Shown in pieces: positions 1 through 64,000 of a stretch of DNA of 64,000 bases. A model generated the notes under the pieces. That model worked only from the letters and a program-made list of their open reading frames with translations. It ran no database searches and had not been told where the DNA came from. The position numbers and the translations under genes were made by a program. Source of the DNA: Candidatus Poribacteria bacterium. GTDB taxonomy: Bacteria > Poribacteria > WGA-4E > JAJDTR01. The stretch spans positions 3,904,001-3,968,000 of the forward strand of contig CBDCTK010000002.1 in assembly GCA_965222225.1 (NCBI GenBank). The letters are read 5' to 3'. The number at the start of each line of letters is the position of its first letter. The first letter of the stretch is position 1.

Positions 1-1908
1 ATCGCCGATGGTATGCGGCAAGGATTCGGGAGCAAACAAGCGCAACTCGATTGACTTCGCGTCGGCTTGCGGACTGATTTCTTCGATTCTCTGTTTGGCT
101 ATCTCCGAGACCAATATTTCCTCCCGCTTCATCTGAATGCGTCCCGCTTCAATACGGGAAATATCAAGCAAGTCGTTAATCAGGGCGGCTAAACGCTCCG
201 CCTGATGGTGGACACGAACCAGGCTGCGGCGCTGTTTGTCGTTAATCGGTCCCGTCTTGCCATCCAAAATCAACGACACAAAACCGATAATGGAAGTCAT
301 AGGGGTACGCAATTCGTGAGAAACCAGCGAAACAAAGTCGGACTTCATCTGATCGATTTCCTTCTCACGCGTAATGTCGTCAAAAACATATACGGTTCCA
401 AGAACGGCTCCCGCCTCATCAAGAAAAGGACTGGCGACAATACGGAGTGTGGAGGTTTCGCCTAGCTGATCCAAAGTTACTTCCAAGTTGACCGTCTCGT
501 TCAAGGAGATTTGTCCCTGGCTTTCCTTGAGCGCTCTGGCTAACGTGAGGTCCTCCACGATTAGCGTTAACTCCTCGCCGACTTGGTCCGCTCCAACGTT
601 TAGCAGGTGTTCGGCGGCGGGGTTGATGTGAAGTACCCGATGATTCCCGTCGACCAGAACCAGTCCTTCAGCCAGACTATTCACGATCGCGGTCATCTTT
701 TTTTCCTCTTTGGTTATTAGTTCAATCGCATGTTTGAGATCGTCGCGCATTGAGTTGAATTCTTGTGCAAGCACGCCAACTTCGTTGTTGCTCGTAACCG
801 GTACGTGGTGATTGAAATCACCCTTACCGATAGCGCGCGAGGCAAGCGCTATGCGCATAATCGGCTTAACGATACGTCGTGAAACCAGCCATACGATTGG
901 AATGACAATCACGCAGGAGATTAACGTAAAAGTAAGGATTTTCTCGGTAAGTAAATTAATCTCGTAGAAAGCCACGGACTCCGGTTGTGAAACCAGAACC
1001 GTCCAATTGGTAAAGTTTTGATCCGCCTTCCACGGTTCGCCGCGCCATCGCTGAGTTCGCGCCCAGCCGTAAACCCTTTTATCACCTTGTATGTCGATTC
1101 CGCTTTCCCTTTCGTAGCCGAAAAACTCGGCGGACTGGTCATCGGTCTTCGCACTGTTAATTGCCTCCATCGCCGCATCGGTCATCTCGATGTGTTCCCT
1201 GAACGTGTACGCATTCTCCGCCGAAGACGTAATCACTCGACCGTGTTTAGTCATGAGGGCGAATTCAAGTCCTTGACCCGTACTGTCCTGCTCTTGGGTT
1301 GCACTAACCGCATCTGAAAAATTCGGAAGCGTGATAATGGCTCTCAAGATACCCACGACTTTGGTGCCAGCGGAAGTGAGAATCGGAAAAGCGACAGGCA
1401 GAACATGGACCTTCATGTCGGCGTCATACTGAAGGTCACCGACATACTCGTGTCCGAGCCCTTCATTGTAAGCGCGCTTCCACCACTCCGCATCAATTTT
1501 CCGACGATGCAAGCCTAGGTTGCTGGCTTGGATGACCTGACCCTGTGAATTGGTGATGATTATTTCGCTTCTTGGACCGGCGAGATCCTCTAGTCGTTTC
1601 AGTTTGTTTGTCAATCGCCTTTGTATTGCTGTGTCGTCTGGGCGGCTTGATGCCAAGACAACGGCATCGCGCACGCCATTTAGCTCTCCCCGAATGGCGT
1701 TTAATGGAGTGAAAATGCTGTAATCCGCCTGATCCAACTTTTCCTGCGCAAGTCGCTCCAAGTTCTCGCCAATAGTCTTCTCAAGCGCTTTTACCCCAAA
1801 TTCTCGCGCCAGAAAGGCGACGATAAGCAGAGGGATAAACGAGACTAGCAAAAAAAGTAGAACGAGCTGCCCTCGCAAGCCCATTTTGAAAGATAAACGT
1901 TTTGGCAT
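1..1908 (-). CDS. Membrane sensor histidine kinase (TM, periplasmic sensor, TM, HAMP, PAS, HisKA); 3' end runs off the window
   Basis: Not in the ORF track. Manual translation from ATG at 1908: MPKRLSFKMGLRGQLVLLFLLVSFIPLLIVAF. The same frame gives an H-box, KSDFVSLVSHELRTPMTSIIGF (His codon 316-318), then LINDLLDISRIEAG. Confidence 0.9.
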   Translation of the reverse strand, partial: MPKRLSFKMGLRGQLVLLFLLVSFIPLLIVAFLAREFGVKALEKTIGENLERLAQEKLDQADYSIFTPLNAIRGELNGVRDAVVLASSRPDDTAIQRRLTNKLKRLEDLAGPRSEIIITNSQGQVIQASNLGLHRRKIDAEWWKRAYNEGLGHEYVGDLQYDADMKVHVLPVAFPILTSAGTKVVGILRAIITLPNFSDAVSATQEQDSTGQGLEFALMTKHGRVITSSAENAYTFREHIEMTDAAMEAINSAKTDDQSAEFFGYERESGIDIQGDKRVYGWARTQRWRGEPWKADQNFTNWTVLVSQPESVAFYEINLLTEKILTFTLISCVIVIPIVWLVSRRIVKPIMRIALASRAIGKGDFNHHVPVTSNNEVGVLAQEFNSMRDDLKHAIELITKEEKKMTAIVNSLAEGLVLVDGNHRVLHINPAAEHLLNVGADQVGEELTLIVEDLTLARALKESQGQISLNETVNLEVTLDQLGETSTLRIVASPFLDEAGAVLGTVYVFDDITREKEIDQMKSDFVSLVSHELRTPMTSIIGFVSLILDGKTGPINDKQRRSLVRVHHQAERLAALINDLLDISRIEAGRIQMKREEILVSEIAKQRIEEISPQADAKSIELRLFAPESLPHTIGD

Positions 1909-1917
1909 GATTCTGGT

Positions 1918-2259
1918 TTAGCCTCGACTGAAAGCGTTGACCGCGTCCACCTCGTCCTGATAAATCTCCAAAACCGTGTCCAATCGGGTAACCGCTAACA
2001 CATTTTGAACCGCTTCTTGCGGATTCAGTAGCACCAGCCTTCCATCACTCTTTTTTAGCGCTTGTAATGTCGCGATAATAGCGCCCAAGGCGGAGCTGTC
2101 CAACAACGGAACATCTGTCAAATCGAGAATCAGATGCCCCCCACCGTGCTCAATCTGTGTCCTCATCTCATGGCGGAGCGCATCAACGGAATTGCCGATT
2201 ATTTTGCCGTTTACTCGAAGGATTGGGGTGTTGTATTGACTTATACTAGTTTCGAACAT
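1918..2259 (-). CDS. STAS-domain anti-sigma factor antagonist
   Basis: LILDLTDVPLLDSSALG motif, 113 aa. Confidence 0.9.
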   Translation of the reverse strand: MFETSISQYNTPILRVNGKIIGNSVDALRHEMRTQIEHGGGHLILDLTDVPLLDSSALGAIIATLQALKKSDGRLVLLNPQEAVQNVLAVTRLDTVLEIYQDEVDAVNAFSRG

Positions 2260-2282
2260 CTGATTACACTCCTTAACGAACG

Positions 2283-2335
2283 ATCAACTGAGATCAAGGG
2301 AGCGCGATAGGGATCCCAAGGCGATAGGCAATCTC
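2283..2335 (+). mobile_element. Micro-element nest (short 25-bp form inside another copy)
   Basis: ATCAACTGAG[ATCAAGGGAGCGCGATAGGGATCCC]AAGGCGATAGGCAATCTC. Confidence 0.75.
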
Positions 2336-2368
2336 GTTAGCCTTTTCCGCGCCCCACATACAACTCGG

Positions 2369-5300
2369 CTACTTCCGTATCAACATCTTCCGTGTCGCCG
2401 CAAATTCACCCGCCCTCAGCGTATAGAAATATAAACCGCTGGCGATCGACTCGCCACGCCCATTCCGACCATCCCAATACGTTGCACGTCCTAGGCTCTG
2501 ATACATGCCCGCCGCTTGATGCCCCACATCAAGACGTCGCACTAGCTGTCCCCCGATGTCATAGATGGTCAGTGCGATCTCTGCCGGAGCTGCCAACTGG
2601 TACGCTATCCAGGTCTCAGGATTGAAGGGATTCGGATAATTGGGCAGGAGTGCCGTCTCTGACGGGATCATCGAGGCTGACAACACCTCGAGGTTGGCTA
2701 TGGCTTGTCGGAAGGCGATTGAGCCGTCGTCTGCGAGTCGTGCTTGGGCAATCCACGTCTCTATTGTCTTGGATTCTAACCCATGCGCTGGCGGCGCGGC
2801 AGTTCCGCCAATTCCCTGAGCGACGAGAGTGAGGTCGAATATATTTACAACCCCATCGCCATTAACATCCACGCTCGAGTTGGCGGGCACACTTCTCCCT
2901 AACTGCCGCGCAACCAGAATCAGATCCAAAATACTGACAACTCCATCACGATTTACATCCCCGGTCATCAGCCGTTCCTCCACAATGAAAGTGATTTCAT
3001 GCGGCCCCGCCGGGATGTTTTCACCAGTGAAAGAGCCAAGCTGGAAGTTACCCAGCGCCACTGCTGTTTCGCCTTCAGACTTCGCCTTAAACCTTACCTG
3101 AAGCAGGGGACCGCTGCCACTGACGCCACTGTCGGAAAGCAGCGCAGCCTTGAGTCCCATGATTTTTCCATTTGCGTTATCAATACGCCCAGCCTGAAAG
3201 AAGACTGTTCCTCCATCCGTCTTCAGGAAATCGCCTTCGCTCGTGTCAATCGCTTCAAGGACGAAAGAATCAAAGGCGATATCAAACTGCCACCCCGCCA
3301 AGTCGAACACATTTTCTGCTCGGATGTCGAGGCTAAAGGTATCGCCGATGTGAATTGGCGTCTCGGAAAAGGCGTAGCCGACGCCAGTTCCCACCGTATA
3401 TTCAGTGTTGGGCTCAAATCCAAAGAAAGCGCCGGTGTCGAAACTAGGCGAGAAAACCGCAACTAACAAAACATTTTTCCCCTGCTGAAGCGTAACCGGG
3501 AAAAAATCATTGTAATCAAGCTCCAGCGCCCTGTCACCCAGCACCTCGTAGACCAAATCTCCGTTGAGCCAGACCTTTAGTCCTTCGTCGTTGCCAACGT
3601 GCATCCTTGTCTTCTGTTCCCGTGGCGAATAGAGGGATATAGTGCCGTAGATAACGCCGTCGCTCAGCATACCTCCGATGTTGTTCCGATCCGTAGACGG
3701 GAGTTGGTGGGAGGTCCACACGTCATCGCCAACTGATTTTCCCACTGTTGCCCCCTGTGTGGCGACGTCCACCTCTGTCACCGTACCGTCACTGGCTTCT
3801 GATAGTAAATCGGTACTGCTATCCAGTATGGTGTCCGGTAACAAGACCCATAACCAAGGTCCCCCAATTTTTGGACCTCCTTGTGGGAAACCCGGATTGT
3901 CGTACGTCCCAAGGAATTTCATATTGGGACGTAACCCGTCTAGAGGAGAAAGATCGGAGATTTCGTTCACGGAGACATCCAGCCATGTTAAATTGGATAA
4001 ACCGGCGAGCGCCGATATGTCTGAGATTATGTTGTTGTGGAGGTTCAACCACTTCAAGTTGGATAACCCTGCAAGGGATGATATATCCGATATATCATTA
4101 CGTGAAAAATCTAGCCGTTTCAAATCGGTTAATCCCGCAAGGGGTGAAATATCCGCTACGTCGTTGCCGAATAGATACAGTTCTTCTAGGCCCGTCAAGC
4201 CCGCCAAAGGGGTAAGATCCGATATATCTCCACCGGGAAGAATAAATGCCTCAGTTTTGTCAATCCTGCCAAGGGCGATAAATCGGATGCGGATGTGCCC
4301 ATGTGAATGAGTTCCAGGTTGACTAATCCGGCAAGCGGCGATAGATCGCGTATGTTAGAGTGACTCACAAAGAGTTGCTCTAACTTGGGTAGCCCAGCAA
4401 GGGGTGTAAGGTCCTCTACTCCATGAAGAGCTAAAAAAGTTAGATTAACCAATCTGGAAAGCTGTTTCGCGTCATGAATAACGGAAGGTGAATCGATGAA
4501 GTCAATATCTAGAGCTTTTAACTGGGTTAGTCCTGCTATCGGAGAGAGATCGGACACCTTAGACCCACTACCATTTATGCTAGACAGATTGGTCGCAAAC
4601 TGAAGACCGGTTAAATCGCGGATATCTTGGCCCTCTATTATGCTCAAGAAAGTCAATCCTTCCATGTCTTCCACGGTTATCGGGGCATTGGGACTTTTGC
4701 CAAGTTCTTCAGCAATGGCAGTGCGTAGGTTCGGATCCGGGATATAAACCTGCGTACCCGGTATTACATCCGGCTGCGTTATTACCGGGGGCTCTCCAAC
4801 TTGCCCCGGGTAATCCAGCGCATACATCACGTCTCGAAAACTCGATGTCCAGGTGTCCCGTTGCACGCTCCCGTTCTCACCCTCTAACGCCAACAAACCT
4901 ATGTTCTGTAGTCCCGTGTTCTCACGAACCTTTTCGAGAAAGACTTCGGTTTCTAAACCAACCACGGCAGCGGCGTATGCGGCGTCTACCGGTCCCTGAA
5001 ACGCCTCATGGAAACGTGAAATCGGCTCAACCCCGCCAATCGCACCGCCCGTCTCTACAAGCGCTTCCCGATAGCGCTCCATGTCGCCACCCACACGAGC
5101 GTCCATGTCCGACTTTTCAACGTAGAGTCGCAACGCCTGCGCTTTGTTGTAAGGCGGGTTGGTATTGCTCTCAATCACGGAACGTACCTGGTCTTCAAGG
5201 GTCTTCATTCCCTCCGTATGACAACCTATACAGGAAAGTCCGTTGCACACCGTCGGGTCGCTGGCTGCGGGGTTGGAAACAATGTTTATCGGCGCCTCGT

Positions 5301-6501
5301 CTAGACGGAAACTGGACGCATTGACAAGGTAGTAGCCCTGCAACCCGTTTGGCAGATTGAAGATTGCCTCACCGCCATCGTGCGTGAAATTAAGCGGGTG
5401 GGTAAAGATGTTCTGTGCCCCGACACTCCCGGCAAAGTCGTAGCTTTTCCAGTACGCCCCGTATCGAGAGGTGTGCCGTTCCACTACCCGGTTGTTATTG
5501 GAGACTCCCGAATTGTTGAAACCCGCCCGCAAGACGCGAACCCCGGGTGCATTAATCAGATTACGGGCGACATCAACCTCCAGTCGGGTTTCCAACTCCC
5601 TATCCGTTAGTGGCAGCGAAAGCAGGTCGTGATACAGCGGTGGGGTGGATGCCGTTGCAATGAACCAGTCGATATGAACCGACGGCACATCGGTCTTCAT
5701 CTGTGTCTGCAACCGTCCAAGTTGATTCCGCAGGGCGGACTGTGCGGATGCATCAAAGGCGATGTGGTAGGGGTATTCCTCTTCTATCTTCGTCCAGGCA
5801 TCGTTGACATCCCATTCGTAGTGTCGGAGGTCGATGTAGAAGATGGTTACTTGCGAGTCGATTGGGATTGGGTTGATGACTGTTACTCCCCATGAGAGGC
5901 TGTTAACCAATTTATAGAGTGCTTTGCGGTACCCACCAAGTAACTCCGGAGTCCTAGAAACCCCTATCGCGCTCCCTATTCGGTCGCTTGATCCAGCGTT
6001 ATGGAGATGGGTAAGTGTGAAGTGGCGGGCAAACGCTGAAAGTGTGTTGAGGTGCGTGTCAATGCTCTTGAGTATTTCGCCGAGCGAGATAAACCGGCTA
6101 TTGGTCGTGGGAGTCGTCGCCCAATCGGGTGCGCCGGCTACTATCCAGCGTCGAATGGTGTCAATCGACTGAGGGGGCAACTGGGGCTGTCCGAACGGCA
6201 TCTGTGCGCCGCTTTCGGTGGGGCCTAGCAGCCGTTTATACAGCTCGGAGGCATTCGGATTCCCCGGAACAACGGTGCCCCCTCCGATAAGCTCGCTGTG
6301 TTCCATCAGGAGTGTTTCTCGATAAGCGCCGTCGGGACCGTGGCAGATGAGGCAGCTCCCCTCAAAAATGGCATAGGTATCTTGGGCTAACTGCGATTGG
6401 GCGGACACATGTTGAGAGCCTACGATGAAGGTCAATAGGTAGATAAATGTAACGCGATTCTGAGCACGAACCGGAGAAGAGATAGAATGACGTTTAAGCA
6501 T
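2369..6501 (-). pseudogene. Large secreted protein (c-type cytochrome domains, LRR, cohesin-like, dockerin, FlgD/T9SS-like Ig tail), split by a 1-nt frameshift near 4240
   Basis: ORFs 4195-6501 and 2369-4207 overlap, and the LRR register continues across the shift (LRHL.LPGGDISDLTPLAGL). CxxCH motifs CLICH and CIGCH; dockerin GDVNRDGVVSILDL; C-terminal NYPNPFNPET...ATRKMLIRK. Could be a sequencing error. Confidence 0.8.
5956..5992 (-). mobile_element. Micro-element inserted in frame in a CDS
   Basis: Minus strand ATCAAGCGACCGAATAGGGAGCGCGATAGGGGTTTCT, translated as SSDRIGSAIGVS. Confidence 0.85.
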
Positions 6502-6715
6502 AGGGAGTATCTCCTTTATGAATAACCAATTTCATGTCGGGAAAGATGGGGGCACTTCAAGGTGACAACTTGCCCTACCTTTACCTAGAATCTTCCAAAA
6601 TATACTATACCATAAACTATAGCGGGTCAAGCAAATTGGTTTGATGATTGTAAATCTCTATGACAAACCAATCTGCATAGACTGACTCCATCGGCGTTTC
6701 TATCCGTTCTCTATA

Positions 6716-7489
6716 TCATGCTTCCGAGGCGAGAGTCAACCGATCCACCTCATCAATAGGGGCTTGGATGAGGCATGGACTTTTTACAGGCTTCAGCCAT
6801 CGAATCAGGACTGCGAGATCGTTCTTCGCCATGGCTGTGCATCCGGCTGTTGGCACCCCCCTCGCTTTCCACACGTGGAAGAAAATCGCGCTCCCCCTGC
6901 CTTTTACGACTGGCGCAGTGTTGTGTTCGACAACGGCTCCCAACTCATACAGGTGGTCCGAGCGTTTCATCTTTTCACATGAATTCCACATCTGCTGTGC
7001 GGTTCCCGCCTTCTCGTCGAGTGTTACCCATTGATTGTAATCTTCCGATTCGACATCGTTGACGTAATAATCGTCCTCCGTAATACATTGATATGGAATC
7101 GATGTGCCTGTCGGCGGCTCTGTATCATAGCCAAACGCTGTTCCAAGTCGAAACACCCCCGCCGGTGCCTTTAAGTCCCCTTCCGCTTTTTGAGGCGGAT
7201 TACTAACTGTGCGGTGAATACCGCTCCCCCATCCCAGCCCGTTTCTACCTAACATCACGGGGATGGTTCTTCCTTCCGGGCGCCATCGTTCCCCTACTTT
7301 CGAGATCAGATGCAGTCTACCCGCATCACTCGTCCACGAAGTCACCGTAACTAACACGACTTGTTGAATCGGTAACGAGCCTGCTACAATCGAAGCAACC
7401 GCATCCCGCAAAAAGCTAAGATCGTCCGAATCTGTTACCGCTCTGGGTTTTTGACTAACTGCTGCAACCGTTTTCCGCATAGTCGCCAT
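6716..7489 (-). CDS. L,D-transpeptidase (YkuD-like) family protein
   Basis: EGDLKAPAGVF and GSAIFFHVW...PTAGC catalytic His/Cys motif. Confidence 0.8.
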   Translation of the reverse strand: MATMRKTVAAVSQKPRAVTDSDDLSFLRDAVASIVAGSLPIQQVVLVTVTSWTSDAGRLHLISKVGERWRPEGRTIPVMLGRNGLGWGSGIHRTVSNPPQKAEGDLKAPAGVFRLGTAFGYDTEPPTGTSIPYQCITEDDYYVNDVESEDYNQWVTLDEKAGTAQQMWNSCEKMKRSDHLYELGAVVEHNTAPVVKGRGSAIFFHVWKARGVPTAGCTAMAKNDLAVLIRWLKPVKSPCLIQAPIDEVDRLTLASEA

Positions 7490-7701
7490 CTTTACTTTAT
7501 TAAGGCATCATTAAGGCATCGATTCCCTAAATTTTTATCTTTGAATCTTTCGACACCAATTTGTCGTTCTTATCCAAGGATATTTGGCAAGGGATTCTAA
7601 ACCTTGTCACACACCGCGTAATTGCAACCGAATGAGTTAAGAAAATAACGATACAGTCACACACGATTTCATGCTTGAAGATATTGCCGAGGTAGGGAAA
7701 T

Positions 7702-8655
7702 ATGCCGACGGGGCGAATCAAATACTATAATGCTGAAAAAGGGTTCGGATTCATTGCACAGGACAGTGGAGATGCGGATGTTTTTTTACACAATTCTTCA
7801 GTGAAATACTGGGAAGACGATGAACTTCGGATTGGACAACGCGTGGAATATGACATCGTCGATGGGAAAAGGGGACTGGTCGCTCAAGATGTCGAAGTCT
7901 TGCTTTCTGCAATCGAACGGAAATGGCTTCGTCAAGGCAAAGCCGTCATCCCGCGCGATTATCTGGGCACCCTGTCGCAGCACCCGGAAAAGAGTTTGAA
8001 TCTAAATCAATCTTTCCAAGCTACCGATGTTGAAGAAACTGGATCGCAGGTAGACGGTATGTCTCTTCAGCCGGTCCCGCTTGAAGATGTTGAATCCCGA
8101 ATCAATGAGGGAGCAAAGAAACATGCCAGCGCTGCCGTTGCTCCGAAACTGAGATCAAAGCGCGTTAATCGACCAACTTTCGGCAATCTCTACATTCAGA
8201 AACAGATTGAATTTCAAACCGATATGATCTTTGCCTTGTACGACCACCAATTCATCTCGGGAACTATTCAAGGATTCAATAAATACGAATTCACACTCCG
8301 AATTGATGGCGAAAATCTTGAAGTTTCAAGGAAAAACCTCAAATTCTGCTATAAAGCTCAAGACGCCGGCAAATTGCAAGCAATTCTCCACTACGACGAA
8401 ACGATTCAAGACCTAAAACTGGGACCAGCGGGTTCAGTCGAGGAGGGATCTCAAATTGACACACTGCAACTTGTGACAGCCCGTGAAGACCGAGTTCCTA
8501 TCGAAGTGACAATGCGTGAAGGCGAGGTTTTTCGCGGTAGCGTGGACTGGGAAAGCCCGAATGAAATCAAACTCGTGTTGCGAAACGGTTCGAAAGTTGT
8601 TGTGTTTTGCTCCGCGGTAGAGAATTTTAAGGTGTGTTCAAAGGAAGAGATTTGA
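7702..8655 (+). CDS. Cold-shock domain protein with two C-terminal Hfq/Sm-like domains
   Basis: N-terminal GRIKYYNAEKGFGFI...DVFLHNS (CSD). Two segments resemble the Sm1/Sm2 pattern (ISGTIQGFNKYEFTL; VPIEVTMREGEVFRGSVDW...VVVFCSAV). Confidence 0.75.
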   Translation: MPTGRIKYYNAEKGFGFIAQDSGDADVFLHNSSVKYWEDDELRIGQRVEYDIVDGKRGLVAQDVEVLLSAIERKWLRQGKAVIPRDYLGTLSQHPEKSLNLNQSFQATDVEETGSQVDGMSLQPVPLEDVESRINEGAKKHASAAVAPKLRSKRVNRPTFGNLYIQKQIEFQTDMIFALYDHQFISGTIQGFNKYEFTLRIDGENLEVSRKNLKFCYKAQDAGKLQAILHYDETIQDLKLGPAGSVEEGSQIDTLQLVTAREDRVPIEVTMREGEVFRGSVDWESPNEIKLVLRNGSKVVVFCSAVENFKVCSKEEI

Positions 8656-9043
8656 GGAGAATAGCGCACGAGGCTGAGTTGCCAACGCTGCCAAGAGTCT
8701 GTGATTACCGCTTTGCGGAGGACGGGAAACGGCGCACGCAGTGTCACGGCATCCTCTTACCTCTTGTCGCCGCAAAACAAGATTAACGGATACAAACACA
8801 AGAAAACGGCAGAAAAGGCACATCAACGCCTTTGCGACGATCCGGTTACGCTCGGAAGACAAGGCATAATCGGCGATTCCCACCAGAGGACGACCCCAAC
8901 CTCACCGTTGACAGATCAAGCCGACAGTCATGTTGGTTCATGCCAATTTCATCAACGCGGTCACACCAACTCCCCGGCGGGCATTCATCCCCGTTTCGCG
9001 GTCATCGGTCAAACTCGGTGTCCGCTTGAGATCCGATGGAAAA

Positions 9044-9301
9044 TTATTGGAAATAGTCCGCGTTCAGTTGCGTGAAGTGAGTCCATTCCTCCGGAACATC
9101 CTCTTCCATGAAAATCGCTTCTACAGGACATTCAGGTTCGCACACTCCGCAGTCAATGCATTCTTCAGGCTCTATGAAGAGCTGTTTGACGTTCTCAAAA
9201 TCGTCTTCCGATGCCGTCGGGTGAATGCAATCCACGGGACACACATCAACACAGGCAGTATCCTTAACATCAATACACGGTTCTGTAATCACGTAGGTCA
9301 T
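9044..9301 (-). CDS. Ferredoxin (FdxA-type, 7Fe/8Fe)
   Basis: MTYVITEPCIDVKDTACVDVCPVDCI...CIDCGVCEPECP. Confidence 0.95.
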   Translation of the reverse strand: MTYVITEPCIDVKDTACVDVCPVDCIHPTASEDDFENVKQLFIEPEECIDCGVCEPECPVEAIFMEEDVPEEWTHFTQLNADYFQ

Positions 9302-9654
9302 TTCACAAACACTCCGTAGTCAATTTATTGCCAAGGCTAATGAGCCTTTTGCGCCAAGATGAGTTCACGAATGTCTTGGTTTATATTCCCCATCCAAGCA
9401 ATTTAATCATATCACATCCGCAGGATATTGTCAAATGGATTCACCGGTTTTTGCGGGGCAATTACGTCTAATTTTTGATTGTAAAGGCGTCCTCTGCATC
9501 GCCTCGATTGGACGTGCAACGCGAGGAGAAGTCACGATGCGCAATTGTCAAGCCACCAATCCGCGCTCCGTCAAATCACCTTGACACTATTCCCGTGCCG
9601 CTATATAATAGCCCGCGTACATTCTACTAGGAATCTAATTTCACGGAGGCGGAG

Positions 9655-11037
9655 ATGTCCACATTTGACGTTGCTATTATTGGCGGTGGACCCGGAGGTT
9701 ATGTTGCGGCGATTAAAACCGCGCAATTGGGCGGCACGGTTTGCTTGATTGAACAGGGGGATTGGGGCGGCACCTGCCTGAATCGCGGGTGCATTCCGAC
9801 CAAAACACTCTATGCTGTCGCCAATCTGATGACCCAAATTCACGACGCTGGGGGGTTTGGTATCAAGATTCAGGGCGCCGAAATTGACTATCCCCGAGTT
9901 TTGGTTCACAAGAATGAGACCGTCACGAAACTGACAAGGGGCATCGGGCAACTGCTGAAAGGGAATGGGGTGAACACAATCAACGGTTTTGGTAGGCTGA
10001 CCGGTGTTGACACGATTGAAGTGAACAAAGCCGATGGGTCGCTGGAACAGATTAGCGCGTCGAAAATCATTCTCGCCACCGGCTCCGAGCCGGCGAATAT
10101 TCCGATCTTCGAAATTGATGAGCAGCAGGTGTTGACTACAACCGGTATGTTGGAATTGCCCGAGCTGCCGGAAAGTCTAATCATAGTCGGCGCCGGTGTT
10201 TCGGGTTGCGAGTTTGCGTCCATTTTCAATGGACTGGGCTGCCAAATTACCGTCCTTGAACTTCTGCCGACCATTCTTGCCGCCGAGGATGTTCAGGTTG
10301 TCAGGCATGTTCAACAGTCGATGAAACGAAAAGGCATCGTAATCAAAACCGGAGCCAACGTAACGCATGTTGAGAAATCGGAAGCCGGGGTTAAGGCTAC
10401 GCTGGAGTCCGGCGAAGAGTTTTCGGCTGAAAAAATGTTGATTTCCATAGGACGACGATTGAACTCCGAGAACATCGGGCTGGAGCACGCGGGAGTTCGG
10501 ACGGAAAAAGGAAAGATTCTTGTCAACGAACTGATGGAAACTAACGTCCCGGGCATTTATGCTGTAGGTGATGTGTGTAGTCGTTACGCACTAGCGCATG
10601 TGGCATCGGCAGAAGGGGTTGTGGCAGCGCGAAACTGCATCGGGGAAGAGACCGAAATGGACTATGGCACTGTCCCTTGGTGCGTCTTCACGATTCCCGA
10701 AATCGCGAGAGTGGGGATGACCGAGAACGAAGCAACCTCGGAAGGGTACGAGGTTAAGGTGGGAAGATTCCCTTATGCCGCAAGCGGTAAAGCGATCGGC
10801 ATGCGCGAAACAGACGGATTTGTTAAAATCGTCTCCGACTCCGATTCTGGAGATATCCTAGGTGTACATATTGTCGGAGCGCACGCATCCGATCTCATCC
10901 ACGAAGCCGTTGTGGCAATCGGCTTGGGGGCATCTGTGGAAGAGTTAGCTCACACAATCCACGCTCACCCGACCCTCGGCGAGTCTGTTATGGAATCGGC
11001 TGAAGCGGCGTACAATCGCGCAATTCACATCATGTAA
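9655..11037 (+). CDS. lpdA: Dihydrolipoyl dehydrogenase
   Basis: GGGPGGY, GGTCLNRGCIP redox disulfide, HAHPTLGE. Confidence 0.97.
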   Translation: MSTFDVAIIGGGPGGYVAAIKTAQLGGTVCLIEQGDWGGTCLNRGCIPTKTLYAVANLMTQIHDAGGFGIKIQGAEIDYPRVLVHKNETVTKLTRGIGQLLKGNGVNTINGFGRLTGVDTIEVNKADGSLEQISASKIILATGSEPANIPIFEIDEQQVLTTTGMLELPELPESLIIVGAGVSGCEFASIFNGLGCQITVLELLPTILAAEDVQVVRHVQQSMKRKGIVIKTGANVTHVEKSEAGVKATLESGEEFSAEKMLISIGRRLNSENIGLEHAGVRTEKGKILVNELMETNVPGIYAVGDVCSRYALAHVASAEGVVAARNCIGEETEMDYGTVPWCVFTIPEIARVGMTENEATSEGYEVKVGRFPYAASGKAIGMRETDGFVKIVSDSDSGDILGVHIVGAHASDLIHEAVVAIGLGASVEELAHTIHAHPTLGESVMESAEAAYNRAIHIM

Positions 11038-11156
11038 CATCGTAGATTGGGTTGAGCGGACATCAACTGAATTTGATCGATCCTTCGAGAGAATCCTGTT
11101 TTTCCGATGCTCCGCTTCAGTACAAAAATGTAGCGAAACCCAACTGCGCGCCTTCT

Positions 11157-11220
11157 GTAGGAGCGATCTCCCGATCGCGACCACCAAATCGTAGCTTTTG
11201 TAGGGTGGGCACCGCCCACC
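11157..11220 (+). repeat. Two GTAG-type REP-like palindromes without insertions
   Basis: GTAGGAGCGATCTCCCGATCGCGACC and GTAGGGTGGGCACCGCCCACC; related copies at 30360, 32500, 55553, 61125, 61543. Confidence 0.75.
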
Positions 11221-11319
11221 ATTTCCATACCGCGTTGCTCTCACCACATACCGAGTTCAAACTGCCATTGCAATTCAACCGCGATGCGGTTAATGGTAAC
11301 TTGAAATCCTTGCGAGGTT

Positions 11320-12225
11320 TCAGTACCGCGTTGATTCCCGTAGTTCCTGGTACCGACGGTCAATCTCCGCACGTTTCAAGATACGCTGACGATTCAAGCT
11401 GAAGTCTTCGACATTGAATGACGCAACGATTGTGCCGTACATGATGGCTTGTCGGACGGTTTCCTCGGCGATATCGTCGACCGAAGCGACATAACCAAGG
11501 AATCCGCCGGCAAAGCTATCACCCGCCCCGGTCGGGTCGCACACCGATTCAAGCGGATGAGCCGGAGCCGAAAAAAAGGTCGTCTCGGTGAGGGACATGG
11601 CGCCGTGCTCGCCCTTTTTGACGATCACTCGACTCGGTCCAAAAGTAAGGATTTTCTTGGCAGCGGAGATTAAGTTGTTTTCCTCGGTCAACAGTCGTGC
11701 CTCGGCATCGTTTAGGATCAATATGTCTACCATCCCAAGCGTTTGCATCAGCGCTGCACGACTGTTGTCAATCCAGAGGTTCATCGTGTCGCAAACGACT
11801 AGTTTCGGTTGATTGACCTGTCCGAGAACGTTGAGTTGTAGCTCCGGATTAATGTTTGCCAAAAAAACGTATGGAGTGTCCCGATAAGACTCCGGCAATT
11901 TTGGCTGGAAGTCTCCGTACACATTGAGATCGGTAAACAGTGTAGATGCCGAATTCAGATCGTCGGTGTAGCGCCCTCCCCAACGGAAAGTTTGCCCGCC
12001 TTCCACTCGCTCCAACCCTTCAATGTTAATCTGTCGCGATTCAAGGAATGCGAGATGCTCCTGTGGAAAATCGTCGCCGACGACAGCGACCATTCGTATG
12101 GAATCCGAAAAGAAACTAGCGGCAGTTGAAAAGTAAATCGCAGATCCGCCGAGGGCGTCTTCGACTCGACCAGCGGGTGTTTCAACCGAATCTAGCGCCG
12201 CAGATCCGACAACCAAGATACTCAT
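11320..12225 (-). CDS. PfkB-family carbohydrate/nucleoside kinase
   Basis: LGGSA...DPTGAGDSFAGG; lies downstream of ahcY. Confidence 0.9.
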   Translation of the reverse strand: MSILVVGSAALDSVETPAGRVEDALGGSAIYFSTAASFFSDSIRMVAVVGDDFPQEHLAFLESRQINIEGLERVEGGQTFRWGGRYTDDLNSASTLFTDLNVYGDFQPKLPESYRDTPYVFLANINPELQLNVLGQVNQPKLVVCDTMNLWIDNSRAALMQTLGMVDILILNDAEARLLTEENNLISAAKKILTFGPSRVIVKKGEHGAMSLTETTFFSAPAHPLESVCDPTGAGDSFAGGFLGYVASVDDIAEETVRQAIMYGTIVASFNVEDFSLNRQRILKRAEIDRRYQELRESTRY

Positions 12226-12269
12226 CTGGATGAAACCTCAAGAAAAATGATGAAAGAGCGCGGTGCGTT

Positions 12270-12516
12270 TAGCTCGACTTTGTAAAAAAGTACAATTCTG
12301 AATTGCCATCTTGTAGGGTGCGATCAAAGGAATGAATAATGACTGCGATAGAGATTCCCTGCGCACCAGCCTCTAAAAGCCCCAGAGTGGGATCAAGGGA
12401 GCGAATAGTGAGTGCGATAGAAACCTGACAGGTATGTAGCAGCCAACAATGAAAACATGAAAAAACTTTCTCAAAATCTCAAAAATGGCTTTGCCACCGA
12501 TTCTTCAAACAGGTTC
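12270..12516 (+). repeat. MITE/REP composite carrying two micro-element insertions (12323-12358, 12392-12426)
   Basis: Aligns with uninterrupted copies at 53759-53983 and 61105-61311; right end TTCAAACAGGTTC. Confidence 0.75.
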
Positions 12517-12633
12517 TAAGAGATGATGGAAGAAACTGGTCTGCATGGGAACGAGCGAACTAGCAAACTACGCGCTCGGTCTGGATTTGCCAATCCAGAC
12601 CGAGCAGTGAGGGCGCGCACCGAAAAATTCGTC

Positions 12634-12852
12634 TCAGCGATTTCTGTTTTCGCGGAATGCCGCCACCATCCTCCGAACACGCCGTATCAGAATTGTAACA
12701 AGTACAACGAGCACGACAAATTGCAATACCCGAAGCAGGTTAAGTACCCCGCTGGGCATGTCAACCTCTCTTGATTGCGCCAACCAGATTGGAAGAAGCG
12801 CGACAGCCGACACGAGCAGTATCCAATTTTCCCAACGATCCCACGTTTTCAT
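12634..12852 (-). CDS. Small two-TM membrane protein
   Basis: 72 aa, two hydrophobic segments, GGAGG RBS, co-oriented after ahcY. Confidence 0.65.
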   Translation of the reverse strand: MKTWDRWENWILLVSAVALLPIWLAQSREVDMPSGVLNLLRVLQFVVLVVLVTILIRRVRRMVAAFRENRNR

Positions 12853-12908
12853 GAGAGCAAAACCTCCAAATCAATCTCTAGCTGCTAACGCTTAAACTCG
12901 CCATTGGA

Positions 12909-14171
12909 TCAGGTACCCATTGTCCAAGAACTCAGATAGGTATGTTGTTCTTCCGTAAGTTCGTCAATCTCAACACCAAGCGCATGAAGTTTCATCTCGG
13001 CAATCGATGTATCAATCCCTTCCGGAACAACATACACGCTTTTCTCCAGGCTTTCGTGGTTTTTTACGATATACTCAGCCGACAGAGCCTGATTCGCAAA
13101 ACTCATGTCCATGACACTCGCCGGGTGGCCCTCCGCCGAAGTGAGGTTAATGAGTCGTCCTTCGCCCAGAAGATGGAGTTTGCGCCCATCCCTCAACGTG
13201 TACTCTTCGACATATTTCCGCACAACCTTCTTTTCTACGCTTAGTTCCTCAAGATCGTCAATGTTGATTTCGACATTAAAGTGACCCGAATTGCAAATGA
13301 CTGCGCCATCCTTCATCACTTCAAAATGTTCGCGTCGAAGAACGTGTATGTCTCCCGTGATGGTCACTACAACGTCCGCCTCGGTCACGGCTTTGGTCAT
13401 CGGTAGAACGCGGAAACCGTCCATTACTGCCTCAAGCGCGTTAAGGGCATCGACTTCGGTGACGATGACATTTGCGCCCAAGCCGCGCGCTCTGTTGGCG
13501 AATCCTCGGCCGCACCAGCCATAGCCGGCTACGACAACCGTTGCACCCGCGATTAACAGATTCGTTGCGCGAATGATGCCGTCCAGCGTGCTCTGACCCG
13601 TACCGTACCGATTGTCGAATAAGTGCTTCGTTTTGGCGTCATTCACCGCGATGATGGGATACTTTAAGACGCCTTCGTTCGCCATGCTTTTCAGGCGAAT
13701 CACTCCCGTTGTTGTTTCCTCGGTCCCCGCAAACACATTTTCGACAAAGCCGGGGTTCATATCCTCGGCATGAAGTCGAGAGACAAGATCCGCGCCGTCG
13801 TCCATGGTGATCATCGGTCCCGAATTGATAGCGGCATCAATATGCTGATAGTAGGTTTCGGTGTCTTCGCCGTTGATGGCAAACACCGGTATTCCATCGT
13901 GCACGACCAGTGATGCCGCCACATCATCCTGCGTGCTCAATGGATTCGAGGCGCACAAAACCACCTCCGCTCCGCCCGCTTTCAGTGCTCGCATAAGGTT
14001 CGCGGTTTCCGTTGTAACGTGCAAACACGCCGCCACCCTTATCCCCTCCAGCGGACGGTCTTCCTCGAAACGCTCGCGAATCAGGCGGAGTACAGGCATA
14101 AAGCGATCCGCCCAGTCAATACGTCGTTTTCCTTCTGCTGCCAAGTTGCGACTCTTAATATCGCAGTCCAT
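12909..14171 (-). CDS. ahcY: Adenosylhomocysteinase
   Basis: [38 protein letters not shown]. Confidence 0.97.
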
Positions 14172-14181
14172 TTCTTCTCCT

Positions 14182-15330
14182 TCAAATTCCGGCTTCCGAT
14201 TTAAGCAAATCGGTGTAATCTGTTAATTCCCACGTAAAGCCTGGTTCATTCCGTCCAAAATGTCCGTAACTTGCCGTATTTTTGTAGATTGGCTTTCGCA
14301 AATCAAGTCGCTGGATGATTCCGTATGGTGTCAAATCGAACTGTTTCTGAACAAGGGTTGTAAGTTGCTCATCCTCAATTTTGCCCGTGCCGAAAGTCTC
14401 TACCATGATTGAAATGGGTTCTTCCACTCCAATGGCGTAGGAAACCTCCACTTCGCATCGATCCGCGAGTTCGGCGGCAACAATATTCTTTGCCACATGT
14501 CGAGCGGCGTAGCATGCGCTCCGGTCAACCTTTGTCGGATCTTTGCCGGAAAACGCTCCGCCGCCGTGCCTGCCCATCCCGCCATACGTATCGGCAATAA
14601 TCTTTCTCCCGGTTAAGCCCGAATCACCTTGCGGTCCTCCTACGACAAACCTGCCGGTCGGATTGATGTGATATTTGATGTCCGCACCTCGTAGATCGTC
14701 GGGAATGACACGTTTGATAATCTCTTCCACCACACCCTCTTTCAACACCCCGTCGGGCACGTCCGGATGGTGTTGGGTAGAGATGACCACTGTGCCCACA
14801 TTAACAGGTCTTCCATTTTGGTATTCGACCGTCACCTGAGATTTTCCGTCCGGGCGAAGAAATTCAAGTATACCTGCTTTCCGTGCTTCAGCGAGACGCC
14901 GCGTGAGTTTATGTGCCAGAGTAATGGGCATCGGCATCAATTCCGGCGTTTCGTTACACGCGTAGCCGAACATCATACCTTGATCGCCCGCGCCTCGGCG
15001 ATCGACCCCCATCGCAATATCGGGAGATTGTTCGTCAATCGCCGTCAATAATGCGCAGTGATCGCCGTCAAATCCATAGCTGGCATCAATATAGCCAATG
15101 TCTTTTATTACGTTCCGAGCAAGCGACGGATAATCCACATGATTGGCGTGCGTAGTAATCTCACCGGTGATAAGTGCAAGCCCGGTTGTCACGAGAGTCT
15201 CACAGGCGACGCGGCCCATCGGATCTTCCGACATAATTGCGTCGAGTACAGCATCGGAAATCTGATCCGCAACCTTATCCGGATGTCCTTCAGTTATGGA
15301 TTCTGAAGTAAACAAATAGTTTCGGCTCAA
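14182..15330 (-). CDS. metK: S-adenosylmethionine synthetase
   Basis: [35 protein letters not shown]. Confidence 0.98.
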
Positions 15331-15356
15331 TTCATGTCTCCTCGTGTATTATATTA

Positions 15357-15508
15357 ACCCAAGTTGCCACCTTTGTAGCACAATCTGTTAGATTGTGCTT
15401 GTGGTGCGCAAACTGTCAGTTTGCGCTACGGAATCTCGGCAATTAATGAACTATTCTCAATTAAAAACGGTGGTGCATGTCTAAAATCTTGTAAGTAGCA
15501 ACTTGGGC
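15357..15508. mobile_element. MITE family 2 (TIR CCCAAGTTGCYAC, flanked by TA)
   Basis: TA-ACCCAAGTTGCCAC...GTAGCAACTTGGGC-TA; near-identical partial copy at 61340-61474; split copy at 46101-46148 / 48548-48572. Confidence 0.7.
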
Positions 15509-15515
15509 TATTTAA

Positions 15516-15687
15516 GAGCCTGTTTGAAAAGTACATTTGTAGGGTGCGATCGACTGACTGATTAAGGAAGGCGATAGTAAATCTTGATAGAGATCCCGCA
15601 GGTACGTAGCAGACAACAATAACAACATGAAAAAACTTCCTACCAATGACCAAGAATGGCTTTGCTACCAATTATTCAATCAGGCTC
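15516..15687. mobile_element. MITE family 1 (TIR GAGCCTGTTTGAA, TAA duplication) containing a micro-element at 15549-15597
   Basis: TAA-GAGCCTGTTTGAA...TTCAATCAGGCTC-TAA. Confidence 0.75.
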
Positions 15688-16241
15688 TAAAGGGCATAAC
15701 GAGCAATCTTCAGCATTAAAGCTCATCTTCCGAGGCGTCTGATAAGTTACGGATTGGAAGGTTGGAGAACTCCTGCCACGCCATCTTGGAAATGTAAATT
15801 CTATTTCCTAAACTTGTCTCAATCTTGATGATGTGCTGCTTTGCACCGCGGATAGTTTGTCTTGATTTTGACTTCGGTTAATTGGTCAATTGAACGCCTC
15901 AAAACCTTCAGATTATCAATCTTACACATTTGTGATTTACTACGGTTATACGCAGAACGGCCAAGCGAGAATATACGATAATTCACATAATCTCTTGAGA
16001 ATATGGGGACGGAAATGAGATAGGCCGACTTATCGTGATCTGATGGAAGGGCTTTCATCAACCGACTTTATTTAGGCGAGGTTTGAAAAACAGAATGAGG
16101 GCAGGACAGCATATATGACACCCAAATGGCAGCCTTGCCAAGGCAAATTACCGCAATGACAAGCGTATGGGCATAGACAATAGCCGAATGGTCCATTGAA
16201 ATATTGAGCCGCTAACCTCCGATTAAAGCCTGAGTCCGACG

Positions 16242-16270
16242 AAACCGCCGGATGCTAAACCCGACGGTTT
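16242..16270 (-). terminator. Probable intrinsic terminator downstream of rpsA
   Basis: Minus strand AAACCGTCGGG-TTTAGCA-TCCGGCGGTTT hairpin; short U tract. Confidence 0.45.
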
Positions 16271-16389
16271 GTGGAATCCAAGCTATGCCGCGCCCGCTTG
16301 GACGCGCCATAACGAAGGCGGGATCAATTTTGAAGAATGCGCAATGACAGATTTCTAGAATCCCTTGTCGTGCTGTTGCGGTTAGGGAG

Positions 16390-18399
16390 TTAGCCATCCG
16401 AATTTGGCTTATTTAATTCTTCTTGGAGCAAAGCGCCAAATGTTGCCGGTTCCTCATCCCTACTCTCAGACTGCTCTTCCTGATATTGAATCGTTGATGC
16501 CCGTTCCTGCTCAGCTAGCGCAGCTTTCAAACTTAAACCAATCCGACGCTCGTTGATATCTAGATGAATTACTTTTAGGTTTAATTGATCGCCAATCGAG
16601 ACAATCTCTTCCGGCTTTTCAATTCTTCGATCAGCTAGTTCCGAAATATGTACAAGACCTTCAACGGCATCTTCTAGCTTGGCAAATGCACCGAAACTCG
16701 TCAAGTTCATGATCTCGCCGGTCACCACGGAGCCAATCTTATATTTTTCCGTGACTTGCAACCAAGGGTCTGGTTCGATCTGTTTCAACCCAAGCGATAC
16801 GCGTTGTTCGGCGGGATTAATCTGTAAGACCACGACTTCAACCTCGGCGCCTTCCTTCAAAACCTCGCGAGGATGAACATCGCGCTTGACCCAAGAAAGA
16901 TCCGAGACGTGGATTAGTCCATCAATTCCCTCTTCAATCTCCACGAAAGCGCCGAAATCTGTGAGGTTGCGTATGCGCCCGGTAACCTTTGTCCCAATCG
17001 GATATCTCTCTTCAAGCATTTCCCACGGATTGGGCTCTAACTGCTTAAGTCCAAGAGAAACCCTTTTCGAAGATTTGGTAATATCAAGAACTATTGCCTC
17101 GATCTCGTCATCTTTTGTGACAAACTTGGAAGGTGCGACATTGCTCCGTGTCCATGACATTTCCGAGACGTGAATAAGTCCCTCAACACCCTCTTCCAGC
17201 TCCAAGAATGCCCCATAATTGACAATGTTGACCACTTTTCCTTTGACGGTGGAGCCTATGGGATATTTTACCTCAATACCATCCCAAGGATTTGGCGTCC
17301 TCTGCTTTAACCCTAATGACACTTTCTCCTTTTCGTGGTCAACACCTATGACGAGCACCTCAATCTCGTCACTGATGGAAACGATTTCAGAAGGTTGATT
17401 TACCTTCTTCCACGACATATCGGTTTTGTGGAGGAGACCATCAATGCCACCCAAGTCAACAAAGGCACCGAAAGAAGTGATATTCTTGACAACTCCGGTA
17501 CGGGTCTGTCCAACCTCAAGGCCGCTAAGAAGTTCCGTCTTGCGTGCGACGAGTTCCTCTTCCAGCAACGTCCGCCGGGACAACACGATGTTGTGACGCC
17601 GTTTGTTGAGTTTAACTATCTTAAGTTCAAGCGTCGTCCCAACGTATTTATCCAGATTTGGAATTGGGCGCAATTCTATCTGTGAGGCGGGAAGAAATGC
17701 CCGTAAGGACCCGATATCGACACGAAGCCCACCTTTGATTCTCTCTACGACCTTGCCCTCAATTGTCTGCCCCTGTTCACATGCCACGGCGACATCATCC
17801 CAAATACGAGTCTGATCGGCAAGTTTCTTTGAAAGTATAAGCTGACCGTCGGAATTTTCCCTCCGGACAATGTATACATCAATCTCCTCGCCAACCTGTA
17901 CTTGGGGCAGACCATCTTCTGTTGCCTCAAACTCGGATGACGGAATATATCCTTCGGATTTGAACCCTATGTCAATCATGACTTCGTCACGACCAAACTC
18001 CACAACGGCGCCTTTTACAATCTGTCCCTCGGTAAAAGCTTTGATCGAGTTGTTATACGCCTTTTCGAGAGACTCGCCGCTAAATAGGGATGCGCCGGCA
18101 TCTGGTTCTTTGTCCGCAGTTGGCGTCTCGGAGACCGACTGCTGAGAATCCTCCGGGACCTCGCTAAGCGCAGCGGCTTCTGAAGAAATAGCGGCATCTT
18201 CCTCTACATTTTTAGAAGTGTCAGTATCCTCTGCGTCACCTGTCGAGGTGTCGTCCTCAACGGCGCTCTGCACGCTGCCCTCCGGTTGGTCGCCTTGAGA
18301 CTCGTCCTGAAGGCTTTCTGCGGTATCGGTTTCTGCTTCCATCAAGCTAGTATCTTGATCTGTAGTTGCCCCTTCTTTGTGTGAATCCTCGTTCATCAA
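16390..18399 (-). CDS. rpsA: 30S ribosomal protein S1 with a long acidic N-terminal extension
   Basis: Six S1 repeats (e.g. FGAFVDLGGIDGLLH, GVEGLIHVSEMSW). Confidence 0.96.
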   Translation of the reverse strand: MMNEDSHKEGATTDQDTSLMEAETDTAESLQDESQGDQPEGSVQSAVEDDTSTGDAEDTDTSKNVEEDAAISSEAAALSEVPEDSQQSVSETPTADKEPDAGASLFSGESLEKAYNNSIKAFTEGQIVKGAVVEFGRDEVMIDIGFKSEGYIPSSEFEATEDGLPQVQVGEEIDVYIVRRENSDGQLILSKKLADQTRIWDDVAVACEQGQTIEGKVVERIKGGLRVDIGSLRAFLPASQIELRPIPNLDKYVGTTLELKIVKLNKRRHNIVLSRRTLLEEELVARKTELLSGLEVGQTRTGVVKNITSFGAFVDLGGIDGLLHKTDMSWKKVNQPSEIVSISDEIEVLVIGVDHEKEKVSLGLKQRTPNPWDGIEVKYPIGSTVKGKVVNIVNYGAFLELEEGVEGLIHVSEMSWTRSNVAPSKFVTKDDEIEAIVLDITKSSKRVSLGLKQLEPNPWEMLEERYPIGTKVTGRIRNLTDFGAFVEIEEGIDGLIHVSDLSWVKRDVHPREVLKEGAEVEVVVLQINPAEQRVSLGLKQIEPDPWLQVTEKYKIGSVVTGEIMNLTSFGAFAKLEDAVEGLVHISELADRRIEKPEEIVSIGDQLNLKVIHLDINERRIGLSLKAALAEQERASTIQYQEEQSESRDEEPATFGALLQEELNKPNSDG

Positions 18400-18600
18400 C
18401 TTATCTGGCTTTATCCGAAAACGTAAAATAATACTTAATCCAACTCAACCAGATTCCTCCTTTGTCATGGATCTATCCTCGGGATAGGTCGTTACCGCCC
18501 AGAATCAATTAAAACCTGTATAGTATAGCATACGCGAATACTGACTTGCAAATGCAAACTTTGGTTCAATCAGAGCAATTGCATCTAATTGTTTCTGGTT

Positions 18601-18686
18601 ATCGGAGCGCGATAGTAGATCTTGATAGAGTTCCCTTAGAGATTCCAGGGCGATAGAAATCCCATAGAGCTCTCATAGACATTTCC
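18601..18686 (+). mobile_element. Micro-element array dominated by six tandem right ends
   Basis: GCGATAG-TAGATCTT, GATAG-AGTTCCC, TTAG-AGATTCC, GCGATAG-AAATCCC, ATAG-AGCTCTC, ATAG-ACATTTCC. Confidence 0.75.
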
Positions 18687-18869
18687 AATCGCAATTCGAT
18701 CGTATAATCCTTCGTTGTTAACTCGGATGATTTCTTTCAGTTTCGCTGAATAAACAGGAATTGCGAATTTGATTTGCTTTGACTTTTCTTTTCCCTTTCT
18801 GCTACAATAAGCTGGCAATATCTGTTTAAGATACATAACGAAATTTAGTGTGATGAGAGGAAAATTAAA

Positions 18870-19211
18870 ATGGCAAACGAATCCATGACCGTTCGAGAAA
18901 ATTCCGATGTAACCGTTATTGATGTTCAAGAAGACCTTGGAAGCTATGTGGCTTCGGATTTGCGAGAAACCCTTGAAGATCTTCTCATGAGCAAAACTCA
19001 AAAAATCATCGTAAACCTGGGAAACGTGCAACATATCAACAGTACGGGCGTCGGGGCGATAGTTGGTGCGGCAAAGCGAATTCGCCAATGGGGCGGTGAT
19101 GTAAAAGTGTGTGGGCTTTCGGACAACATTAAACGAACTTTCGATCTCACCGGCGCTTCTAGCGTCGTCGAAATCTATGAGTCGGAAAGCAGCGCGATTT
19201 CCGCTTTTTGA
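18870..19211 (+). CDS. STAS anti-sigma factor antagonist (RsbV/SpoIIAA-like)
   Basis: IIVNLGNVQHINSTGVG. Confidence 0.9.
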   Translation: MANESMTVRENSDVTVIDVQEDLGSYVASDLRETLEDLLMSKTQKIIVNLGNVQHINSTGVGAIVGAAKRIRQWGGDVKVCGLSDNIKRTFDLTGASSVVEIYESESSAISAF

Positions 19212-19442
19212 CGCCGAGTCACAATTCCCTAGATTGCCTAAACGCGTTTATGCACCGCAGTTTTAATCTTGATATGCGTTCAATGACACGCCCGATTCAA
19301 CGTTGAGCCAAAGCCTGAAAGCATGATTTTCGAGACACTAAATGTTCTAAGCGGTTGGTTCGAACTTGTCTCCGTGGCGATAATATATGCGTTACAATCA
19401 GAGTAACAATTCATCCTCAGCACAACAACTCGCGGTAAAAAC

Positions 19443-19910
19443 ATGGGACAAGAGCATATTGAAATCCAGTTCCCCAGCCGTTTGTGGTATATTGAGCCGG
19501 TTCTCGCCCTTCTCAAGCAATTGGCTCAACAACTTGGATTCTGCCAACAGCGCATTGCGGACATTCAGCTTGCGATTGATGAAATCTGTGGGAATGCAAT
19601 TGAACACGGATCGGAAGGCAATGACACGGGAATCACTATCAGTATTGATGTGAACGACCACCAACTTGATATTCTTGTCAGGGACAAAGGAACACAAGAC
19701 AGAGGGGATTGGTTAACAGCGGAAAAACTCAAGGAAATATATCAACGGCGTGCGCCTGACCGAGAACGGGGACATGGAATCTTCATGGTAGAAAAACTAT
19801 CGGACGAAGTGAAAATGGAGCCAAACTCATTTGGCGGTACGGATGTTCGAGTTAGCTTTGGCCTCCCAACCGATGAACTGCGCCCACGGAACACAACACC
19901 CTCCACCTAA
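19443..19910 (+). CDS. Anti-sigma factor Ser/Thr kinase (RsbW-like)
   Basis: LAIDEICGNAIEHG, VRDKG, RGHGIFMVEKLSD. Confidence 0.9.
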   Translation: MGQEHIEIQFPSRLWYIEPVLALLKQLAQQLGFCQQRIADIQLAIDEICGNAIEHGSEGNDTGITISIDVNDHQLDILVRDKGTQDRGDWLTAEKLKEIYQRRAPDRERGHGIFMVEKLSDEVKMEPNSFGGTDVRVSFGLPTDELRPRNTTPST

Positions 19911-19956
19911 CCAGCCCGTTAGGCAAGTCTCAGCTTGACTTTGTACATTTGTAGAG

Positions 19957-20010
19957 ATCAAACGAGTGGATAGCGAGTGCGATAGCTAATCCCGCGCGAT
20001 AGAAGATTCC
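19957..20010 (+). mobile_element. Micro-element plus an extra right end
   Basis: ATCAAACGAGTGGATAGCGAGTGCGATAGCTAATCCC-GCGCGATAGAAGATTCC. Confidence 0.85.
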
Positions 20011-20025
20011 TTCACGCCCCCTCAA

Positions 20026-21222
20026 TCAATGATTTCTCGGTCGGAACGGCTTGACATCCGACTCGACGACATCAACGGCGACGAATGTCAAATCGTCATC
20101 CGTCGGAATCCCGTTTCTGAACTTTTCGATGCTACCCAGAAGCCGACTGACAAGCGCACCCCCGGATTCATCCGTTTCTTGAACGGCAGTTTCCTCAAGT
20201 CGGCGTTCGCCAAATTCTTCTCTCTCCGGATTTCTCGCCTCGTACGCGCCATCCGTATAGAGCAACATCCTGCTGCAACGGTTAAAGTCGTAGTTGGCGG
20301 TTTCGTAGATGGAGTTTGCTAACAGCCCCAGTCCCTTTCCAGCGACTCCCTGACAAAGCAACTCACAGGTACCGTGGTGTCGGTGGATGAGGAGTGGATA
20401 CGGGTGCCCCGCATTTGCGCAGGAAATCGTTTCATTCGGCAAATCTATCACTGCATAGAACGCGGTCGCGAACATGAACATCTGCGAACTGATTGTATTG
20501 TTAAACCGAGCGTTTAAGGTCGTAAGCAGTAGTCCGGGATCGTTTCCCATCCGATCTCTAATCTCCCCGACAACCGTTTTCATGAACACGGCAACGAGCG
20601 CGGCAGACACGCCATGCCCCATTACGTCGGAAATGAATATCCCCAAACGACCCGGCTCTATTTCCCAGAAATCAAAGAAATCACCGCCTACCTCTATCTC
20701 CGGAGTGGAATGCGACACAATCCGGAATCCTGCCAAATCGACAAGTCCGTTTTGTGGCATCAAGATTTCTTGGACTTGCCGTGCCATCTCTAACTCGGCT
20801 TTCAAACGGGCATTATGCGCTTCCAGTTCATCACGGTATTCTTTAATGCGCAGCAGCGAGCCGACGCGCGCCACGATTTCGTGCCCATCAAACGGCTTGG
20901 AGATAAAATCGTCCGCGCCCGCTTGAATTGATTGGATACGATCGGCGGTATCTCTTAGCGCCGTAACCATCACTACGGGGACAAACTGTGTTGATTCATC
21001 CGCGCGAATTCGCCGACACACCTCAAACCCATCCATTCTCGGCATCTGAATATCTAGCAGAACCAAGTCTGGAGGGTTTGACGCTATCAGTTCTAGGGCT
21101 TCGCTTCCGCTGGTGGCGGTAAGCACGACATAGCCCTTTGCTTCAAGCTGAATCTGAAGTATTTTGATGTTTATTTCGTCATCATCAACAACGAGGATTT
21201 TGGGTGTTGCGCGCGCGCTCAT
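20026..21222 (-). CDS. Response regulator fused to a PP2C/SpoIIE phosphatase
   Basis: REC (VVDDD, LLDIQMP), then VGGDFFDF, SDVMGHG, LYTDG, DDLT. Confidence 0.92.
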   Translation of the reverse strand: MSARATPKILVVDDDEINIKILQIQLEAKGYVVLTATSGSEALELIASNPPDLVLLDIQMPRMDGFEVCRRIRADESTQFVPVVMVTALRDTADRIQSIQAGADDFISKPFDGHEIVARVGSLLRIKEYRDELEAHNARLKAELEMARQVQEILMPQNGLVDLAGFRIVSHSTPEIEVGGDFFDFWEIEPGRLGIFISDVMGHGVSAALVAVFMKTVVGEIRDRMGNDPGLLLTTLNARFNNTISSQMFMFATAFYAVIDLPNETISCANAGHPYPLLIHRHHGTCELLCQGVAGKGLGLLANSIYETANYDFNRCSRMLLYTDGAYEARNPEREEFGERRLEETAVQETDESGGALVSRLLGSIEKFRNGIPTDDDLTFVAVDVVESDVKPFRPRNH

Positions 21223-21602
21223 TCCCCGGATTCTCCTGCATACTTACCCACAAGATTGACCAGAACGCGGGTATCAATGGGTTTGCTAATATAATCGTCA
21301 CACCCGGCTTCAAGTATCCGTTCGCGGTCGCCTTTCATTGCCGCCGCGGTCAAGGCAAGGATTGGAACATGCTGCCATCGGGGGTCCGTTTTAATCTGCC
21401 GAGTCAATTCCTCTCCGTCCATTCCACCGGGAAGGGAAATATCCATCAGAATCAAGTCCGGTGTTTTCGTGTTCAGTATCTGAAGGGTTTCTTCCGCGGT
21501 GGTTGCCTCGAGCATTTCATATCCTTCCGCTTCCAGCACAATCCGCACGACCTTCCGATTTAACTCTTTGTCCTCAACGACTAAAACACTTTTGGCGCTC
21601 AC
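21219..21602 (-). CDS. Single-domain response regulator (DivK-like)
   Basis: VVED, LMDISLP, ISKP. Confidence 0.92.
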   Translation of the reverse strand: MSAKSVLVVEDKELNRKVVRIVLEAEGYEMLEATTAEETLQILNTKTPDLILMDISLPGGMDGEELTRQIKTDPRWQHVPILALTAAAMKGDRERILEAGCDDYISKPIDTRVLVNLVGKYAGESGE

Positions 21603-21701
21603 GTGTGAATTTCCTTTTCCCCACTATCTGCCGTCTCCGTGTTGAATCTCCTCATCAAGCCAACACCGCCCGAAGTGGATTGACAAATCCACTGCAGTAT
21701 C

Positions 21702-21993
21702 TAACCCAAATTGCCACCCCTCTCGTAGGTCGGGATCAAGCGAGCAATCAAGCGACTGGATAAGGAGCGCGATAGAGTTCCCGACAGGTCGGTTGTGTCT
21801 CGCGTAGATGGTCCAAATTGATGCAGCCGCCTAGCTCTCGCTTTGTGATGTTTTCGATTGGGACGTAATCCAAGTGTCGCCCCTCTGGGGCTTTAGCGTG
21901 TGGCTAATCCACGTTTCTATACACCTGTCACCCCGCTGGGGCTTTGATGTCCGGATAATACATAAATACTTAGCGAATAAACTACTTAGGTTA
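21702..21993. repeat. MITE family 2-like composite with GCCCC..GGGGC palindromes and a micro-element nest (21735-21782)
   Basis: Left end TAACCCAAATTGCCAC; internal content similar to 42429-42721. Confidence 0.6.
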
Positions 21994-22000
21994 TCTATAT

Positions 22001-24295
22001 CTATTCATCAGCGGATGGTGTACTCGGCATCCGAAAACGCTCAATTCGCTTGATTGCATCCAATAACTTCTGTCTCACATCCCCTGTTTTTTCAATCACG
22101 GATTGGATTTGTCCGTTGAGGCGTTCCTTTTCCTCGTCGGTGAGGTCCATCGCTGTGCAAATCACAATTGGAATGTCACACGCCCCAGTATCTTCCGCCA
22201 GACGTTTTACAACTTGGAATCCATCTACCTCGGGCATTGCCAAATCCAGGATGATGAGAACCGGTGCCTCGGCAATTGCCAAATCAATTCCTTCCTGCCC
22301 CCCATAGGCTTTTAGCACGTCATATCCCTCGGATTCCAAAACGGTAGATAACAATCGGACCGCGTGTGGATCGTCATCGATTATGAGGATACGGACGCTG
22401 CCATTTTGTTCCGGAAGGCGCAATGACCGCAACGAGGCGAGAAGGGCGGTCTTATCAATCGGTTTTACAAGATGGTCCACCGCTCCCAACCCAAATCCCA
22501 ATTGACGTTCTTCGGTGATAGAGACAATTATAACGGGGATTGACTGCAGATCGGAATTCGCCTTTAGTGCTTTTAGAACTTGCCAGCCGTCCTTCTTCGG
22601 AAGCATGATGTCGAGGGTTATTGCAAACGGCTTGATTTCCGCCGCTTTGGCAATTGCCGCTTCACCATCTGTTGCGTATTCAACGCGATAACCCGCCTCC
22701 ATCAAATAAATTCCCAGCAGATGGGCAGCCTGTTTATTATCTTCAGCCACCAAGATAGTTCGGTTATCGGCAGAGGAAGGGAGATTCGCGGGAATTGGAG
22801 CGGGGCTTGAAGCTACATGCTGCTGCAACGGTAGTGTGAAGGAAAAGGTACTTCCTTCACCGACAGTGCTCTCGACCCATATCTCTCCACCGTGTAATTC
22901 AACCAGTCGCTTTGTCAGAGCGAGCCCTAAGCCCGTGCCTTCGTGCGCACGCGCTTTCGATGTGTCAACTTGGGTAAATGCGTGAAATAGCATCTCCTGA
23001 TCTTCCGGTGAAATACCCACGCCGGTATCAATCACCCGAATTAACAACGAGCTGTCCAAAATCTCAAGCTTGGTAGTCACCCGACCACCTTCATTCGTGA
23101 ACTTGACGCCGTTGGCAAGTAAGTTGTAGAGAATCTGCTTGAATTTGGTCTTGTCCGCTGTTATTGTAATATCTTGATTGAATTCCCGAGTGAGTTGAAT
23201 CCGTTTCTTGCGGGCTAAGGCATTAACGACCATACCCACCTCCTCCATAGTTTCTATGATGGAGAAGGCTTCAAAGTCTAAATCCATCGTCCCCGCCTCA
23301 ATCTTGGACAAGTCGAGGATGTCGTTAATCATGTCAAGGAGATGGCGCCCGCTCGTATGGATATCGGTCGCAAGCTCTTTCTGCTCCGGCTTTATTGGTC
23401 CGATAATCTCGTCCCGTAAGATTTCCGCGAACCCGATAATGGCGTTCAGTGGTGTACGCAGCTCATGGCTCATGTTGGCGAGGAAATCACTCTTCGCACG
23501 GTTCGCATATTCGGCTGCCTCTTTCGCCGCCTGCAATTCTACTTGTGCACGCACACGCTCCGTGATATCTCTGGAAATGCCGAAGGTGCCTATGATTTCC
23601 CCGGTCTTGTCAAATAACGGCGCTTTTGTCGATGATACCCAGGTGTCCTGCCCGATGGGCCAGGTCTCCTTTTCCTCCTTCGCTTCCATCGGTGCGCCCG
23701 ACCTTATCACTTCCTGCTCGTCTGCAAATGCCTGTTGCGCATGCTCCTCCGTGAAAAATTCGGCATCCGTCTTCCCGATTGCTTCTTCGGAATCGGAGAG
23801 ATGAAAAAGCTTGGTTATTGCTTTGTTAATTCGGATAAATCGACTTGCCATATCCTTAAAGTAAATATGATCGGACGTATTGTCCATGAACGTGTTCAAT
23901 AGGCTCTGTTCCTGTTCCAAGGCGTCTTCCGTTTGTTTTCGCCGCGTGATGTCTCTCCCGACGGCATAGTACAGACGTTTTTCGAGAGATATTGTGGCGC
24001 TCCATAGTATCCATCGATACCCCCCATCCTTGCACTGATAGCGATTTTCAAAGGAAACGACATCGCTGCCCGTTGCCATAATCGTCTGGGATTTGGCAAT
24101 TGTCGATTCTCGATCGTCGGGATGCACGAAGTCGATAAACGGCTTGGCTTTGAGTTCTTCAATTGTGAAACCGAGTGTTCGCTCCCATGCCGGATTCAAA
24201 TCAGCGAAATAGCCGTCAAAATTGGCAATGCACAGCATATCTAGCGAGAGTGTGAAAAAGCGTTCTCGCTCGGAGATGCCGTTGGGACGGTTCAT
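22001..24295 (-). CDS. Hybrid histidine kinase (PAS, PAS, HisKA, HATPase, REC, REC)
   Basis: FLANMSHELRTPLN, GTGLGLAL, two receiver domains. Confidence 0.95.
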   Translation of the reverse strand: MNRPNGISERERFFTLSLDMLCIANFDGYFADLNPAWERTLGFTIEELKAKPFIDFVHPDDRESTIAKSQTIMATGSDVVSFENRYQCKDGGYRWILWSATISLEKRLYYAVGRDITRRKQTEDALEQEQSLLNTFMDNTSDHIYFKDMASRFIRINKAITKLFHLSDSEEAIGKTDAEFFTEEHAQQAFADEQEVIRSGAPMEAKEEKETWPIGQDTWVSSTKAPLFDKTGEIIGTFGISRDITERVRAQVELQAAKEAAEYANRAKSDFLANMSHELRTPLNAIIGFAEILRDEIIGPIKPEQKELATDIHTSGRHLLDMINDILDLSKIEAGTMDLDFEAFSIIETMEEVGMVVNALARKKRIQLTREFNQDITITADKTKFKQILYNLLANGVKFTNEGGRVTTKLEILDSSLLIRVIDTGVGISPEDQEMLFHAFTQVDTSKARAHEGTGLGLALTKRLVELHGGEIWVESTVGEGSTFSFTLPLQQHVASSPAPIPANLPSSADNRTILVAEDNKQAAHLLGIYLMEAGYRVEYATDGEAAIAKAAEIKPFAITLDIMLPKKDGWQVLKALKANSDLQSIPVIIVSITEERQLGFGLGAVDHLVKPIDKTALLASLRSLRLPEQNGSVRILIIDDDPHAVRLLSTVLESEGYDVLKAYGGQEGIDLAIAEAPVLIILDLAMPEVDGFQVVKRLAEDTGACDIPIVICTAMDLTDEEKERLNGQIQSVIEKTGDVRQKLLDAIKRIERFRMPSTPSADE

Positions 24296-24310
24296 AACTT
24301 TTTCCTCTCT

Positions 24311-26128
24311 TCATTTTCTTTTCAAAACCAATAATGCCAAATCGTCAAACTGCTTAGCGTCTCCTTGAAATTCCGCCACGGTGTCGCGAATCTTGGTACA
24401 AATTTCGTTCGCGCACGCATGTCGTATGCCCTTCGCTAGATTATGCAATCGTTGCTCCTCAAACTGCTCGCCATTGGGGTCCACTGCGTCGGTCACGCCA
24501 TCGGTGTAAAGCAAAAGGGTATCTCCGCTATGTAGCCGAACTGTTTCCTGCTGATATTCCGCAATGTCGGCCAGGATATCGGCGGGGTACATCCCGACAA
24601 CCGATCCACCCTTTTCCAGCCGCGTCACACTGCCATCTCGACGTATGACGATTGGATAGTTATGTCCTGCGTTCACTGATGTCAACGCGCCTGTTTCCAT
24701 GTGCAATCGGGCGTAGACAAGGGTTGCGTAGGCATCGCTGATGCTGCCCTCATACAAGAGCGCATTTAACCGTATTGCCATGGCTAGCAAGTTGCTCTGT
24801 CTCGCAACCTCCGATCGTAAGGAGGTCCGAAGCATTACCATCAGCAGCGCAGCTTGCATCCCCTTGCCCGAAACGTCGGCAATCACAAATCCCCAGTTCC
24901 CGTCTGGCTCCTGAATGTAATCGAAGTAGTCTCCGCCTACGCCATCGTGATGCGGGATACTTAATCCGGCGACCTCGTAGCCCGGAATATCGGGCTGTGC
25001 CTTGGGCAACAGGTTCGCCTGGATTTGTGCCGCTTCTTCCATCTCCGCTTGTAATCGGCGTTTTTCAAGAGCTTCGTGGTAAAGACGCGCATTTTCAATC
25101 GAGACGCCGATTTGATGGGCAAAGGCTTCAAGCAGAATCCGATCCTCGTCGACGAAATCAAGAGAGGCGTTGTCCTGTCCCGCTTTGTCGCATACCGCCA
25201 ACACTCCCAAAATCTCTCGCCTGAAAATTGGAACGGCGATGAGATTCCTTCTACCGAACGGCGAGACCTGATTCGCATCGTTGCAAATCTGCGAAATGCC
25301 GGAAATAGCTACGTCCCGAAGTATCGAAAGTGCGGGCGCCCCGTCCTGTTGAACCTCCAAATCGACAACAACGCCTTGCAGATTGGTTGGAAATTCCGTA
25401 TCAAGCAGGACATGGCTCCTCACCTCAAGTCTTCTCGTATTGGGAGCAGTCAGCATAAGGTAGCCCATCCCGCTGTCCAAGAGAGGGACAACATGATTCA
25501 TTGCCGCCTTCTCAATGCTTTCCACATCCAGAAGTTTACTAATCTGAGCCGTGACATCGGACAGCAAAAGAAGGCGCAACTTGGCGGCACGCATCTCTTG
25601 CAATGCACGCGAATGCGCCATTGCGGTCGCAACACGGTTGGCTACTGTATTCAGCAATACATCAACCCATGCCTGTTTTTCAATCTCCATTGAAGGGATC
25701 CCGAGGGCAATAATGCCTATCAATTCCCCATCGGTCTGCAATGCCACCCATATCTCCGAGACGAGCCCATGCAGTTGTCGCATCATCCTGTCTCGAAGTG
25801 CCGTCAGAGATTTCGGTAGATTTGCGAGATGAATTGGCGACGATTGAAGGATTGCGCCAATCTCCTCTGATGTGACCGGAATGATGACCGATTTCGAGCG
25901 GGGGGTGATTGACGATTCGACATAAAAGTGACTCTTGGCAGGGTCAAGGCGTAGAATTGCTCCCTCTCTCGCTTCCAGCGCATCCAGAGTTAGCCGTAGA
26001 TATGCTTCATCCAAGCACTCAAATCCATCCTGTCTAGAAATGAATGTTTCACCAATTTGTTCAAGTTTGGACAGGAATGAAAGCAGTCGACTCATGCTTT
26101 CCTCGGAGGAAGCATACTTCATCTGCAC
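24311..26128 (-). CDS. GAF-domain PP2C/SpoIIE phosphatase (RsbU-like)
   Basis: GAF domains, VGGDYFDY, ADVSGKG, LYTDG, FDDL. Confidence 0.92.
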   Translation of the reverse strand: MQMKYASSEESMSRLLSFLSKLEQIGETFISRQDGFECLDEAYLRLTLDALEAREGAILRLDPAKSHFYVESSITPRSKSVIIPVTSEEIGAILQSSPIHLANLPKSLTALRDRMMRQLHGLVSEIWVALQTDGELIGIIALGIPSMEIEKQAWVDVLLNTVANRVATAMAHSRALQEMRAAKLRLLLLSDVTAQISKLLDVESIEKAAMNHVVPLLDSGMGYLMLTAPNTRRLEVRSHVLLDTEFPTNLQGVVVDLEVQQDGAPALSILRDVAISGISQICNDANQVSPFGRRNLIAVPIFRREILGVLAVCDKAGQDNASLDFVDEDRILLEAFAHQIGVSIENARLYHEALEKRRLQAEMEEAAQIQANLLPKAQPDIPGYEVAGLSIPHHDGVGGDYFDYIQEPDGNWGFVIADVSGKGMQAALLMVMLRTSLRSEVARQSNLLAMAIRLNALLYEGSISDAYATLVYARLHMETGALTSVNAGHNYPIVIRRDGSVTRLEKGGSVVGMYPADILADIAEYQQETVRLHSGDTLLLYTDGVTDAVDPNGEQFEEQRLHNLAKGIRHACANEICTKIRDTVAEFQGDAKQFDDLALLVLKRK

Positions 26129-26266
26129 ACCTTGTAAAGAATTGTCGAGACATTAGGCGCTAAGCGTGCCGCAGCTATCGCGTTTCTACGACGTTAGCGA
26201 CCCCGAATAATCTGTTCTCGGCGATGCACTACCGATACACACCATCAAACGAAACACCCTCTCGAA

Positions 26267-26611
26267 TCAGGATGCGAGCGCTGTAACCGCAGCCTTCTCG
26301 CTATCGAAATGTTCGAAAGTGCTAATTAAGCGACTTCTGATAATCAGGCTTTTGATATTTGTGCCGACGTGGATGATACCGATTCGTCCCCCCTGTTTTG
26401 CGATTGATACGTGGGTTCCCATCAACGTTCCGAGTCCCGAACTGTCCATCATTGTCACATCGGCGAAATCGATCAACAGCCTTGGATTTTCCCCGCTGTC
26501 GGGTAGCTCGTTATCAATTGTCTGTCTGAGTTCCGTAACGGCCCTTCCAATCAGCTTGCCGCTGGGCTTCAAAATTATAACGCCATCCTCTTGAGCCACG
26601 TCAATTGCCAT
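26267..26611 (-). CDS. STAS anti-sigma factor antagonist
   Basis: LIDFADVTMMDSSGLG; start moved to the ATG at 26611, which follows AGGAGG. Confidence 0.88.
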   Translation of the reverse strand: MAIDVAQEDGVIILKPSGKLIGRAVTELRQTIDNELPDSGENPRLLIDFADVTMMDSSGLGTLMGTHVSIAKQGGRIGIIHVGTNIKSLIIRSRLISTFEHFDSEKAAVTALAS

Positions 26612-26983
26612 TTTTTGCCCTCCTGAAAAAGTTGCCAAGTCGATTAATTTATTGCGTTGAAGTTTGAAATGTAACAAAGATAGACACACAGGTTTGTGCG
26701 ATTGCCTTTCCGTAAAACGGCGAATTCTTCGCCTGTCCAAGTCTTTCGAAAGCACCGCGTCTCTCATCTATCACGTGTTATTGCCTGCAAACACTAAAAC
26801 CACGGTATTTGTTCCATCGCTGATTCTAAAGGATATATGACCTTTTGTCAAGCCTTCAACACAGAGAATCGTATCCGGTTGCACCTGCAAAATCGGTTGA
26901 CCCCTGTTTGGCGTTGTGTTAGAATTTAGATTGTCATTACAACACACCAACCAAAGTAGGTTTGAGGAGAGTGCGACGAGATC

Positions 26984-28246
26984 GTGCAGTTCCCGGGCTT
27001 TAATCACAATGCAATAATCCCGTACATCATTATCCTGGCGTATTTTTCTCTCATCGTAGAATTCTCCTTGGTCACCCACTCCTTTTTATATGCACGCCGA
27101 GAGCGAAAAACGAAACGTCCACACTATGCGCCGAAAGCCGCAATTATTGCCCCCCACTACGGCTGGGATGCCCAAACCGAGGAGAGCGTCAAACCGTTGC
27201 TAACTCAAGATTATGCGGGCGAATATGAGGTGTTCTTTGTGACTCACGCCGTTGGCGAGTTGGACTGCGACCCTTCATATTCGCATCTCGGCAGACTCGC
27301 TGAAGAACACCTCCATGTACGCGCACTCTTGGCGCCTAATGTTATCGACAATGCTCTTCCCCGCTCCCAAAAGGTGCAGAACCTCATAACCGCAATAACG
27401 GAATTGCCCGATGATGTTGAGATTATCGCTTTTGTTGATGCAGACGTGACCGTCAGGGAAGATTGGCTGAGGCTGTTGGTCGAACCCCTCCAGGACCCGC
27501 GAATCGGCGCGACCGTAGGAGCAAGGTTCTACTACCCCCACACTCTCAATCTCCCGTCACTCGTGGAAGCTATCTGGGTCAACTTTCAGATTTCGACGCA
27601 AGGCGACCACCATTTTACAATGGTATGGGGTGGCTCCAATGCGATTCGCCGTAATTTAATTAGGGACGCAAACGTCCTGCAGCGCTGGGAAAACGCCGCC
27701 ATCGAAGATCACAATCTAACTCATGCCGTGAGAGATTCAAAACTCAAGGTGCATTTTGTTCCGGACTGCGTCGTAATAACACATACGATGAATCGCACAT
27801 GGAGGCAAGTTCTGGAATTTACAAACCGCCAGATGATCATGACGTACAGAATGGCGTTACGTGCACAGTGGGGTTTGAGTTTGGTGGCCTTGCTCCCTAA
27901 GGCGCTTATCGTGCTTGCGTCTATTGCGCTCCTGCCGTTTTACTTCGATCAGCGGTACCTGTGGCTCGTTCTTCTTATACCACTCATTGAAATCCAGACC
28001 TATCGCATTTTCGCATTGAATCTACCCAAAGTGCTCAGAGATATGGACGGCTTTCGCGACAACATCAGAATGTCCTCATTCGTCACGCCAATCTCGATGT
28101 TTGTTGCGGGGTTGAACGCGGTGTACACCGTGTTTCAGGACAAAATTATTTGGGGCGGCGTGCAGTACAAAATTCTCTCCGCGACCACATGTCAGGTCTT
28201 GGGCCGCGTCTCCGACGCTACGGATAAGACGGAAGATAATCAGTAG
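26984..28246 (+). CDS. Membrane GT2/GT21 glycosyltransferase (ceramide glucosyltransferase/HpnI-like)
   Basis: SQKVQNL, FVDAD, IEDH, RQ motif, TM segments. Confidence 0.8.
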   Translation: MQFPGFNHNAIIPYIIILAYFSLIVEFSLVTHSFLYARRERKTKRPHYAPKAAIIAPHYGWDAQTEESVKPLLTQDYAGEYEVFFVTHAVGELDCDPSYSHLGRLAEEHLHVRALLAPNVIDNALPRSQKVQNLITAITELPDDVEIIAFVDADVTVREDWLRLLVEPLQDPRIGATVGARFYYPHTLNLPSLVEAIWVNFQISTQGDHHFTMVWGGSNAIRRNLIRDANVLQRWENAAIEDHNLTHAVRDSKLKVHFVPDCVVITHTMNRTWRQVLEFTNRQMIMTYRMALRAQWGLSLVALLPKALIVLASIALLPFYFDQRYLWLVLLIPLIEIQTYRIFALNLPKVLRDMDGFRDNIRMSSFVTPISMFVAGLNAVYTVFQDKIIWGGVQYKILSATTCQVLGRVSDATDKTEDNQ

Positions 28247-28377
28247 TTATCATGCATATATTAGCAATCAATGATCGGTATGATTGTGTGCGGCATAGTA
28301 GTAGGGAATGCAGATCTGCGTTCCCCACAATCGTGAAGGGACGTACGTCCTATAATAAATGCACGTATTGACATTCA

Positions 28378-28644
28378 GAGCTTGTTTGAAAATTCATTTC
28401 GGGAAGAGCTTTTGCCCTGAAACCGATCAAATGAGCGAATAGCGAATGCGATAGAAATCCCTATTTTCTTGAAAACTCCGTTTCTTTCTTGCGCAAACCC
28501 GTAGGGTGCGCGCTGGGATCAAGGGAGCGAATAGTGAGTGCGATAGAAATCCTGACAGGTGTATAGCAGGCGACCACAAAAGCATGAAAAAGCCGCGCCC
28601 ACAGTGACCGAAATTGCTTTGCCACCTATTATTCAAACAGGCTC
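28378..28644. mobile_element. MITE family 1 (TCA duplication) with two micro-element insertions (28426-28461, 28518-28553)
   Basis: TCA-GAGCTTGTTTGAA...TTCAAACAGGCTC-TCA; otherwise nearly identical to 53759-53983. Confidence 0.85.
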
Positions 28645-28734
28645 TCAAGTAATACCATTTCGTTTGAATAGCAGTGCATAGAGTGAAATAATTATCTCGT
28701 TAGGACTTACGCGGTGGAGCACCCGGTAGGAGCG

Positions 28735-28769
28735 ATCAAACGAATGGATAACGAGTGCGATAGAGATCC
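28735..28769 (+). mobile_element. Micro-element inside a GTAGGAGCG REP
   Basis: GTAGGAGCG[ATCAAACGAATGGATAACGAGTGCGATAGAGATCC]GTCTCTCGCTCGCGAC. Confidence 0.85.
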
Positions 28770-29054
28770 GTCTCTCGCTCGCGACAGGAGGTCGCGAGGA
28801 AAGTCCGCTCCGACAGAAGACGCGCAATAAATTGCGCTACTACAAATCAAACCAAGCAAATCCAACACGTGTAATTCTTAATTGCAATGACTATAAGAGT
28901 TCCCGGTTAGGCATGCACCGGCATCCGTAGGGGTTGGGTCTACCAACCCTTGTGCCTCCCTCGAATTACGCACACGCCTAGCATAAATGTCAACAGAACC
29001 TAATACGGTATCTGACAAAAATTAACAATCTCTGGCTTCCAGAAAGGAAAAATA

Positions 29055-30275
29055 ATGCCAACACGGAGTCGAATTTCACCACGTTTCTTCGTCAACCAAC
29101 TCGCAACCGCCCTAACCGATGATTGGCAAACCGCCTACTCGCTCGCCAAGTATCAGGTTGCCAAAGAAAGTTTCAACTTGAGACACCCCTTCGGTGGCAA
29201 ACACGGAAAGGGAGACAGCGTGCAACTGGTCAGTTTGCGAATCACGGATATGTGTAACCTCAGGTGCCATTCCTGCGGACAGTGGGGTGATAACGGCTAC
29301 CTGCTCGGTGAATCTCTTAAAGAGCTGAAACAGCGCGAAGTCCCTGTCGAGGTGTATAAGCAGCTGGTCGATCAGATTGTTGACGCCGGCTGGTCGCCTG
29401 TATGGTACATCTGGGGCGGCGAGCCGATGCTTTATCCCGGATTGATTGAACTGTTGCACTACATCTCCGAACGCGGCATGACAATTTCGCTCGTGAGCAA
29501 TGCCACCAACATTGCTAGACGCGCCGATGATATCTTGGAGACCTGCAAAATCATCTATTTGAGCGTTGACGGACCAAACGAGGAAATTCACAACATGCAA
29601 CGCCCCGGAGTTACCGAGAATTACGACAACTTTACGGACGTAAAAGCAGCGCTGGAGACCTTGAGCGCCGAGAAGGAACGTCGGAATGTGGCGTTTCCCT
29701 ATATCGTTCCGTTGAGTTGTATCACCATGTACAATATCGACGATGTCGTGGATCTGTATAAATTTACAAGTCAATTTGCCGATGCGCAAATCTTCTATCT
29801 TACATGGTGGATGGACTCGCATTCCGCTCAGGCGCATACGGAGGATTTTGAACGGCGCTTCGGCTTCAAGCCGCAAACCCATTACGGCTGGATCGGTACA
29901 TGGAAAGATTTCGATCACGGCGCGATTTTTAATCGATTTGAGGAAATGGAGAAACTATCGGAGACGCAACGGCGTTGCCCTCCCTTGATGATGCCGCACC
30001 TTAATACGCGCGAAGAAATTCAGACCTACTATACGGATCACAACGAAACCTTCAACTACAATCAATGCGTCAGCATCTATATGACGATGGAGATTGACAG
30101 CAACGGCGATGTCAGCCTCTGCCGCGACTACCACGACTACATCATCGGCAACATCAAGACCGACACCGTGATGGACATGTGGAACAACGAAAAAGCGCGG
30201 AAGTTCAGGACCTCAATCAGCTCGGACGGGATTATGCCCGTATGCCGTCGCTGCTGCGGACTCATGGGCTATTAG
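29055..30275 (+). CDS. Radical SAM protein with SPASM/twitch domain
   Basis: CNLRCHSC, WGGEP, C-terminal C...GDVSLC...CRRCC. Confidence 0.92.
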   Translation: MPTRSRISPRFFVNQLATALTDDWQTAYSLAKYQVAKESFNLRHPFGGKHGKGDSVQLVSLRITDMCNLRCHSCGQWGDNGYLLGESLKELKQREVPVEVYKQLVDQIVDAGWSPVWYIWGGEPMLYPGLIELLHYISERGMTISLVSNATNIARRADDILETCKIIYLSVDGPNEEIHNMQRPGVTENYDNFTDVKAALETLSAEKERRNVAFPYIVPLSCITMYNIDDVVDLYKFTSQFADAQIFYLTWWMDSHSAQAHTEDFERRFGFKPQTHYGWIGTWKDFDHGAIFNRFEEMEKLSETQRRCPPLMMPHLNTREEIQTYYTDHNETFNYNQCVSIYMTMEIDSNGDVSLCRDYHDYIIGNIKTDTVMDMWNNEKARKFRTSISSDGIMPVCRRCCGLMGY

Positions 30276-30359
30276 TCATTCTCTAATCGGTGCCCTCTCT
30301 GGCTGCTCCGTCTGGATTGGCAAACCCGGAATGATCGGATTGTCAGTCAGCGGGAGTTT

Positions 30360-30438
30360 GTAGGGTGGGCACTGCCCACCGTCTTTTGTAGGGTGCACAC
30401 TGCGATCAAGGGAATTGAAATTGATTGCGATAGAGACT
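30360..30438 (+). repeat. GTAG REPs with a divergent micro-element at 30405
   Basis: GTAGGGTGCACACTGCG[ATCAAGGGAATTGAAATTGATTGCGATAGAGAC]. Confidence 0.7.
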
Positions 30439-30656
30439 ATTTTGTCCCGCATTGGAAAGATGTACCATTACTCGTAGGCCAAGTTCCGTAGACGGGGCAT
30501 CTTGCCCCGTATTGGAAAAACTTGATTGACACCTCTAATGCCCGGCAAATTAAGACAAATCGTATTCCTAGCTTCCAACCCGCCCGTTTGGAGGGCGAAT
30601 CCGATTCCCGCTGACGATATCGCCAATCATCCGACAGCATACACAGCGCCTCTTTT

Positions 30657-31562
30657 ATGTACACAATCCTCGCCATCCTTCTGACCTCCATCTGCTCATT
30701 AGGGCATTCGGTAGATGTACCACCGAGTGAGGCCCAACCTACAGAAAAACAGTTGCTCTATGCCGAGCAACTCTTCGACGCCCGTACCTACAGTCCCTCC
30801 ATTCTTGAGTACAAGCGTTTCCTTTTTTACCAACCACATACCGAAATGGCGGATTTTGCCCGCTATCGCATTGTCCAAGCGCACTACTACCAAGGTAACC
30901 GCGGATACTCCCGGCAACTTTTCGGGGAATTCATGGAAACCTTTCCCGAATCTCCGCTGTATCACCACGCCCAGCTAATGCTCGGAAAAACTCACCTGGA
31001 CGACCAAGAATACGCCACGGCTCGATCTACTTTCTTTCGGATTCTGCAAGCAAATGGAGATGAACGTTTGTTGGTACAAGCCCAATACCTGCGCGGATGG
31101 TGCTATGTACACGATCGAAACTGGTTTAAGGCGATAGCAGAATTCCGCAACGTCCATCAACTGCGCGGGGAGAATCGTCAGGCTGGAACTTTAGACGCCC
31201 GTTTGGAACAAACCGCTACCAAACTTGCCGACACAACCCTCGCCAATACACCGTTGCCGTTAAAGTCGCCGAAACTTGCCCAACTGTTGTCCACGGTTGT
31301 CCCCGGGAGCGGGCAAATCTACGCCGGCAAGACCCGCAACGGTCTTATCTCTTTAGGAATCAATGCCGCATTTTTTTACCTGTTAACGGATTCGGTTGTC
31401 GATAAGCGTTACGTTGATGCGGTGGGAATCTTTCTGGTGGGTTCCCGGTTCTATTCGGGAAATCGCCACAATGCGAAGAAGTGGGCGATGGAGCATAACC
31501 GAGATCTTGAGACGGGCTTGATTGAGCGATTAAAAAATATCGAGCGTGAAATCATTGAATAG
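30657..31562 (+). CDS. TPR (BamD-like) protein with a C-terminal membrane segment
   Basis: Signal peptide, TPR helices, LSTVVPGSGQIYAG. Confidence 0.75.
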   Translation: MYTILAILLTSICSLGHSVDVPPSEAQPTEKQLLYAEQLFDARTYSPSILEYKRFLFYQPHTEMADFARYRIVQAHYYQGNRGYSRQLFGEFMETFPESPLYHHAQLMLGKTHLDDQEYATARSTFFRILQANGDERLLVQAQYLRGWCYVHDRNWFKAIAEFRNVHQLRGENRQAGTLDARLEQTATKLADTTLANTPLPLKSPKLAQLLSTVVPGSGQIYAGKTRNGLISLGINAAFFYLLTDSVVDKRYVDAVGIFLVGSRFYSGNRHNAKKWAMEHNRDLETGLIERLKNIEREIIE

Positions 31563-31604
31563 CGCGATAATTGTTAGGAATTACGCAGTTCGGTTGTAGT
31601 AGCG

Positions 31605-31651
31605 ATCAAGGAAGATCAAGCGAATGTATATAGTGAATGCGATAGATGTCT
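31605..31651 (+). mobile_element. Micro-element nest; continues at 32452-32483 after the IS1 insertion
   Basis: GTAGTAGCG-ATCAAGGAAG-ATCAAGCGAATGTATATAGTGAATGCGATAGATGTCT. Confidence 0.75.
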
Positions 31652-32451
31652 GAGAGTGTTTACACAAAGATAGATAAGGCAATCTGCTGATACTGACGGA
31701 AGACCTCTTGGTCGGTCAAAGCAGTCCATAACTTCATGGCATTGTCCACCATCTCAAGTTTCTTGGATACTATTTTGGTGCGGCGTGTGAATCGTCCAAG
31801 ATGATGGCGTGTATTGCTGTTATCACGTTCGACTGTTGCTGTCCCTGATTTCCCGATGTGATGACGCTCCGCAGGAAGTACCTTGGCAAACGCTTCCCAA
31901 TTGCCAGTGTAATACTGGCAATCACTTAAGTGTTTCACTTTGTCGAATAGCCGTCTGAAGGTATGAGCATCACGACCACCGATAACCCAGGCAACGGTTT
32001 TGCCTGTTTCACGAGAAACTGCTTTGTGAATCCATCTTTTGTTTTTTTTGACCCGATAAAATGCCACATCTCATCAAATTCCAATTCACGGGTGTTGATT
32101 GGAATCTCAGGCTCCGACAACAGGGCTGCTTCCTTTGCAAGCCATTTTTGAACAGTACTTGGCGATACATTAAACAAGTTGGCAATAGTGCCATAAGATG
32201 CTTTTGCAAGGGAGTAAAGAATTACTGCAAAAGCACGCTTGATGGTGGTTTGAGGGTTGGTTCTCTCGTCTCCCTCAACGAAATTATAACCGCACGTTTT
32301 ACAACGGTATCGCTGTTTGGAACGAACGAATCCGTTTTTCGTGACTTCCGAACTATGACAGTTCTTACAGTTTGACATAATGTCTCCTTCCTGACCTTTC
32401 TGGTTAGTTAGAAGAATTATATCATAAATCTATCTATATGGCAATACTCTC
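31652..32451 (-). mobile_element. IS1-family insertion sequence, 800 bp
   Basis: Imperfect TIRs GAGAGTGTTTAC / GAGAGTATTGCC; 8-bp direct repeat AGATGTCT at 31644-31651 and 32452-32459. Confidence 0.92.
31660..32378 (-). CDS. IS1-family transposase InsAB (programmed -1 frameshift)
   Basis: InsA zinc ribbon CKNC...YRCKTC plus HTH; ELEFDEMWHFI; A8C slippery run at ~32041-32049; InsB VERDNSNTRHHLGRFTRRT. Confidence 0.9.
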
Positions 32452-32573
32452 AGATGTCTTATAGCGACTCCAATAGAGAACCCTTCATTGTGAGTCTTCT
32501 GTAGGAGCGAGTTTTACTCGCGACTGGGAGATTAATTCTACAGGATTCCAATCCGTTTCATCTGCGTAATCCG

Positions 32574-32750
32574 ATCAACTGAGCGATCAAGCGACTGGAT
32601 AAGGATCAAACGAGTGGATAGCGAGTGATCAACTGACTGGATAAGGAAGGCGATAGTGAATCCTGATAGCTAATCCCGCGCGATAGAGTTCCTATAGCGA
32701 TGCGATAGCTAATCCCATAGTGAGTGCGATAGAAATCCCATAGAGATCTC
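32574..32750 (+). mobile_element. Four-deep nested micro-element array
   Basis: Left ends at 32574, 32586, 32605, 32628; six right ends. Confidence 0.88.
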
Positions 32751-32812
32751 TCATCAAATCGCCGATTCACTCCTTCTAGCCACTCTTCACTAGCCACTGG
32801 CCACTGCTTTTA

Positions 32813-35452
32813 TCAGAATTGATTCGCCACAAACACCAAATCAAACACATTAATGACCCCATCCCCATTCACGTCCCCCTTCAAACTATCCGTCCCGAAC
32901 CTCTGTGCCACCAGCGTCAAATCCAAAATATTCACCACCCCATCCCCGTACACATCCGCTGGGTTCTTCGGCTTCACCCGCAAATACATCTCCCCGTCAA
33001 GATTTGGTAACGCGTGCTGCGTGTTCACCCATCCGCTGGCGACACCCTGCACCTCCTCCGGCAACGTGTGACCTGTGGCGCCCCGCTGTGATTGTACACC
33101 GCCCAACCATTCGTGAATTCGCGAATGTAAAGCCCTTCTGTCTCTTGGTACAACTGACGTTTCGGACCGACGGGACGCCCAAGATCCGCGCCCCAGAAAT
33201 CGTACCAGTAATGGTGATGACCTCCGCCAGTTTGGAATAATACGTAACCGTCGGAGTGTGTGAGACTCAGCGTGGTAAACGTTCGCATCCAGCGGAGGTT
33301 CGTTGGACTATCAGGTGGTTCTGTAGGGACGCTCCAGCCCTCAAGACTGTTAATGTGCGGTTCTCTCAAGTTAGTTTCTAACCAGAACAGAGAACTTTCT
33401 ATTTCAGCGAGCAGCGCATCCAAATGATTTGCAGGCGCCTCACTCGGCACTAATGTTTCCATAAAGCTGCCGTTGAGATACTTACCGGTCTTGGGGATTT
33501 TGCGACGATTGGTGTTTCCAATGATGAGGAAGTTAGGCCTCGTTTCAGCGCGGATGCGTTCCAGTATGTTTATTTTCGCTTCGATTTCAGTTTCGTATCC
33601 AACATATTCGGTGCGCGGATTGCGGGTAACTAAAAGAGGTGAATTGTCGTTCCACCAGTCAATCATGATGCCATCGAACAAACCACATTTGGAGACGGCT
33701 ACGGCTTGGGCGACCATTCGATCCTGAAAGCCGGGGAGTGTAAAATTAATAAATGCGTCGCCTTCCCCAGCGCCAACCAGGTTGCCGGAGGCGTCGCGCA
33801 GCCAATACGGCCAGTCGGGGGGAAATTCATGAGGCGGTTCGGCGCGAAATGCAAGCTGTACAAGAAAGACCATATTGGGGTTGTGGGCGAGAAATGCGTC
33901 GCGATTTTCTATAGCCTAGCTAGGACCGTAGGGGGTAACCATTTGGATAGTGTCCGACGTTTCGCGGAAGTATGTCTCAAACCGCGGAACGCTAAACCAC
34001 AAATCGTGAGTTGCGAGGTTTTCAATATCTGATAATTCAGGTCGGTTCAAGGTGCGAATCCAACCTGGGCCGCCCCATGCAGCGAACAGTGATGGGAACG
34101 TTCTATTCTCCAATCGAGGTTGCAGTGGCACGGGCGGCAGGTCACAGGTCTGGTCGTAAAAGTAATGGGTAAGCGGGAGGTCGTCCAGCGGGCTGTGGTC
34201 TACAATTTGGTTCTGGTGGATTGCCAAGTGTTCGAGTCTTGTTAGTCCGGCGAGAGGTCGGACGTCGGAAATACGATTGCCGTGCACTTCCAGGTATTCT
34301 AACTGAGTCAACGCGGCGAGAGCGTTGATATCATGAATGTCATTGTATTCGAGATTGAGCCTTTGAAGTTTCGATAGGCGTGCTAGGGGGCGATGTTGAT
34401 AATCTCGCAGTCGGCTGCTTTAAGTGTGCTTAAATTTGTTAGATGCCCTATCGGTGTGATGTCGGAAAATGAATTGATGGATATGTTGAGCCATGTGAGA
34501 TTGATGGCGAATTCTAAACCGGTGAGATCTGTTATCTGACTATTTGCTGCAGCCAACCGTGTTAATTGCCGCATAAATGCGCGATTGACAAGGACGCCAT
34601 GGGGAGCTTGAGAGTTTCTCGGATAGCGGCTCTCAGGTTGGGGTCGGGGATATCGACGACCGGACTGTTCGCGTCGAATATGAGGTTGTTTTGAGTGTCA
34701 AGATATTCTAAATTTGTGAGATTTTCAAGTGGAGTAACATCCGTAATATCGTTATTGCCCAGCAGTAGTTTCGTTAACGCCGTAAGGTTGACGAGCGGGC
34801 TAACATCAACAATGCGGTTGTCCTTAACTTCTAACCATTCCAATTCAGTCAAATTCGCCAGTGGACTGACATCGGTAATCTGGTTTGAGTGCAATCGCAA
34901 CTTCTTTAGTTGACTAAAATTCGCCAGTGGTTTGATGTCTGTAATTGCGTTTCGTTGGAGATAAAGCCCGGTCAGTGCTGTTAGGTTTGCCAATGGACTG
35001 ATGTCGGAAATACGGCAATCCTGCGCAGCCAAGCCTCTCAATTTTGTAAGATTCGCCAGCGGACTAATGTCGGAGATTGGAGTCACTTGGATAAATAGTT
35101 CCTCCAGTGTCGTGAGTCCTGCTATCGGCGTAAGTTCAGTTATCGGGTTGCTCGGTATGTGAAGCCAAGTAAGGCTTACGGCGAATTCCAAACCGGTGAG
35201 GTCTGTTATCCCTCGGTTGGCGGCGTCTAAGCGTTGCAATCGCCTCATAAATGCAGTCGTAACGGGTGCGTCAGGACGGAGATTCAGCGCTTCTCGCACC
35301 GCGGCGCGCAGATTCGGGTCGGGCATGTGGACCGGATCTTCTATCGCATTCGCTATCTGCTCGCTTGATGGCTGGGCGTAAGTATCGGCGCAGAGTGCCG
35401 TCAATGCCAGTGCGATTATCGCGAATATAGTATAGGTCTTTCGTTTCTGCAT
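32813..35452 (-). pseudogene. LRR + putative glycoside-hydrolase-like (GHL15-like) + dockerin secreted protein, disrupted
   Basis: ORF pieces 34562-35512, 34383-34574, 33916-34311, 33025-33873 and 32813-33106 are colinear; frameshifts near 34602, 34388, 33068 and an in-frame TAG at 33916. The GHL15 call is from motif resemblance only. Confidence 0.8.
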
Positions 35453-35619
35453 AGGATAAGTCTCCTTATTCGGATGTTCCGACCACAGCAGCCACAAACA
35501 TCTCTGTTTCAAATAACGTCCACAATTCTGCCGCGGTAGATATCTTGAGATGAACGAAGGCGTCTTCGTCCGCTTTGCACCGCCTCAAATCCGTGAAATC
35601 CTTTAATCCGTTTAATCCG

Positions 35620-35655
35620 ATCAACTGAGCGATTAGCGAAGGCGATAGAAATCCT
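35620..35655 (+). mobile_element. Single micro-element
   Basis: ATCAACTGAGCGATTAGCGAAGGCGATAGAAATCCT. Confidence 0.85.
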
Positions 35656-35670
35656 ATCACGCATCACGCA

Positions 35671-37575
35671 TTAAAACGCATTCGCCACAAACACCAAATC
35701 AAACACATTGACAACCCCATCCCCATTCACGTCTCCCTTCAAACTATCCGTTCCAAACCCCTGAGCCACCAGCGTCAAGTCCAAGATATTCACCACCCCG
35801 CCCCCGTTCACATCCGCCGGATTCTTCGGCTTTACCCGCAAATACATCTCCCCGTCAAGGTTCGGTAGTGCGTGCTCCGTGTTTACCAAACCGCTGGCGA
35901 CGCCCTGTACCTCCTCCGACAACGTGATGACCTGCGCCTACCCACTGTGATTGTAGACTGCCCAACCGTTGGTAAATTCGCGGATGTAAAGTCCTGGGAT
36001 CTCTATCGCACTCGCTATTCGCTCCCTAGATCGGTTCTCGTAGAGTTGACCTTTTTCTTCGCTGACCGGACGACCGAGGTCGGCATCCCAGAAATCGTAC
36101 CAGTAATGCTCGTGCTGAATGCCGTCGTTAAACAAGACGTAACCGTCGGAATGCGTGAGGCCGAATGCAGTGAAAGCGCGCATCCAGCGTAAATTCGCCG
36201 GGCTATCCGGCGGTCCCGTGGGAATACCCCATCCTTCCAAGCCGTTAATCTGCGGTTCTCTGAGGTTGGCTTCCAACCAGAGCAAAGCGCTCTCTATCTG
36301 GGCTAACCCCGCTTCTAGACGCTCTCCGGTTTTATCGTGCGGCACCCCCGTTTCCATAAACCCGCCGTTGATATGCTCGCCTGTCCTCGGTATTTTGCGG
36401 TCGTTGGTGTTGCCCATTATCAATGGGCCCGGACGAGCCTCGGCGCGGATGCGCTCAAGAATGTTGCTCCGAGCGCGTTGCTCGACAATCGTGGCGTCCT
36501 CATCTTCCGCCCAATGGTCAAAAAGAACGCCGTCGTACAAACCGCACCTTGACACGGCGAGCGCTCGGTTAATGATTATCTCCTAGGCGACGGGGTGTGT
36601 AAAATCGACTTTGTAAGCACCAGGCAGGGAAGATTGCGATCAGGCTTGCCGTCAGCGCCTTTTACCCAATAAGGCGAGTCCTCCGGCACGTTTTCGAGAT
36701 AATCTCTTTTCATTGGAATACTTACAATGAAAACCATATCCGGATTAATCGCTGTATACTCAGCACGCAGTTGCTCACCCCGTCCGGGAACGCCCCGTAC
36801 TTCCCACGTTTCGCCCGTGCAAAAAAAAACGCTGGTCAAATATTAGTGCCGATATATACAAATCGTGTTGAGCGTATTTCTCCACATTACTAAGATGCGG
36901 TTGATTGAGAGTCCCGGCCCATGCGGCAAACACTGAGGGATAATTTCTGCTTTTCAACCTGGATTCGAGTTCAAATGGAGGCGTATCACAGACCTGATCG
37001 TAGGTAAAACGGGTAAGCGACAGACCGTCAAGCGGAGAGCGATCCATAATAAAATTTCCCTCAATGGCGAGTTTCCGTAATCCGGTCAAACCGCGTAACG
37101 CTTCTACATCGGCTATTTGGTTGTCGCGAAGCAATAACAAGCGCAGAGAAGTTAATCCGACAAGCGGAGAAACATCTTTGATTGCGTTTCTGTCCAACCC
37201 CAACTCTTCCAAACTGTGAAGGTTGGCGAGCGGGGATATATCGGAAATGCTGTTTCTTGCCAAATCCAAGAGCCGTATATTGGGAGCATATTGCAACCCT
37301 TCAAGATTCTCAATCTCTCTACCGGGAGCGTCCAACCGCTCAAGTCGCCGCAAGGCAACGACCGTGATACGGTCGGGATTCGCTCCGCTCGCCTCGACGA
37401 CGACAGCCTTTAGATTTGGATCGGGAAAATGAACGACTTGGGCATGAACCCAAGAGGCAACCAGTAGAAAGGCAGTGACCAGTAGCCAGCGGCTAGTGGT
37501 CAGTAAAGACAAAGACGAGTTTCTGTTTTTCACTGACCACTGCTTTTTGGTGGTGGCTAAAACGCGATGTAACAT
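35671..37575 (-). pseudogene. Second LRR + GH-like + dockerin paralog, disrupted
   Basis: Pieces 36775-37575, 36576-36839, 35938-36555, 35671-35922; frameshift at the A9 run (~36821-36829) and near 36630; in-frame TAG at ~36583 and 35938. Confidence 0.8.
35996..36031 (-). mobile_element. Micro-element inserted in frame in a CDS
   Basis: Minus strand ATCTAGGGAGCGAATAGCGAGTGCGATAGAGATCCC, read as (R)SRERIASAIEIP. Confidence 0.88.
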
Positions 37576-37813
37576 CGTAAATCTTCTTTCAGGAAAGGGT
37601 CATAATTGGCTTGGTGCGGCGATAACCGTACCGCACTCCGGGGCAGGTCTGGCCGAAAATCTTCGGAAGATGTTGACAAACCGTGATTCTGTAGGCGTAG
37701 ACAGAAAAGTCTAGCATGACGCGACGGGAAGTCAAGGTATTTTGTGTGCCGGATAGGAAAACCTTTACCCGACAACCCAAAACAATGCCCTTAAAACGCA
37801 AATTCGTGGGTTT

Positions 37814-38014
37814 TCAGAACTGATTCGCCACAAACACCAAATCAAACACATTCACCACCCCGTCCCCGTTGACATCCGCCGGATTCTTCGGTTTCACCCT
37901 CAGATACATCTCCCCGTCCAGATTCGGCAGCGCATGCTCCGTGTTCACCAAACCGCTGGCGACGCCTTGCTCCTCCTCCGGCAACGTTATTACCTGCGCC
38001 TCACCGCTGTAGCC
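37814..38014 (-). pseudogene. C-terminal remnant of a third paralog (dockerin end)
   Basis: YSGEAQVITLPEEEQGVASGLVNTEHALPNLDGEMYLRVKPKNPADVNGDGVVNVFDLVFVANQF*, directly downstream of lpxK. Confidence 0.8.
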
Positions 38015-38024
38015 ATTCGCTCGG

Positions 38025-39140
38025 CTAACATTCCTGCAAGTACCGAGTCAACAAACACTCTCCAGCGGTGATTGACAATTCAATCGCGAGAACCAGAATG
38101 GGCAGGTAGTCACGAGTGGCGGCGTTGTCGCCTTCCTCCGTGCAAAAAGCTGCTAATTTGAGTTCATCCTTGCGGGTCGTTATGATAAAGTCAGCCCCTG
38201 CCTGTTGTGCCTCAGTCTGAATTCTGACGACATCCGCACGAGAATACTGATGGTGATCGGGAAACGGCAGCAAGTCGATGTACTGTGGCTCATACCGGCG
38301 CAGCGTTTCCGCAAGCGTGTCCGGATTGCCAATCCCGCACACGGCAAATAGATTCTTCCCCTTCAAAATACTGAAATCAACGTCCTCGTCTTTACCTAGC
38401 CGGTAGAGTCGCGTCGGATTGTGGCGGCTCTCTACAATCGGCGTATCCCCCGCCAACGAGGCGATATCCTCGCGTATCTCATCCGCGGATTCCGCCATGT
38501 CAACCCGCGTAAGCATAATCAAATCTGCCCGTCGCAACGCCGATATCGGTTCGCGTAACGTCCCCGCGGGGAGCAACCTTTTCGTTCCAAACGGCTGCGT
38601 CGCATCCACGGCAACGATATCCAGATCTCGCGGCAATTTTCGGTGTTGAAAACCGTCATCCAAAATGAGTACGTCACACTTCAAGCGCTGCAAGGCGTGG
38701 CAGCCGGTCTCATAGCGATCTTTCCCGATAAGCACCGGAACGCTTGGCAGTTCCCGCGCGATCATCACGGCTTCATCGCCGCTCGTCTCAACGGACGCCA
38801 TAATCTCGCGGCCATCGGACACGACATGTGTTGCCGGTGTTTTTTCCTCACGATGATAGCCGCGCAGCAGGATGGCTGGACGGTAGCCCGCCTCTTGCAA
38901 CGCCTTGGCAATCCAAATGACTACCGGCGTTTTGCCCGTTCCGCCGGATACAATGTTGCCGACGCCAATCACGGTGCGAGGCAACCGCCTCGATTTGAGG
39001 AGGCGGCAATCGTAGAGCCAATTGCGGAAGTTGACAATCGCCGCGTAGACATAACTCAACGGTGTTAGCAAGGTTAGCAGTAGAGTGGGAACAAAACCCG
39101 TTGCTTTCCGCGTGATAACGAAGTAAAGGTAGTTTTTCAT
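38025..39140 (-). CDS. lpxK: Tetraacyldisaccharide 4'-kinase
   Basis: VGNIVSGGTGKTP, LDDGFQH, LLPAGTLRE, FPDHH. Confidence 0.95.
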   Translation of the reverse strand: MKNYLYFVITRKATGFVPTLLLTLLTPLSYVYAAIVNFRNWLYDCRLLKSRRLPRTVIGVGNIVSGGTGKTPVVIWIAKALQEAGYRPAILLRGYHREEKTPATHVVSDGREIMASVETSGDEAVMIARELPSVPVLIGKDRYETGCHALQRLKCDVLILDDGFQHRKLPRDLDIVAVDATQPFGTKRLLPAGTLREPISALRRADLIMLTRVDMAESADEIREDIASLAGDTPIVESRHNPTRLYRLGKDEDVDFSILKGKNLFAVCGIGNPDTLAETLRRYEPQYIDLLPFPDHHQYSRADVVRIQTEAQQAGADFIITTRKDELKLAAFCTEEGDNAATRDYLPILVLAIELSITAGECLLTRYLQEC

Positions 39141-40255
39141 GATTCGACGTAGCCCAATACCAACTGAGCCGTTCGTTCCGCCGCCCCGGAATCTCCAAGC
39201 TGCTCACGTACCCTGCAAAGAGCTTTGCGTTGTTCCTCTCGTTTTTCCGAATCTTGTAGTAGATCGAGTGCGATTGAGGTTATCCGCTCAACCTCTACAT
39301 CATCTTGCAAAAGTTCGGGAACGATTTGGCGCCCGGCGACAATATTCGGCAACGCGCTCGAATCGAGTTTAACGAATCGCTTTGCCGTCCACCAACTGAG
39401 CCGGGACAATTTGTAGAGAACGACCATCGGCGTCAGGAGGCATGCGGCTTCAAGCGTGGCTGTGCCCGACGCTACCAGTATTAGGTCGGACGCGCGCATG
39501 GCTTCGTACGTTGCATCTTTGACAATTTTGACCGTTGGCGCTTCGGGCAAGGTTTCTGGGGGGATGCTTGGTGCCAGTGGTAAAATCAACTGGCAATCGG
39601 GTAGGATTCGACGAATCTGTTCGGCGGCTTCCAACATCACGGGGTACAAGGCTTCCACCTCTCGCCGCCGACTGCCCGGCATCAAACCGAGAACAGGCGC
39701 ATTTGGTGCCAAGCCAAGTTTCTCACGGGCTTCGGCTATAGCGAGGTCCGAATTGGCGTAGTCCAATAATGGATGACCGACGAATTGTGCGTGCGCACCC
39801 GCACGCTGGTAGAAGTCCGTCTCAAAAGGAAAGATTGAGGCAACCGCGCTAGTTCTTTTCGCGATTTTCTTCGCGCGATACCCACGCCACGCCCACGCTT
39901 TCGGCGGGATGTAGTAGACGACCGGTATTTGCAGTCGATGCGCGCACGCAGCAAGCCCCATGTTAAATTCTGCGAAATCGACGAGCACGACCACGTCGGG
40001 GCGTTTCTTGCGAATGAGCCGTTTTAAGTGCCGCTGTTTTTTTAGGAACGCCGGAATCGCCGAAAGCACCTCTCCGATGCCCATCACCGCCGAATCGCGA
40101 ATGTGATAAACGAGTGAAACCCCTGCGGCTTCCATATGGTCGCCGCCCATTCCGAAGAGCTCGATCTCGGGACGGAGGGTTTTGAGTTGAGCTGCAACCT
40201 GAGATGCCTGCAAGTCGCCGGACGGCTCGCCGGCAACGATCAGAATCGCTGGCAT
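39137..40255 (-). CDS. lpxB: Lipid-A-disaccharide synthase
   Basis: VAGEPSGD, WAWR, VGHPL, MPGSR, SGTATLE. Confidence 0.95.
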   Translation of the reverse strand: MPAILIVAGEPSGDLQASQVAAQLKTLRPEIELFGMGGDHMEAAGVSLVYHIRDSAVMGIGEVLSAIPAFLKKQRHLKRLIRKKRPDVVVLVDFAEFNMGLAACAHRLQIPVVYYIPPKAWAWRGYRAKKIAKRTSAVASIFPFETDFYQRAGAHAQFVGHPLLDYANSDLAIAEAREKLGLAPNAPVLGLMPGSRRREVEALYPVMLEAAEQIRRILPDCQLILPLAPSIPPETLPEAPTVKIVKDATYEAMRASDLILVASGTATLEAACLLTPMVVLYKLSRLSWWTAKRFVKLDSSALPNIVAGRQIVPELLQDDVEVERITSIALDLLQDSEKREEQRKALCRVREQLGDSGAAERTAQLVLGYVES

Positions 40256-40281
40256 TGTTTCACACTCACATTTCGTTAGGG

Positions 40282-40450
40282 ATCAACCGAGCGGATAGCG
40301 AGGGCGATAGAGATCCCTCAAGCGACTGGATAACGATCAACTGAGTGGTTAACGAAGGATCAAAGGAGCGGATAGCGACTGCGATAGCCAATCCCATAGA
40401 AGATCCCGTGCGATACAGTTCCCTTCAACCGAGTGAATAAATCAAGGGAA
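40282..40450 (+). mobile_element. Micro-element array: tandem copy, three-deep nest and partial left ends
   Basis: Left ends at 40282, 40318, 40336, 40359, 40425. Confidence 0.88.
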
Positions 40451-40470
40451 TTCTTCAATGTGTATATCCG

Positions 40471-41514
40471 CTACGGCATCATACCCGGAATGCGTAACCC
40501 TGCGGTTTCGTCTAAGTCAAACATCACATTCAGGTTCTGCACAACCGCACTTGACGCGCCCTTGCCGAGGTTGTCAATCGCAGACAACACGACGACTCGA
40601 TTTGTGCGCACGTCGACTTCAAGTCCGATGTCACAGTAGTTGGTTCCGGCAACCGCTTTTGTCTGCGGGTACTCGTCCTGATCGAGAACACGCACAAATG
40701 GCTCTTTTTCATAGTATTTCGAATAAATCGCCAATAACGACTCAGTTGAAATATCGGCTTTGAGTTGGAAGTAGAGTGTGCTCAGAATTCCCCGCGTCAT
40801 CGGAACGATGTGGGGCGTAAAGATCACGCGGATAGTCTCGCCAGCGATCTTGCTCAACTCCTGCTCAATCTCCGGGGTGTGGCGATGCGTGCCGATGTTG
40901 TATGCGATAAAATTTGATTCTCGATTGGGAAAATGTGTTGTTGCGCTAGGGGTGCGTCCCGCGCCGGAGATTCCGGACTTCGAGTCGATTATGATGGAAC
41001 TCGGTTCAACCAAATCTCTGGCAAGCAGCGGCAGCGTGGGGAGAATGGCGCTTGTCGGATAGCACCCGGGATTTGCCACTAGCTCTGCCGTGCGAATCTC
41101 GCTTCGATAAAGTTCCGGCAAACCGTAAACTGCGCGCTCCATCCACTCGGGGTCCGAGTGCTCGACATGATACCATCCCTGATACGTTTCAGGATCGTCC
41201 AAACGGTAATCTGCACTGAAATCAACAACGCGAAGACCCTGTTTCAAAATCTCCGGTACGTACGACATGGCAACTTTGTGGGGGACGGCAAGAACAACCA
41301 CGTCCACCCGATCTCTGAGCGTCTCAATCTCCAACGGCTCGAAATCAAGGTCGATCAAACCGCGAAGGTTCGGCATTACCCGGTCTACCCGCTGGCCAGG
41401 ATACGTTTCCGACGTCACCATCTCGATTTTCAATTCGCCCGGGTGACTGATCAGGAAACGCAACAATTCGCTGCTCGTATAACCTGACGCCCCCACAATG
41501 CCAACCTTTACCAT
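40471..41514 (-). CDS. argC: N-acetyl-gamma-glutamyl-phosphate reductase
   Basis: GASGY, VANPGCYPT, HRHTPEI, IDNLGKGA. Confidence 0.96.
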   Translation of the reverse strand: MVKVGIVGASGYTSSELLRFLISHPGELKIEMVTSETYPGQRVDRVMPNLRGLIDLDFEPLEIETLRDRVDVVVLAVPHKVAMSYVPEILKQGLRVVDFSADYRLDDPETYQGWYHVEHSDPEWMERAVYGLPELYRSEIRTAELVANPGCYPTSAILPTLPLLARDLVEPSSIIIDSKSGISGAGRTPSATTHFPNRESNFIAYNIGTHRHTPEIEQELSKIAGETIRVIFTPHIVPMTRGILSTLYFQLKADISTESLLAIYSKYYEKEPFVRVLDQDEYPQTKAVAGTNYCDIGLEVDVRTNRVVVLSAIDNLGKGASSAVVQNLNVMFDLDETAGLRIPGMMP

Positions 41515-41677
41515 TGAGATTCGCGCTCCTCGTCATGCTGCGCCTAATTTTAGAATATCAGTGAGACTAAACCCTCCGTGACCGATGAAAAATTGTAGCA
41601 TTCAGAACGACGGATGTCAAGAACCAACGTCAAGCGCCAACGATTCGATTCCGCTTCAAATCCCCTGATTGTGCTCA

Positions 41678-41845
41678 ATAGAGATCCCATAGAACTCCCT
41701 TCAACCAAGACGTAGGAGGGATCAAGCGAATGGATAATGAGTGCGATAGTAAATCCCACACGACAGAGATCCCCTCAAGCGGGTGAATAACGAGTAGGAT
41801 GAACTATCGCCTTCACTATTCGTTCAGTTGATCGATAGAAATCTT
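41678..41845. mobile_element. Micro-element array with one copy nested in inverted orientation (41796-41832)
   Basis: Full + copy at 41721-41757; minus copy ATCAACTGAACGAATAGTGAAGGCGATAGTTCATCCT. Confidence 0.85.
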
Positions 41846-41914
41846 CTTGCCCCGACTCCGTTGCACCTCTTGGCGCCAGGGCTTTACCAACCGCTAACTT
41901 CTACCACCAAACAC

Positions 41915-42256
41915 TTACGCAAAATGTATCCAATGCCCATCAGGATCTTGAAAACTCAGACTCGGACCGCGCCGCGTGAGGGGAATATTCCTTTGGCGAA
42001 GCGTTTCAAGCGCCTCTTCTTCCGCTCCATCAGGCAGATTGAGCGCAAGATGATGCACACCCGCGCCAATTTGCGCCGGATCGGATGCTTGGAACAATGC
42101 CAACACTTCTCCGTTTGCCAAACGCAAGAAGATGCGATTCTCTGAAGCACTTCCCTCTTCCAGTCCCAAATGAGCGATATACCAATCGGCAGACTTTCGT
42201 ACATCGCTCACCCAGACAGCGACGTGATTGAACCCTTGCACCTTTATACTTGCCAT
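41915..42256 (-). CDS. VOC/glyoxalase family protein
   Basis: FNHVAVWV, HHLAL, FQDPDGHWI. Confidence 0.88.
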   Translation of the reverse strand: MASIKVQGFNHVAVWVSDVRKSADWYIAHLGLEEGSASENRIFLRLANGEVLALFQASDPAQIGAGVHHLALNLPDGAEEEALETLRQRNIPLTRRGPSLSFQDPDGHWIHFA

Positions 42257-42428
42257 TGTCTATTGCCTCCTTTCTTCCAGACAAATCGGATTTTATCATA
42301 TTTTGAGCCACGCCGCTAGATGTACTTGGGATACAGACAGGGGAAATGCATCTAAAATCTATCGAATCGTCCTCACGCTGTAAATAACCACGATGGTTGT
42401 TTTTAACTTCCTATGTTTTCCGCCCTAC

Positions 42429-42721
42429 AGCCCCAGAGGGGATCGAGCGAGCGAATAGCAAGTGCGATAGAGATCCCGACAGGGCTGGTTGTGTCTCGGA
42501 TGTATCGTCCGAATTAAAGACGAATTTTCGATTATAGGCGGATTTGGGCGAATCGAAATTTAACCGAGAATGCTACAACCGCCACCGAGCTAGCCACTTT
42601 CCGATTTTTTCTAGTTGCTACCTAAGTGTCGCCCCTCTGGGGCTTTAGCGTGCTTACGATTGGCGTTGCTATACACCTTCCGGGATTTCTATCGCACTCG
42701 TTTGATCCCGCGCTGGGGCTT
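42429..42721. repeat. Repeat with GCCCC..GGGGC palindromes carrying micro-elements at 42442-42477 (+) and 42682-42706 (-, short form)
   Basis: CCCCAGAGGGG[36 bp]GACAGG; minus strand GGG[ATCAAACGAGTGCGATAGAAATCCC]GGAAGG. Confidence 0.75.
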
Positions 42722-43076
42722 CCGATGTGTGACGAATCGGTGTTGCTATCACTTTGAGAATCTCATCTTCAATTTGATGATGGTCTATCTCCTAGATTCA
42801 GATGCGTTTTCCCTTGGGATACAGACAGGGCAATCACACCTGATTCAGGAGATTTCTTCGTCCGCGATGAACACGGTTGCCAAATCTCCACAATTCTTTG
42901 AATGGTGCGACGGCATAAAGTTTCCCATATAACCAAAACCGGCTGTCAATAACCCTCGCCACGTCACGCACACGAAAAGGGTTGAATCGATTACGGCCGT
43001 GTGTTATGCTCTTAGAGGTACGAGTTGCCTTTACCTACGGCTCAACTGCTTAATGGCGAGAGATTGGTGGAATTGT

Positions 43077-43775
43077 ATGGCACACAAGCTATCGGTTGTT
43101 ATTCCAATATACAATGAAATCGCGACCTTGGAGGAGATTCTTACGCAAGTCAAAGCCGTTGACATCGGTATGGAGAAAGAGATCCTTCTCGTGGATGATT
43201 GTTCAACGGACGGCACCCGCGAAATACTCAAAAAGATTGAGCAATCGGACGATGAGCAGGTGCGCGTGTTCTACCACGCCGTTAATCGAGGCAAGGGCGC
43301 TACGCTGAGGACCGGCTTTCAACACGTTACCGGAGATATTACCATCATCCAAGATGCGGATTTGGAGTATGATCCGCAGGACTACCCCAAATTGATTCAG
43401 CCGATTTTGGATGAAGAAGCCGATGCCGTATACGGTTCCCGTTTCATGGCGTCTGCGCAACACTCTCTGCTCCGCAGTTTTATCGCCAATAAAGTCTTGA
43501 CCTACCTCTCCAATCTGTTTACCCAACTCAATCTTACCGATATGGAGACCTGCTACAAAGTCATCAAAACCTCTATTTTGAAGGAAATCCCGTTGCGCTC
43601 GGACCGATTCGGATTTGAACCGGAAATCACGGCAAAACTCGCTCGGCGGAAATGCCGCGTCGTCGAACTGCCGATTGCCTATCATGGACGCGATTACCAA
43701 GAGGGTAAATCCGTCAGTTGGAAAGATGGGCTTGCCGCTATCTTTCATATTATTCGCTTTCGATTCAAGGATTGA
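43077..43775 (+). CDS. GT2 glycosyltransferase (polyprenol-phosphate glycosyltransferase-like)
   Basis: VVIPIYNE, VDDCSTDGT, QDADLEYDP, TDMETCYK; start moved to MAHKL. Confidence 0.9.
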   Translation: MAHKLSVVIPIYNEIATLEEILTQVKAVDIGMEKEILLVDDCSTDGTREILKKIEQSDDEQVRVFYHAVNRGKGATLRTGFQHVTGDITIIQDADLEYDPQDYPKLIQPILDEEADAVYGSRFMASAQHSLLRSFIANKVLTYLSNLFTQLNLTDMETCYKVIKTSILKEIPLRSDRFGFEPEITAKLARRKCRVVELPIAYHGRDYQEGKSVSWKDGLAAIFHIIRFRFKD

Positions 43776-44000
43776 TTCCAAGGACAAAGTCGTGAGGTAA
43801 TAACCCGGCAAGTTTAGAGAATAAACTTCACATCTTGAGGGCAACATGGAACGGAATCTTCCACCTTCCGCTCTTCCACCCTTCCAATTCTATCCTTCCT
43901 CAACCGGTTTTTCTCGCGTTTGCCCCTGTTCTTGTATCGTTTTCCCAAAATCTCGGCTCAAACCTAACGACTGCCTTCAAGACTTGACGCTCCCCGCCCC

Positions 44001-45839
44001 ATGAGGAACTTTCAGGCGCTACTCCAAGAAATCGACCAGCTTCTTGAATCGCCCCCGAACACTCCCAAGCCATCTTCCACCCCGGAAGGCGACCAACCCG
44101 CGGACGCCGCAATCGAACAGGATGAACTGCTCGCCTCACTAACGCGACACTTCGGTCACACCGGCTTTCGAGCAACTCAACGGGAGATTATTGAAGCCAT
44201 TCTAAAGGGGGACAATGTACTCGCCGCTTTCCCGACCGGATATGGAAAATCCCTTTGCTATCAATTGCCCGCACTGATGTTGCCGGGGTTGACCGTCGTC
44301 GTGTCGCCCCTGATTTCATTGATGAAAGACCAAGTTGACGGATTAAAGCAGCGCGGCGTTCACGACGCGGCGCTGATAAATAGCAGCCTCAGGTTGGATG
44401 AATACCAGTGGGAATTTGGACGCCTGACGCGAGGGGAAGTCAAGCTGTTGTACATTGCACCGGAACGTCTTCGCAGCCGCCGCTTTCTGGATCTGCTGGA
44501 GTCGCTTTCAATCTCTCTATTCGTAATCGACGAAGCGCACTGTATCTCGCAGTGGGGACACGATTTTCGGCCCGCGTACTTGGGGCTGCGTGATGCGATT
44601 CAGGCGCTTCATCCGCGCACAGTCGCGCTGTTTACCGCTACGGCTACTCCCGAAGTTCGAGAGGATATTTTCAACGCATTGGGAATCGATGGTGAGACGT
44701 GCCGAAAGTTCTCGCGCAGCGTTCAACGCCCCAACCTAAAATTCAGTGTGTATGAGGCCGCCGACGATGCCAAAAAGTACGAATACCTTGAAACCTGCCT
44801 TCGACAGCTTGAAGGCAACGGAATCATTTATGCCGGTAGGCGCGGCGAGACCGAGAAAATCGCACGTCATCTGAGAACGCGAGGATATCAGGCTGATTTT
44901 TATCATGCCGGTCTGTCGACGACCGAGCGCAAGCAGGTGCAGGACCGGTTCTTCAACGACGGACAAGGCGGGGTGGACCTTGTTGTCGCGACAAACGCGT
45001 TTGGCATGGGAATCGACAAACCCAACATCCGCTATGTTATTCATTGGACAATGACGGGCGCTTTGGAGGCATATTATCAAGAAGCCGGACGCGCCGGGCG
45101 GGATGAGAAACCCTCTCACTGCGTGTTGCTGTACTGCCCCGACGACCGAGAACTCCATGAATGGTTCGTCAATCAGGAAAACGTCCTGAATAAGCCCGAT
45201 CTCGCGAAACTCCTCGAAATACTTGAAACGCTTCCCTCCGTGGAACACTTTCGCATGGGGACGGCGGAGGAACTGGGATGGTTGAGCGGTTTCAAGGAGG
45301 CGAAAATCCGAGTCGGAATCAGCTATCTCGAAAAACTCGGGTTTCTCAGGTGGCGGTACAATGTTCCCTCAAGCCTCAATGTACGCCTATCCTCGTCAAA
45401 TATCCGCACCGCAAATCTCGTCAACGAGCCGCAACGGGCAATTTTGCAGCAGTTGAAACGGAAATCTCCCATCCATTTTCTCGAGTTTTGTCGGGAATTC
45501 AGCTTGCTTCCGCACCCCCTCATGGAACAACTCATCGATTTTCAGAACGACGGATACCTGAGGTACTGGGGAGCGGAGGATTTACTGCTCATTGAGTTGT
45601 TTAAAGACAGCGATTTGCTGGCGGCAACCTCTGCGGACGAGCTAGGTTTTGCGGATTACCAAGAGCGCAGATACCGGCAGATTGATCAGGTTGAACGGTA
45701 CGCACGGGAAAAGAATTGTCGGGGGCGGTTGGTGCGCGAATATTTCGGCGAGCCGGTTGAGGTGGACTATCGTTGCGGCAGTTGCGACATGTGCGATTCG
45801 AGTATTCGTCTTGTGGAAAGCGAACCGCCGCAGCCGTGA
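44001..45839 (+). CDS. recQ: RecQ-family ATP-dependent DNA helicase
   Basis: PTGYGKSLCYQ, IDEAHCISQWGHDFRP, YYQEAGRAGRD, C-terminal Zn cysteines. Confidence 0.9.
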   Translation: MRNFQALLQEIDQLLESPPNTPKPSSTPEGDQPADAAIEQDELLASLTRHFGHTGFRATQREIIEAILKGDNVLAAFPTGYGKSLCYQLPALMLPGLTVVVSPLISLMKDQVDGLKQRGVHDAALINSSLRLDEYQWEFGRLTRGEVKLLYIAPERLRSRRFLDLLESLSISLFVIDEAHCISQWGHDFRPAYLGLRDAIQALHPRTVALFTATATPEVREDIFNALGIDGETCRKFSRSVQRPNLKFSVYEAADDAKKYEYLETCLRQLEGNGIIYAGRRGETEKIARHLRTRGYQADFYHAGLSTTERKQVQDRFFNDGQGGVDLVVATNAFGMGIDKPNIRYVIHWTMTGALEAYYQEAGRAGRDEKPSHCVLLYCPDDRELHEWFVNQENVLNKPDLAKLLEILETLPSVEHFRMGTAEELGWLSGFKEAKIRVGISYLEKLGFLRWRYNVPSSLNVRLSSSNIRTANLVNEPQRAILQQLKRKSPIHFLEFCREFSLLPHPLMEQLIDFQNDGYLRYWGAEDLLLIELFKDSDLLAATSADELGFADYQERRYRQIDQVERYAREKNCRGRLVREYFGEPVEVDYRCGSCDMCDSSIRLVESEPPQP

Positions 45840-46148
45840 ACTGGCACCAAATCTATTGGGACTTTTACAAATCTTTACATATTTTGGCGTTTTCACGATC
45901 CACGTGTCCCGTTTTCACCCTATTTACACGCCCAATCCGGGGCGAGGTTGAGGCGGCGCCCTCACACCCCAAAACTCCATTCGATTCCGCGGTCAGGGGA
46001 AACGCATCTGATTTTTGGTTGTTGATGGTGAGTGAAGAGTTGGAATGGAGTAATGAGCGGAAGGATGGAAGATGGGAAGGATGGGATGGTGATTTTGAAT
46101 AGAATTCGTACCGCAAACTGTTAGTTTGCGGAAAGCACAATCTAACAG

Positions 46149-46221
46149 ATCAAGCGAATGGCTAATGAGTGCGATAGTAAATCCTGATAGCAAGTCTTGA
46201 TAGCGATCCCATAGAAATCTT
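46149..46221 (+). mobile_element. Micro-element array at the left border of the putative cargo
   Basis: One left end and four right ends; 52 of 55 nt identical to 48476-48530. Confidence 0.85.
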
Positions 46222-46525
46222 CTCCCGATCGCGACCTCCTGTCACGAGCAAACTCGTTCCTACAGTAGGTTTGTCGTAACTGTCATCAAATCGCCCACCC
46301 CCATCCTTTTCATTTCGCGTCCAACTAGTCGTTCACTTGCGCGTAGACCGCAATATGTGTAAATGTGAATGCAAATGACTATAGATGCGTTCCTCCCGAT
46401 TCCCCTACCCTCAACGGTTGACACCATTGAAGAGCTGTGTTATTTTAGGAGACATGATTCGCAAACAATCCGAGCCATAGAAATCCGCGTCCGTAAGTGG
46501 CGACAATCCGGCGACGAATGAGAAC

Positions 46526-48076
46526 ATGAAAAACGAGGCTAAATCCCAAGAGCAACCCATTGATGAATTGCAGCGGCGCGTGGCGGAACTAGGGCAGGAC
46601 AAAGTCCAGTACCAGCGGCTAATGGCGCAGGTATTAGACGAATACGAGGAGTCGGTGACGGAGTATTTCGACATCTACTTCCACGCCCACGATATGGTTG
46701 TCTCTGTCGATACGGAGACGGAAAAAGTCCTCCAGTGCAATAGGGCCGTGATGGAAACATTGGATTACAGCAGAGCGGAGATTGTTGGAAATTCCATCTT
46801 TAAGTTGTATCATCAAGATTGTATCGAAGATGCAAAGGAACTGCTTCGTGTTATCACGGAGATCGGTGAAATACACGACGCCGAACAGACGTTGCGGAAA
46901 AGAGATGGGGGGAAAATCGATGTGAGTTTGAATGCCACAACCGTCCGCAACGAGAGTGGCAACCTAACTTCAGCGCAATTTGATTGGCGCGACATCACCC
47001 GCCGTGCGGTGGAAATCGGCGACTTGCGCTCCGAAAATCGCCAACTGAAGGAGCGTCTGAGTTCCGACAGACCCGAACGCCCCGAAGTGTTTTCCGACAT
47101 TGTCACCCAAGACCCGGCGATGTACTCAATTTTCCGACAAGTAGAATCCGTCGCAGTCACCGGGCAGTCCGTATTGATAACGGGGGAAACGGGCGTCGGC
47201 AAGGAGACAATTGCGGAGATAATCCACCAACTGAGCGGGCGATCGGGGGCGTTTATTCCGGTCACTATTGCGGGGTTTGACGACCACCTGTTTTCGGACA
47301 CGCTCTTTGGCCACAAAAAAGGGGCATTCACCGATGCGGATTCAATTCGCATGGGTTTGATTGAACAAGCGTCGGGCGGCACGCTATTCCTTGATGAGAT
47401 TGGCAACCTCGCCATGCAATCGCAAACTAAGCTCCTACGCTTTTTACAGGATGGAGAATACCGTCATCTGGGTGAAGACGCTCCCACTCAAAGCGACGTT
47501 AGGATTGTTGTGGCGACAAATCGGACAATTGAATCCCTGAAGGCGGATGAAAGATTCCGCGACGACCTCTACTTTCGCCTCCGAACCCATCATGTGAACC
47601 TGCCGCCGCTGTACGAGCGAAAGGGGGAGATTCCCATACTCGTATCGCATTTCTTCAAACGAGCCGCGGAGGCGCTTGGAAAGAAAATACCCGTCCCTCC
47701 ACCCGAACTCTTTACGTTGCTTGCAACCTACCACTTCCCCGGAAACATCAGAGAGCTTGAGGGGATGGTGCGTGATGCCGTTGGCAGACACAAAGGCGGC
47801 GTTCTCTCCACCGAATCTTCCCGGGAAGAGATTGACGAGCAAACTTTCGTTTCTCACGCGAACACCGTGACGGGAGTGGGGGAGGTTGGATTTGCCGAGG
47901 CATTGGCTAGCGCGCAAAAGTTGCCCCCGTTGAAAGAGATAGAGCCGCTGGTGATTGCCGAGGCCCTCAAGCGCGCCGATGGAAATCAGACTATCGCGGC
48001 TAGAATCTTGGGTATTTCAAGACAAGCGTTGCACAATCGGTTAAGCCGCCACCGAAAATTAACCTACGAAACCTGA
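46526..48076 (+). CDS. PAS-domain sigma54-dependent transcriptional activator (bEBP, Fis HTH)
   Basis: GETGVGKE, GAFTDA, FLDEIG, FPGNIREL, GNQTIAARILGISR. Confidence 0.93.
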   Translation: MKNEAKSQEQPIDELQRRVAELGQDKVQYQRLMAQVLDEYEESVTEYFDIYFHAHDMVVSVDTETEKVLQCNRAVMETLDYSRAEIVGNSIFKLYHQDCIEDAKELLRVITEIGEIHDAEQTLRKRDGGKIDVSLNATTVRNESGNLTSAQFDWRDITRRAVEIGDLRSENRQLKERLSSDRPERPEVFSDIVTQDPAMYSIFRQVESVAVTGQSVLITGETGVGKETIAEIIHQLSGRSGAFIPVTIAGFDDHLFSDTLFGHKKGAFTDADSIRMGLIEQASGGTLFLDEIGNLAMQSQTKLLRFLQDGEYRHLGEDAPTQSDVRIVVATNRTIESLKADERFRDDLYFRLRTHHVNLPPLYERKGEIPILVSHFFKRAAEALGKKIPVPPPELFTLLATYHFPGNIRELEGMVRDAVGRHKGGVLSTESSREEIDEQTFVSHANTVTGVGEVGFAEALASAQKLPPLKEIEPLVIAEALKRADGNQTIAARILGISRQALHNRLSRHRKLTYET

Positions 48077-48174
48077 AAAGTCGTTCAATTCTTTGCTTTC
48101 GCTTTCCAAGCCGTACAATCCCGCTTCGTACACCCGCCTCCTATCCCTAAAAAGGCGTGACACATTTTGAATTT

Positions 48175-48193
48175 TGTAAAGATTGTGTTTACA
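48175..48193. promoter_or_regulatory. Candidate bEBP upstream activator site
   Basis: Palindrome TGTAAA-N7-TTTACA about 200 bp upstream of the -24/-12 motif. Confidence 0.5.
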
Positions 48194-48386
48194 TCGCGAC
48201 AACTCTTGCGTGGTAAGGCTTCACGTTGCTTTCGAGCCGATTTTTGCGAATTGTGTACACAAAACGTTTCACACCTTTCAATCTCGCCACGGAATGCCAC
48301 CTTTCTCAACTAAAAAGCCCCTAAACTCCCACCGTACCTTGCTCCAGTGCCTCCATCAACGCCAAATTGATGTTTGTTTTCGGTTT

Positions 48387-48402
48387 TGGCATAGGGTTTG
48401 CT
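48387..48402 (+). promoter_or_regulatory. Sigma54 (-24/-12) promoter
   Basis: TGGCATAGGGTTTGCT with exact GG-N10-GC spacing, next to a bEBP gene. Confidence 0.7.
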
Positions 48403-48452
48403 CTAGTAATCAACGAAACTTGAGTCGATAGCCATTTCACAATAAGCGACCG

Positions 48453-48547
48453 ATCAACTGAATGGACAGTGGAGGATCAAGCGAATGGCTAATGAGTGCA
48501 ATTGTAAATCCTGATAGAAAGTCTTGATAGAACTCCCATAGAATCCC
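48453..48547 (+). mobile_element. Micro-element array at the right border of the putative cargo
   Basis: ATCAACTGAATGGACAGTGGAGG[ATCAAGCGAATGGCTAATGAG...]. Confidence 0.85.
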
Positions 48548-48641
48548 TTGTGCTACAAAGGTGGCAACTTAGCTCAATTATTTCCGCCAACGTGTACTAG
48601 TTACTTTACTTCTCATTTTATCCACAACCAAGGAGGGCAAA

Positions 48642-49577
48642 ATGCGATTCAAACTGACACCGAGATTTCTACTGTTTGCGGTGCTGTGCGTCAGTCTGAC
48701 GAGCGGGGAGCTGTGGTTAAGAGAAGCACTCGCCGCGCAGCAGTCACGGATTGTTTTTACATCCTTGAGAGATGGCAACAATGAAATCTATGTAATGGAT
48801 GCCGATGGAGGAAACCAAGAAAACCTGACAAACAATCCAGCGAATGACTTCGATCCGGATTGGTCTCCTGACGGGACGAAGATTGCATCCTCCTCCGCTA
48901 GAGGCGGTGACCGACGTCAAATTTATGTGATGGACGCCGATGGGCAAAAGATTGCATTCACCGTCCACCCAGATTTTAAAGAAGAGTGGCTAGATCGTAT
49001 CGCCGTGGTGGATGCTGATGGAAATAATCGTGGGAGGCATGAAGACCACGCGATGGATCCATCATGGTCTCCAGATCGGGGTGCGATTGCATTCGTATCT
49101 TGGAGAGATGTGGGCAATAGAGCTGGGGGTAATGAAATTTACGTGATAGGCGCTGACAGACAGGGGCTTAAAAGGGTGACGCACGATTTAGTGGGTCAAC
49201 ATAGCCCATCGTTTTCTCCCGACGGGGGACGGATTGCATACTATGCCTCGCACGAAGGATTCAATCACATCTATGTGGTGGGGGCGGATGGTAGAAATCG
49301 CAAGAGGCTTACGCACAATCAAAAGCATCATTCGCACCCCGCATGGTCTCCCGATGGAGGGGCGATTGCATATATGATCTCTAACGATATTTTTTTCGGC
49401 GGAGCAACGATTCACTTGATGACCGCCGATGGAAAATATCTTACGCAACTTGGCGATGTCCATGATGGGGAGGATTTTCAGCCCGACTTTAGCCCGGTAG
49501 GACTAGCTGTGTCCCCGACTTCCAAAACCGCCGCAACTTGGGGCAGGCTTAAGAAAAGTGCGTCGAACGTCCGATAG
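48642..49577 (+). CDS. Secreted TolB-like (PD40) beta-propeller protein with an internal deletion
   Basis: WSPDGxxIAF repeats; C-terminal LAVSPTSKTAATWGRLK. Confidence 0.85.
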   Translation: MRFKLTPRFLLFAVLCVSLTSGELWLREALAAQQSRIVFTSLRDGNNEIYVMDADGGNQENLTNNPANDFDPDWSPDGTKIASSSARGGDRRQIYVMDADGQKIAFTVHPDFKEEWLDRIAVVDADGNNRGRHEDHAMDPSWSPDRGAIAFVSWRDVGNRAGGNEIYVIGADRQGLKRVTHDLVGQHSPSFSPDGGRIAYYASHEGFNHIYVVGADGRNRKRLTHNQKHHSHPAWSPDGGAIAYMISNDIFFGGATIHLMTADGKYLTQLGDVHDGEDFQPDFSPVGLAVSPTSKTAATWGRLKKSASNVR

Positions 49578-49835
49578 TATGCAGGATAGCCTTTTGAACT
49601 ACGAATCCTGATAATGGGGCAATGCGAAGGGGCGGGTCATTGAAAACCTCGCCAGCGTCGAGAGTGTCACTTAATGGTTGGGATAGTGGAATACATCTGC
49701 CAACCCTATTTGTCTTAGACCTCGCTACTAAGGGGATTTTCCCCTGTATGAACGAGTACCCGGTCTTACAAGTCATTGCGCAGGATTTAGAGAATGTTCT
49801 ACAAATGAAGAACCCAAAAAAGGAGAATATGACCG

Positions 49836-50675
49836 GTGAATAAAATCAGCGCATTTTTGAGAAGATGCCTATTTCTACTGCTATTGGCGTTAATGGTTAC
49901 GTCACACGGCACAGCGCAGAGGTTCGAACCTAGAATCGTCTTTGCATCAAACCACGATGGCAACTGGAATGGCAACTGGGACATCTATTCTATGGACGTA
50001 CACGGCAACAATCTTGTCCAACTCGCCAACCACCCGGCATCTGATAATAATCCTGCCGGCTCGCCGAACGGGCGAAGGATAGCGTTCGCATCGCGACGTG
50101 GCCTTACGCCTGACCTGTATGTGATGGACAGCGACGGCAATAACGTGGTAAGACTCACCCAGGACAATTTTGATGAAGGCCGCTCTAGTTGGTCGCCGGA
50201 TGGCACGAAGATTGCCTTTACATCATTCTGTAAACTCAACTGCGACATCTTCACTGTGGACGCCAATGGAGCCAATCGGACAAGGTTGACAGAACACGAG
50301 ATGAAGGATGTCAAGCCGAGTTGGTCGCCAGATGGACGCAAGATTGCTTTCCAGTCGCAGCGCGTCTTCGAGGGTCATGACATTTACGTGATCACTGATG
50401 AAGGGAAAAATTTAAAGCAACTTACGGTAGAGGGTACTAACAGGATGCCGGCCTATTCGCCGGATGGTACAAAAATCGCCTTTGCGTCAAGCCGTGACGG
50501 AGATTTTAATATTTACTTGATGGACACCAACGGGATGAACGTTGTCAAACTCACGGCAAGCCCTCCCGGTACCGAGAACATATCTCCTTCCTGGTTGCCT
50601 AGCCCATTGGCAGTCAACCCAAACGGAAAGTTGCCGACATCTTGGGGAGTTCTCAAACTGACCGACAACCAATGA
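49836..50675 (+). CDS. Secreted TolB-like beta-propeller protein
   Basis: PD40 repeats; C-terminal LAVNPNGKLPTSWGVLK. Confidence 0.88.
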   Translation: MNKISAFLRRCLFLLLLALMVTSHGTAQRFEPRIVFASNHDGNWNGNWDIYSMDVHGNNLVQLANHPASDNNPAGSPNGRRIAFASRRGLTPDLYVMDSDGNNVVRLTQDNFDEGRSSWSPDGTKIAFTSFCKLNCDIFTVDANGANRTRLTEHEMKDVKPSWSPDGRKIAFQSQRVFEGHDIYVITDEGKNLKQLTVEGTNRMPAYSPDGTKIAFASSRDGDFNIYLMDTNGMNVVKLTASPPGTENISPSWLPSPLAVNPNGKLPTSWGVLKLTDNQ

Positions 50676-50838
50676 CGATGTCAATGAAATCGACGCGTTC
50701 ACCACAATTCAAACCGTGGAATGTATGCCCGAGAACCGAATTGTTTTGTACCAGAACCAGTAATTATTTGTACACTGCGGTAGGTTCGGTATCCTAACCG
50801 AACCTGTATTTATCCAGTCTCATAGGTGCGGTTGAAAA

Positions 50839-50954
50839 GAGATTTCTATCAGGATCTGCTATCGGGATTAGCTATCGCGGTCGCTATCCGCTCCCTTGAT
50901 CTCCTTATACAGTCGCTTGATCACAGTAGATCGCTCGTTGTCCACTCGTTTGAT
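50839..50954 (-). mobile_element. Nested micro-element array on the minus strand
   Basis: Four left ends and three right ends; innermost copy ATCAAGGGAGCGGATAGCGACCGCGATAGCTAATCCC. Confidence 0.85.
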
Positions 50955-51178
50955 CGCTCCTACAAAAGATCTTCCGTAATAGCTTGCAATCACTAGATTG
51001 ACAAAAAGTATGTGTGAATATGATTCCAAAAGATGATTGACGAAGGGGTAGGTCATTGAAAACTTCACCGCGCTAAAGCCGTCACTATGTCGTCGGGAGC
51101 GCGATCTAACGGTATTCGTGCACCCGCTCAAAGCGACGTACTTTGCCGCTCATTTTACGTTCAACTTAGGAGGAGAAA

Positions 51179-52171
51179 ATGCGATTCAAGCTGATACCTA
51201 GATTTCTGCTAATGGCGGGGCTATGCGTCTGGCTGGCGAGCGGGGAACTGTGGTTAAGACATGGACTCGCCGCACAGAAGTCGCGGATTGTTTTTGCAAC
51301 CGTGAGATTCGACAACTATGAAATCTATGTAATGGACGCCGATGGAGGAAACCAAGAAAACTTGACAAACCATCCTGTGGACGACATGGATCCGGATTGG
51401 TCGCCTGACGGGACGAAGATTGCATTCGTTTCCAACCGAAACGACGGCGTATATCAGGTCTACGTAATGGACGCCGATGGAACGAACCAGATTAGACTGA
51501 CATATGGACCACGGCGGAAGTCCCATCCAGACTGGTCTCCCGATGGGCAAAAGATTGCATTCACCGTCTACCCAGATCACATCGAAGATGAAGAGCGGGT
51601 ACCTCATATCGCCGTGATGGATTCTAATGGAAATAATCGTAAGAGGCATGAAGACCAGGCGAGTGAACCATCATGGTCTCCGGATGGACATCAGATTGCA
51701 TTCGTGTCGTGGAGGGATGATAACAATGGAATTTACATGATAGGCGCTGACGGACAGGGGCTTAAACAGGTCACTCCCGATTTATTGGGTGGACACAACC
51801 CATCGTTTGCCCCCGACGGAGGACGAATTGCACACTATGAGTAGCACGACGGATTCAGGCACATCTATGTGGTGGACACTGATGGTAAGAATCTCAAGAG
51901 GCTTACGCGCAATCAAGGGCATCATTCGCATCCCACGTGGTCTCCCGATGGACAGATGATTGCATATGTGGTCTATAAAGATCTTTGGTTCAAAGACGCA
52001 AAGATTCACTTGATGACCGCAGACGGAAAATATCTGAAGCAACTTAGCGATGTTCATGATGGGTTCGATTACCAGCCCGACTTTAGCCCGCTAGGACTAG
52101 CTGTGTCCCCCACTTCCAACACAGCCACACTTTGGGGTAGGGTGAAGACACTCACGCCCAACCACCGATAA
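51179..52171 (+). pseudogene. TolB-like paralog with an in-frame TAG at 51842-51844
   Basis: The frame continues past the TAG; paralogs have TCG or GAG at this codon. Confidence 0.8.
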
Positions 52172-52356
52172 GCTGCGTGGCGACCACATGAACTACGAAT
52201 CTTGGTGATGGGGCAATACGACAAGGTGGGTCATCGAACACCTTACTAGCGCGAGGTCGTCATGAAATGGTTGGGAGTGCGTCCAAACAGTACCCGCGTA
52301 CCCGCTCAATGCGAGTTACTTTACTTCTCATTTTATCTACAACTAAGGAGGAAAAA

Positions 52357-53342
52357 ATGCAGTTCAGGCGCACACTTGTGTCGTTTATCGGGTTAACCGT
52401 GATGCTGTTAAGTGGGGAACTGTGGTTAAGACATGGACTCGCCACACAGAAGTCGCGGATAGTTTTTGCAACCGTGAGATTCGACAACTATGAAATCTAT
52501 GTAATGGACGCCGATGGAAAAAACCAAGAAAACTTGACAAACCATCCTGTGGATGACAACGATCCGGATTGGTCGCCCGACGGGACGAAGATTGCATTCG
52601 TTTCCAATCGAAACTTCGGCGTTGACCAAATCTATGTGATGGATGCCGATGGAAAAAACCAGATTAGACTGACGTATGGACCTCGGCGGAAGCAAGATCC
52701 AGATTGGTCTCCCGATGGGCAAAAGATTGCGTTCACCGTCCATGCAGATTGGAAAGACGATTGGTTTCCTCATATCGCCGTTATGGATGCTGGCGGACAG
52801 AATCGTGAGAGTTTTGAAAACCACGCGATGCAGCCGTCATGGTCTCCCGATGGGCAAAAGATTGCCTTCGTATCTTGGAGAGATGAGAACAATGAAATTT
52901 ACATGATAGGCGCTGACGGACAGGGGCTTGAAAGGGTGACGCACGATTTCCCGAGCCAACAAAACCCATCGTTTTCTCCCGATGGACGACGGATAGCATA
53001 CGATACGGAGCACGAAGGATTCGGTCACATCTTTGTGGTGGGGCGGATGGTGAAAATCCCATGAGACTTACGCACAATCAAGAGCATCATTTTCACCCCA
53101 CGTGGTCTCCTGATGGAAAGACGACTGCATATGCGAGCTCTAATAACAATAGAAATTTTTTCCTCGACGCAAAGATTCACTTGATGACCGCAGACGGAAA
53201 ACATCTTAAGCAACTTAGCGATGTTCATGATGGGTTCGATTTTCAAGCCGACTTTAGCCCGGTAGGACTAGCTGTGTCCCCCACTTCCAACAAAACCACA
53301 ACCTGGGGTAGGCTGAAGAAACTCGAGCTCAACCACCGTTAG
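52357..53342 (+). pseudogene. TolB-like paralog with a -1 frameshift in a G run near 53040
   Basis: GTGGTGGGGCGGATG versus GTGGTGGGGGCGGATG in the first paralog. Confidence 0.8.
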
Positions 53343-53758
53343 TTTGCACAAATATCTTATAAACTTGGATTTTTGATGATGGAGCTAGACGACGGGGTGG
53401 GTCATTGAAAACCTCGCCAGCGTCGAGCGCGTCCAAACAGCACCCGTGCTTGCGCTCAAAAGGAAATTTGCCGAGTAATGTCCGCAAGATAGTAGATCGA
53501 TATCGTCAAGGAACACAAGCACATCGTATGAAGATAGCCGAAGAGATGAAACGACGATATGGACAACCGCAAAAAAGTCGATGATTTGTATCTAACCAAC
53601 GCCTAGTGCCTCTACTACAGGAGGGTTATCATTTCCAAAGGAGCACTTATTGATGATTGGAGATAAAGAATCAATACACCGTTTCTTCAATAGACAATTC
53701 CCTCTGAGGAGCGGAACTAGGGGAGTTGCCTTTCTTTTTCTCCGCCTATGGATCTTTA

Positions 53759-53983
53759 GAGCCTGTTTGAAAATTCATTTCGGGTAGAACTTTTGCCCTG
53801 AAACCGAGTATTTTCTTGAAAACTCCGTTTCTTTCTTGCGCAATCCCGTAGGGTGCGCACTGCGCACCAGCCTTTGTAAGCCCCAGCGGGGCGATAGGTG
53901 TATAGCAGGCGACCACAAAAGCATGAAAAAGCCGCACCCAAAGTGACCGAAATTGCTTTGTCACCTATTATTCAAACGGGATT
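53759..53983. mobile_element. MITE family 1, uninterrupted reference copy (TTA duplication)
   Basis: TTA-GAGCCTGTTTGAA...TTCAAACGGGATT-TTA; contains GTAGGGTGCGCACTGCGCACC and GCCCCAGCGGGGC. Confidence 0.8.
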
Positions 53984-54085
53984 TTAGGATTTACAATCTT
54001 CAAATCACCCGCAGGTTGCATGCCGCTATTTTGATAAATCCAGTTTCGCCCATGTCTTTGTAAAGTAGTTAATCACTCCTACCCG

Positions 54086-55360
54086 TCAACCTAGCACCCG
54101 CATCGCTTCCTGATACACCTGTCGAAACGGGACGCCGTGCTTCTCGGCGATGCGTTTGCAATCCTCATACTCCGGCACAGTCTTGATTGGCTCCCCATCC
54201 ATATAGCCGCGTTTGGCGCGAACGGTTCCCCACTGTGTCCGCACCGCAATGAAGTCACGAGCCAGTTTGGATCGCTCGACAACGTGGCACCTGACCCCGA
54301 ACGTTGTGGTTTCCCTGAGAACAATTTGCATGAGGCTCTCACGAAGGTCGGATGTGGCAAGGAGGCTGAGTTTTGTCGCCGGACGCCCCTTCTTCATAAG
54401 GATTGACGTGAGGAAAACGTCAAGAGCCCCCATCTCAAACAACAACTCTGTCAGATAGCCCGAAATCTCCGGGGACATGTCATCAAGATTGGTTTCGATT
54501 AGGTAAACCTGATCGTTCTCAAGACCGCTCTCCTTTTTCTCGCCGAGACAAATTCGTAGGAGGTTTGGTTGCTCCCCAAGGTCGCGCGTGCCGGCGCCAT
54601 AACCGACTTGGTGGACGACCATCTCCGGCATAGAGCCAAACCCGCGTGCGAGTGTAGTGACAATCGCCGCCCCCGTGGGGGTCACCAACTCCTTCCGAAT
54701 TTGCGTTTGCCGCACCGCAACCCCTTTCAGCAGTTCCATCGTGCCCGGTACAGGCACAGGCATTAGACCGTGAGCGCAACGCACAAAGCCGCCCCCGAGC
54801 GCAAGCGGCGAGGCATAGAGTTCTTCAATTCCCAACAGATTCGAGCCTATGACGCATCCGACAATATCTACGATTGAATCGATGCCGCTCACCTCGTGCA
54901 GGTGTATTCGATCTTTGGGGGTATTGTGAACTTTCGCCTCCGCTTCCGCCAACCGATCAAAAATTCGTTTCGCCCGATCAATTATCGGCGTTTCGAGGTT
55001 ACTGCCCTCCAGAATAGCGAAAATGTCCGATAAATGCCGGCTGGGAGCGTACTCGTGATGGGAATGATGATGTGTTTCGTGGGCGTGGTCGTGCGAGTGG
55101 CTATGAGCATCTGTTCCCTCTGATGATCCGGCGGTCCGATTTACGTCCTCTTGCCTGCTTTCGGTCGTCCGTACAATTGCTCGCGTGCCACTAATATGGT
55201 GTTTGCTGGCTTTCACAAAATCCAAGGTGAATTCGGGGTCAAGTTTTAGCTTCGACAACTCCGCCTTCAGCACCCCCGGTTCGACGCCAACATCAACTAA
55301 CGCGCCGAGCGTCATGTCGCCGCTGATGCCCGAAAAGCAATCAAAATATGCGATTTTCAT
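54086..55360 (-). CDS. larC: Nickel-pincer cofactor Ni insertion protein
   Basis: YFDCFSGISGDM, His-rich segment, HLHEV, TPTGAA, ETNLDD, PEYED. Confidence 0.93.
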   Translation of the reverse strand: MKIAYFDCFSGISGDMTLGALVDVGVEPGVLKAELSKLKLDPEFTLDFVKASKHHISGTRAIVRTTESRQEDVNRTAGSSEGTDAHSHSHDHAHETHHHSHHEYAPSRHLSDIFAILEGSNLETPIIDRAKRIFDRLAEAEAKVHNTPKDRIHLHEVSGIDSIVDIVGCVIGSNLLGIEELYASPLALGGGFVRCAHGLMPVPVPGTMELLKGVAVRQTQIRKELVTPTGAAIVTTLARGFGSMPEMVVHQVGYGAGTRDLGEQPNLLRICLGEKKESGLENDQVYLIETNLDDMSPEISGYLTELLFEMGALDVFLTSILMKKGRPATKLSLLATSDLRESLMQIVLRETTTFGVRCHVVERSKLARDFIAVRTQWGTVRAKRGYMDGEPIKTVPEYEDCKRIAEKHGVPFRQVYQEAMRVLG

Positions 55361-55552
55361 ATTTTCTCCCTAGTGGCTAGAATACTCCCACTCTACCGGA
55401 TTCATCGTCATAAGTATAGCAAAACCGAGATTCATTGTCAATTGGTGAACCTGAAGTCATCGGGTCAATCGCACGTGATTCTAGCGGCGTAGCAATCTTC
55501 AACGACCAAATCTCGGATTTACCATCGTATCCTCATTCACTGCGTCTCTTCT

Positions 55553-55603
55553 GTAGGAGCGACCTCCCGGTCGCGACTTGTCGCAATCAGTGCTCGCTCC
55601 TAC
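55553..55603. repeat. Inverted GTAG REP pair (REPIN-like)
   Basis: GTAGGAGCGA...TCGCTCCTAC; same arrangement at 61543-61596. Confidence 0.75.
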
Positions 55604-55804
55604 ACTGGGTTTGTAACGGCGGCCTTCAATCGGAAAATACACCGTGCGTATACGGGTGCGGCTTGGATATGTCTATCCAAGCAGAGCGCGGTTGCTGAAT
55701 AGAACGCAATCCTCACCCGCCATTTATTGAAACCGGACGATGGGGGTTACGTTCTCTATTGTGCAATCCATGCGTTGTTTCAGATTTAACCGGAGGCAGG
55801 GAAC

Positions 55805-56296
55805 ATGATTAAACCTTTCCGACTGCTCGCTCTCTTGCAAGTCTTCTTGCTCGCTTCTGCTATATGGATATCAGGTTGTGGCGGTAGCAACATTGAAAAC
55901 CCCGTCAAAGAAACCGATCCGGACGAGGATTCCCTCACGTCAGGAGGCCCCGATAATCCGCATCCCCTGAATGTAAAGGTAAATGTCAGTCAGGCTGTCG
56001 TTCAACCGGGCGAAAGCGTGCAGTTAACCGCAACAGTTGACGGTGTGCAAGGCTACCGTATCCTGCTTGATTGGATCAACGTCACCGAACATGGAACGCT
56101 TTCTGTCACAAGTCCCAATAGCGCTACGTGGGTTGCTCCCACCATCTCGAGCACGGATGGCGTTCAGCTAGAGGTCATCCAATTCGTTGTTACGGTGTTT
56201 GACCGAGTCGTCTCGGTTAAAGAATCGGGAATCGATACCGACACAAAGGTTTCTACCGAGACGAAAACCATACTCCTAACCGTGGCAACGACGTAG
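55805..56296 (+). CDS. Hypothetical lipoprotein with an Ig-like domain
   Basis: Lipobox ISGC, GGAGG RBS. Confidence 0.7.
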   Translation: MIKPFRLLALLQVFLLASAIWISGCGGSNIENPVKETDPDEDSLTSGGPDNPHPLNVKVNVSQAVVQPGESVQLTATVDGVQGYRILLDWINVTEHGTLSVTSPNSATWVAPTISSTDGVQLEVIQFVVTVFDRVVSVKESGIDTDTKVSTETKTILLTVATT

Positions 56297-56492
56297 TTGG
56301 GGTTCGCCGGATTGAAACGCACTTGGCAAATCGGCTGACTCGCTAATGCGCCGAGGGTTTTCACATACTGGCGGGATAGCGTTCTGTTGCCGTCCCCTCT
56401 CGAAAACTTCCAAATCACCCAACGATACCTCTGTATTTGCACGCAATGGTCTGCCCACCGTCCCTCCACCCAATCCGAATCCGGACAAAACA

Positions 56493-57956
56493 GTGAAGAC
56501 GTCAACCCGTCGTCATCCATCCACCTTCAATAGTCGCAGCCTGCGGTTACGCTCACTCTATGTATGCCTCGGTGTGTGGTTGTGCTGTTCTTCCTTCTCG
56601 ACACAAGCCGATTCGCGCCCCGAGATTGGAGTAAGAGCCCTCGGCTTGAGTGGCGCGTTTATCAGTAATGCCAACGGGTCAACCGGTGCGCTATGGAATC
56701 CGGCGGGGCTCGCCAGTCTACAACACGGAAGTCTGGTCTACGACCTCTCCCAAGGCGCACTCTCGTTTGCGTTACCCCTCAGCCGATACGGCACATTGGG
56801 GCTTAGTCTGGTCGATCTCAATGGTGCGGACCGTTTCTTCATAGAAAAACCCAACAACCCGATTGGTACATTTGAGTTTGGAAACAACCAAGCCATACTT
56901 TCTTACGCTGCAAGGATCCGAAGATGGCAAATCGGCGCCAATTTTGGTTATAATCGGGCACCCTACCACGGCAGTCTGTGGATTCCGAGTTATGACTTGG
57001 GGATTGTCGGACGACTACATCCACATTGGAGGGTCGGGGCGAGCATTCGCGACATAGCTGGCGTCGTCATTACGGATGGCGACGGCATATCTCTTCAAAG
57101 TTTCGACCAACAGTTTGCCATAGGCGGCACGTGGACGCCCATTCGACAGTTGCGACTCAATAGTGCATTCAACGTCACGAACAAGGCAATGGCGATGGGC
57201 GCCGAGGTTGGGACACACGACATCGCGTTCCGGTTTGGATCAGTCTTCGATTTCGTCGCGCCGGAGCCAACGCCTCACTGGAGCCTAGGGCTTACCCTGA
57301 GTCGATGGAGCAAGCAGCTCAATTACGCCTACGTGACTCGCCCGGATCCCAATTCCAAACACCTCGTTTCGATTGGATGGACATTCGGAGGAAAACCTCA
57401 ACAGCAGCGCAAACAACAGCCGGAGCGCCGTATTTGGCCTCAGCCAGACTCGTCTGACCGGAAAAAGGGGAAGAGTAACGCCTCGATTCGACAGCTTGCG
57501 GCTCGCCATAATGTCGAGTTTGAGTTGATGCTCGCCGTGATTCGAGTGGAGTCGAACTTCAACCCCAACGCGGTTTCCAGTTCGGGGGCGGTTGGGTTAA
57601 TGCAGTTGATGCCGGGAACTGCGCGGGATCTCGGTCTTAACGTGCCCAAATATAGTAATGTCCTAAAGCCAACCCACGACGAGCGGGTAGACGAGCGTTT
57701 CGATCCACGCAAGAATATGGAGGCGGGGGTTGCGTACTTGGCAACCCAGCTAAAAAGATACGACGGCAGCTACGTTCGTACTTTGGCTGCGTATTTTGTC
57801 GGTCCCGCCAAAGTACGGGAGAGCGGCTCAATACCGCAAAGAGCCGATCGATATGCCGGCAAAGTGTTGAAACGCTATTACGAGTATAAGTCGGGCTCCG
57901 CGCTGAAGCATGCGGCACTTGCACAGTTGGAAAATCTACTTGCAAACCGCCGCTAG
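56493..57956 (+). CDS. PorV/FadL-like beta-barrel fused to a lytic transglycosylase (SLT) domain
   Basis: RALGLSGAF...WNPAGLA; VIRVESNFNPNAVSSSGAVGLMQLMP...LAAY. Start uncertain (ORF open from 56346). Confidence 0.75.
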   Translation: MKTSTRRHPSTFNSRSLRLRSLYVCLGVWLCCSSFSTQADSRPEIGVRALGLSGAFISNANGSTGALWNPAGLASLQHGSLVYDLSQGALSFALPLSRYGTLGLSLVDLNGADRFFIEKPNNPIGTFEFGNNQAILSYAARIRRWQIGANFGYNRAPYHGSLWIPSYDLGIVGRLHPHWRVGASIRDIAGVVITDGDGISLQSFDQQFAIGGTWTPIRQLRLNSAFNVTNKAMAMGAEVGTHDIAFRFGSVFDFVAPEPTPHWSLGLTLSRWSKQLNYAYVTRPDPNSKHLVSIGWTFGGKPQQQRKQQPERRIWPQPDSSDRKKGKSNASIRQLAARHNVEFELMLAVIRVESNFNPNAVSSSGAVGLMQLMPGTARDLGLNVPKYSNVLKPTHDERVDERFDPRKNMEAGVAYLATQLKRYDGSYVRTLAAYFVGPAKVRESGSIPQRADRYAGKVLKRYYEYKSGSALKHAALAQLENLLANRR

Positions 57957-57968
57957 TTGTGGTAGATT

Positions 57969-58082
57969 TCAAGCGATCCAGGGAATGGATAATGACCGCG
58001 ATAGAACTCCCATAGAAATCCCGTGCGATAGAGATCCTAGGGCGATAGTAAATCCCTACAGAGATCCCCTCAACCGAGCGGC
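57969..58082 (+). mobile_element. Micro-element array
   Basis: Full copy ATCCAGGGAATGGATAATGACCGCGATAGAACTCCC at 57976, four more right ends, partial left ends. Confidence 0.82.
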
Positions 58083-58169
58083 ACGTTTCAGGATATCCCA
58101 ATCCATAGACCCTACTTTCACCCCCGATTCAAAATAGATGAATCGGTCAACTCAAAATTAGGCACGTTA

Positions 58170-58780
58170 ATGCACAATCGAATAGCGGCTGCAACTTCGG
58201 TTCTCTTCAACCCACTTCTCACGCCAATTGCGACAACTCTAATGATTGCTCTAGTGATTGCCGAAAACTACGCTGCAACCACACGCGTGATGCTGTTGTG
58301 GATGGGGATTGCTTTCACTTTTTTTCCTTATTGCCGGTCTTTTTTATCTTTATCCTCTTTCGCCTAGGGAGGGTGAGTAACCTCAACCTTGAGGTCAAAG
58401 AGCAACGCACGTTACCGTTACTCTTTGTCATAGGAGCGGCATGCATCGGGCTAGGCATTTTTTACGTAATCGGCGCCCCGCGCGAGATAATTTGGGCGGG
58501 GATCGCCTATATCGCAAACGGAGTCATCTTCGGCGCCATTACACAAGTCTGGAAAATCAGCTTCCACACCGGGGTCTTTACCGGTTGTGTCACTGTGCTT
58601 GTGCTGATTCTTCATGATGCGAGGTTTGCGTGGCTGTTTCTCTTGGTGCCACTCATTGCATGGGCGCGAGTTCGACGGAAGAGACATACGCTCGTTCAAA
58701 CGGTTGTTGGCGCACTCATTGCGCTTATCAACACCGTCGTTGTTCTTCGATTGTGTGTTGAAATCGGTTTGGGATCTTAA
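58170..58780 (+). pseudogene. PAP2-like multi-TM membrane protein, frameshift in a T7 run (58319-58325)
   Basis: Two overlapping hydrophobic ORFs; WKISFH, WARV...HTLVQ motifs. Confidence 0.7.
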
Positions 58781-58855
58781 GGGCGGGAATGACAGGGCTA
58801 GTGTCGCGGCAATTGGGCAGGAACTGATCGCCAGAACATCGAAACTCGGTTTCCC

Positions 58856-59707
58856 TCATCTCAGCGGTGGAAGATTATCCCACTCGCAGTCGAGGCAGAA
58901 GTATCTTCCCACGCCTATTTTTTGAATCGGTCCCCCACATTTCGGACATTCCGTCTGTTTCTCCTTCTCCTTCTCCTTTTTCACTTCGTCTGGTGAGAAC
59001 ATTAGAAGTTGCTCGCCTTCCATGGCGCGTTCGGATTCTGCGGCAACACTGCTCTCAAGTGTGTCAATGATATCTTGAGCGTGAAGATTGAGCGGAGGCG
59101 GCGTGTTCGTGACCAAATCGATGAAATCGCTGCGATACACATTAATCGCACGCGACTCAACTGCCTGCCGCATAAAGAGCGTATATTTGTTCGGGGCAAT
59201 CAAGTAGGCTTCCGTATCTTGAAGTTGTGTCTTGCGGCTCACGACAAGTTCATAGTCACCGTATGTCAGGCAGTTTCCAGCGCTCGCGTTATAGATTTCA
59301 AACACTTCACGAGAACGATTCGGGGACATGAGAAGGCAGTATAGACGTTGAGGATATCGATTGAGGCGGTTCATCGGCAGAAAAATGTCGGGCTGAGCGA
59401 TGCGCTGTAAGAACCCGATAAACGCTTCATAGGCAAACTCCATTGCTTCATTCAATACTTCAGTGTCCAAACTCGCGCTCGACCTGTCCGCAAACAGAGG
59501 AAGAAACTCTCGCGAGTGCGCGTGGATGTCAACGTCGACATCAACGTTCTGTTGCTCGCTGCGCGCCGTAATTCGGCACAGGCGCTCGACCGGGTGATGA
59601 GTAACTTTTATGGTGAATGGCAGCATGGAGTTACTGATAAGACTAATAGAAGAATGGCTGGAAAATTTCGGTGATGCTTTCCTTAAGCTAATGCGATAGT
59701 GTATCAT
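58856..59707 (-). CDS. Hypothetical protein with a C-terminal zinc ribbon
   Basis: CPKC...CLDC; start may be 59626. Confidence 0.7.
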   Translation of the reverse strand: MIHYRISLRKASPKFSSHSSISLISNSMLPFTIKVTHHPVERLCRITARSEQQNVDVDVDIHAHSREFLPLFADRSSASLDTEVLNEAMEFAYEAFIGFLQRIAQPDIFLPMNRLNRYPQRLYCLLMSPNRSREVFEIYNASAGNCLTYGDYELVVSRKTQLQDTEAYLIAPNKYTLFMRQAVESRAINVYRSDFIDLVTNTPPPLNLHAQDIIDTLESSVAAESERAMEGEQLLMFSPDEVKKEKEKEKQTECPKCGGPIQKIGVGRYFCLDCEWDNLPPLR

Positions 59708-59884
59708 AGCGTGTCCAGCGTGTCCAGAAAAACCCTATCTCGCATCAGGATAACTGTGCGGCGTGGTCGGGACAGATTGTCCTTGACACTGTTGTCCGGT
59801 CAAACTATAATGCCTACCCAATAATGAAACTCACGGTTATTGACCCGCTTTGATGGAGTCGATAACCGACGGAGGGATTGAAAC

Positions 59885-61099
59885 ATGCCGAAAACGGCTT
59901 GCTTGGTAGGGACATTGGATACGAAGGGTCCGGAATTTGAGTTTCTTAAGGAGCGCGTAGAGGCGAATAACGTCGCAACATTCGTCATCAACACAGGGGT
60001 TCTGGGAGATCCGTATTTTGAACCGAGTGTGTCCGCCGAGCAAGTGGCAGAGGCGGGTGGGACATCGCTGACCACACTCAGGAACGAGAGTGATCGGGGC
60101 AATAGCGTCGCCGCAATGGCGAACGGAGCCGCTCAAATTGTCGAGCGACTCAACGACGATGGAGTAATTGATGGTATCATTTCGCTCGGCGGATCCGCCG
60201 GAACAACCATCGGGACGACCGCAATGCGCGCGCTGTCCGTCGGCGTTCCGAAGTTGATGGTCTCTACGTTAGCCTCCGGCGACACTAGTCCCTATGTGGA
60301 CACGAAAGACATCGCGATGATGTATTCCGTCGTGGACATCGCGGGCGTCAATCGTCTCTCGCGCCAAATTCTGACGAACGCCGCGGGGGCGATTGCCGGT
60401 ATGATCAACGCAGTGGTGCCCGTAGCCGATGATAAACCCTTAATCGCCGCGACAATGTTTGGGGTGACAACGGCATGTGTGACCAAGGCACGCGAGATTC
60501 TTGAGGCGGCTGGGTATGAAGTTCTTGTTTTCCATGCAACGGGCACCGGCGGACGGGCAATGGAAGATTTGGTCCGGGGCGGATTTATCGTGGGCGTGCT
60601 TGATGTCACAACGACCGAGCTTGCCGATGAGTTGGTTGGCGGGGTGTTGAGCGCGGGACAGGACCGCCTTGAAGCCGCGGGGAATCAGGGAATTCCGCAG
60701 GTTATCGCCCCGGGAGCGTTAGATATGGTGAATTTCGGTCCCCCCGATACCGTGCCCGAGAAGTTTAAGGACAGGAAGTTTTACCAACACAACCCGACAA
60801 TCACCCTCATGCGCACCACCGTGGATGAGAACGCCGAGCTAGGGAAAATCATGGCGCAAAAACTTGGTCGGGCAAAGGGACCGACAACCGTGATAATACC
60901 CAAGCGGGGAGTCTCCGCAATCGACGCTCAAGGACAGCCCTTCGATTCGCCGGAAGCCAGGGCGGCGTGGACTCAGAACTTGAAGGCGAACGTGGCGGAC
61001 AATGTCACGGTGATTGAAATGGACAACAACATAAACGATGACGCCTTCGCCACACGACTTGCCGAAACATTGTTGCAAAACTTAAAGCACCAGAGTTGA
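59885..61099 (+). CDS. Tm-1-like ATP-binding protein (UPF0261)
   Basis: GTLDTKG, LGGSAGT, TMFGVTT, FHATGTGG, PGALDMVNFG. Confidence 0.92.
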   Translation: MPKTACLVGTLDTKGPEFEFLKERVEANNVATFVINTGVLGDPYFEPSVSAEQVAEAGGTSLTTLRNESDRGNSVAAMANGAAQIVERLNDDGVIDGIISLGGSAGTTIGTTAMRALSVGVPKLMVSTLASGDTSPYVDTKDIAMMYSVVDIAGVNRLSRQILTNAAGAIAGMINAVVPVADDKPLIAATMFGVTTACVTKAREILEAAGYEVLVFHATGTGGRAMEDLVRGGFIVGVLDVTTTELADELVGGVLSAGQDRLEAAGNQGIPQVIAPGALDMVNFGPPDTVPEKFKDRKFYQHNPTITLMRTTVDENAELGKIMAQKLGRAKGPTTVIIPKRGVSAIDAQGQPFDSPEARAAWTQNLKANVADNVTVIEMDNNINDDAFATRLAETLLQNLKHQS

Positions 61100-61104
61100 G
61101 TTCT

Positions 61105-61474
61105 TAGCTCGACTTTGTACATTTGTAGGGTGGGCACCGTCCACCATTTCTTGTAGGGTGCGCACTGCGCACCAGCCTTTGTGAGCCCAAGCGGGGCGGA
61201 AGGTGTGTAGAAACGGCGATTCACTACTCATCATAAGCCCCAGAGGGGCGACAGGTAGCAACAACTCAAATACCCAAGAATCGCTTTGTTACCTCTTTTT
61301 CAAACAGGGTCTTAAGAAACCTTCGTGGTGTACTATCTAACCCGAGTTGCCACCTTTGTAGCACAATCTGTTAGATTGTGCTTGTGATGCGCAAACTGAC
61401 AGTTTGCGCCACGAAATCTCCGCAATTAATGAACTGTTCTCAATTAAAAACGGTGATGCATGTCTAAAATCTTG
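61105..61474. repeat. Adjacent uninterrupted MITE/REP composites (family 1-like at 61105-61311; family 2 at 61340-61474)
   Basis: Match 12270-12516 and 15357-15490. Confidence 0.7.
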
Positions 61475-61613
61475 GGCCCTTCAGAGTTAAATGTGGAAAT
61501 GAAATTAACTTAGGGCTTACGCAGTGACGCATCCAAAGGATTGTAGGAGCGATCTCCGAATCGCGACCTCCTATCGCGAGCAAAACTCGCTCCTACACAA
61601 GACGCGCAATAAA

Positions 61614-61724
61614 GGGAATTCTATCGATCAACCGACTGGATAAGGAGGGATCAAGCGTATGAATAATGAGTGCGATAGAACTCCGATAGTAAATCCCGTA
61701 CGATAGAGTTCCGGTAAAAATCCT
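61614..61724 (+). mobile_element. Micro-element nest inserted into an inverted right end
   Basis: GGGAATTCTATCG, then left ends at 61627 and 61650, then four right ends. Confidence 0.82.
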
Positions 61725-61943
61725 TCTCCCGATCGCGACTTCCTGTGGAATCGCCAATCGTTAAATCGCCGATTTCCCTCCCGCACGCGCAAATTTGCCT
61801 TGAAACAGAATCAAGAGTTTTGATACACTTTCCCCCAACAACCAGTGTTCAAGCACCCGGATTGAAGGAGTACCAAGGGTTTTAACGCAATTCTGTTTAG
61901 TGGGAAAGACGCTCCTATGCGTTGGATTGGAGGTATACTTAGG

Positions 61944-62483
61944 ATGAAACGTCAGTTCTGCATACCGTTGCTAGTCCTGTCCTGCTTCATTGCAGGCTGC
62001 AAAGCCGGCTTCATGAGTGCCCTTGTGGCACCGCAAGAGTGGAGCGAAAATTACGCGCTTCTTGAGGGAGCAACCTGCTCCGTTCCCGCAATGGCTGACG
62101 GCAATTTGGAAACCGTTGGCACAGCCAATCAACATTGGATCGTTGTTACCTTGCCAACCCGCAAACCGATTCACCGGATAGTCATTCGGGAAACAAATAT
62201 TGAAGATTTGATTATTTATGAGAATATCGGCGGAGAAGGGGAGTGGAAAAGAATCGACAAGATTAATAATAACCGTAAATCAACGATTGACATGCGAGTC
62301 AGCGTGGTGACAGACGGCATCCGATTCAAGATTGGAGAAACCTCCGACGACAAACGACTTGCAGGGGATTTCTCCTACCAAGAAAGCAGGGTAAAAAACC
62401 GACAAGTCAAGCGCGGCTACCCTACCGCACAAGAGATCGAACTCTACGGGTTTGTGCAAAAAAAGACCTCTAGCGACGAGTAA
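61944..62483 (+). CDS. Hypothetical lipoprotein (discoidin/galactose-binding-like)
   Basis: Lipobox IAGC, DGNLET motif; start after GGAGG. Confidence 0.65.
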   Translation: MKRQFCIPLLVLSCFIAGCKAGFMSALVAPQEWSENYALLEGATCSVPAMADGNLETVGTANQHWIVVTLPTRKPIHRIVIRETNIEDLIIYENIGGEGEWKRIDKINNNRKSTIDMRVSVVTDGIRFKIGETSDDKRLAGDFSYQESRVKNRQVKRGYPTAQEIELYGFVQKKTSSDE

Positions 62484-62656
62484 ATCCTCAAGTCAAATCA
62501 TCGTAACTGTTTAGTTCAGTTAATAGAAGCGATAAAAGGGTGTCCCATCAGGGCAATGGCACCTGATTCTAGAGGATCCGCGATCATCAAATCGCAGATG
62601 GAATTCCCCGACGATCGCCAAATCACCGATTTCCCTTTTCTCTTTGCACGAGAATC

Positions 62657-62788
62657 AAAAGCCCCAGCGGGGCGACAGGTGTATAGAAACGTGGATTCAC
62701 CACACACCAAAGCCCCAGAGGGGCGGCAGATGGATAGAAACTTAAATGGCCGAAAAATGGCTTTTCTTCCTAAATTCAAACAGGCTCT
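62657..62788 (+). repeat. GCCCC..GGGGC palindrome pair plus a MITE family 1 right end
   Basis: AAAGCCCCAGCGGGGCGACAGG...TTCAAACAGGCTC. Confidence 0.7.
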
Positions 62789-62835
62789 AAACAGTTACAA
62801 TTCATCGAATGCGTCAAGGTCTCGGGGAGTGAGGG

Positions 62836-64000
62836 TCAACTGCCGCCTTGGGCTCGGCGTTTCGCTCTCAACAACCGCCCCATGTTTCCCTCGCCTTGAA
62901 ACGCTGCTGAAGCGTTACTCTCCTTTATCAACACCGGATTTATGGCGGCTGCCTGCCGAGGTATTGGCGCGCTTCTTGATATTCCAGCCGATTCCCCTTT
63001 GCGAGCGCTCAATCGGATCATCGTTCGGGTTGACTCACCTTTCTCGCTGCGACGAAACGCCGCAACTTGCTCCCGAAGTTGCGTGAAGTAACCGCTTGCC
63101 ACGCTAAATCGGCGAAGAATCATCTCAAGCACAAAGATAAGAATGCCCGCAATTAGAAGTGTATGCGAAAGTGATTCGGGCGTTTCGACTGAACTACCGG
63201 TATGCTTCGCAATTTGCTTGGGTGTAGGTTCATAAATGCCGTTCGTGCGGCTGGCGAGCGCCCCCAGAAGCTGATGGTTAGTTTCAAACTCGCCGTACTC
63301 CGCAGGGTATGAAAGCGCGAAACTCGCCTGCCTCGATCCGCTAACGAGACCGTCCCGCTTCATCTGGGCGGTGACCAAATAAACTCCGGTCTCCCCAATA
63401 GAAAATTCCCCGCTGAACCGTGTCGGCTTTTCCCGATGCATTTCGACAATTTCCCCCGCTCCCTTCGGCGGCGCGACGCGGACATCGAACCTCTGAACGC
63501 CAGAGGTAGCTTCGGCGTTGGCAATATCGATTACTATCCGCCCGATACCGCCGCGGTGAGAAACATCAAGGTCAAAATCCCTACTGTCTCCATGAACGGG
63601 CGCCGCCCAATTGACCACTTGTCCCCAAAACTTGCCAAACTGCTCCCATTCTATCCACTCCGCCGCCCATCCGGGTTTCACATCTGAGGTAAAGGCGGCG
63701 GATTTGCCGAAACCGTAATGCCATGTGGCGAGAATCGGATGCTCCTGGTGAGAACGGATATAAACCTGACTGTATTCCTTTTCCGAGGTTGCAATGTAAC
63801 CGTGCAGTCGTGGAAGCCGGAAAATACCCGCCATGATTGCCGAACCCTTCTCGCTAATTATCGGTTGAAAAGCCTCTTGAATCATGTATTTTTGGGTTTG
63901 CCTGACCTCATCCGCCAATATCTTCGGCAATTGATTTACATTGTGAACAGCCACATAGTTTCCTTGTCCTCGCTCCGCAATCGCTTGCATGAGGTTCTGA
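62836..64000 (-). CDS. C-terminal part of a vWA / glutamine-amidotransferase-like membrane protein (5' end outside the window)
   Basis: IAERGQGNY, PILATWHYGFGKSAAFTSD, C-terminal TM followed by RR. Confidence 0.75.
   Translation of the reverse strand, partial: QNLMQAIAERGQGNYVAVHNVNQLPKILADEVRQTQKYMIQEAFQPIISEKGSAIMAGIFRLPRLHGYIATSEKEYSQVYIRSHQEHPILATWHYGFGKSAAFTSDVKPGWAAEWIEWEQFGKFWGQVVNWAAPVHGDSRDFDLDVSHRGGIGRIVIDIANAEATSGVQRFDVRVAPPKGAGEIVEMHREKPTRFSGEFSIGETGVYLVTAQMKRDGLVSGSRQASFALSYPAEYGEFETNHQLLGALASRTNGIYEPTPKQIAKHTGSSVETPESLSHTLLIAGILIFVLEMILRRFSVASGYFTQLREQVAAFRRSEKGESTRTMIRLSARKGESAGISRSAPIPRQAAAINPVLIKESNASAAFQGEGNMGRLLRAKRRAQGGS

Follow-up and report, generated by a model that had tools for sequence, protein, structure and literature searches.

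The window, a stretch of 64,000 nucleotides from a sponge-associated Candidatus Poribacteria bacterium, carries a short repeat at many dispersed sites. Repeats this small are usually taken as immobile or as by-products. The locus raises the question of whether such a sequence is a mobile element and, if so, what moves it.

Abundance and Organization of the Element

The pattern ATCNANNGANNGNNNANNGANNGCGATAG matches the window 24 times when up to two mismatches are allowed, compared with 0.02 expected as the mean of dinucleotide-preserving shuffles, and none of 100 shuffles reached 24. A G precedes 22 of these copies, and all four variable stem pairs are canonical in 18. In a scan of the whole 5.7 Mb genome, as proposed in the earlier note, the pattern matched exactly at 731 sites and, when up to two mismatches were tolerated, at 1065; the reversed pattern matched nowhere in the genome. 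Most of the about 25 loci listed in that note are pattern-matched copies, and the remainder (2283, 18601, 21735, 31605, 32574, 41678, 42682, 48453, 50839, 57969 and 61614) are outer or partial shells of nested copies. The list was incomplete, as it left out the copies at 35333-35369 (-) and 40359-40395 (+). The copies and empty sites of the window are collected in Table 1.

The element is 36-37 nt long and comprises ATCAA, a hairpin of the form NN-GA-NN-G(NNN)A-NN-GA-NN, GCGATAG and a tail of 7-8 nt, which reads RRATCCY in the genus of the window and TYTT in the second element-bearing genus. Information content falls steeply at positions -2 and +36 of the copies aligned across the genome. The 731 exact copies comprise 314 distinct 29-mers. 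Most copies of the genome are intergenic (906 of 1062), and certain ones lie within ORFs, such as 5957..5992 and 35333..35369 in the window. Regular arrays with unique spacers, as in CRISPR, were not found: the copies are dispersed, and the sole arrays run head-to-tail at a period of 38 nt and lack spacers. An Rfam search of the window gave no match at the gathering threshold, in line with the earlier failure to recognize a described family, and a search of a 421-nt stretch holding three copies gave one chance-level match (E 0.093). No copy adjoins a conserved gene in a manner suggesting an autonomous parent. The repeat forms a family of non-coding elements of about 36 nt whose insertions are numerous and recent, and since it encodes nothing it presumably moves in trans.

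Table 1. Element copies and empty target sites in the window.
Feature	Position	Strand	Remarks
Full copy within long ORF (4195..6501, -)	5957..5992	-	Pattern match
Full copy in REP1 hairpin GTAGGGTGCG^..CTGCGCACC	12323..12358	+	Pattern match; empty counterpart at 53848
Full copy at 3' foot of REP2 hairpin (CCCCAGAGTGGG^)	12392..12427	+	Pattern match
Full copy at GTAGGGTGCG^ site	15549..15585	+	Pattern match
Full copy after TTGTAGAG^	19957..19993	+	Absent from aligned G005 intergenic region; flanks loosely alignable
Outer 5' remnant (21735-21746) and full inner copy (21747-21782)	21735..21782	+	
Full copy	28426..28461	+	Filled form of empty site 53801
Full copy, REP2-type site	28518..28553	+	
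Full copy after GTAGGAGCG^	28735..28770	+	
Degenerate copy	30405..30440	+	1 mismatch, 3/4 pairs
Nested/partial copies cut by IS1-family insertion sequence	31605..31656	+	IS at ~31649-32451
Four-deep nest: three broken 5' halves, complete inner copy 32628-32664, stacked 3' halves	32574..32720	+	
Copy within ORF 34562..35512 (-)	35333..35369	-	1 mismatch
Full copy	35620..35655	+	
Full copy	35996..36031	-	
Full copy	40282..40317	+	Absent from aligned G005 intergenic region
Full copy nested in another copy	40359..40395	+	Absent from aligned G005 intergenic region
Full copy	41721..41757	+	
Full copy inside another copy (after CTATCG^)	41796..41832	-	Opposite orientation
Copy at REP2-type site	42442..42477	+	1 mismatch
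Full copy	46149..46185	+	
Outer 5' half and inner copy	48453..48512	+	Inner copy with 2 mismatches
Nest: full copy 50864-50900, then stacked 3' halves	50839..50900	-	
Full copy nested in another copy	57976..58011	+	
Nest with full inner copy 61650-61685	61614..61685	+	
Empty target AAACCG^AG-TATTTT	53801..53814	+	Paralogue of site filled at 28426
Empty REP1 hairpin GTAGGGTGCG^CACTGCGCACC	53848..53868	+	
Empty REP2 hairpin GCCCCAGCGGGG^CGATAGGTGTATAGCAG	53880..53908	+	Shares hairpin-G^CGAYAG module with element

Insertion Events and Target Choice

The empty sites reported earlier, AAACCG-AG-TATTTT (53801) and GTAGGGTGCG-CA-CTGCGCACC (53848), do exist and match the filled sites at 28426 and 12323. 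In such paralogous pairs the net gain is 34-36 nt, the element is joined exactly at its 5' end, the 3' junction is fuzzy with 0-3 target bases missing, and the target is not duplicated, which agrees with the earlier reading of a dispersed, non-autonomous insertion element that lacks duplication and loses 1-3 bases. That insertion is almost always 3' of a G was likewise borne out: among the 731 exact copies, 92% carry G at position -1; the A of ATCAA is joined directly to this G, in the preferred context G-S-G^C/A.

An orthologous empty site, a check suggested in the same note, lies within an IS3 OrfB gene; the site holds 36 nt in genome G000 and 2 nt in G005. Extra nested copies are also seen, and one intergenic region measures 689 nt in G000 versus 23 nt in a sister species. 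The core is present in both species at just 4 of 84 collinear intergenic gaps. Turnover of the element between two species of one genus is thus almost complete.

The targets include intergenic DNA, REP hairpins, the IS3 transposase gene and the element's own copies, which form nests up to four deep in both orientations. The hot spots of insertion are hairpin feet: REP2-like sites were found filled 118 times and empty 99 times, and the element's own G^CGATAG 115 and 807 times, respectively. Because it inserts into REPs, the element behaves as a parasite of REPs.

A Covarying Hairpin and its Folding Strand

The earlier note was right that terminal inverted repeats are absent, although it overlooked an internal covarying hairpin. 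This consists of two 2-bp helices around a tandem G.A/A.G step, plus a G-NNN-A loop, and its four variable pairs are all canonical in 640 of the 731 exact copies. The stem letters vary between copies and complementarity is kept. Among 80 distinct copies drawn from three genomes, 93.8% of stem cells are paired versus 60.3% in shuffles and 22-57% in slid controls, and both sides have changed in 130 cells versus 44.8 in shuffles; none of 500 shuffles reached either value. The 2924 stem cells comprise 2516 Watson-Crick, 308 G.T, 33 A.C and 67 other combinations. As G.T outnumbers A.C 308 to 33, the strand that reads ATCAA is the folding strand, and it is under selection to fold.

RNA energy parameters add an outer ATC/GAT helix, and with them the minimum-energy fold was the covarying hairpin plus this helix in two of four top strands and neither of two bottom strands tested. 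DNA nearest-neighbour parameters did not predict the hairpin. On the chromosome, 692 copies lie on the C-rich strand versus 370 on the other, a bias equal to that of the GTAG REPs of the same genome (277 versus 137). By the usual reading of GC skew, the folding strand would thus mostly be the leading-strand template. Orientation relative to flanking genes is unbiased (326 same, 284 opposite), and neither convergent nor divergent intergenic regions are preferred (146 versus 150).

Distribution among Genomes

Among the collections searched, the element was met in Poribacteria alone, with high copy numbers confined to two genera of this candidate phylum. Two complete genomes of the second genus, G012 and G021, hold 173 and 150 pattern matches, and many G012 copies are identical to one another. 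Fourteen independent assemblies, among them several single-contig chromosomes, contain hundreds of copies, and copies are also enclosed within contigs of four runs, each from a different study (that at 30405, for instance, in a 2908-nt contig). An assembly or adapter artefact, in favor of which nothing was found, was therefore rejected and has next to no probability. The copies inflate intergenic DNA and break short-read assemblies of Poribacteria sponge symbionts, which matters for the comparative genomics of this group.

Search for the Moving Enzyme

Genes for Y1_Tnp are present in all 10 genomes of the window's genus, and the Y1 family PF01797 was found in 34 of 41 relatives, genera without the element included. 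Every Y1 clade examined is widespread in such genera and flanked by its own REP family, which speaks against the HUH/Y1 mover as first suggested. Of 176 Poribacteria genomes, 90 have the YCYENPVR RAYT clade, and three high-copy genomes (G002, G004 and G008) lack it; in a sample of 61 genomes from different genera, 38 carry REP2, and in the second element-bearing genus only two of four do. For the RAYT genes examined, the flanking repeats are either their own GTAG REPs or REP2, and 36-nt copies near these genes sit inside the REPs. A scan of G000 against 2.0 Mb (41%) of one second-genus genome yielded, above 87% identity, nothing but IS5/IS3 transposases, one ferredoxin-like protein of 152 aa and a smooth series of large, highly conserved proteins. 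No tested enzyme family tracks the distribution of the element.

We tentatively favor, at somewhat under even confidence, a mobile hairpin family moved in trans, whose folded strand is read by a candidate HUH/Y1-type nuclease. The element would be recognized in its folded single-stranded form, most likely as DNA that replication exposes, and a hairpin-reading nuclease of the HUH/Y1 (IS200/RAYT) kind would cut and rejoin it. The lack of terminal inverted repeats and target duplication, insertion 3' of a short motif and the replication-strand bias are HUH-like single-strand traits. The one concrete candidate mover is an IS200-like Y1_Tnp gene with the motif YIKNQEAHH (C2:3080254-3080728), flanked in three genera by inverted GCCCCAGnGGGG-CGACAGGTG hairpins. 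These hairpins carry the hairpin-G^CGAYAG module, the most frequent insertion site of the element. An intact gene of this type was not found in two of the four second-genus genomes. Known Y1 transposition is precise and involves one hairpin at each end; the single hairpin, the fuzzy 3' junction and the lost target bases count against this reading, as do a strand placement that would be opposite to that of IS608-type elements, the lack of a Y1 clade that tracks the element, the failure of DNA parameters to predict the hairpin and the lack of any copy placed beside a conserved gene like a derivative of an autonomous parent.

It is possible, though rather doubtful, that an enzyme of a kind not yet recognized (a new nuclease, a recombinase, or repair-coupled templated insertion at nicks after G) moves the element and that the Y1 genes serve their own REPs only. 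The failure of every tested family to track the element points this way, and an exact 5' junction with a fuzzy 3' one and 0-3 lost bases fits no described HUH, DDE or serine/tyrosine recombinase reaction. We also know of no mover for the cyanobacterial SDRs, the nearest analogue. However, nothing positive speaks for such an enzyme, and the similarity scan over 41% of a second-genus genome gave only the proteins named above.

Spread by way of RNA appears unlikely; here an RNA version of the ATCAA strand would be reverse-transcribed at a nick in the target, in the manner of target-primed reverse transcription. Wobbles of the G.U type are nine times as common as A.C, the RNA-parameter folds favor the top strands, and small target deletions with one sharp and one fuzzy junction are also seen in R2-type insertion; metatranscriptome runs contain 29-69% of the words of a 9.9 kb stretch. 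However, the reverse transcriptase proposed as a mover in the earlier note was not borne out: RVT_1 was not found in G012 and G021 despite their many matches, and G000 has a single weak RVT_1-like ORF, which from its motifs is probably Abi-like. Poly-A or other hallmarks of reverse transcription are absent, and the bias follows replication rather than gene orientation.

It is improbable that the hairpin is mainly a site useful to the host (for protein binding, supercoiling, termination or mRNA stability, as proposed for REPs) that multiplies mostly by being carried along in larger repeats and through recombination. Copies of a larger composite repeat (at 12392 and 28518) do hold one and the same variant at an identical position, arrays have a regular period, and structure is conserved while stem sequence is free. 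Against this, the element enters unique DNA and an IS3 gene, nests four deep in both orientations, shows no preference for gene orientation or for convergent over divergent regions, and turns over almost completely between two species.

Beyond the favored Y1-type reading of movement in trans, the element could perhaps represent a second lineage of very small mobile repeats, independent of the SDRs, moved by a reaction other than classical HUH transposition and hyperparasitic on REP hairpins and on itself; this is a tentative suggestion. In such a reaction, a single irregular G.A-containing hairpin would be inserted after G, joined exactly at its 5' end and raggedly, with deletion of target bases, at its 3' end. 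If true, this would offer the best system at hand in which to seek the machinery behind mini-elements, with about 500-1100 copies per genome, many of them identical, and near-complete turnover between sister species. The movement of 20-40 nt elements (SDRs, untagged REP-like stem-loops) becomes directly testable because hundreds of insertion events are resolved to the single base, targets follow a defined rule (after G, frequently at a hairpin foot), compensatory changes record the structural requirement, and self-nesting provides many independent 'experiments' on a known target sequence.

Comparison with Known Systems

Like IS200/IS605 elements and their non-autonomous derivatives (PATEs), the element has no terminal inverted repeats or target duplication, inserts 3' of a short motif and forms a one-strand hairpin. 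IS608 keeps its guide just 5' of the hairpin foot, the position of the conserved 5-nt ATCAA here. IS200/IS605-derived elements have subterminal hairpins at both ends and insert precisely 3' of a tetra- or pentanucleotide. The element differs in having one hairpin instead of two and 36 nt instead of hundreds, in an imprecise 3' junction with lost target bases, in a strand bias opposite to the lagging-strand-template expectation, and in that no cognate Y1 tracks it, since Y1 clades and REP2 occur in many element-free genera. With MITEs and Rickettsia palindromic elements it shares small size, non-autonomy and certain copies within ORFs. However, it is several times shorter, it lacks terminal inverted repeats (its ends read ATCAA and ATCCY), and its filled/empty pairs show no duplication.

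The element also resembles REPs and REPINs: it is a 20-40 nt imperfect palindrome with a stem-loop, high in copy number and mostly intergenic, it has the replication-strand bias of the GTAG REPs, and RAYT genes are present. Unlike REPs it inserts into REPs, does not form inverted doublets and does not flank a cognate RAYT as in a REPtron. Its feet are ATCAA (5') and GCGATAG (3'). As the earlier note had seen, it lacks the GTAG or CGTC tag that is conserved in REPs on one side of the stem (PMC3733652).

Small dispersed repeats of Nostocaceae, SDR4-6, were reportedly described by Elhai et al. (2008, Genome Res 18:1484). SDRs are 21-27 nt long, nest and share a predicted hairpin. Both they and the element are tiny repeats without coding capacity, seen as clean insertions that duplicate nothing. 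Compared by description, not by sequence, the element is longer (36-37 nt), and its host belongs to the phylum Poribacteria instead of Nostocaceae. One excerpted account places SDR5 precisely after GCG in GCG^ATCGC and treats directed cutting at HIP1 sites as a merely possible, partial explanation of its insertion places (PMC4390886). The element similarly follows G in 92% of copies, and directly follows GGGTGCG in 39 of 731; HIP1 is not enriched in its genome (120 sites). Within the excerpt of another source, no SDRs were found outside Nostocaceae (PMC5861425). To call the element a candidate new minimal mobile element was thus sound as to a new family or variant but overstated, as very small mobile repeats and REP-like stem-loops appear, in the same partial sources, as already described (PMC5861425, PMC4390886, PMC3733652). 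On our best reading, it represents a new family of hairpin elements, very small, mobile and non-autonomous, that resembles both REPs and cyanobacterial SDRs.

Abundance, anatomy and distribution of the 36-nt element

The 36-nt element comprises, in order, ATCAA, NN-GA-NN, G-NNN-A, NN-GA-NN, GCGATAG and a tail; its first 29 nt, without the tail, are termed the core. The window contains 24 matches with at most two mismatches, whereas 0.02 are expected, and the dispersed motif reported in the earlier note is thus well beyond chance. The whole 5.70-Mb assembly (G000) contains 731 matches to the strict pattern and 1065 with at most two mismatches, and none to the reversed control pattern. The information profile over the 731 copies is close to zero up to position -5 and rises at -4 to -2 (A, G, C/G), with a G at -1 in 92% of copies. 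The element itself is sharply bounded, from A0 to about C35, with zero information beyond. Tails come in two lengths, 7 nt (RRWTCCY) and 8 nt (NRRATCCY). The longer form is found in 77 of the 123 copies with a CT/AG stem, and other stem variants mostly carry the shorter one; since tail class partly goes with stem variant, the tail is inherited with the element. Head-to-tail arrays with a 38-nt period occur at two sites, where each unit consists of the core followed by TCTTGTAGG and the stems differ between units. The earlier note recognised no described family, and a search of Rfam revealed none either, with no match across the whole window at gathering thresholds and a single chance-level match at E<=1 in a stretch with three copies.

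All of the stretches listed by an all-species scan, at least 102, are from Poribacteria. In a survey of 176 genomes of Poribacteria species, only two genera have many copies: the window's genus, with 459-1094 exact matches in all of its 10 genomes, and a second genus from another family, with 142-166 matches in all of its 4. The covariance-model scan proposed at the outset, run on 151 genomes, agrees with this pattern-based distribution. The stem variants of the second genus include those of the window's genus, with many identical copies, and its tail is TYTT. The remaining genomes with matches contain 1 to 5 exact copies each, and 17 in G066. Copies in G065, G066, G124 and G125 are confined to a few small contigs, which are probably mis-binned, and the single locus of G060 has one copy nested in another, between two genes for secreted proteins. 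No match to the element was found in IMG/VR viral contigs.

Insertion events and target sites

Filled and empty sites were paired by taking the 14 nt left of each copy, finding where in the genome they occur without the element next to them, and then matching the right flank. Over this large set of copies the 5' junction lies invariably right after the target G. The most common outcomes are 36 nt in and 2 out (31 cases), 36 in and 1 out (18) and 37 in and 1 out (17), in keeping with the loss of 1-3 target bases described earlier. Outcomes with 34 or 35 nt in and none out (11 each) are ambiguous, the C-rich end of the tail overlapping the C's of the target. One REP site yields both AGATCCC/CTGCG and AGATC/CACTGCG as 3' joints. 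Insertions of the element into its own G^CGATAG (the caret marks the insertion point) provide the cleanest junction series because the target sequence is known: the 7-nt tail is followed by ATAG, with CG lost, in 26 cases, the 8-nt tail by GATAG, with C lost or changed, in 13, and CGATAG is intact in 7. Such nesting is seen in both orientations.

Orthologous sites were compared over 400 kb of G005, a congeneric sister species with genes 83-98% identical to those of G000. Of the cores in the 84 collinear intergenic gaps, 36 belong to G000 and 25 to G005; just 4 gaps have one in both species. At one clean site, 36 nt in G000 replace 2 nt in G005 and disrupt an IS3-type OrfB gene; at a further locus, additional nested copies were gained in G000 relative to G005. 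The paralogous pairs and the orthologous site in G005 confirm that the filled and empty versions pointed out in the earlier note reflect real insertion. Together, these data show a family of non-autonomous insertion elements, 36-37 nt long, that is highly active and lineage-restricted.

Repeats also produce large swings in intergenic length. One region measures 689 nt in G000, where it contains three copies and REPs, and 23 nt in G005.

Although the genome is 82% genic, 906 of the 1062 main-contig copies are intergenic, as judged from crude ORF calls. The favoured targets are other hairpin repeats, namely the GTAG-tagged host repeat REP1, the GTAGGAGCG^ site, the host hairpin REP2 with foot G^CGAYAG, and the element itself. 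REP2 and the element have in common a hairpin-G^CGAYAG module, and insertion occurs exactly at the caret in both. The ATCCC of the tail could pair with GGG^AT of the 5' junction, so a role of the tail in guiding the choice of target was considered. It was rejected, as tail letters do not covary with target positions -1, -2 and -3 (chi-square p = 0.47, 0.24 and 0.17, 655 copies).

One host repeat, roughly 65 nt long, is composite: the GTAG-tagged hairpin GGTGCGCAnTGCGCACC is combined with another hairpin, GCCCCAGnGGGGC, after which comes CGAYAGGTRTRTAGCAG. A 36-nt copy in the window is interrupted by an IS1-family insertion sequence, apparently with a short duplication (GATGTCT); G000 has 8 more copies of this insertion sequence, of which 7 are 98-99% identical and 1 is 93% identical. 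Two 36-nt copies lie on the coding strand of long leucine-rich-repeat protein ORFs, and the element is open in two of its three frames. The leucine-rich-repeat and PorV-like proteins place the host in an FCB-like secretion world, and the internalin-like and PorV-like genes fit a sponge symbiont with many eukaryote-like repeat proteins.

Features of the window and of the compared genomes, with filled and empty counts at target sites; these counts are not independent events, because filled composite repeats can themselves be copied. C2 is the contig of G000 that holds the window, at C2:3904001-3968000.
Feature	Position	Filled	Empty	Remark
REP1, GTAG-tagged, at GTAGGGTGCG^		50	132	
GTAGGAGCG^		31	96	
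REP2 foot, CCCCnnnGGGG^CGAYAGG		118	99	Loose pattern
Element's own G^CGATAG		115	807	
Four-level nest	window 32574-32720			Deepest nesting
Intergenic region	window 28333-29021; G005 C1:4016507-4016529			
Head-to-tail arrays	G000 C2:1578260-1578560 and 1584370-1584450			
Composite host repeat	window 53848-53908 and 12310-12460			
36-nt copies in leucine-rich-repeat ORFs	window 5957-5992 and 35333-35369			
Internalin-like leucine-rich-repeat proteins	window 2369-6501 and 34562-35512			One with type IX secretion sorting tail
IS1-family insertion sequence	window 31649-32451			InsA-like zinc-finger/HTH ORF and DDE_Tnp_IS1 ORF
PorV-like protein	window 56346-57956			
IS200-like Y1_Tnp gene, motif YIKNQEAHH	G000 C2:3080254-3080728; loci L169, L171, L177, L183, L184, L186, L187			
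RAYT gene	G000 C2:2563961-2564705			
670-aa ORF, weak RVT_1 match	G000 C2:4499560-4501572			YVDD motif
Copy-skipping contig joints	28426>28462 and 32627>32665			

A hairpin on one strand

The spacing pattern of the motif holds as first described, but the earlier note overlooked a hairpin. The NN positions are constrained by pairing, NN 1 with NN 4 and NN 2 with NN 3. All four variable pairs are canonical in 640 of the 731 copies, among which there are 314 distinct 29-mers, the most frequent occurring 47 times. Covariation was analyzed on 80 distinct copies from the window, G005 and G012, a genome of the second genus. In this set 93.8% of cells are paired and 130 cells have two-sided changes, against 60.3% and 44.8 in shuffles. 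None of 500 shuffles is as high as the observed pairing and two-sided change, and slid registers pair at 22-57%. The 2924 stem cells comprise 2516 Watson-Crick pairs, 308 G.T, 33 A.C and 67 others; as G.T far outnumbers A.C, the strand that reads ATCAA...GCGATAG (the top strand) is the folding strand. RNA parameters give the covarying fold as the energy minimum for 2 of 4 top strands tested and for neither of 2 bottom strands, and they add an outer helix that pairs the invariant ATC with the GAT of GCGATAG. Standard DNA nearest-neighbour parameters do not recover the covarying hairpin, which is weak evidence against a DNA hairpin since tandem G.A steps are unrewarded by such parameters. The spread of the element is thus shown to depend on a small irregular hairpin formed by one strand.

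The element shows no preference with respect to co-directional flanking genes (326 copies in the same direction, 284 opposite) or between convergent (146) and divergent (150) intergenic regions. When strands are assigned by GC skew in 50-kb bins, the folding strand lies on the C-rich strand in 692 copies and on the G-rich strand in 370. The GTAG strand of REP1 has a matching bias (277 versus 137). Genes favour the G-rich strand (2393 versus 1959), which we infer to be the leading strand.

Search for the mobilizing enzyme

The element would be recognised as a single strand, more likely of DNA than of RNA, because there is a replication-strand bias and no transcription-direction bias, and because reverse transcriptase is absent where the element is plainly recent. 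The one-strand hairpin, the lack of terminal inverted repeats and target duplication, and target sites at hairpin feet, just 3' of a short motif, suggest that a single-strand transposase of the HUH/Y1 type may act on it in trans, a plausible reading that we hold tentatively. The earlier note proposed such an enzyme or a reverse transcriptase as the mover. Y1 genes are indeed present, as Y1_Tnp (PF01797) occurs in 34 of 41 relatives and G000 has six matches, but relatives with and without the element have them alike and no Y1 clade tracks it. The ragged 3' joint and the loss of target bases are also unlike known Y1 enzymes. RAYTs of the YCYENPVR clade, each flanked by its own GTAG REP family, were rejected as the specific mover, since 90 of 176 genomes carry this clade and three high-copy genomes lack it; several RAYT paralogues, each with its own GTAG REP family, exist in the window's genus. 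REP2 was rejected as a tracking marker since it occurs in 38 of 61 genomes across genera. Y2/IS91-type HUH domains (PF04986, Y2_Tnp) were found in none of 5 genomes, a result of little weight as control genomes are equally silent.

For the Y1 reading, the common hairpin-G^CGAYAG module makes the YIKNQEAHH-type gene the one concrete candidate. This gene is flanked by inverted REP2 hairpins, GCCCCAGnGGGG-CGACAGGTG, in three Poribacteria genera, in a REPtron-like layout. Subclass 1.2 of Quentin et al. 2018 (PMC6006769) is similar to it, but is described there as generally without such terminal structures.

That a mechanism of an unrecognised kind moves the element is rather unlikely, yet it deserves consideration. 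An autonomous parent, in the form of a copy pair around a conserved gene, was not found among 383 inter-copy segments, which have only leucine-rich-repeat genes and ordinary IS elements in common. Multi-copy genes of G000, named from their sequences with a Pfam check for IS1 and Y1 only, encode IS1595-, IS701/IS4-, IS1-, IS5- and IS3-type transposases, leucine-rich-repeat and beta-propeller proteins; none was retained as a mover, as no natural partner of the 36-nt hairpin is among them. A scan for genes of unusual similarity between G000 and G012, covering 2.0 of the 4.9 Mb (41%) of G012, brought out nothing beyond IS genes, a ferredoxin-like protein of 152 aa and a smooth continuum of highly conserved proteins.

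Movement through RNA by a reverse transcriptase is improbable. The domain RVT_1 was detected in 1 of 5 genomes, with a weak match in G000, and in neither of the two second-genus genomes searched; the combination of a replication-strand bias with no transcription-direction bias also argues against this route. The sole RT-like match in G000, a 670-aa ORF, looks like an Abi-type defence reverse transcriptase from its motifs. A mainly host-functional role of the motif is very doubtful. An artefact is hardly credible. Runs of nine studies, some labelled sponge metagenome, contain the host strain. As to insertion polymorphism in populations, contigs of four runs break at 36-nt repeats, and contig joints that skip one copy have sides of just 23-32 nt, with a depth above that of the genome, and may come from paralogues.

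Comparison with known repeats

Among described repeats, untagged REP-like stem-loops and the small dispersed repeats (SDRs) of Nostocaceae come nearest. PMC4390886 places the insertion point of SDR5 between letters three and four of GCGATCGC, and PMC5861425 reports no SDR outside Nostocaceae. Literature searches returned no account of dispersed repeats in Poribacteria and none of SDRs beyond Nostocaceae. Compared with SDRs, as described in later papers, the 36-nt element differs in phylum, length, its G.A-containing hairpin and its parasitism of REPs. Unlike REPs and REPINs, it has no GTAG/CGTC tag and does not flank a RAYT; unlike MITEs, it has neither terminal inverted repeats nor target duplication, as the earlier note observed; and unlike IS200/IS605 derivatives, it has one hairpin and an imprecise joint. 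The suggestion of a new minimal mobile element therefore holds for the family and not for the kind, which is already described: we class the element as a variant within a known kind of repeat rather than as categorically new.

Follow-up and report, generated by a model that had tools for sequence, protein, structure and literature searches.

A 34-37-nt hairpin repeat dispersed through a Poribacteria genome that looks like a miniature mobile element

The repeat reported here shares features with several described systems. Like it, REP/REPIN sequences, associated with RAYT (TnpA-REP) Y1 HUH proteins, are short extragenic imperfect palindromes that occur in hundreds of copies, are lineage-specific, are found in hosts with Y1/RAYT genes and, as proposed below for the new repeat, are read as single-strand hairpins. 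The small dispersed repeats SDR1-8 of the Nostocaceae (Elhai et al. 2008, Genome Res 18:1484) are likewise reported to be very small dispersed units whose hairpin is kept by compensatory changes, which nest in their own copies and insert precisely in other short repeats; according to citing work, SDR5, 21 nt in length, is inserted between bases 3 and 4 of GCGATCGC, after GCG. IS200/IS605 elements and their miniature derivatives (PATEs) are also strand-specific hairpin elements, and they insert on the 3' side of a short specific sequence, with no duplication of the target. Integron attC sites, finally, are single-strand hairpins of variable sequence; the recombinase reads their shape and a small number of unpaired bases, both of which are conserved.

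In the current study, a 64-kb stretch of DNA from a Candidatus Poribacteria bacterium (the window) was analysed together with the rest of the genome. The repeat found there, of about 36 letters and about 1000 copies in this sponge-symbiont genome, appears to rank among the smallest bacterial mobile elements, because its hairpin is kept while the paired letters change and because it lies inside other repeats and inside itself. It resembles REPs and cyanobacterial SDRs. However, it differs from REPs in having no 5' GTAG or GTGG tetranucleotide, no inverted doublets at fixed spacing (270 neighbours are direct, 92 inverted) and no Y1/RAYT gene that it consistently flanks; in its stem, 2-bp steps alternate with conserved blocks that are not Watson-Crick, and it inserts into REPs themselves, classical REPs of the same genome being a GTAGG type and a CCCC type that flanks an IS200-like Y1 gene. 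Compared with SDRs, it belongs to Poribacteria (HIP1 has only 120 occurrences genome-wide), carries a tail outside the hairpin and, at 34-37 nt, is longer than the 21-27 nt reported for SDR units. Like SDR5, which follows GCG, it has a precise place, starting with AT after [C/G]G. Compared with IS200/IS605, it has a single hairpin in place of a separate one at the left and the right end, no autonomous tnpA-carrying copy was found, its target is no more than a dinucleotide and its 3' junction is irregular; its strand bias in genome G000 runs contrary to the lagging-strand-template rule and is not seen in two other genomes. Its right end lies 8-9 nt past the hairpin foot, and that of IS608 is said to lie at a similar distance. 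Unlike attC sites, it is dispersed over the whole chromosome at roughly one copy per 5 kb and not in cassette arrays, and its unit is much shorter. On the most probable reading, the 34-37-nt unit is mobile but non-autonomous, a miniature element recognised by its shape as a single strand.

A preliminary description of this DNA had proposed the core ATCAA-v1-GA-v2-GRATA-v3-GA-v4-GCGAT, and this pattern was confirmed both in the window and genome-wide. When up to two mismatches were allowed, ATCAANNGANNGRATANNGANNGCGAT matched 24 times in the 64-kb window; shuffled windows gave a mean of 0.01 matches, and 24 was reached in 0 of 100. The 5.7-Mb genome contained 1052 core copies, of which 538 matched exactly, 351 differed at one position and 163 at two; together they represent 597 distinct 27-mers. 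Every coordinate named in that description proved to be a copy, those at 40336 and 61627 being truncated 23-nt heads of hosts with a nested copy, and an additional copy (core 5966-5992, minus strand) was found beyond its range. The core stood as written, but the conserved unit is longer: among the 1052 copies, G was found at -1 in 944, A28 in 1004 and G29 in 1002, followed by a tail ending in TCC. The unit consists of the hairpin core, 27 nt long, followed by AG-N(2-4)-ATCC(C) as its tail. Copies were located between called genes in 1019 cases and inside them in 32, and intergenic density (by division of counts) was even across the convergent, divergent and tandem classes, at 0.75-1.00 per kb. 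This intergenic location and even density, together with a patchy distribution and a hairpin conserved between genera whose tails differ, fit the signature of a selfish element. The copies in the window are given in Table 1.

Table 1. Copies and fragments of the repeat in the 64-kb window.
Feature	Position	Strand	v1/v4	v2/v3	Context
Full core, atypical tail	5957..5992	-	GC/GC	CC/GG	
Full copy	12323..12358	+	AG/CT	AT/AT	inside GTAGG-type REP, GTAGGGTGCG to CTGCGCACCAGCC
Full copy	12392..12426	+	GG/GT	GC/GT	inside CCCC-type REP, AGCCCCAGAGTGGG to GACAGGT; tail AGAAACC; end read by eye (automated end 12420)
Copy, 2 core mismatches	15549..15584	+	CT/AG	CT/AG	after GTAGGGTGCG
Full copy	19957..19993	+	AC/GT	GT/GC	
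Full copy	21747..21782	+	GC/GC	CT/AG	after truncated head ATCAAGCGAGCA
Full copy	28426..28461	+	AT/AT	GC/GC	
Full copy	28518..28552	+	GG/GT	GC/GT	then TGACAGGTG, remainder of CCCC-type REP
Full copy	28735..28769	+	AC/GT	AT/AC	
Degenerate copy, 2 mismatches, changed loop	30405..30431	+			after GTAGGGTGCACACTGCG
Three stacked truncated host heads, nested series	32574..32627	+			read by eye; positions 1-12 at 32574-32585, 1-19 at 32586-32604, 1-23 at 32605-32627
Innermost full copy of nested series	32628..32663	+	CT/AG	CT/AG	
Stacked remainders (3' parts and tails) of three hosts	32664..32716	+			read by eye; order of heads reversed
Copy, 1 mismatch	35334..35369	-	GC/AT	GC/GC	
Copy, 1 mismatch	35620..35654	+	CT/AG	GC/GC	
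Copy, 1 mismatch	35996..36031	-	GG/GT	GC/GC	
Full copy	40282..40317	+	CC/GG	GC/GC	
Two truncated heads	40318..40358	+			hosts of copy 40359..40395; read by eye; positions 2-19 at 40318-40335, 1-23 at 40336-40358 (CT/AG)
Full copy	40359..40395	+	AG/CT	GC/GC	then solo tails ATAGAAGATCCC, GCGATACAGTTCCC
Full copy	41721..41757	+	GC/GT	AT/AT	
Full copy	41797..41832	-	CT/AG	AC/GT	inverted, between positions 23/24 of decayed plus-strand host
Copy, 2 mismatches	42442..42477	+	GC/GT	GC/GC	
Copy, 1 mismatch	46149..46184	+	GC/GT	AT/AT	then three tail-only modules
Copy, 2 mismatches	48476..48511	+	GC/GT	AT/AT	tail TGTAAATCC; end read by eye
Full copy	50864..50900	-	GG/CC	GC/GC	
Copy, 1 mismatch	57976..58011	+	GG/CC	AT/AT	then several tail modules
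Truncated head, positions 1-23	61627..61649	+	CC/GG	CT/AG	host of copy 61650..61684; read by eye
Copy, 1 mismatch	61650..61684	+	GC/GT	AT/AT	

The ATCAA strand can be modelled as a hairpin with three Watson-Crick steps of 2-3 bp. The steps are interrupted by features that are invariant and not Watson-Crick: A4A5 faces G23C24, a tandem G8A9 faces G19A20, and the loop reads G-RAT-A. In the 1052 copies, the four variable pairs were Watson-Crick far more often than expected from column make-up: 70% versus 30% for 6-22, 90% versus 39% for 7-21, 92% versus 35% for 10-18, and 82% versus 48% for 11-17. Mutual information was computed on the genomic copies, and the four proposed pairs stood out at 0.76, 0.97, 1.14 and 0.42 bit, respectively. 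Elsewhere among the 11 core columns that vary, no pair exceeded 0.13 bit, and other column pairs reached at most 0.25 bit, but the highest other value over 77 columns was 0.43 bit at tail positions 33/34, which we read as an effect of length variation; covariation is limited to 6-22, 7-21, 10-18 and 11-17. Pairing was also measured in 150 distinct copies, comprising 24 from the window and 126 from other Poribacteria loci in several genomes. In this set, 95.1% of cells were paired versus 77.5% after shuffling, and the covariation score was 0.570 versus 0.207, neither value being reached by any of 500 shuffles; controls with slid partners, which keep relatedness, gave 14.8-47.4% paired. Moreover, RNAalifold returned, unprompted, exactly the same four pairs. 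The non-Watson-Crick positions singled out in the preliminary description were near invariant, namely G8/A20 in 986, A9/G19 in 1014, A4/C24 in 979, A5/G23 in 973 and G12/A16 in 1016 of the 1052 copies. The G.A context was 5'-Y-GA-R-3' in 75-79% of copies, and the tandem G.A pairs may adopt a sheared geometry.

The earlier proposal that ATCAA is the folding strand is supported by two lines of evidence. On that strand, G.T/T.G cells outnumbered A.C/C.A cells by 472 to 79, of 4208, and the same asymmetry was seen in a sample of genome G002 (64 versus 12) and in other loci of genus g1 (256 versus 41). When energies were calculated with RNA parameters for 170 distinct variants, the mean of the proposed fold was -2.85 kcal/mol for sense and +2.18 kcal/mol for antisense, and it was the minimum-energy fold in 107 and 30 variants, respectively. 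With DNA nearest-neighbour parameters, however, the sense mean was +1.87 kcal/mol and the proposed fold was the minimum in only 4 of 170 variants, so that folding of a DNA oligo alone is not predicted for these variants, which counts against a mobile element. Six window copies folded no better than shuffles. Of the earlier interpretation, the hairpin, the folding strand and selection on shape were supported, and folding of the oligo alone as DNA was not. The energies of the 170 variants favour a possible but distinctly less likely explanation, that the hairpin acts as RNA, either as a functional motif, namely a stem-loop that binds a protein and has tandem G.A pairs and a GNRA-like pentaloop, or as an intermediate of RNA-mediated copy-and-paste mobility, as has reportedly been suggested for cyanobacterial SDR elements. 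The tolerance of G.U-type wobbles at two pairs (255 G.T at 6-22 and 146 T.G at 11-17) and a slight sense bias relative to co-directional flanking genes (398 versus 322) point the same way, as do contigs from RNA libraries that extend into copies, weakly, since DNA carry-over is possible and the contigs are strandless. Against an RNA role, of the 720 copies lying between co-directional genes, 322 run antisense to both neighbours, intergenic DNA has copies at equal density whether convergent, divergent or tandem, and no Rfam family matched, either at the gathering threshold or with E relaxed to 1. Nested copies, moreover, disrupt the host hairpin, which would not be tolerated at a functional RNA site. 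In genome G000, the ATCAA strand strongly favoured the negative-GC-skew strand (odds ratio 0.26; 0 of 271 circular shifts as extreme), a direction presumably opposite to that of IS608-type elements; this bias was not replicated in G002 (odds ratio 1.0) or G005 (0.66, p = 0.3), each sampled as 40 x 20 kb, which also counts against a mobile element.

Mobility was examined through the junctions of the unit. The GTAGG-type REP was interrupted by it at two sites (46 filled copies listed), the commonest continuations of this motif being the uninterrupted forms; the CCCC-type REP was interrupted at one site, with 48 empty versus 53 filled. An empty form was also found for the flank at 28426, which is joined directly to 28462, with 35 nt skipped, in contigs from two public runs. 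All these empty sites are paralogous (other repeat copies or short metagenome contigs) and not proven orthologous alleles, a point against a mobile element. The unit also lies inside itself: taking out 34-36 nt restored a complete host copy for 142 of 1052 copies, and inverted insertions occurred at the host site G23|C24, which reads CG| on the opposite strand. The unit sits 3' of a [C/G]G dinucleotide, with G in 944 of 1052 copies and C or G before it in 908. No duplicated flank was seen in the junction listings of both REP types. The 3' junction is irregular, with one or two host bases altered or absent, and this counts against a mobile element.

A host-selected structural or regulatory site, kept at each locus by selection and not by transposition (for example, a nucleoid or transcription factor binding site, or an mRNA-end stabiliser), is improbable. 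It would fit the 1019 of 1052 copies between genes, a hairpin core conserved across two families (13 of 26 distinct 27-mers from genus g4 loci are identical to those of G000), and the copies at 12392, 15549 and 28518, which form part of conserved leaders immediately preceding paralogous short ORFs. However, copies inside one another and inside other repeats mean that their hosts were destroyed, and neither promoter-side nor terminator-side intergenic DNA is preferred. Orthologous intergenic regions of sister species mostly had no copy or were wholly different. The repeat is abundant in two of the 31 genera of the phylum (g1, 10 of 10 genomes; g4, 4 of 4); the remaining 162 genomes had 19 copies at most, and 153 had none.

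If the repeat is a mobile element, a trans-acting protein would read the invariant non-Watson-Crick features, and the four variable pairs lying between them would need only to pair. Any shape-keeping copy could then serve as donor, via a single-stranded intermediate of DNA or RNA, and the protein would place the unit 3' of [C/G]G without target duplication. The most plausible enzyme would be a HUH/Y1 nuclease that is specific for single strands and of the IS200/IS605-RAYT kind; several are encoded in these genomes, none tied to the repeat. A 157-aa IS200-like Y1 gene adjoins some copies, but its own cognate repeat is the CCCC-type REP, its homologues (70-77% identical) are present in genera without the repeat, and two g4 genomes that have the repeat yielded no copy of the gene. 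No Y1/RAYT gene was co-distributed with the repeat. RAYT-like genes had no consistent flanking copies across genomes, and no autonomous longer version was seen, none of 81 genes with copies within 200 nt on both sides forming a family flanked as an autonomous copy would be. These negative results count against a mobile element.

Fully paired variants were in excess among multi-copy variants: 71 of 72 variants with at least 3 copies were fully paired, compared with 311 of 479 singletons. Fully paired four-pair haplotypes numbered 87, and 86 of 192 combinations of common pair states occurred. These data support the earlier suggestion that propagation selects on shape with many donors, many copies having, however, been multiplied as passengers of larger composite repeats, which account for part of the copy number. 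Although haplotype AT/GC/AT/TA is over-represented (65 copies versus 4.5 expected) and related sequences can outdo column shuffles without any structure, it is hardly credible that the covariation arose without structural constraint, from a few subfamilies each inherited as a block, given the near independence of the two stems (at most 0.13 bit), the 87 haplotypes, the drop to 14.8-47.4% with slid partners, the six-fold excess of G.T over A.C on one strand, the poorer pairing of singletons, and the recurrence of the same pairing, with different flanks, in g4 and in a Clostridium-labelled MAG. The tail reads AGAGATC in g1 and AGTCTT or AGTTTT in g4, the hairpin being conserved in both.

The ATCAA element is a repeat of 34-37 nt made up of a 27-nt core (ATCAA-v1-GA-v2-GRATA-v3-GA-v4-GCGAT, numbered 1-27) and a tail, AG-N(2-4)-ATCC(C). 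That the core recurs, as claimed in the preliminary description, was confirmed in the 64-kb window, where the core as first written had 24 matches with at most 2 mismatches, compared with a mean of 0.01 in dinucleotide-preserving shuffles (0 of 100 shuffles reached 24). In the source Poribacteria genome (G000; 5.70 Mb, 2 contigs, 50% G+C; window at C2:3904001-3968000), 1052 copies were found: the core was exact in 538, one mismatch away in 351, and two mismatches away in 163. The plus strand carried 580 of them and the minus strand 472. These copies comprised 597 distinct 27-mers, and the commonest 11-mers of the genome were k-mers of the element. Given that HIP1 (GCGATCGC) was present only 120 times in the 5.7 Mb, G000 is not a HIP1-rich cyanobacterium; this count, together with related records titled Poribacteria, ruled out a cyanobacterial origin, of which the GCGAT/ATC ends, reminiscent of HIP1 and SDR5, were suggestive.

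The proposal that v1 pairs with v4 and v2 with v3 was borne out genome-wide when the 1052 copies were aligned and mutual information was calculated, with the four proposed pairs standing out. At pairs 6-22, 7-21 (v1/v4), 10-18, and 11-17 (v2/v3), Watson-Crick combinations were present in 732, 949, 967, or 867 of the 1052 copies, respectively (70, 90, 92, or 82% observed, compared with 30, 39, 35, or 48% expected from column make-up), and mutual information was 0.76, 0.97, 1.14, or 0.42 bit, respectively. All other pairs among the 11 variable core columns gave at most 0.13 bit. When 77 columns including the flanks were considered, one other value exceeded 0.25 bit (0.43 bit, at tail positions 33/34), which we read as length variation. 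The two stems were nearly independent of each other; the closing ATC/GAT pairs were nearly invariant and thus uninformative either way on pairing. Pairing was also assessed in an alignment of 150 distinct copies, made up of the 24 window copies plus 126 copies taken from other Poribacteria genomes. In this alignment, standard pairs were found in 95.1% of cells, compared with 77.5% in shuffled alignments (0 of 500 shuffles as high), the covariation score was 0.570 compared with 0.207 (0 of 500), and 201 cells were changed on both sides, compared with 40 in shuffles. When the 3' partners were slid by 1-3 columns, pairing dropped to 14.8-47.4%. RNAalifold, run without a supplied structure, predicted exactly the four covarying pairs. 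An outer stem GGGATC/GATCCC (5' flank with tail), which had been used in the DNA fold of one copy, was rejected as a selected pairing because no flank-tail pair was among the 40 highest mutual-information pairs (all >0.15 bit), and because C and G were equally common at position -2 with the tail remaining CCC.

The non-Watson-Crick bases (GA opposite GA, AA opposite GC, and the G...A loop) proved as nearly invariant as first described, being conserved in 973-1016 of the 1052 copies: G8/A20 was present in 986, A9/G19 in 1014, A4/C24 in 979, A5/G23 in 973, and G12/A16 in 1016. The bases beside the two GA steps followed 5'-Y-GA-R-3', with a pyrimidine at position 7 in 820, a purine at 10 in 785, a pyrimidine at 18 in 792, and a purine at 21 in 828 of the 1052 copies; in DNA, tandem G.A mismatches take the sheared form when flanked in this way. 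On the ATCAA (sense) strand, G.T wobbles outnumbered A.C mismatches, as had been claimed: among 4208 cells, 472 were G.T or T.G and 79 were A.C or C.A. The corresponding G.T-type and A.C-type counts were 64 and 12 in a 0.8-Mb sample of the related genome G002, and 256 and 41 in loci of other genomes of g1 (the genus of G000). Nearest-neighbour energies were calculated for 170 distinct exact cores. With RNA parameters, the mean energy of the proposed fold was -2.85 kcal/mol on the sense strand and +2.18 kcal/mol on the antisense strand, and the minimum-energy fold held the four pairs in 107 or 30 of the 170 cores, respectively. With DNA parameters, the sense strand gave a mean of +1.87 kcal/mol, with the four pairs held in 4 of 170. 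For six copies from the window, DNA folds were no better than those of shuffles (z -0.29 to +1.30). Pairing is selected, yet the free hairpin is predicted to be marginal by these energy models, which fits a fold stabilised or read by a protein. As the models may under-rate tandem G.A pairs in DNA, the active strand may be either DNA or RNA.

All four pairs were formed in 71 of the 72 distinct 27-mers seen at least three times, in 43 of 46 seen twice, and in 311 of 479 singletons (Fisher p = 3e-11 for variants seen at least three times compared with singletons). Copies with 0, 1, or 2 mismatches at the 17 invariant positions were fully paired in 566 of 642, 231 of 297, or 77 of 113 cases, respectively; since full pairing fell as invariant mismatches rose, decay strikes both kinds of position together. 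There were 87 fully paired haplotypes, and 86 of 192 combinations of common pair states were seen. The excess of pairing among repeated variants, the 87 paired haplotypes, and the near-independence of the stems support the earlier view that propagation selects on shape and that many different copies act as donors, with the caveat that passenger amplification likewise multiplies variants.

The conserved stretch extended from a G at -1 (944 of 1052 copies) through A28 (1004) and G29 (1002) to a tail ending in TCC at about +34 to +36. The first host of this unit was a classical REP (GTAGGGTGCGCACTGCGCACCAGC), in which the unit follows GGTGCG or CACTGCG (46 filled copies listed). This REP family, TTGTAGGGTG[C/G]GCAC[T/C]GC[G/C]CACCAGCC, combines a GTAG box with a palindrome of 8 bp and is often split by the ATCAA element; the GTAGG motif had 362 matches in G000, and its commonest continuations were the uninterrupted forms CACTGCGC (65) and CACTGCCC (48). 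The second host was the CCCC-type REP (AGCCCCAGMGGGG followed by CGACAGGT; family sequence AAAGCCCCAG[A/C]GGGGCGACAGGTG), with 48 copies empty and 53 carrying the unit after GGGG in G000. The third host was the ATCAA element itself: removing 34-36 nt restored a complete host copy for 142 copies. Most self-insertions followed G23 of the host, and others followed G12, G19/A20, or the G at -1; inverted self-insertions lay between G23 and C24, where CG precedes the junction on the opposite strand as well. An alternative in which a 25-nt unit, ATCAA...GCG, was inserted into a separate GATAG...ATCC target was not adopted because removal of 34-36 nt restores the hosts, and shorter removal solutions represented stacked heads sharing one tail.

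In the junction listings, the 5' junction was always after [C/G]G, the target was only 2 nt, and the flank was not duplicated. The 3' junction usually had one or two host bases altered or missing; in two filled GTAGG-REP copies, the host sequence was intact after ...ATC. Contigs from two public metagenome runs joined window position 28426 to 28462, skipping 35 nt, with flanks that were short and possibly from paralogues. Between sister species, no orthologous junctions were found at base level, the intergenic DNA being too diverged. When sister species were compared at ≥93% identity, the only block difference was a composite of ~700 nt, present in a locus of a sister species (L031) and absent from G000, with TTGATAG on both sides. 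This block consisted of two tandem composites of ~390 nt carrying ATCAA elements and REPs, and larger composites carry the ATCAA unit as a passenger. Locations of these and other features are listed in the table.

Locations of host repeats, composites, candidate genes, and associated sequences
Feature	Location	Further location
GTAGG-type REP	window 12310-12322 with 12359-12372; window about 30360-30404	genome-wide
CCCC-type REP	window 12373-12391 with 12427-12445	flanks of G000:C2:3080258-3080728
Self-nested stacks	window 32574-32716 and 40318-40395	
Inverted self-insertion (example)	window 41797-41832	
Composite block, ~700 nt	L031 6470-7164	absent at G000:C2:1887100
157-aa IS200-like Y1 gene	G000:C2:3080258-3080728	
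Truncated RAYT	G000:C2:3560268-3560543	
Decayed RAYT-like gene	G000:C2:3088937-3089347	
G176 composite copies	L020 3540-3700; L236 300-440; L239 and L240 about 1440-1580	
DDE-type IS	G000:C2:3886612-3887665 and about 23 other places	g4 copy L074 5848-6914
Tail-only modules (examples)	window 40396-40425, 46185-46225, 58012-58060	
Leader after ATCAA copies	window 12427-12500, 15585-15650, 28553-28620	

Gene calls from a crude custom caller (4223 genes, 80% coding) placed 1019 copies of G000 in intergenic and 32 in intragenic positions. The number of copies per kb of intergenic DNA was 1.00 (++ regions), 0.81 (-- regions), 0.75 (divergent regions), or 0.97 (convergent regions), and co-directional intergenic regions held 398 sense and 322 antisense copies. 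Among neighbouring copies at most 400 nt apart, direct arrangements (270) prevailed over inverted ones (92); no REPIN-like fixed spacing was found among them, and the sole inverted peak (32 nt, 12 cases) was read as inverted nested insertions. Intergenic regions of G000 were enlarged by the element relative to sister species, and assembly contigs terminated at ATCAA copies in four of four public runs compared. Contigs from RNA libraries were rejected as evidence of transcription, as such contigs reveal neither transcription nor strand nor ends. In G000, the ATCAA strand was found preferentially on the strand of negative local GC skew (odds ratio 0.26; 20-kb windows with elements masked): plus and minus copies numbered 196 and 303 in positive-skew windows, and 384 and 157 in negative-skew windows. 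This bias was present in 98 windows versus 40, in 7 of 7 one-in-seven subsamples, and within both gene-orientation classes; 0 of 271 circular shifts were as extreme, and GC skew changes sign many times along the contig (C2). In 40 x 20-kb samples of two genomes of the same genus, the bias did not recur (odds ratio 1.0 in G002; 0.66, p = 0.3, in G005). Because it was strong in G000 but not reproduced in these relatives, it was not used as evidence for a replication-coupled mechanism and was dropped as proof of an ssDNA mechanism.

When 176 genomes from 31 genera of the phylum were surveyed, counting the element at ≤1 mismatch, it was abundant only in g1 (all 10 genomes, G000 among them, with 610-1314 copies) and in g4 (4 of 4, 209-220 copies), a genus of another family. 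Among the remaining genomes of the phylum, one of genus g6 had 19 copies, eight had 1-5, and the rest had none. The g4 loci contained the same hairpin, with 28 of 34 copies fully paired and 13 of 26 distinct cores identical to G000 cores; the tail was AGTCTT or AGTTTT in g4, versus AGAGATC in G000 and g1. In a scan of one genome per species (at least 102 stretches), 79 of the 80 matches listed bore the title 'Candidatus Poribacteria bacterium', the other being titled 'uncultured Clostridium sp.'. A scan of viral contigs gave 0 matches, and BLAST against plasmids and phages gave only chance-level matches inside genes (E 0.1-0.5). In G176, a Clostridium-labelled MAG of 1.5 Mb, four copies of a ~150-nt AT-rich composite flanked by inverted repeats were found. 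The centre of this composite is the same hairpin, with v1/v4 of AC/GT, AT/AT, AT/AT, and GT/GG, i.e., compensatory changes, and it is followed by a second, different hairpin (GCAATCTACA...TGTAGATTGC). The composite was found in 0 of 60 relatives, and the three Y1 genes of G176 were not adjacent to its copies.

Several candidate enzymes were considered. Since 34 of 41 related genomes had Y1_Tnp (PF01797) matches, the presence of such a match carries no information on its own. G000 contained 7 Y1-like ORFs; besides the 157-aa gene of the table, Y1/RAYT proteins are encoded at C2:3727502-3728014, C2:3836069-3836926, and C2:2563965-2564735. A truncated RAYT of G000 (a C-terminal fragment) was tightly flanked by inverted ATCAA copies, but its full-length orthologues in five relatives (G001, G003, G006, G008, and G009) had no ATCAA copy in flanks of ~1.3 kb or more on each side, and it was rejected as the mobilising enzyme on this ground. 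None of the three intact RAYT-like genes of G000 had a flanking ATCAA pair. Two decayed RAYT-like genes of G000, the C-terminal fragment above and one with an in-frame TAG, adjoin ATCAA copies, while their intact relatives elsewhere mostly do not, and two further RAYT classes had ATCAA copies nearby in some genomes only. An intact 157-aa IS200-like Y1 gene of G000 scored 65.8 bit on NCBIfam NF033573 and was below the cut-off of the REP transposase model. Inverted CCCC-type REPs flanked this gene in every genome examined (g1, g4, g6, and g3), including genera without the ATCAA element, which is a REPtron-like arrangement; the ATCAA copies beside the gene were inserts in its CCCC-type REPs. Homologues in g6 and g3 were 70-77% identical, and the gene was not found in two g4 genomes carrying the ATCAA element. 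Its flanks and its distribution led us to reject this gene as the mobilising enzyme. No autonomous copy was found among 81 genes with ATCAA copies within 200 nt on both sides, nor any family with its flanking pattern. For the mobilising activity, an HUH/Y1 enzyme acting in trans would be the most economical guess.

Like REPs and REPINs, which are short extragenic imperfect palindromes in tens to hundreds of copies, the ATCAA element is numerous and located mostly between genes. In REPs, the palindrome is preceded on its 5' side by a conserved tetranucleotide, GTAG or GTGG. Positions -4 to -1 of the ATCAA element read A/T, G, C/G, G, a consensus that is not GTAG, whereas GTAG does precede the GTAGG-type REP of G000. 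Unlike REP/RAYT systems, no cognate RAYT gene was consistently flanked by inverted ATCAA copies, and unlike REPINs, the element was without fixed-spacing inverted doublets. The ATCAA element works like a REP or SDR, lacking three of the four REP features tested (GTAG box, flanked RAYT, and REPIN doublets). IS200/IS605 elements include an autonomous form with tnpA between hairpin ends, of which none was found for the ATCAA element, including at the 7 Y1-like ORFs of G000; their active strand is preferentially on the lagging-strand template, whereas the ATCAA strand in G000 prefers the negative-skew strand. IS200/IS605-type insertion takes place 3' of a specific short sequence and leaves the target unduplicated; the ATCAA unit followed [C/G]G without duplication in the junction listings, but its target was only 2 nt and 1-2 host bases were altered at the 3' junction. 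Integron attC sites mark cassette boundaries in arrays that adjoin intI; ATCAA copies were instead spread over all 23 bins of 250 kb in G000. With the Nostoc SDR elements, which are reported only from Nostocaceae, the ATCAA element shares compensatory changes in the hairpin, self-nesting, and site-specific insertion after GCG-like sequences. A search of Rfam 15 found no match in the window at the gathering threshold, and none in window 40000-43000 at E up to 1. Our literature searches gave no description of such repeats in Poribacteria.

The hairpin, with its strong strand-specific covariation on a very small element inserted into other repeats and into itself, is genuine, and the ATCAA element was rated as belonging with small mobile hairpin repeats. 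A tentative and, in our estimate, rather unlikely reading is that the hairpin serves as a shape-coded address, read by an as yet undescribed structure-specific enzyme or a host replication/repair activity and not by a flanking RAYT. Such an address would combine the tandem G.A step with the A.C/A.G step and the G-RAT-A loop. A single-strand copy might be joined to the nascent strand and followed by imprecise re-priming, which the precise 5' and irregular 3' junctions would fit. If this shape-address reading is true, the enzyme moves a unit of 34-37 nt, which would rank with the smallest known mobile DNAs and have no earlier counterpart of its kind outside cyanobacteria, and the address would be common to several phyla, the four G176 copies lying in wholly different flanks. 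If the reading as a mobile element holds, a 27-nt fold would suffice for ~1000 copies per genome, and the heritable part would be the shape plus ~17 fixed bases, not the sequence. The 597 variants in one genome would amount to a natural, very large mutational scan of the enzyme's needs, and the spread of the smallest bacterial repeats would become directly testable with oligonucleotides. For sponge-symbiont genomics, a point of note is that much of the intergenic DNA is occupied by the ATCAA element together with its partners; in REP biology, it offers an example of one small repeat parasitising another system's REPs.

Three further sequences were observed. An IS was present in ~24 copies in G000; its terminal inverted repeat is TAGGAGTTACGCAGTTG, and it carries a 339-aa ORF for a DDE-type transposase. 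The G000 and g4 copies were 86% identical, far more than the 66-77% of other g4 loci, and this identity suggests that mobile DNA was exchanged between g1 and g4, both carriers of the hairpin element; the IS was set aside, its ends being unrelated to the ATCAA element. Tail-only modules, (G)ATAG-N(2-4)-ATCC(C), occurred in tandem without matching heads, ~800 above the reversed-sequence control genome-wide, and could be remainders of nested hosts or excision footprints at an internal GCG/AT junction. Finally, a conserved, repeated leader (GACAGGT[A/G]TGTAGCAG..CAACAAT...ATGAAAAAAC) follows several ATCAA copies and runs into short ORFs starting with MKK.

What the first reader, a model, noticed from the sequence alone, without database searches (positions are those of the whole stretch)
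32574..32750. Four-deep nesting: the element inserts into itself
Seen: the array parses as ATCAACTGAGCG[ATCAAGCGACTGGATAAGG[ATCAAACGAGTGGATAGCGAGTG[ATCAACTGACTGGATAAGGAAGGCGATAGTGAATCCT]GATAGCTAATCCC]GCGCGATAGAGTTCCT]ATAGCGA.... Removing each inner copy and restoring one base regenerates variants that stand intact elsewhere: layer 3 equals 19957-19993, and layer 2 equals 21747-21782 except for its last base. The outermost layer is ambiguous. Inference: the arrays grow by successive insertion and record the order in which variants were active.
Basis: seen in the sequence. Interest (0 to 1): 0.8.

Follow-up and report, generated by a model that had tools for sequence, protein, structure and literature searches.

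The report
Self-nesting 37-base mobile hairpin repeat
The array is a real stack of copies of a tiny (36-37 base) non-coding mobile DNA element of a sponge-symbiont bacterium that inserts into copies of itself, but the stacking order mostly reflects where the element can insert, not a clean history of which variant was active when.

Summary
Observation confirmed. Window 32574-32750 holds three securely nested copies of a 36-37-nt element (ATCAA-v1-GA-v2-G-RATA-v3-GA-v4-G-CGATAG-tail), inside a damaged outer copy and followed by two orphan right-hand pieces.

Genome-wide, a parser that ignores the variable bases finds 1523 elements in 1139 arrays. Maximum nest depth is 1 in 835 arrays, 2 in 241, 3 in 57 and 4 in 6. 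Halves separated by an insert pair in 70.7% of cells, against 50.5 ± 2.0% when shuffled.

- Insertion is almost always just 3' of a G, and T at -2 is avoided.
- The next target base is usually replaced by the element's last pyrimidine.
- 22 filled/empty pairs among near-identical paralogous sites show mobility.
- Outer layers carry more mutations than inner ones.
- The ATCAA strand lies on the negative-GC-skew strand in 69% of arrays.
- No reverse transcriptase or cognate transposase was found.

The "order of variant activity" reading is only weakly supported. Cross-validated prediction of which variant is inner reaches 62%, against 50% for the null. 28 of 65 variant pairs occur in both orders, and how often a variant is a host depends on its own -2 bases.

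The element was found only in Poribacteria. This scan noted the same unit before on other Poribacteria genomes (e1-1213256, e1-1444823). The closest published analogue is Elhai's small dispersed repeats.

The parts
32574..32585 (+). Left part (head: ATCAA v1=CT GA v2=GC G) of the outermost, ambiguous layer 1
   Evidence: Its v2 pairs with the v3 of 32694-32716, but its v1 does not pair with that piece's v4.
32586..32604 (+). Left part of layer 2, interrupted after the G of its right-arm GA (model position 19)
   Evidence: Together with 32678-32693 and one restored A it equals 21747-21782 except for the last base.
32605..32627 (+). Left part of layer 3 with its whole hairpin, interrupted after the G that precedes CGATAG (model position 23)
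   Evidence: Together with 32665-32677 and one restored C it equals 19957-19993.
32628..32664 (+). Layer 4: complete, uninterrupted 37-nt element (v1/v4 CT/AG, v2/v3 CT/AG)
   Evidence: Parser score 23.0, all four pairs Watson-Crick.
32665..32677 (+). Right part of layer 3 (GATAG + tail)
32678..32693 (+). Right part of layer 2 (v4 GC, G, CGATAG, tail)
32694..32716 (+). Right arm plus CGATAG plus tail, assigned by the parser to layer 1. It is one base short in this genome.
   Evidence: Two of four runs carry one extra C behind 32700, which restores the length of this arm but not its pairing with the head at 32574.
32717..32739 (+). Orphan right half of a further element (ATA v3=GT GA v4=GT G CGATAG tail), with no matching head upstream
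   Evidence: Deletions between short direct repeats that remove one half of a host are seen at other loci.
32740..32750 (+). Orphan tail fragment (ATAG + tail-like letters)
19957..19993 (+). Intact solitary copy identical to layer 3
21747..21782 (+). Intact copy identical to layer 2 except for the last base. It is preceded by an orphan 12-nt head at 21735-21746.
31615..31651 (+). Another element copy whose tail was hit by an 800-bp IS1-family insertion (31652-32451; 8-bp target duplication at 31644-31651 and 32452-32459)
40317..40423 (+). Second nest in the window, three layers deep
   Evidence: The window holds 34 parsed elements, 27 on + and 7 on -.

Best explanation
**What it is (shown).** The array is a stack of copies of a non-coding, non-autonomous mobile element of 36-37 nt. 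The model is ATCAA, v1, GA, v2, G, RATA, v3, GA, v4, G, CGATAG, then a 7-8-nt tail ending in TCC plus a pyrimidine. Pairs v1/v4 and v2/v3 (2 bp each) covary. The invariant GA/GA and the G...A that close the loop are placed where sheared G-A pairs could form; that part is inferred.

**Insertion rule (shown).**
- New copies are added whole, immediately 3' of a G, with C or G preferred and T avoided at -2.
- The next target base is normally replaced by the element's terminal pyrimidine. At one hot spot a second base is lost in about half of the events.
- The element itself offers four or five such G sites (model positions 12, 17, 19, 23, 25), so copies land inside copies and nests build up from the outside in.
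- The same rule places copies in GTAG-tagged REP hairpins and other hairpin repeats.

**Likely mechanism (inferred).**
- The unit recognised is the folded single ATCAA strand, because G:T outnumbers A:C about 4 to 1 at the covarying pairs.
- Insertion is coupled to replication. The ATCAA strand ends up on the negative-GC-skew strand (by the usual convention the nascent lagging strand) in 69% of arrays, already so in the youngest copies.
- The 5' joint is exact and the 3' joint is ragged. This fits a reaction that starts at a 3'-G end and finishes imprecisely.

**The agent is not identified.** My estimates are:
- about 0.45 that a trans-acting protein reads the invariant blocks on single-stranded DNA (an HUH/Y1-type enzyme or an unknown one);
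- about 0.2 that it is template switching by host polymerases without a dedicated enzyme;
- about 0.05 that it involves reverse transcription.

The confidence given (0.8) is for the core claim: a mobile mini-element that nests by insertion under the stated target rule. It is not for any one agent.
For: **Family and structure**
- 530 exact cores with 172 combinations of variable bases. Pairing is 91.4% against 60.1 ± 1.5% when shuffled.
- 506 G:T against 114 A:C among 4553 pair cells.
- With RNA parameters the ATCAA strand folds better than its complement in 545 of 624 unique cores.

**Nesting**
- 1523 elements in 1139 arrays, up to four deep.
- Pairs separated by an insert are complementary in 70.7% of cells against 50.5% shuffled.
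- Replicated on 80 loci of other Poribacteria genomes: 76.1% against 52.5%.

**Target rule**
- G at -1 in 94% of the 530 exact cores and in 83% of the 1139 top-level arrays, where -2 is C or G in 86%.
- 339 of 384 self-insertions fall at five positions, four of them after an invariant G of the model.
- Strong effect of the -2 base.

**One-base replacement**
- Position 12: 17 of 19 events with a landmark.
- Position 19: 26 of 27.
- Position 23: 34 of 73 lose one base and 38 of 73 lose two.

**Mobility**
- 22 unique filled/empty pairs in paralogous DNA, flanks up to 99.1% identical.
- Several different variants occupy the same REP site.
- Outer layers are more mutated than inner ones.

**Strand bias**
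- 697 of 1016 arrays, odds ratio 0.21, p = 7e-33, while crude genes follow the skew in only 55.5%.
- 68% in copies with no mismatch.
- Orientation relative to flanking genes is near neutral: 377 co-directional against 320 anti-directional.

**Not an artefact:** identical contigs in four runs of four studies.
Against: - No empty allele was seen at this locus. The only joint that skips layer 4 has 19-24 matching letters on its shorter side and so comes from other copies.
- Filled/empty pairs could in principle be precise deletions.
- About 29% of separated pair cells do not pair, so some brackets of my parse are wrong or the hosts have decayed.
- Nearest-neighbour folding gives no stable hairpin: as DNA -0.9 to -2.5 kcal/mol with z about 0. 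The covarying hairpin has mean energy +1.5 kcal/mol with DNA parameters and -1.4 with RNA parameters.
- No mobilising gene was found.
  - Y1_Tnp genes occur in 34 of 41 relatives, including 20 of the 26 in which the pattern was not found.
  - The three Y1 genes of this genome whose flanks I read are flanked by other repeats.
- The sign of the strand bias is the opposite of what IS200/IS605 elements show for their active strand (passages of PMC5027513).
- GC skew changes sign many times along this assembly and is only a proxy for replication direction.
- There is no guide-like covariation between target and element (mutual information at most 0.06 bit).
Confidence: 0.8

Rival explanations
1. 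The element is a REP-like repeat moved by one of the genome's own Y1/HUH (RAYT or IS200/IS605-type) transposases acting in trans on single-stranded DNA (peel and paste).
For: - Y1_Tnp genes are in all 10 genomes of the window's genus and all 4 of the second element-bearing genus.
- Insertion is 3' of a short target without duplication.
- There is a strand bias relative to replication.
- Invariant unpaired blocks around a small hairpin resemble a protein recognition site.
- One Y1 gene has element copies on both sides.
Against: - Y1 genes are also in 20 of the 26 relatives in which the pattern was not found.
- The three Y1 genes whose flanks I read have other cognate flanking repeats, and element copies there sit inside those repeats. 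A fourth lies among a further GTAG repeat. The fifth was not examined.
- There is no GTAG tag and only one hairpin, not two subterminal ones.
- Target bases are lost rather than joined precisely.
- The better-folding strand lies on the opposite strand to that expected for an IS608-like active strand.
Confidence: 0.25
2. No dedicated enzyme is involved. A nascent lagging-strand 3' end ending in (G)SG slips onto the single-stranded complement of another copy, copies it, is released as the new strand folds, and returns to its own template.
For: - Exact 5' joint with a G-S-G preference, and a ragged 3' joint that loses 0-3 target bases.
- The ATCAA strand lies on the negative-skew strand, already so in young copies.
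- Targets are often hairpins, where polymerases pause.
- No reverse transcriptase and no cognate transposase were found.
Against: - It does not explain why unpaired blocks (ATCAA, RATA, CGATAG) stay invariant across two families of genomes.
- It does not explain why related genera with REPs lack the element.
- It does not explain about 1500 copies.
- No microhomology is evident at the 3' return point.
Confidence: 0.2
3. The arrays are not insertions but products of slippage, tandem duplication or recombination between neighbouring units.
For: - Deletions between short direct repeats inside arrays do occur and leave orphan halves.
- This locus has two orphan right halves.
Against: - Last-in-first-out pairing of halves holds.
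- Inner copies are complete while hosts are split at a few fixed sites.
- Hosts are restored exactly by removing the inner copy.
- Filled/empty pairs occur in non-element DNA.
Confidence: 0.04
4. The unit is a host-serving signal (terminator, RNA stabiliser, protein binding site or small RNA) kept by selection, and nesting is a side effect.
For: - About 92% of arrays are intergenic by crude gene calls.
- Covariation shows that a structure matters.
- RNA parameters favour the ATCAA strand.
Against: - Orientation relative to flanking genes is near neutral: 377 co-directional, 320 anti-directional, 207 in divergent and 140 in convergent gaps.
- Copies interrupt one another and other repeats.
- Copy number differs widely between related genomes and the element was not found in 26 of the 41 relatives searched.
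- No Rfam match.
Confidence: 0.08
5. The element is copied through RNA by a reverse transcriptase (target-primed reverse transcription at a nick after G).
For: - Exact start and ragged end of the insert.
- G:U-type wobbles, and better folding with RNA parameters.
Against: - RVT_1 was found in only 13 of 41 relatives. Among element-rich genomes it was found in 3 of 9 other genomes of the genus, weakly in the window's own genome, and in 2 of 4 of the second genus.
- There is no orientation bias relative to transcription.
Confidence: 0.05

Closest known systems
Small dispersed repeats (SDR1-8) of Nostocaceae cyanobacteria (Elhai et al. 2008, Genome Res 18:1484)
   Same: - Both are very small (tens of bases) dispersed repeats taken to be mobile without coding capacity.
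- Insertion is precise at a fixed short site. SDR5 inserts between the third and fourth base of GCGATCGC, that is after GCG (passage in PMC4390886). This element also inserts after (S)G, including GCG^ATAG.
- From recall only: conserved flanks around a variable hairpin kept by compensatory changes, and copies inside copies.
   Different: - SDRs are 21-27 nt and reported only in Nostocaceae (passage in PMC5861425). This unit is 36-37 nt and was found only in Poribacteria records.
- The 2008 paper is not held, so sequence similarity, nesting and any replacement of a target base could not be compared.
REP / REPIN elements with RAYT transposases (GTAG- and CGTC-tagged palindromes; PMC3733652, PMC3116915)
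   Same: - Short, intergenic, hairpin-forming, high copy number.
- Thought to move as single-stranded DNA.
- GTAG REPs coexist in this genome.
   Different: - No GTAG or CGTC tag.
- Not found as the cognate flank of the three Y1 genes whose flanks I read.
- It invades REPs rather than being one.
- It nests in itself in direct orientation.
IS200/IS605 family and its miniature derivatives (single-strand 'peel and paste'; PMC5027513)
   Same: - Insertion 3' of a short target without duplication.
- Strand asymmetry linked to replication.
- Recognition of folded single strands.
   Different: - One central hairpin instead of two subterminal ones.
- Target bases are lost.
- The sign of the strand bias is opposite for the better-folding strand.
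- No autonomous parent was found: 0 split copies with matching halves within 6 kb.
MITEs such as Correia/NEMIS or Nezha, and Rickettsia palindromic elements
   Same: Non-autonomous small repeats that spread within genomes.
   Different: - MITEs have terminal inverted repeats and target duplications, and are usually over 100 bp. This unit has neither.
- RPEs are longer and insert in frame in genes. Here about 8% of arrays overlap crude ORFs.

Membership tests
REP/REPIN-RAYT | Imperfect palindrome carrying a conserved GTAG (or CGTC) tetranucleotide at one end | tested here: not met
   The conserved blocks are ATCAA at the 5' end and G-CGATAG 3' of the hairpin. There is no GTAG or CGTC at either end.
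REP/REPIN-RAYT | A cognate RAYT gene flanked by the repeat | tested here: inconclusive
   The flanks of three of the five Y1_Tnp matches in the genome were read, and they carry other repeats (an AGCCCC-hairpin repeat and a GTAGGAGCG-type REP). Element copies near them sit inside those repeats. A fourth match lies among GTAGGCATAC repeats. The fifth was not examined.
REP/REPIN-RAYT | Replicating unit is an inverted doublet (REPIN) | not tested
   Only noted that 56 of 1139 arrays directly follow a reverse-oriented copy.
MITE | Terminal inverted repeats | tested here: not met
   The ends are ATCAA... and ...TCC-pyrimidine. No terminal inverted repeat appears in the position profile.
MITE | Target-site duplication | tested here: not met
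   Filled/empty pairs and nests show loss of 0-3 target bases, mostly 1-2, and no duplication.
IS200/IS605-type single-strand transposon (miniature form) | Insertion 3' of a specific short sequence, no duplication | tested here: met
   G at -1 in 94% of exact cores and 83% of top-level arrays; C or G at -2 in 86% of top-level arrays.
IS200/IS605-type single-strand transposon (miniature form) | Subterminal hairpins at both ends and seamless joints | tested here: not met
   There is a single central hairpin, and the base after the target G is replaced.
IS200/IS605-type single-strand transposon (miniature form) | Active strand on the lagging-strand template | tested here: inconclusive
   A strong bias exists (697 of 1016), but the better-folding ATCAA strand lies on the negative-skew strand, the opposite of the IS608 rule. 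Which strand is active is unknown, and skew is only a proxy.
Small dispersed repeats (Elhai SDR) | 21-27 nt units in Nostocaceae | tested here: not met
Small dispersed repeats (Elhai SDR) | Sequence or structural homology to SDR4-6 | not testable with these tools
   The describing paper is not held, and no SDR sequence came from any call.
Retroelement | Reverse transcriptase present wherever the element is abundant | tested here: not met
   RVT_1 at E <= 1e-5 in 3 of 9 other genomes of the genus and 2 of 4 of the second element-bearing genus.
Known RNA families (Rfam 15) | Match to a curated covariance model | tested here: not met
   0 matches at E <= 1 in window 31400-33000.

The most novel reading that the evidence does not exclude
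The element represents an undescribed way of moving DNA. A folded 36-37-nt single strand would be written into the nascent lagging strand at a 3'-G end and replace the next base, either without any element-encoded or dedicated transposase or with an enzyme class not yet linked to transposition. Variants carrying T at the -2 positions would be 'immune' to invasion by their relatives, so that the family evolves as a structured quasi-species of the smallest known mobile DNA.
Probability: 0.2. Interest if true: 0.85.

Novelty: new variant of a known kind. Interest (0 to 1): 0.62.

Why it matters
Mobile DNA of a few dozen bases has been known from cyanobacteria since 2008, but its mechanism is unexplained. 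This family gives an unusually rich record: about 1500 copies per genome, hundreds of self-insertions and many filled/empty pairs.

From that record, concrete and testable rules can be read:
- insertion 3' of G;
- avoidance of T at -2;
- replacement of the next base;
- a replication-linked strand bias;
- a covarying mini-hairpin flanked by invariant blocks.

These rules narrow the search for the agent. They also explain how intergenic DNA of an uncultured sponge symbiont fills with nested repeats. Practically, the units break assemblies, because contigs stop inside arrays. They also shape intergenic regions that may be mistaken for regulatory arrays or CRISPR-like repeats.

Tried and rejected
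- **Orthologous comparison between species.** The locus is bounded by an IS1 copy and a multi-copy dockerin-domain gene family. The search in the 9 other genomes of the genus returned only paralogous matches at 66-84% identity, so nest depth at an orthologous site could not be compared.
- **Reads.** Read laying gave contigs only. The joint 32627 to 32665 with one C between looks like layer 3 without layer 4, but it has only 19-24 letters on its shorter side and high depth. It comes from other copies and is no evidence of an empty allele.
- **Autonomous parent.** No orphan head has a matching orphan right half within 6 kb (0 found). Long orphan halves are few and symmetric: 27 5' halves and 21 3' halves. 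Most 12-nt "orphan heads" are chance matches in genes.
- **Target-guide pairing.** Mutual information between flank and variable positions is at most 0.06 bit.
- **Thermodynamic folding as a test of the hairpin.** It was uninformative for DNA.
- **Survivorship as the cause of the strand bias.** The bias does not grow with copy age: 68% at 0 mismatches, 60.5% at 2 or more.
- **A three-base target duplication (ATC).** It does not fit the filled/empty pairs.
- **Literature.** Elhai 2008 could not be read. Searches combining Poribacteria with repeat terms listed no paper describing these repeats. Supplementary files were not consulted.

Full report
**The observation.** The letters at 32574-32750 are as the finding gives them.
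- The innermost bracket (32628-32664) is a complete 37-nt unit.
- Removing it and putting back one C turns 32605-32677 into the exact sequence that stands intact at 19957-19993.
- Removing that layer and putting back one A turns 32586-32693 into 21747-21782 except for the final base.
- The outer head (32574-32585) has a right-hand partner (32694-32716) whose v3 pairs with its v2 but whose v4 does not pair with its v1.
- Two more right-hand pieces follow (32717-32739, 32740-32750) and have no heads.

So there are three secure layers inside a damaged outer context. Contigs of four public runs from four studies match 32502-32632 and 32637-32763 without a difference. Two of the runs carry one extra C behind 32700, inside the doubtful outer arm. 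The nest is real DNA and is fixed in those populations.

**The unit.** Around every CGATAG in the genome a conserved 36-37-nt pattern emerges: ATCAA, v1, GA, v2, G, RATA, v3, GA, v4, G, CGATAG, then a 7-8-nt tail that ends in TCC plus a pyrimidine.
- The 12-nt head occurs 1493 times against 76 for its reversed control.
- The 29-nt core pattern occurs 523 times against 0 for its control.
- Among 530 exact cores there are 172 combinations of the variable bases. v1 pairs with v4 and v2 with v3 in 91.4% of cells, against 60.1 ± 1.5% after shuffling.
- Among 4553 pair cells of uninterrupted copies there are 506 G:T against 114 A:C. The pairing is therefore read on the ATCAA strand.
- The invariant GA/GA and the G...A around the loop lie where sheared G-A pairs could form; this is inference.
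- Standard energy models do not predict a stable DNA hairpin. With RNA parameters the ATCAA strand folds better than its complement in 545 of 624 unique cores.
- Rfam has no match.

**Genome-wide parse.** I wrote a nested-alignment parser that scores only the invariant positions, so that the variable bases remain an independent test.
- It finds 1523 elements in 1139 arrays. Maximum nest depth is 1 in 835 arrays, 2 in 241, 3 in 57 and 4 in 6. Together they cover 0.95% of the genome.
Pair cells whose two sides are separated by an insert are complementary in 352 of 498 cases (70.7%). The mean of 1000 shuffles is 50.5% (sd 2.0, maximum 56.7%), and wrong partners within the same array give 43-54%.
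- By site, the figures are 123 of 154 at position 12 and 132 of 183 at position 19.
- The rate is lower than in intact copies (92.4%), so some brackets are wrong or the hosts are decayed.
- The same analysis on 80 loci (639 kb) of other Poribacteria genomes gives 308 elements, nests up to five layers, and 76.1% against 52.5%.

**Where and how copies go in.**
- Of 384 self-insertions, 152 lie after the G that precedes CGATAG (position 23), 94 after the G of the right-arm GA (19), 49 after the G before the loop (12), 25 after GCG (25) and 19 at position 17.
- The base before the unit is G in 94% of exact cores. In the 1139 top-level arrays it is G in 83%, with C or G at -2 in 86% and G at -3 in 59%.
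- Outside the family, favoured sites are GTAG-tagged REP hairpins (GTAG within 16 nt upstream of 329 arrays) and other hairpins. Flanks are complementary across the array in 123 arrays against 36 expected.
- 56 arrays follow the single G of a reverse-oriented copy.
Counting from the tail's TCC to the next host landmark, the number of letters is as in the intact host, but the first letter is now C or T instead of the host's base. This holds at position 12 in 17 of 19 events and at position 19 in 26 of 27. At position 23 it holds in 34 of 73, while 38 of 73 lose one base more.

**Evidence that these are insertions.**
- Joining the flanks of every element and searching the genome gave 22 unique filled/empty pairs in paralogous DNA, with flanks up to 99.1% identical.
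- In all 22 pairs the unit follows the same flank sequence as in the empty site (G in 21, T in one diverged copy). The empty site has 0-3 bases, mostly 1-2, that the filled site lacks.
- Different variants occupy the same REP site.
- Invariant-position mismatches rise with the number of layers an element contains: 4.45% (n=1150), 5.55% (304), 7.75% (63) and 9.8% (6). This is as expected if outer layers are older.

**The "order of variants" inference.** Host and inner roles are not evenly spread over variant classes (chi-square 73.7, 25 d.f.). Which class is inner can be predicted with 62% cross-validated accuracy against 50%. Three results weaken the reading:
- 28 of the 65 class pairs with at least two events occur in both orders.
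- The link with class homogeneity is modest (rho 0.47, p 0.013) and that with mismatch rate is not significant.
- Host frequency is set by the host's own bases beside the target G. At position 23 the rate is 22% for v4 = CC, 19% for GG, 13% for GC, and 0.6% for CT. At positions 12 and 19 it is 13-15% for AC and 0-0.6% for dinucleotides ending in T.

Variants with T at these places are almost never hosts. The order is therefore largely a matter of target preference, not of time.

**Strand and context.**
- By crude gene calls, about 92% of arrays are intergenic. Orientation relative to neighbouring genes is near neutral: 377 co-directional, 320 anti-directional, 207 in divergent and 140 in convergent gaps.
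- In contrast, the ATCAA strand lies on the strand with negative local GC skew in 697 of 1016 arrays (odds ratio 0.21, p = 7e-33). Crude genes follow the skew in only 55.5%.
- The bias is already 68% in copies without a mismatch and does not grow with divergence, which argues for a bias at insertion.
- By the usual convention this places the folding strand in the nascent lagging strand. That is the opposite of what is reported for the active strand of IS200/IS605 elements (passages of PMC5027513).
- The skew changes sign many times in this assembly, so this step is an inference that needs an independent map of replication.

**The agent.**
- The core pattern is present in all 10 genomes of the window's genus (330-824 exact copies each), in 4 of 4 of one genus of another family (115-139), twice in a third genus, and in none of the other 26 relatives.
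- Y1_Tnp genes are in 34 of 41 relatives and so are not specific. Where I read their flanks, those of this genome carry other repeats.
- RVT_1 is found in only 13 of 41 relatives and is missing from most element-rich genomes.
- No split copy with a large insert that could be an autonomous parent was found.
- No target-guide covariation was found.
- I therefore hold that the unit is non-autonomous and is read as a folded single strand by a trans-acting factor not yet identified. Polymerase template switching is the main alternative.

**Relation to what is known.**
- The nearest published kind is the small dispersed repeats of Nostocaceae. I could see only passages of citing papers: SDR5 inserts precisely after GCG within GCGATCGC, and SDRs are confined to Nostocaceae. 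The original paper is not held.
- The unit fails the defining features of REPs (no GTAG tag) and of MITEs (no inverted ends, no duplication).
- It fails part of those of IS200/IS605 derivatives.
- Two searches of the paper library for such repeats in Poribacteria listed nothing.
- Earlier notes of this scan describe the same 37-base self-nesting unit on other Poribacteria genomes (e1-1213256, e1-1444823) and GTAG REPs in this genome (e1-1517163). My tests agree with them and add the target rule, the one-base replacement, the strand bias and the confounding of nest order.

Noticed in passing
window 31652-32451: An 800-bp IS1-family element (ORFs with DDE_Tnp_IS1 and helix-turn-helix matches) has at least 8 further copies at 93-99% identity in the genome. 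It sits in the tail of another element copy and has an 8-bp target duplication at 31644-31651 and 32452-32459. Larger insertion sequences therefore also land in these arrays.
   Followed up: partly
G000:C2:3080190-3080970 (outside the window): A Y1_Tnp gene (3080372-3080716, minus strand) is bounded by inverted copies of a different repeat: a GCCCC/GGGGC hairpin followed by CGACAGGT. One copy carries the 36-nt element and the other is empty. This repeat family, with many copies upstream of a repeated gene start, looks like the cognate repeat of that transposase.
   Followed up: partly
genome-wide: Variants with T next to the target G at all three main sites (for example the class with v1 AG and v2 AT, which has 19 identical copies) are almost never hosts. 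They behave as if immune to invasion by their relatives.
   Followed up: partly
genome-wide: Nests of a variant class inside the same class are rarer than expected: 4 observed against about 13 expected from class frequencies. This may be because direct repeats of identical units delete easily.
   Followed up: no
window 32700: Two of four public runs carry one extra C behind this place, so the doubtful outer right arm differs in length between populations.
   Followed up: no
window 32813-33873 (minus strand): The gene next to the array has a dockerin type I match and belongs to a very large paralogous family, with dozens of matches at 66-87% identity in every genome of the genus.
   Followed up: no
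G000:C2 whole contig: GC skew changes sign more than ten times along the 5.6-Mb contig. This suggests many inversions or assembly joins, and element orientation flips with it.
   Followed up: partly
window 40317-40423: A second nest, three layers deep, lies in the same window. The window holds 34 parsed elements, 27 of them on the + strand.
   Followed up: partly
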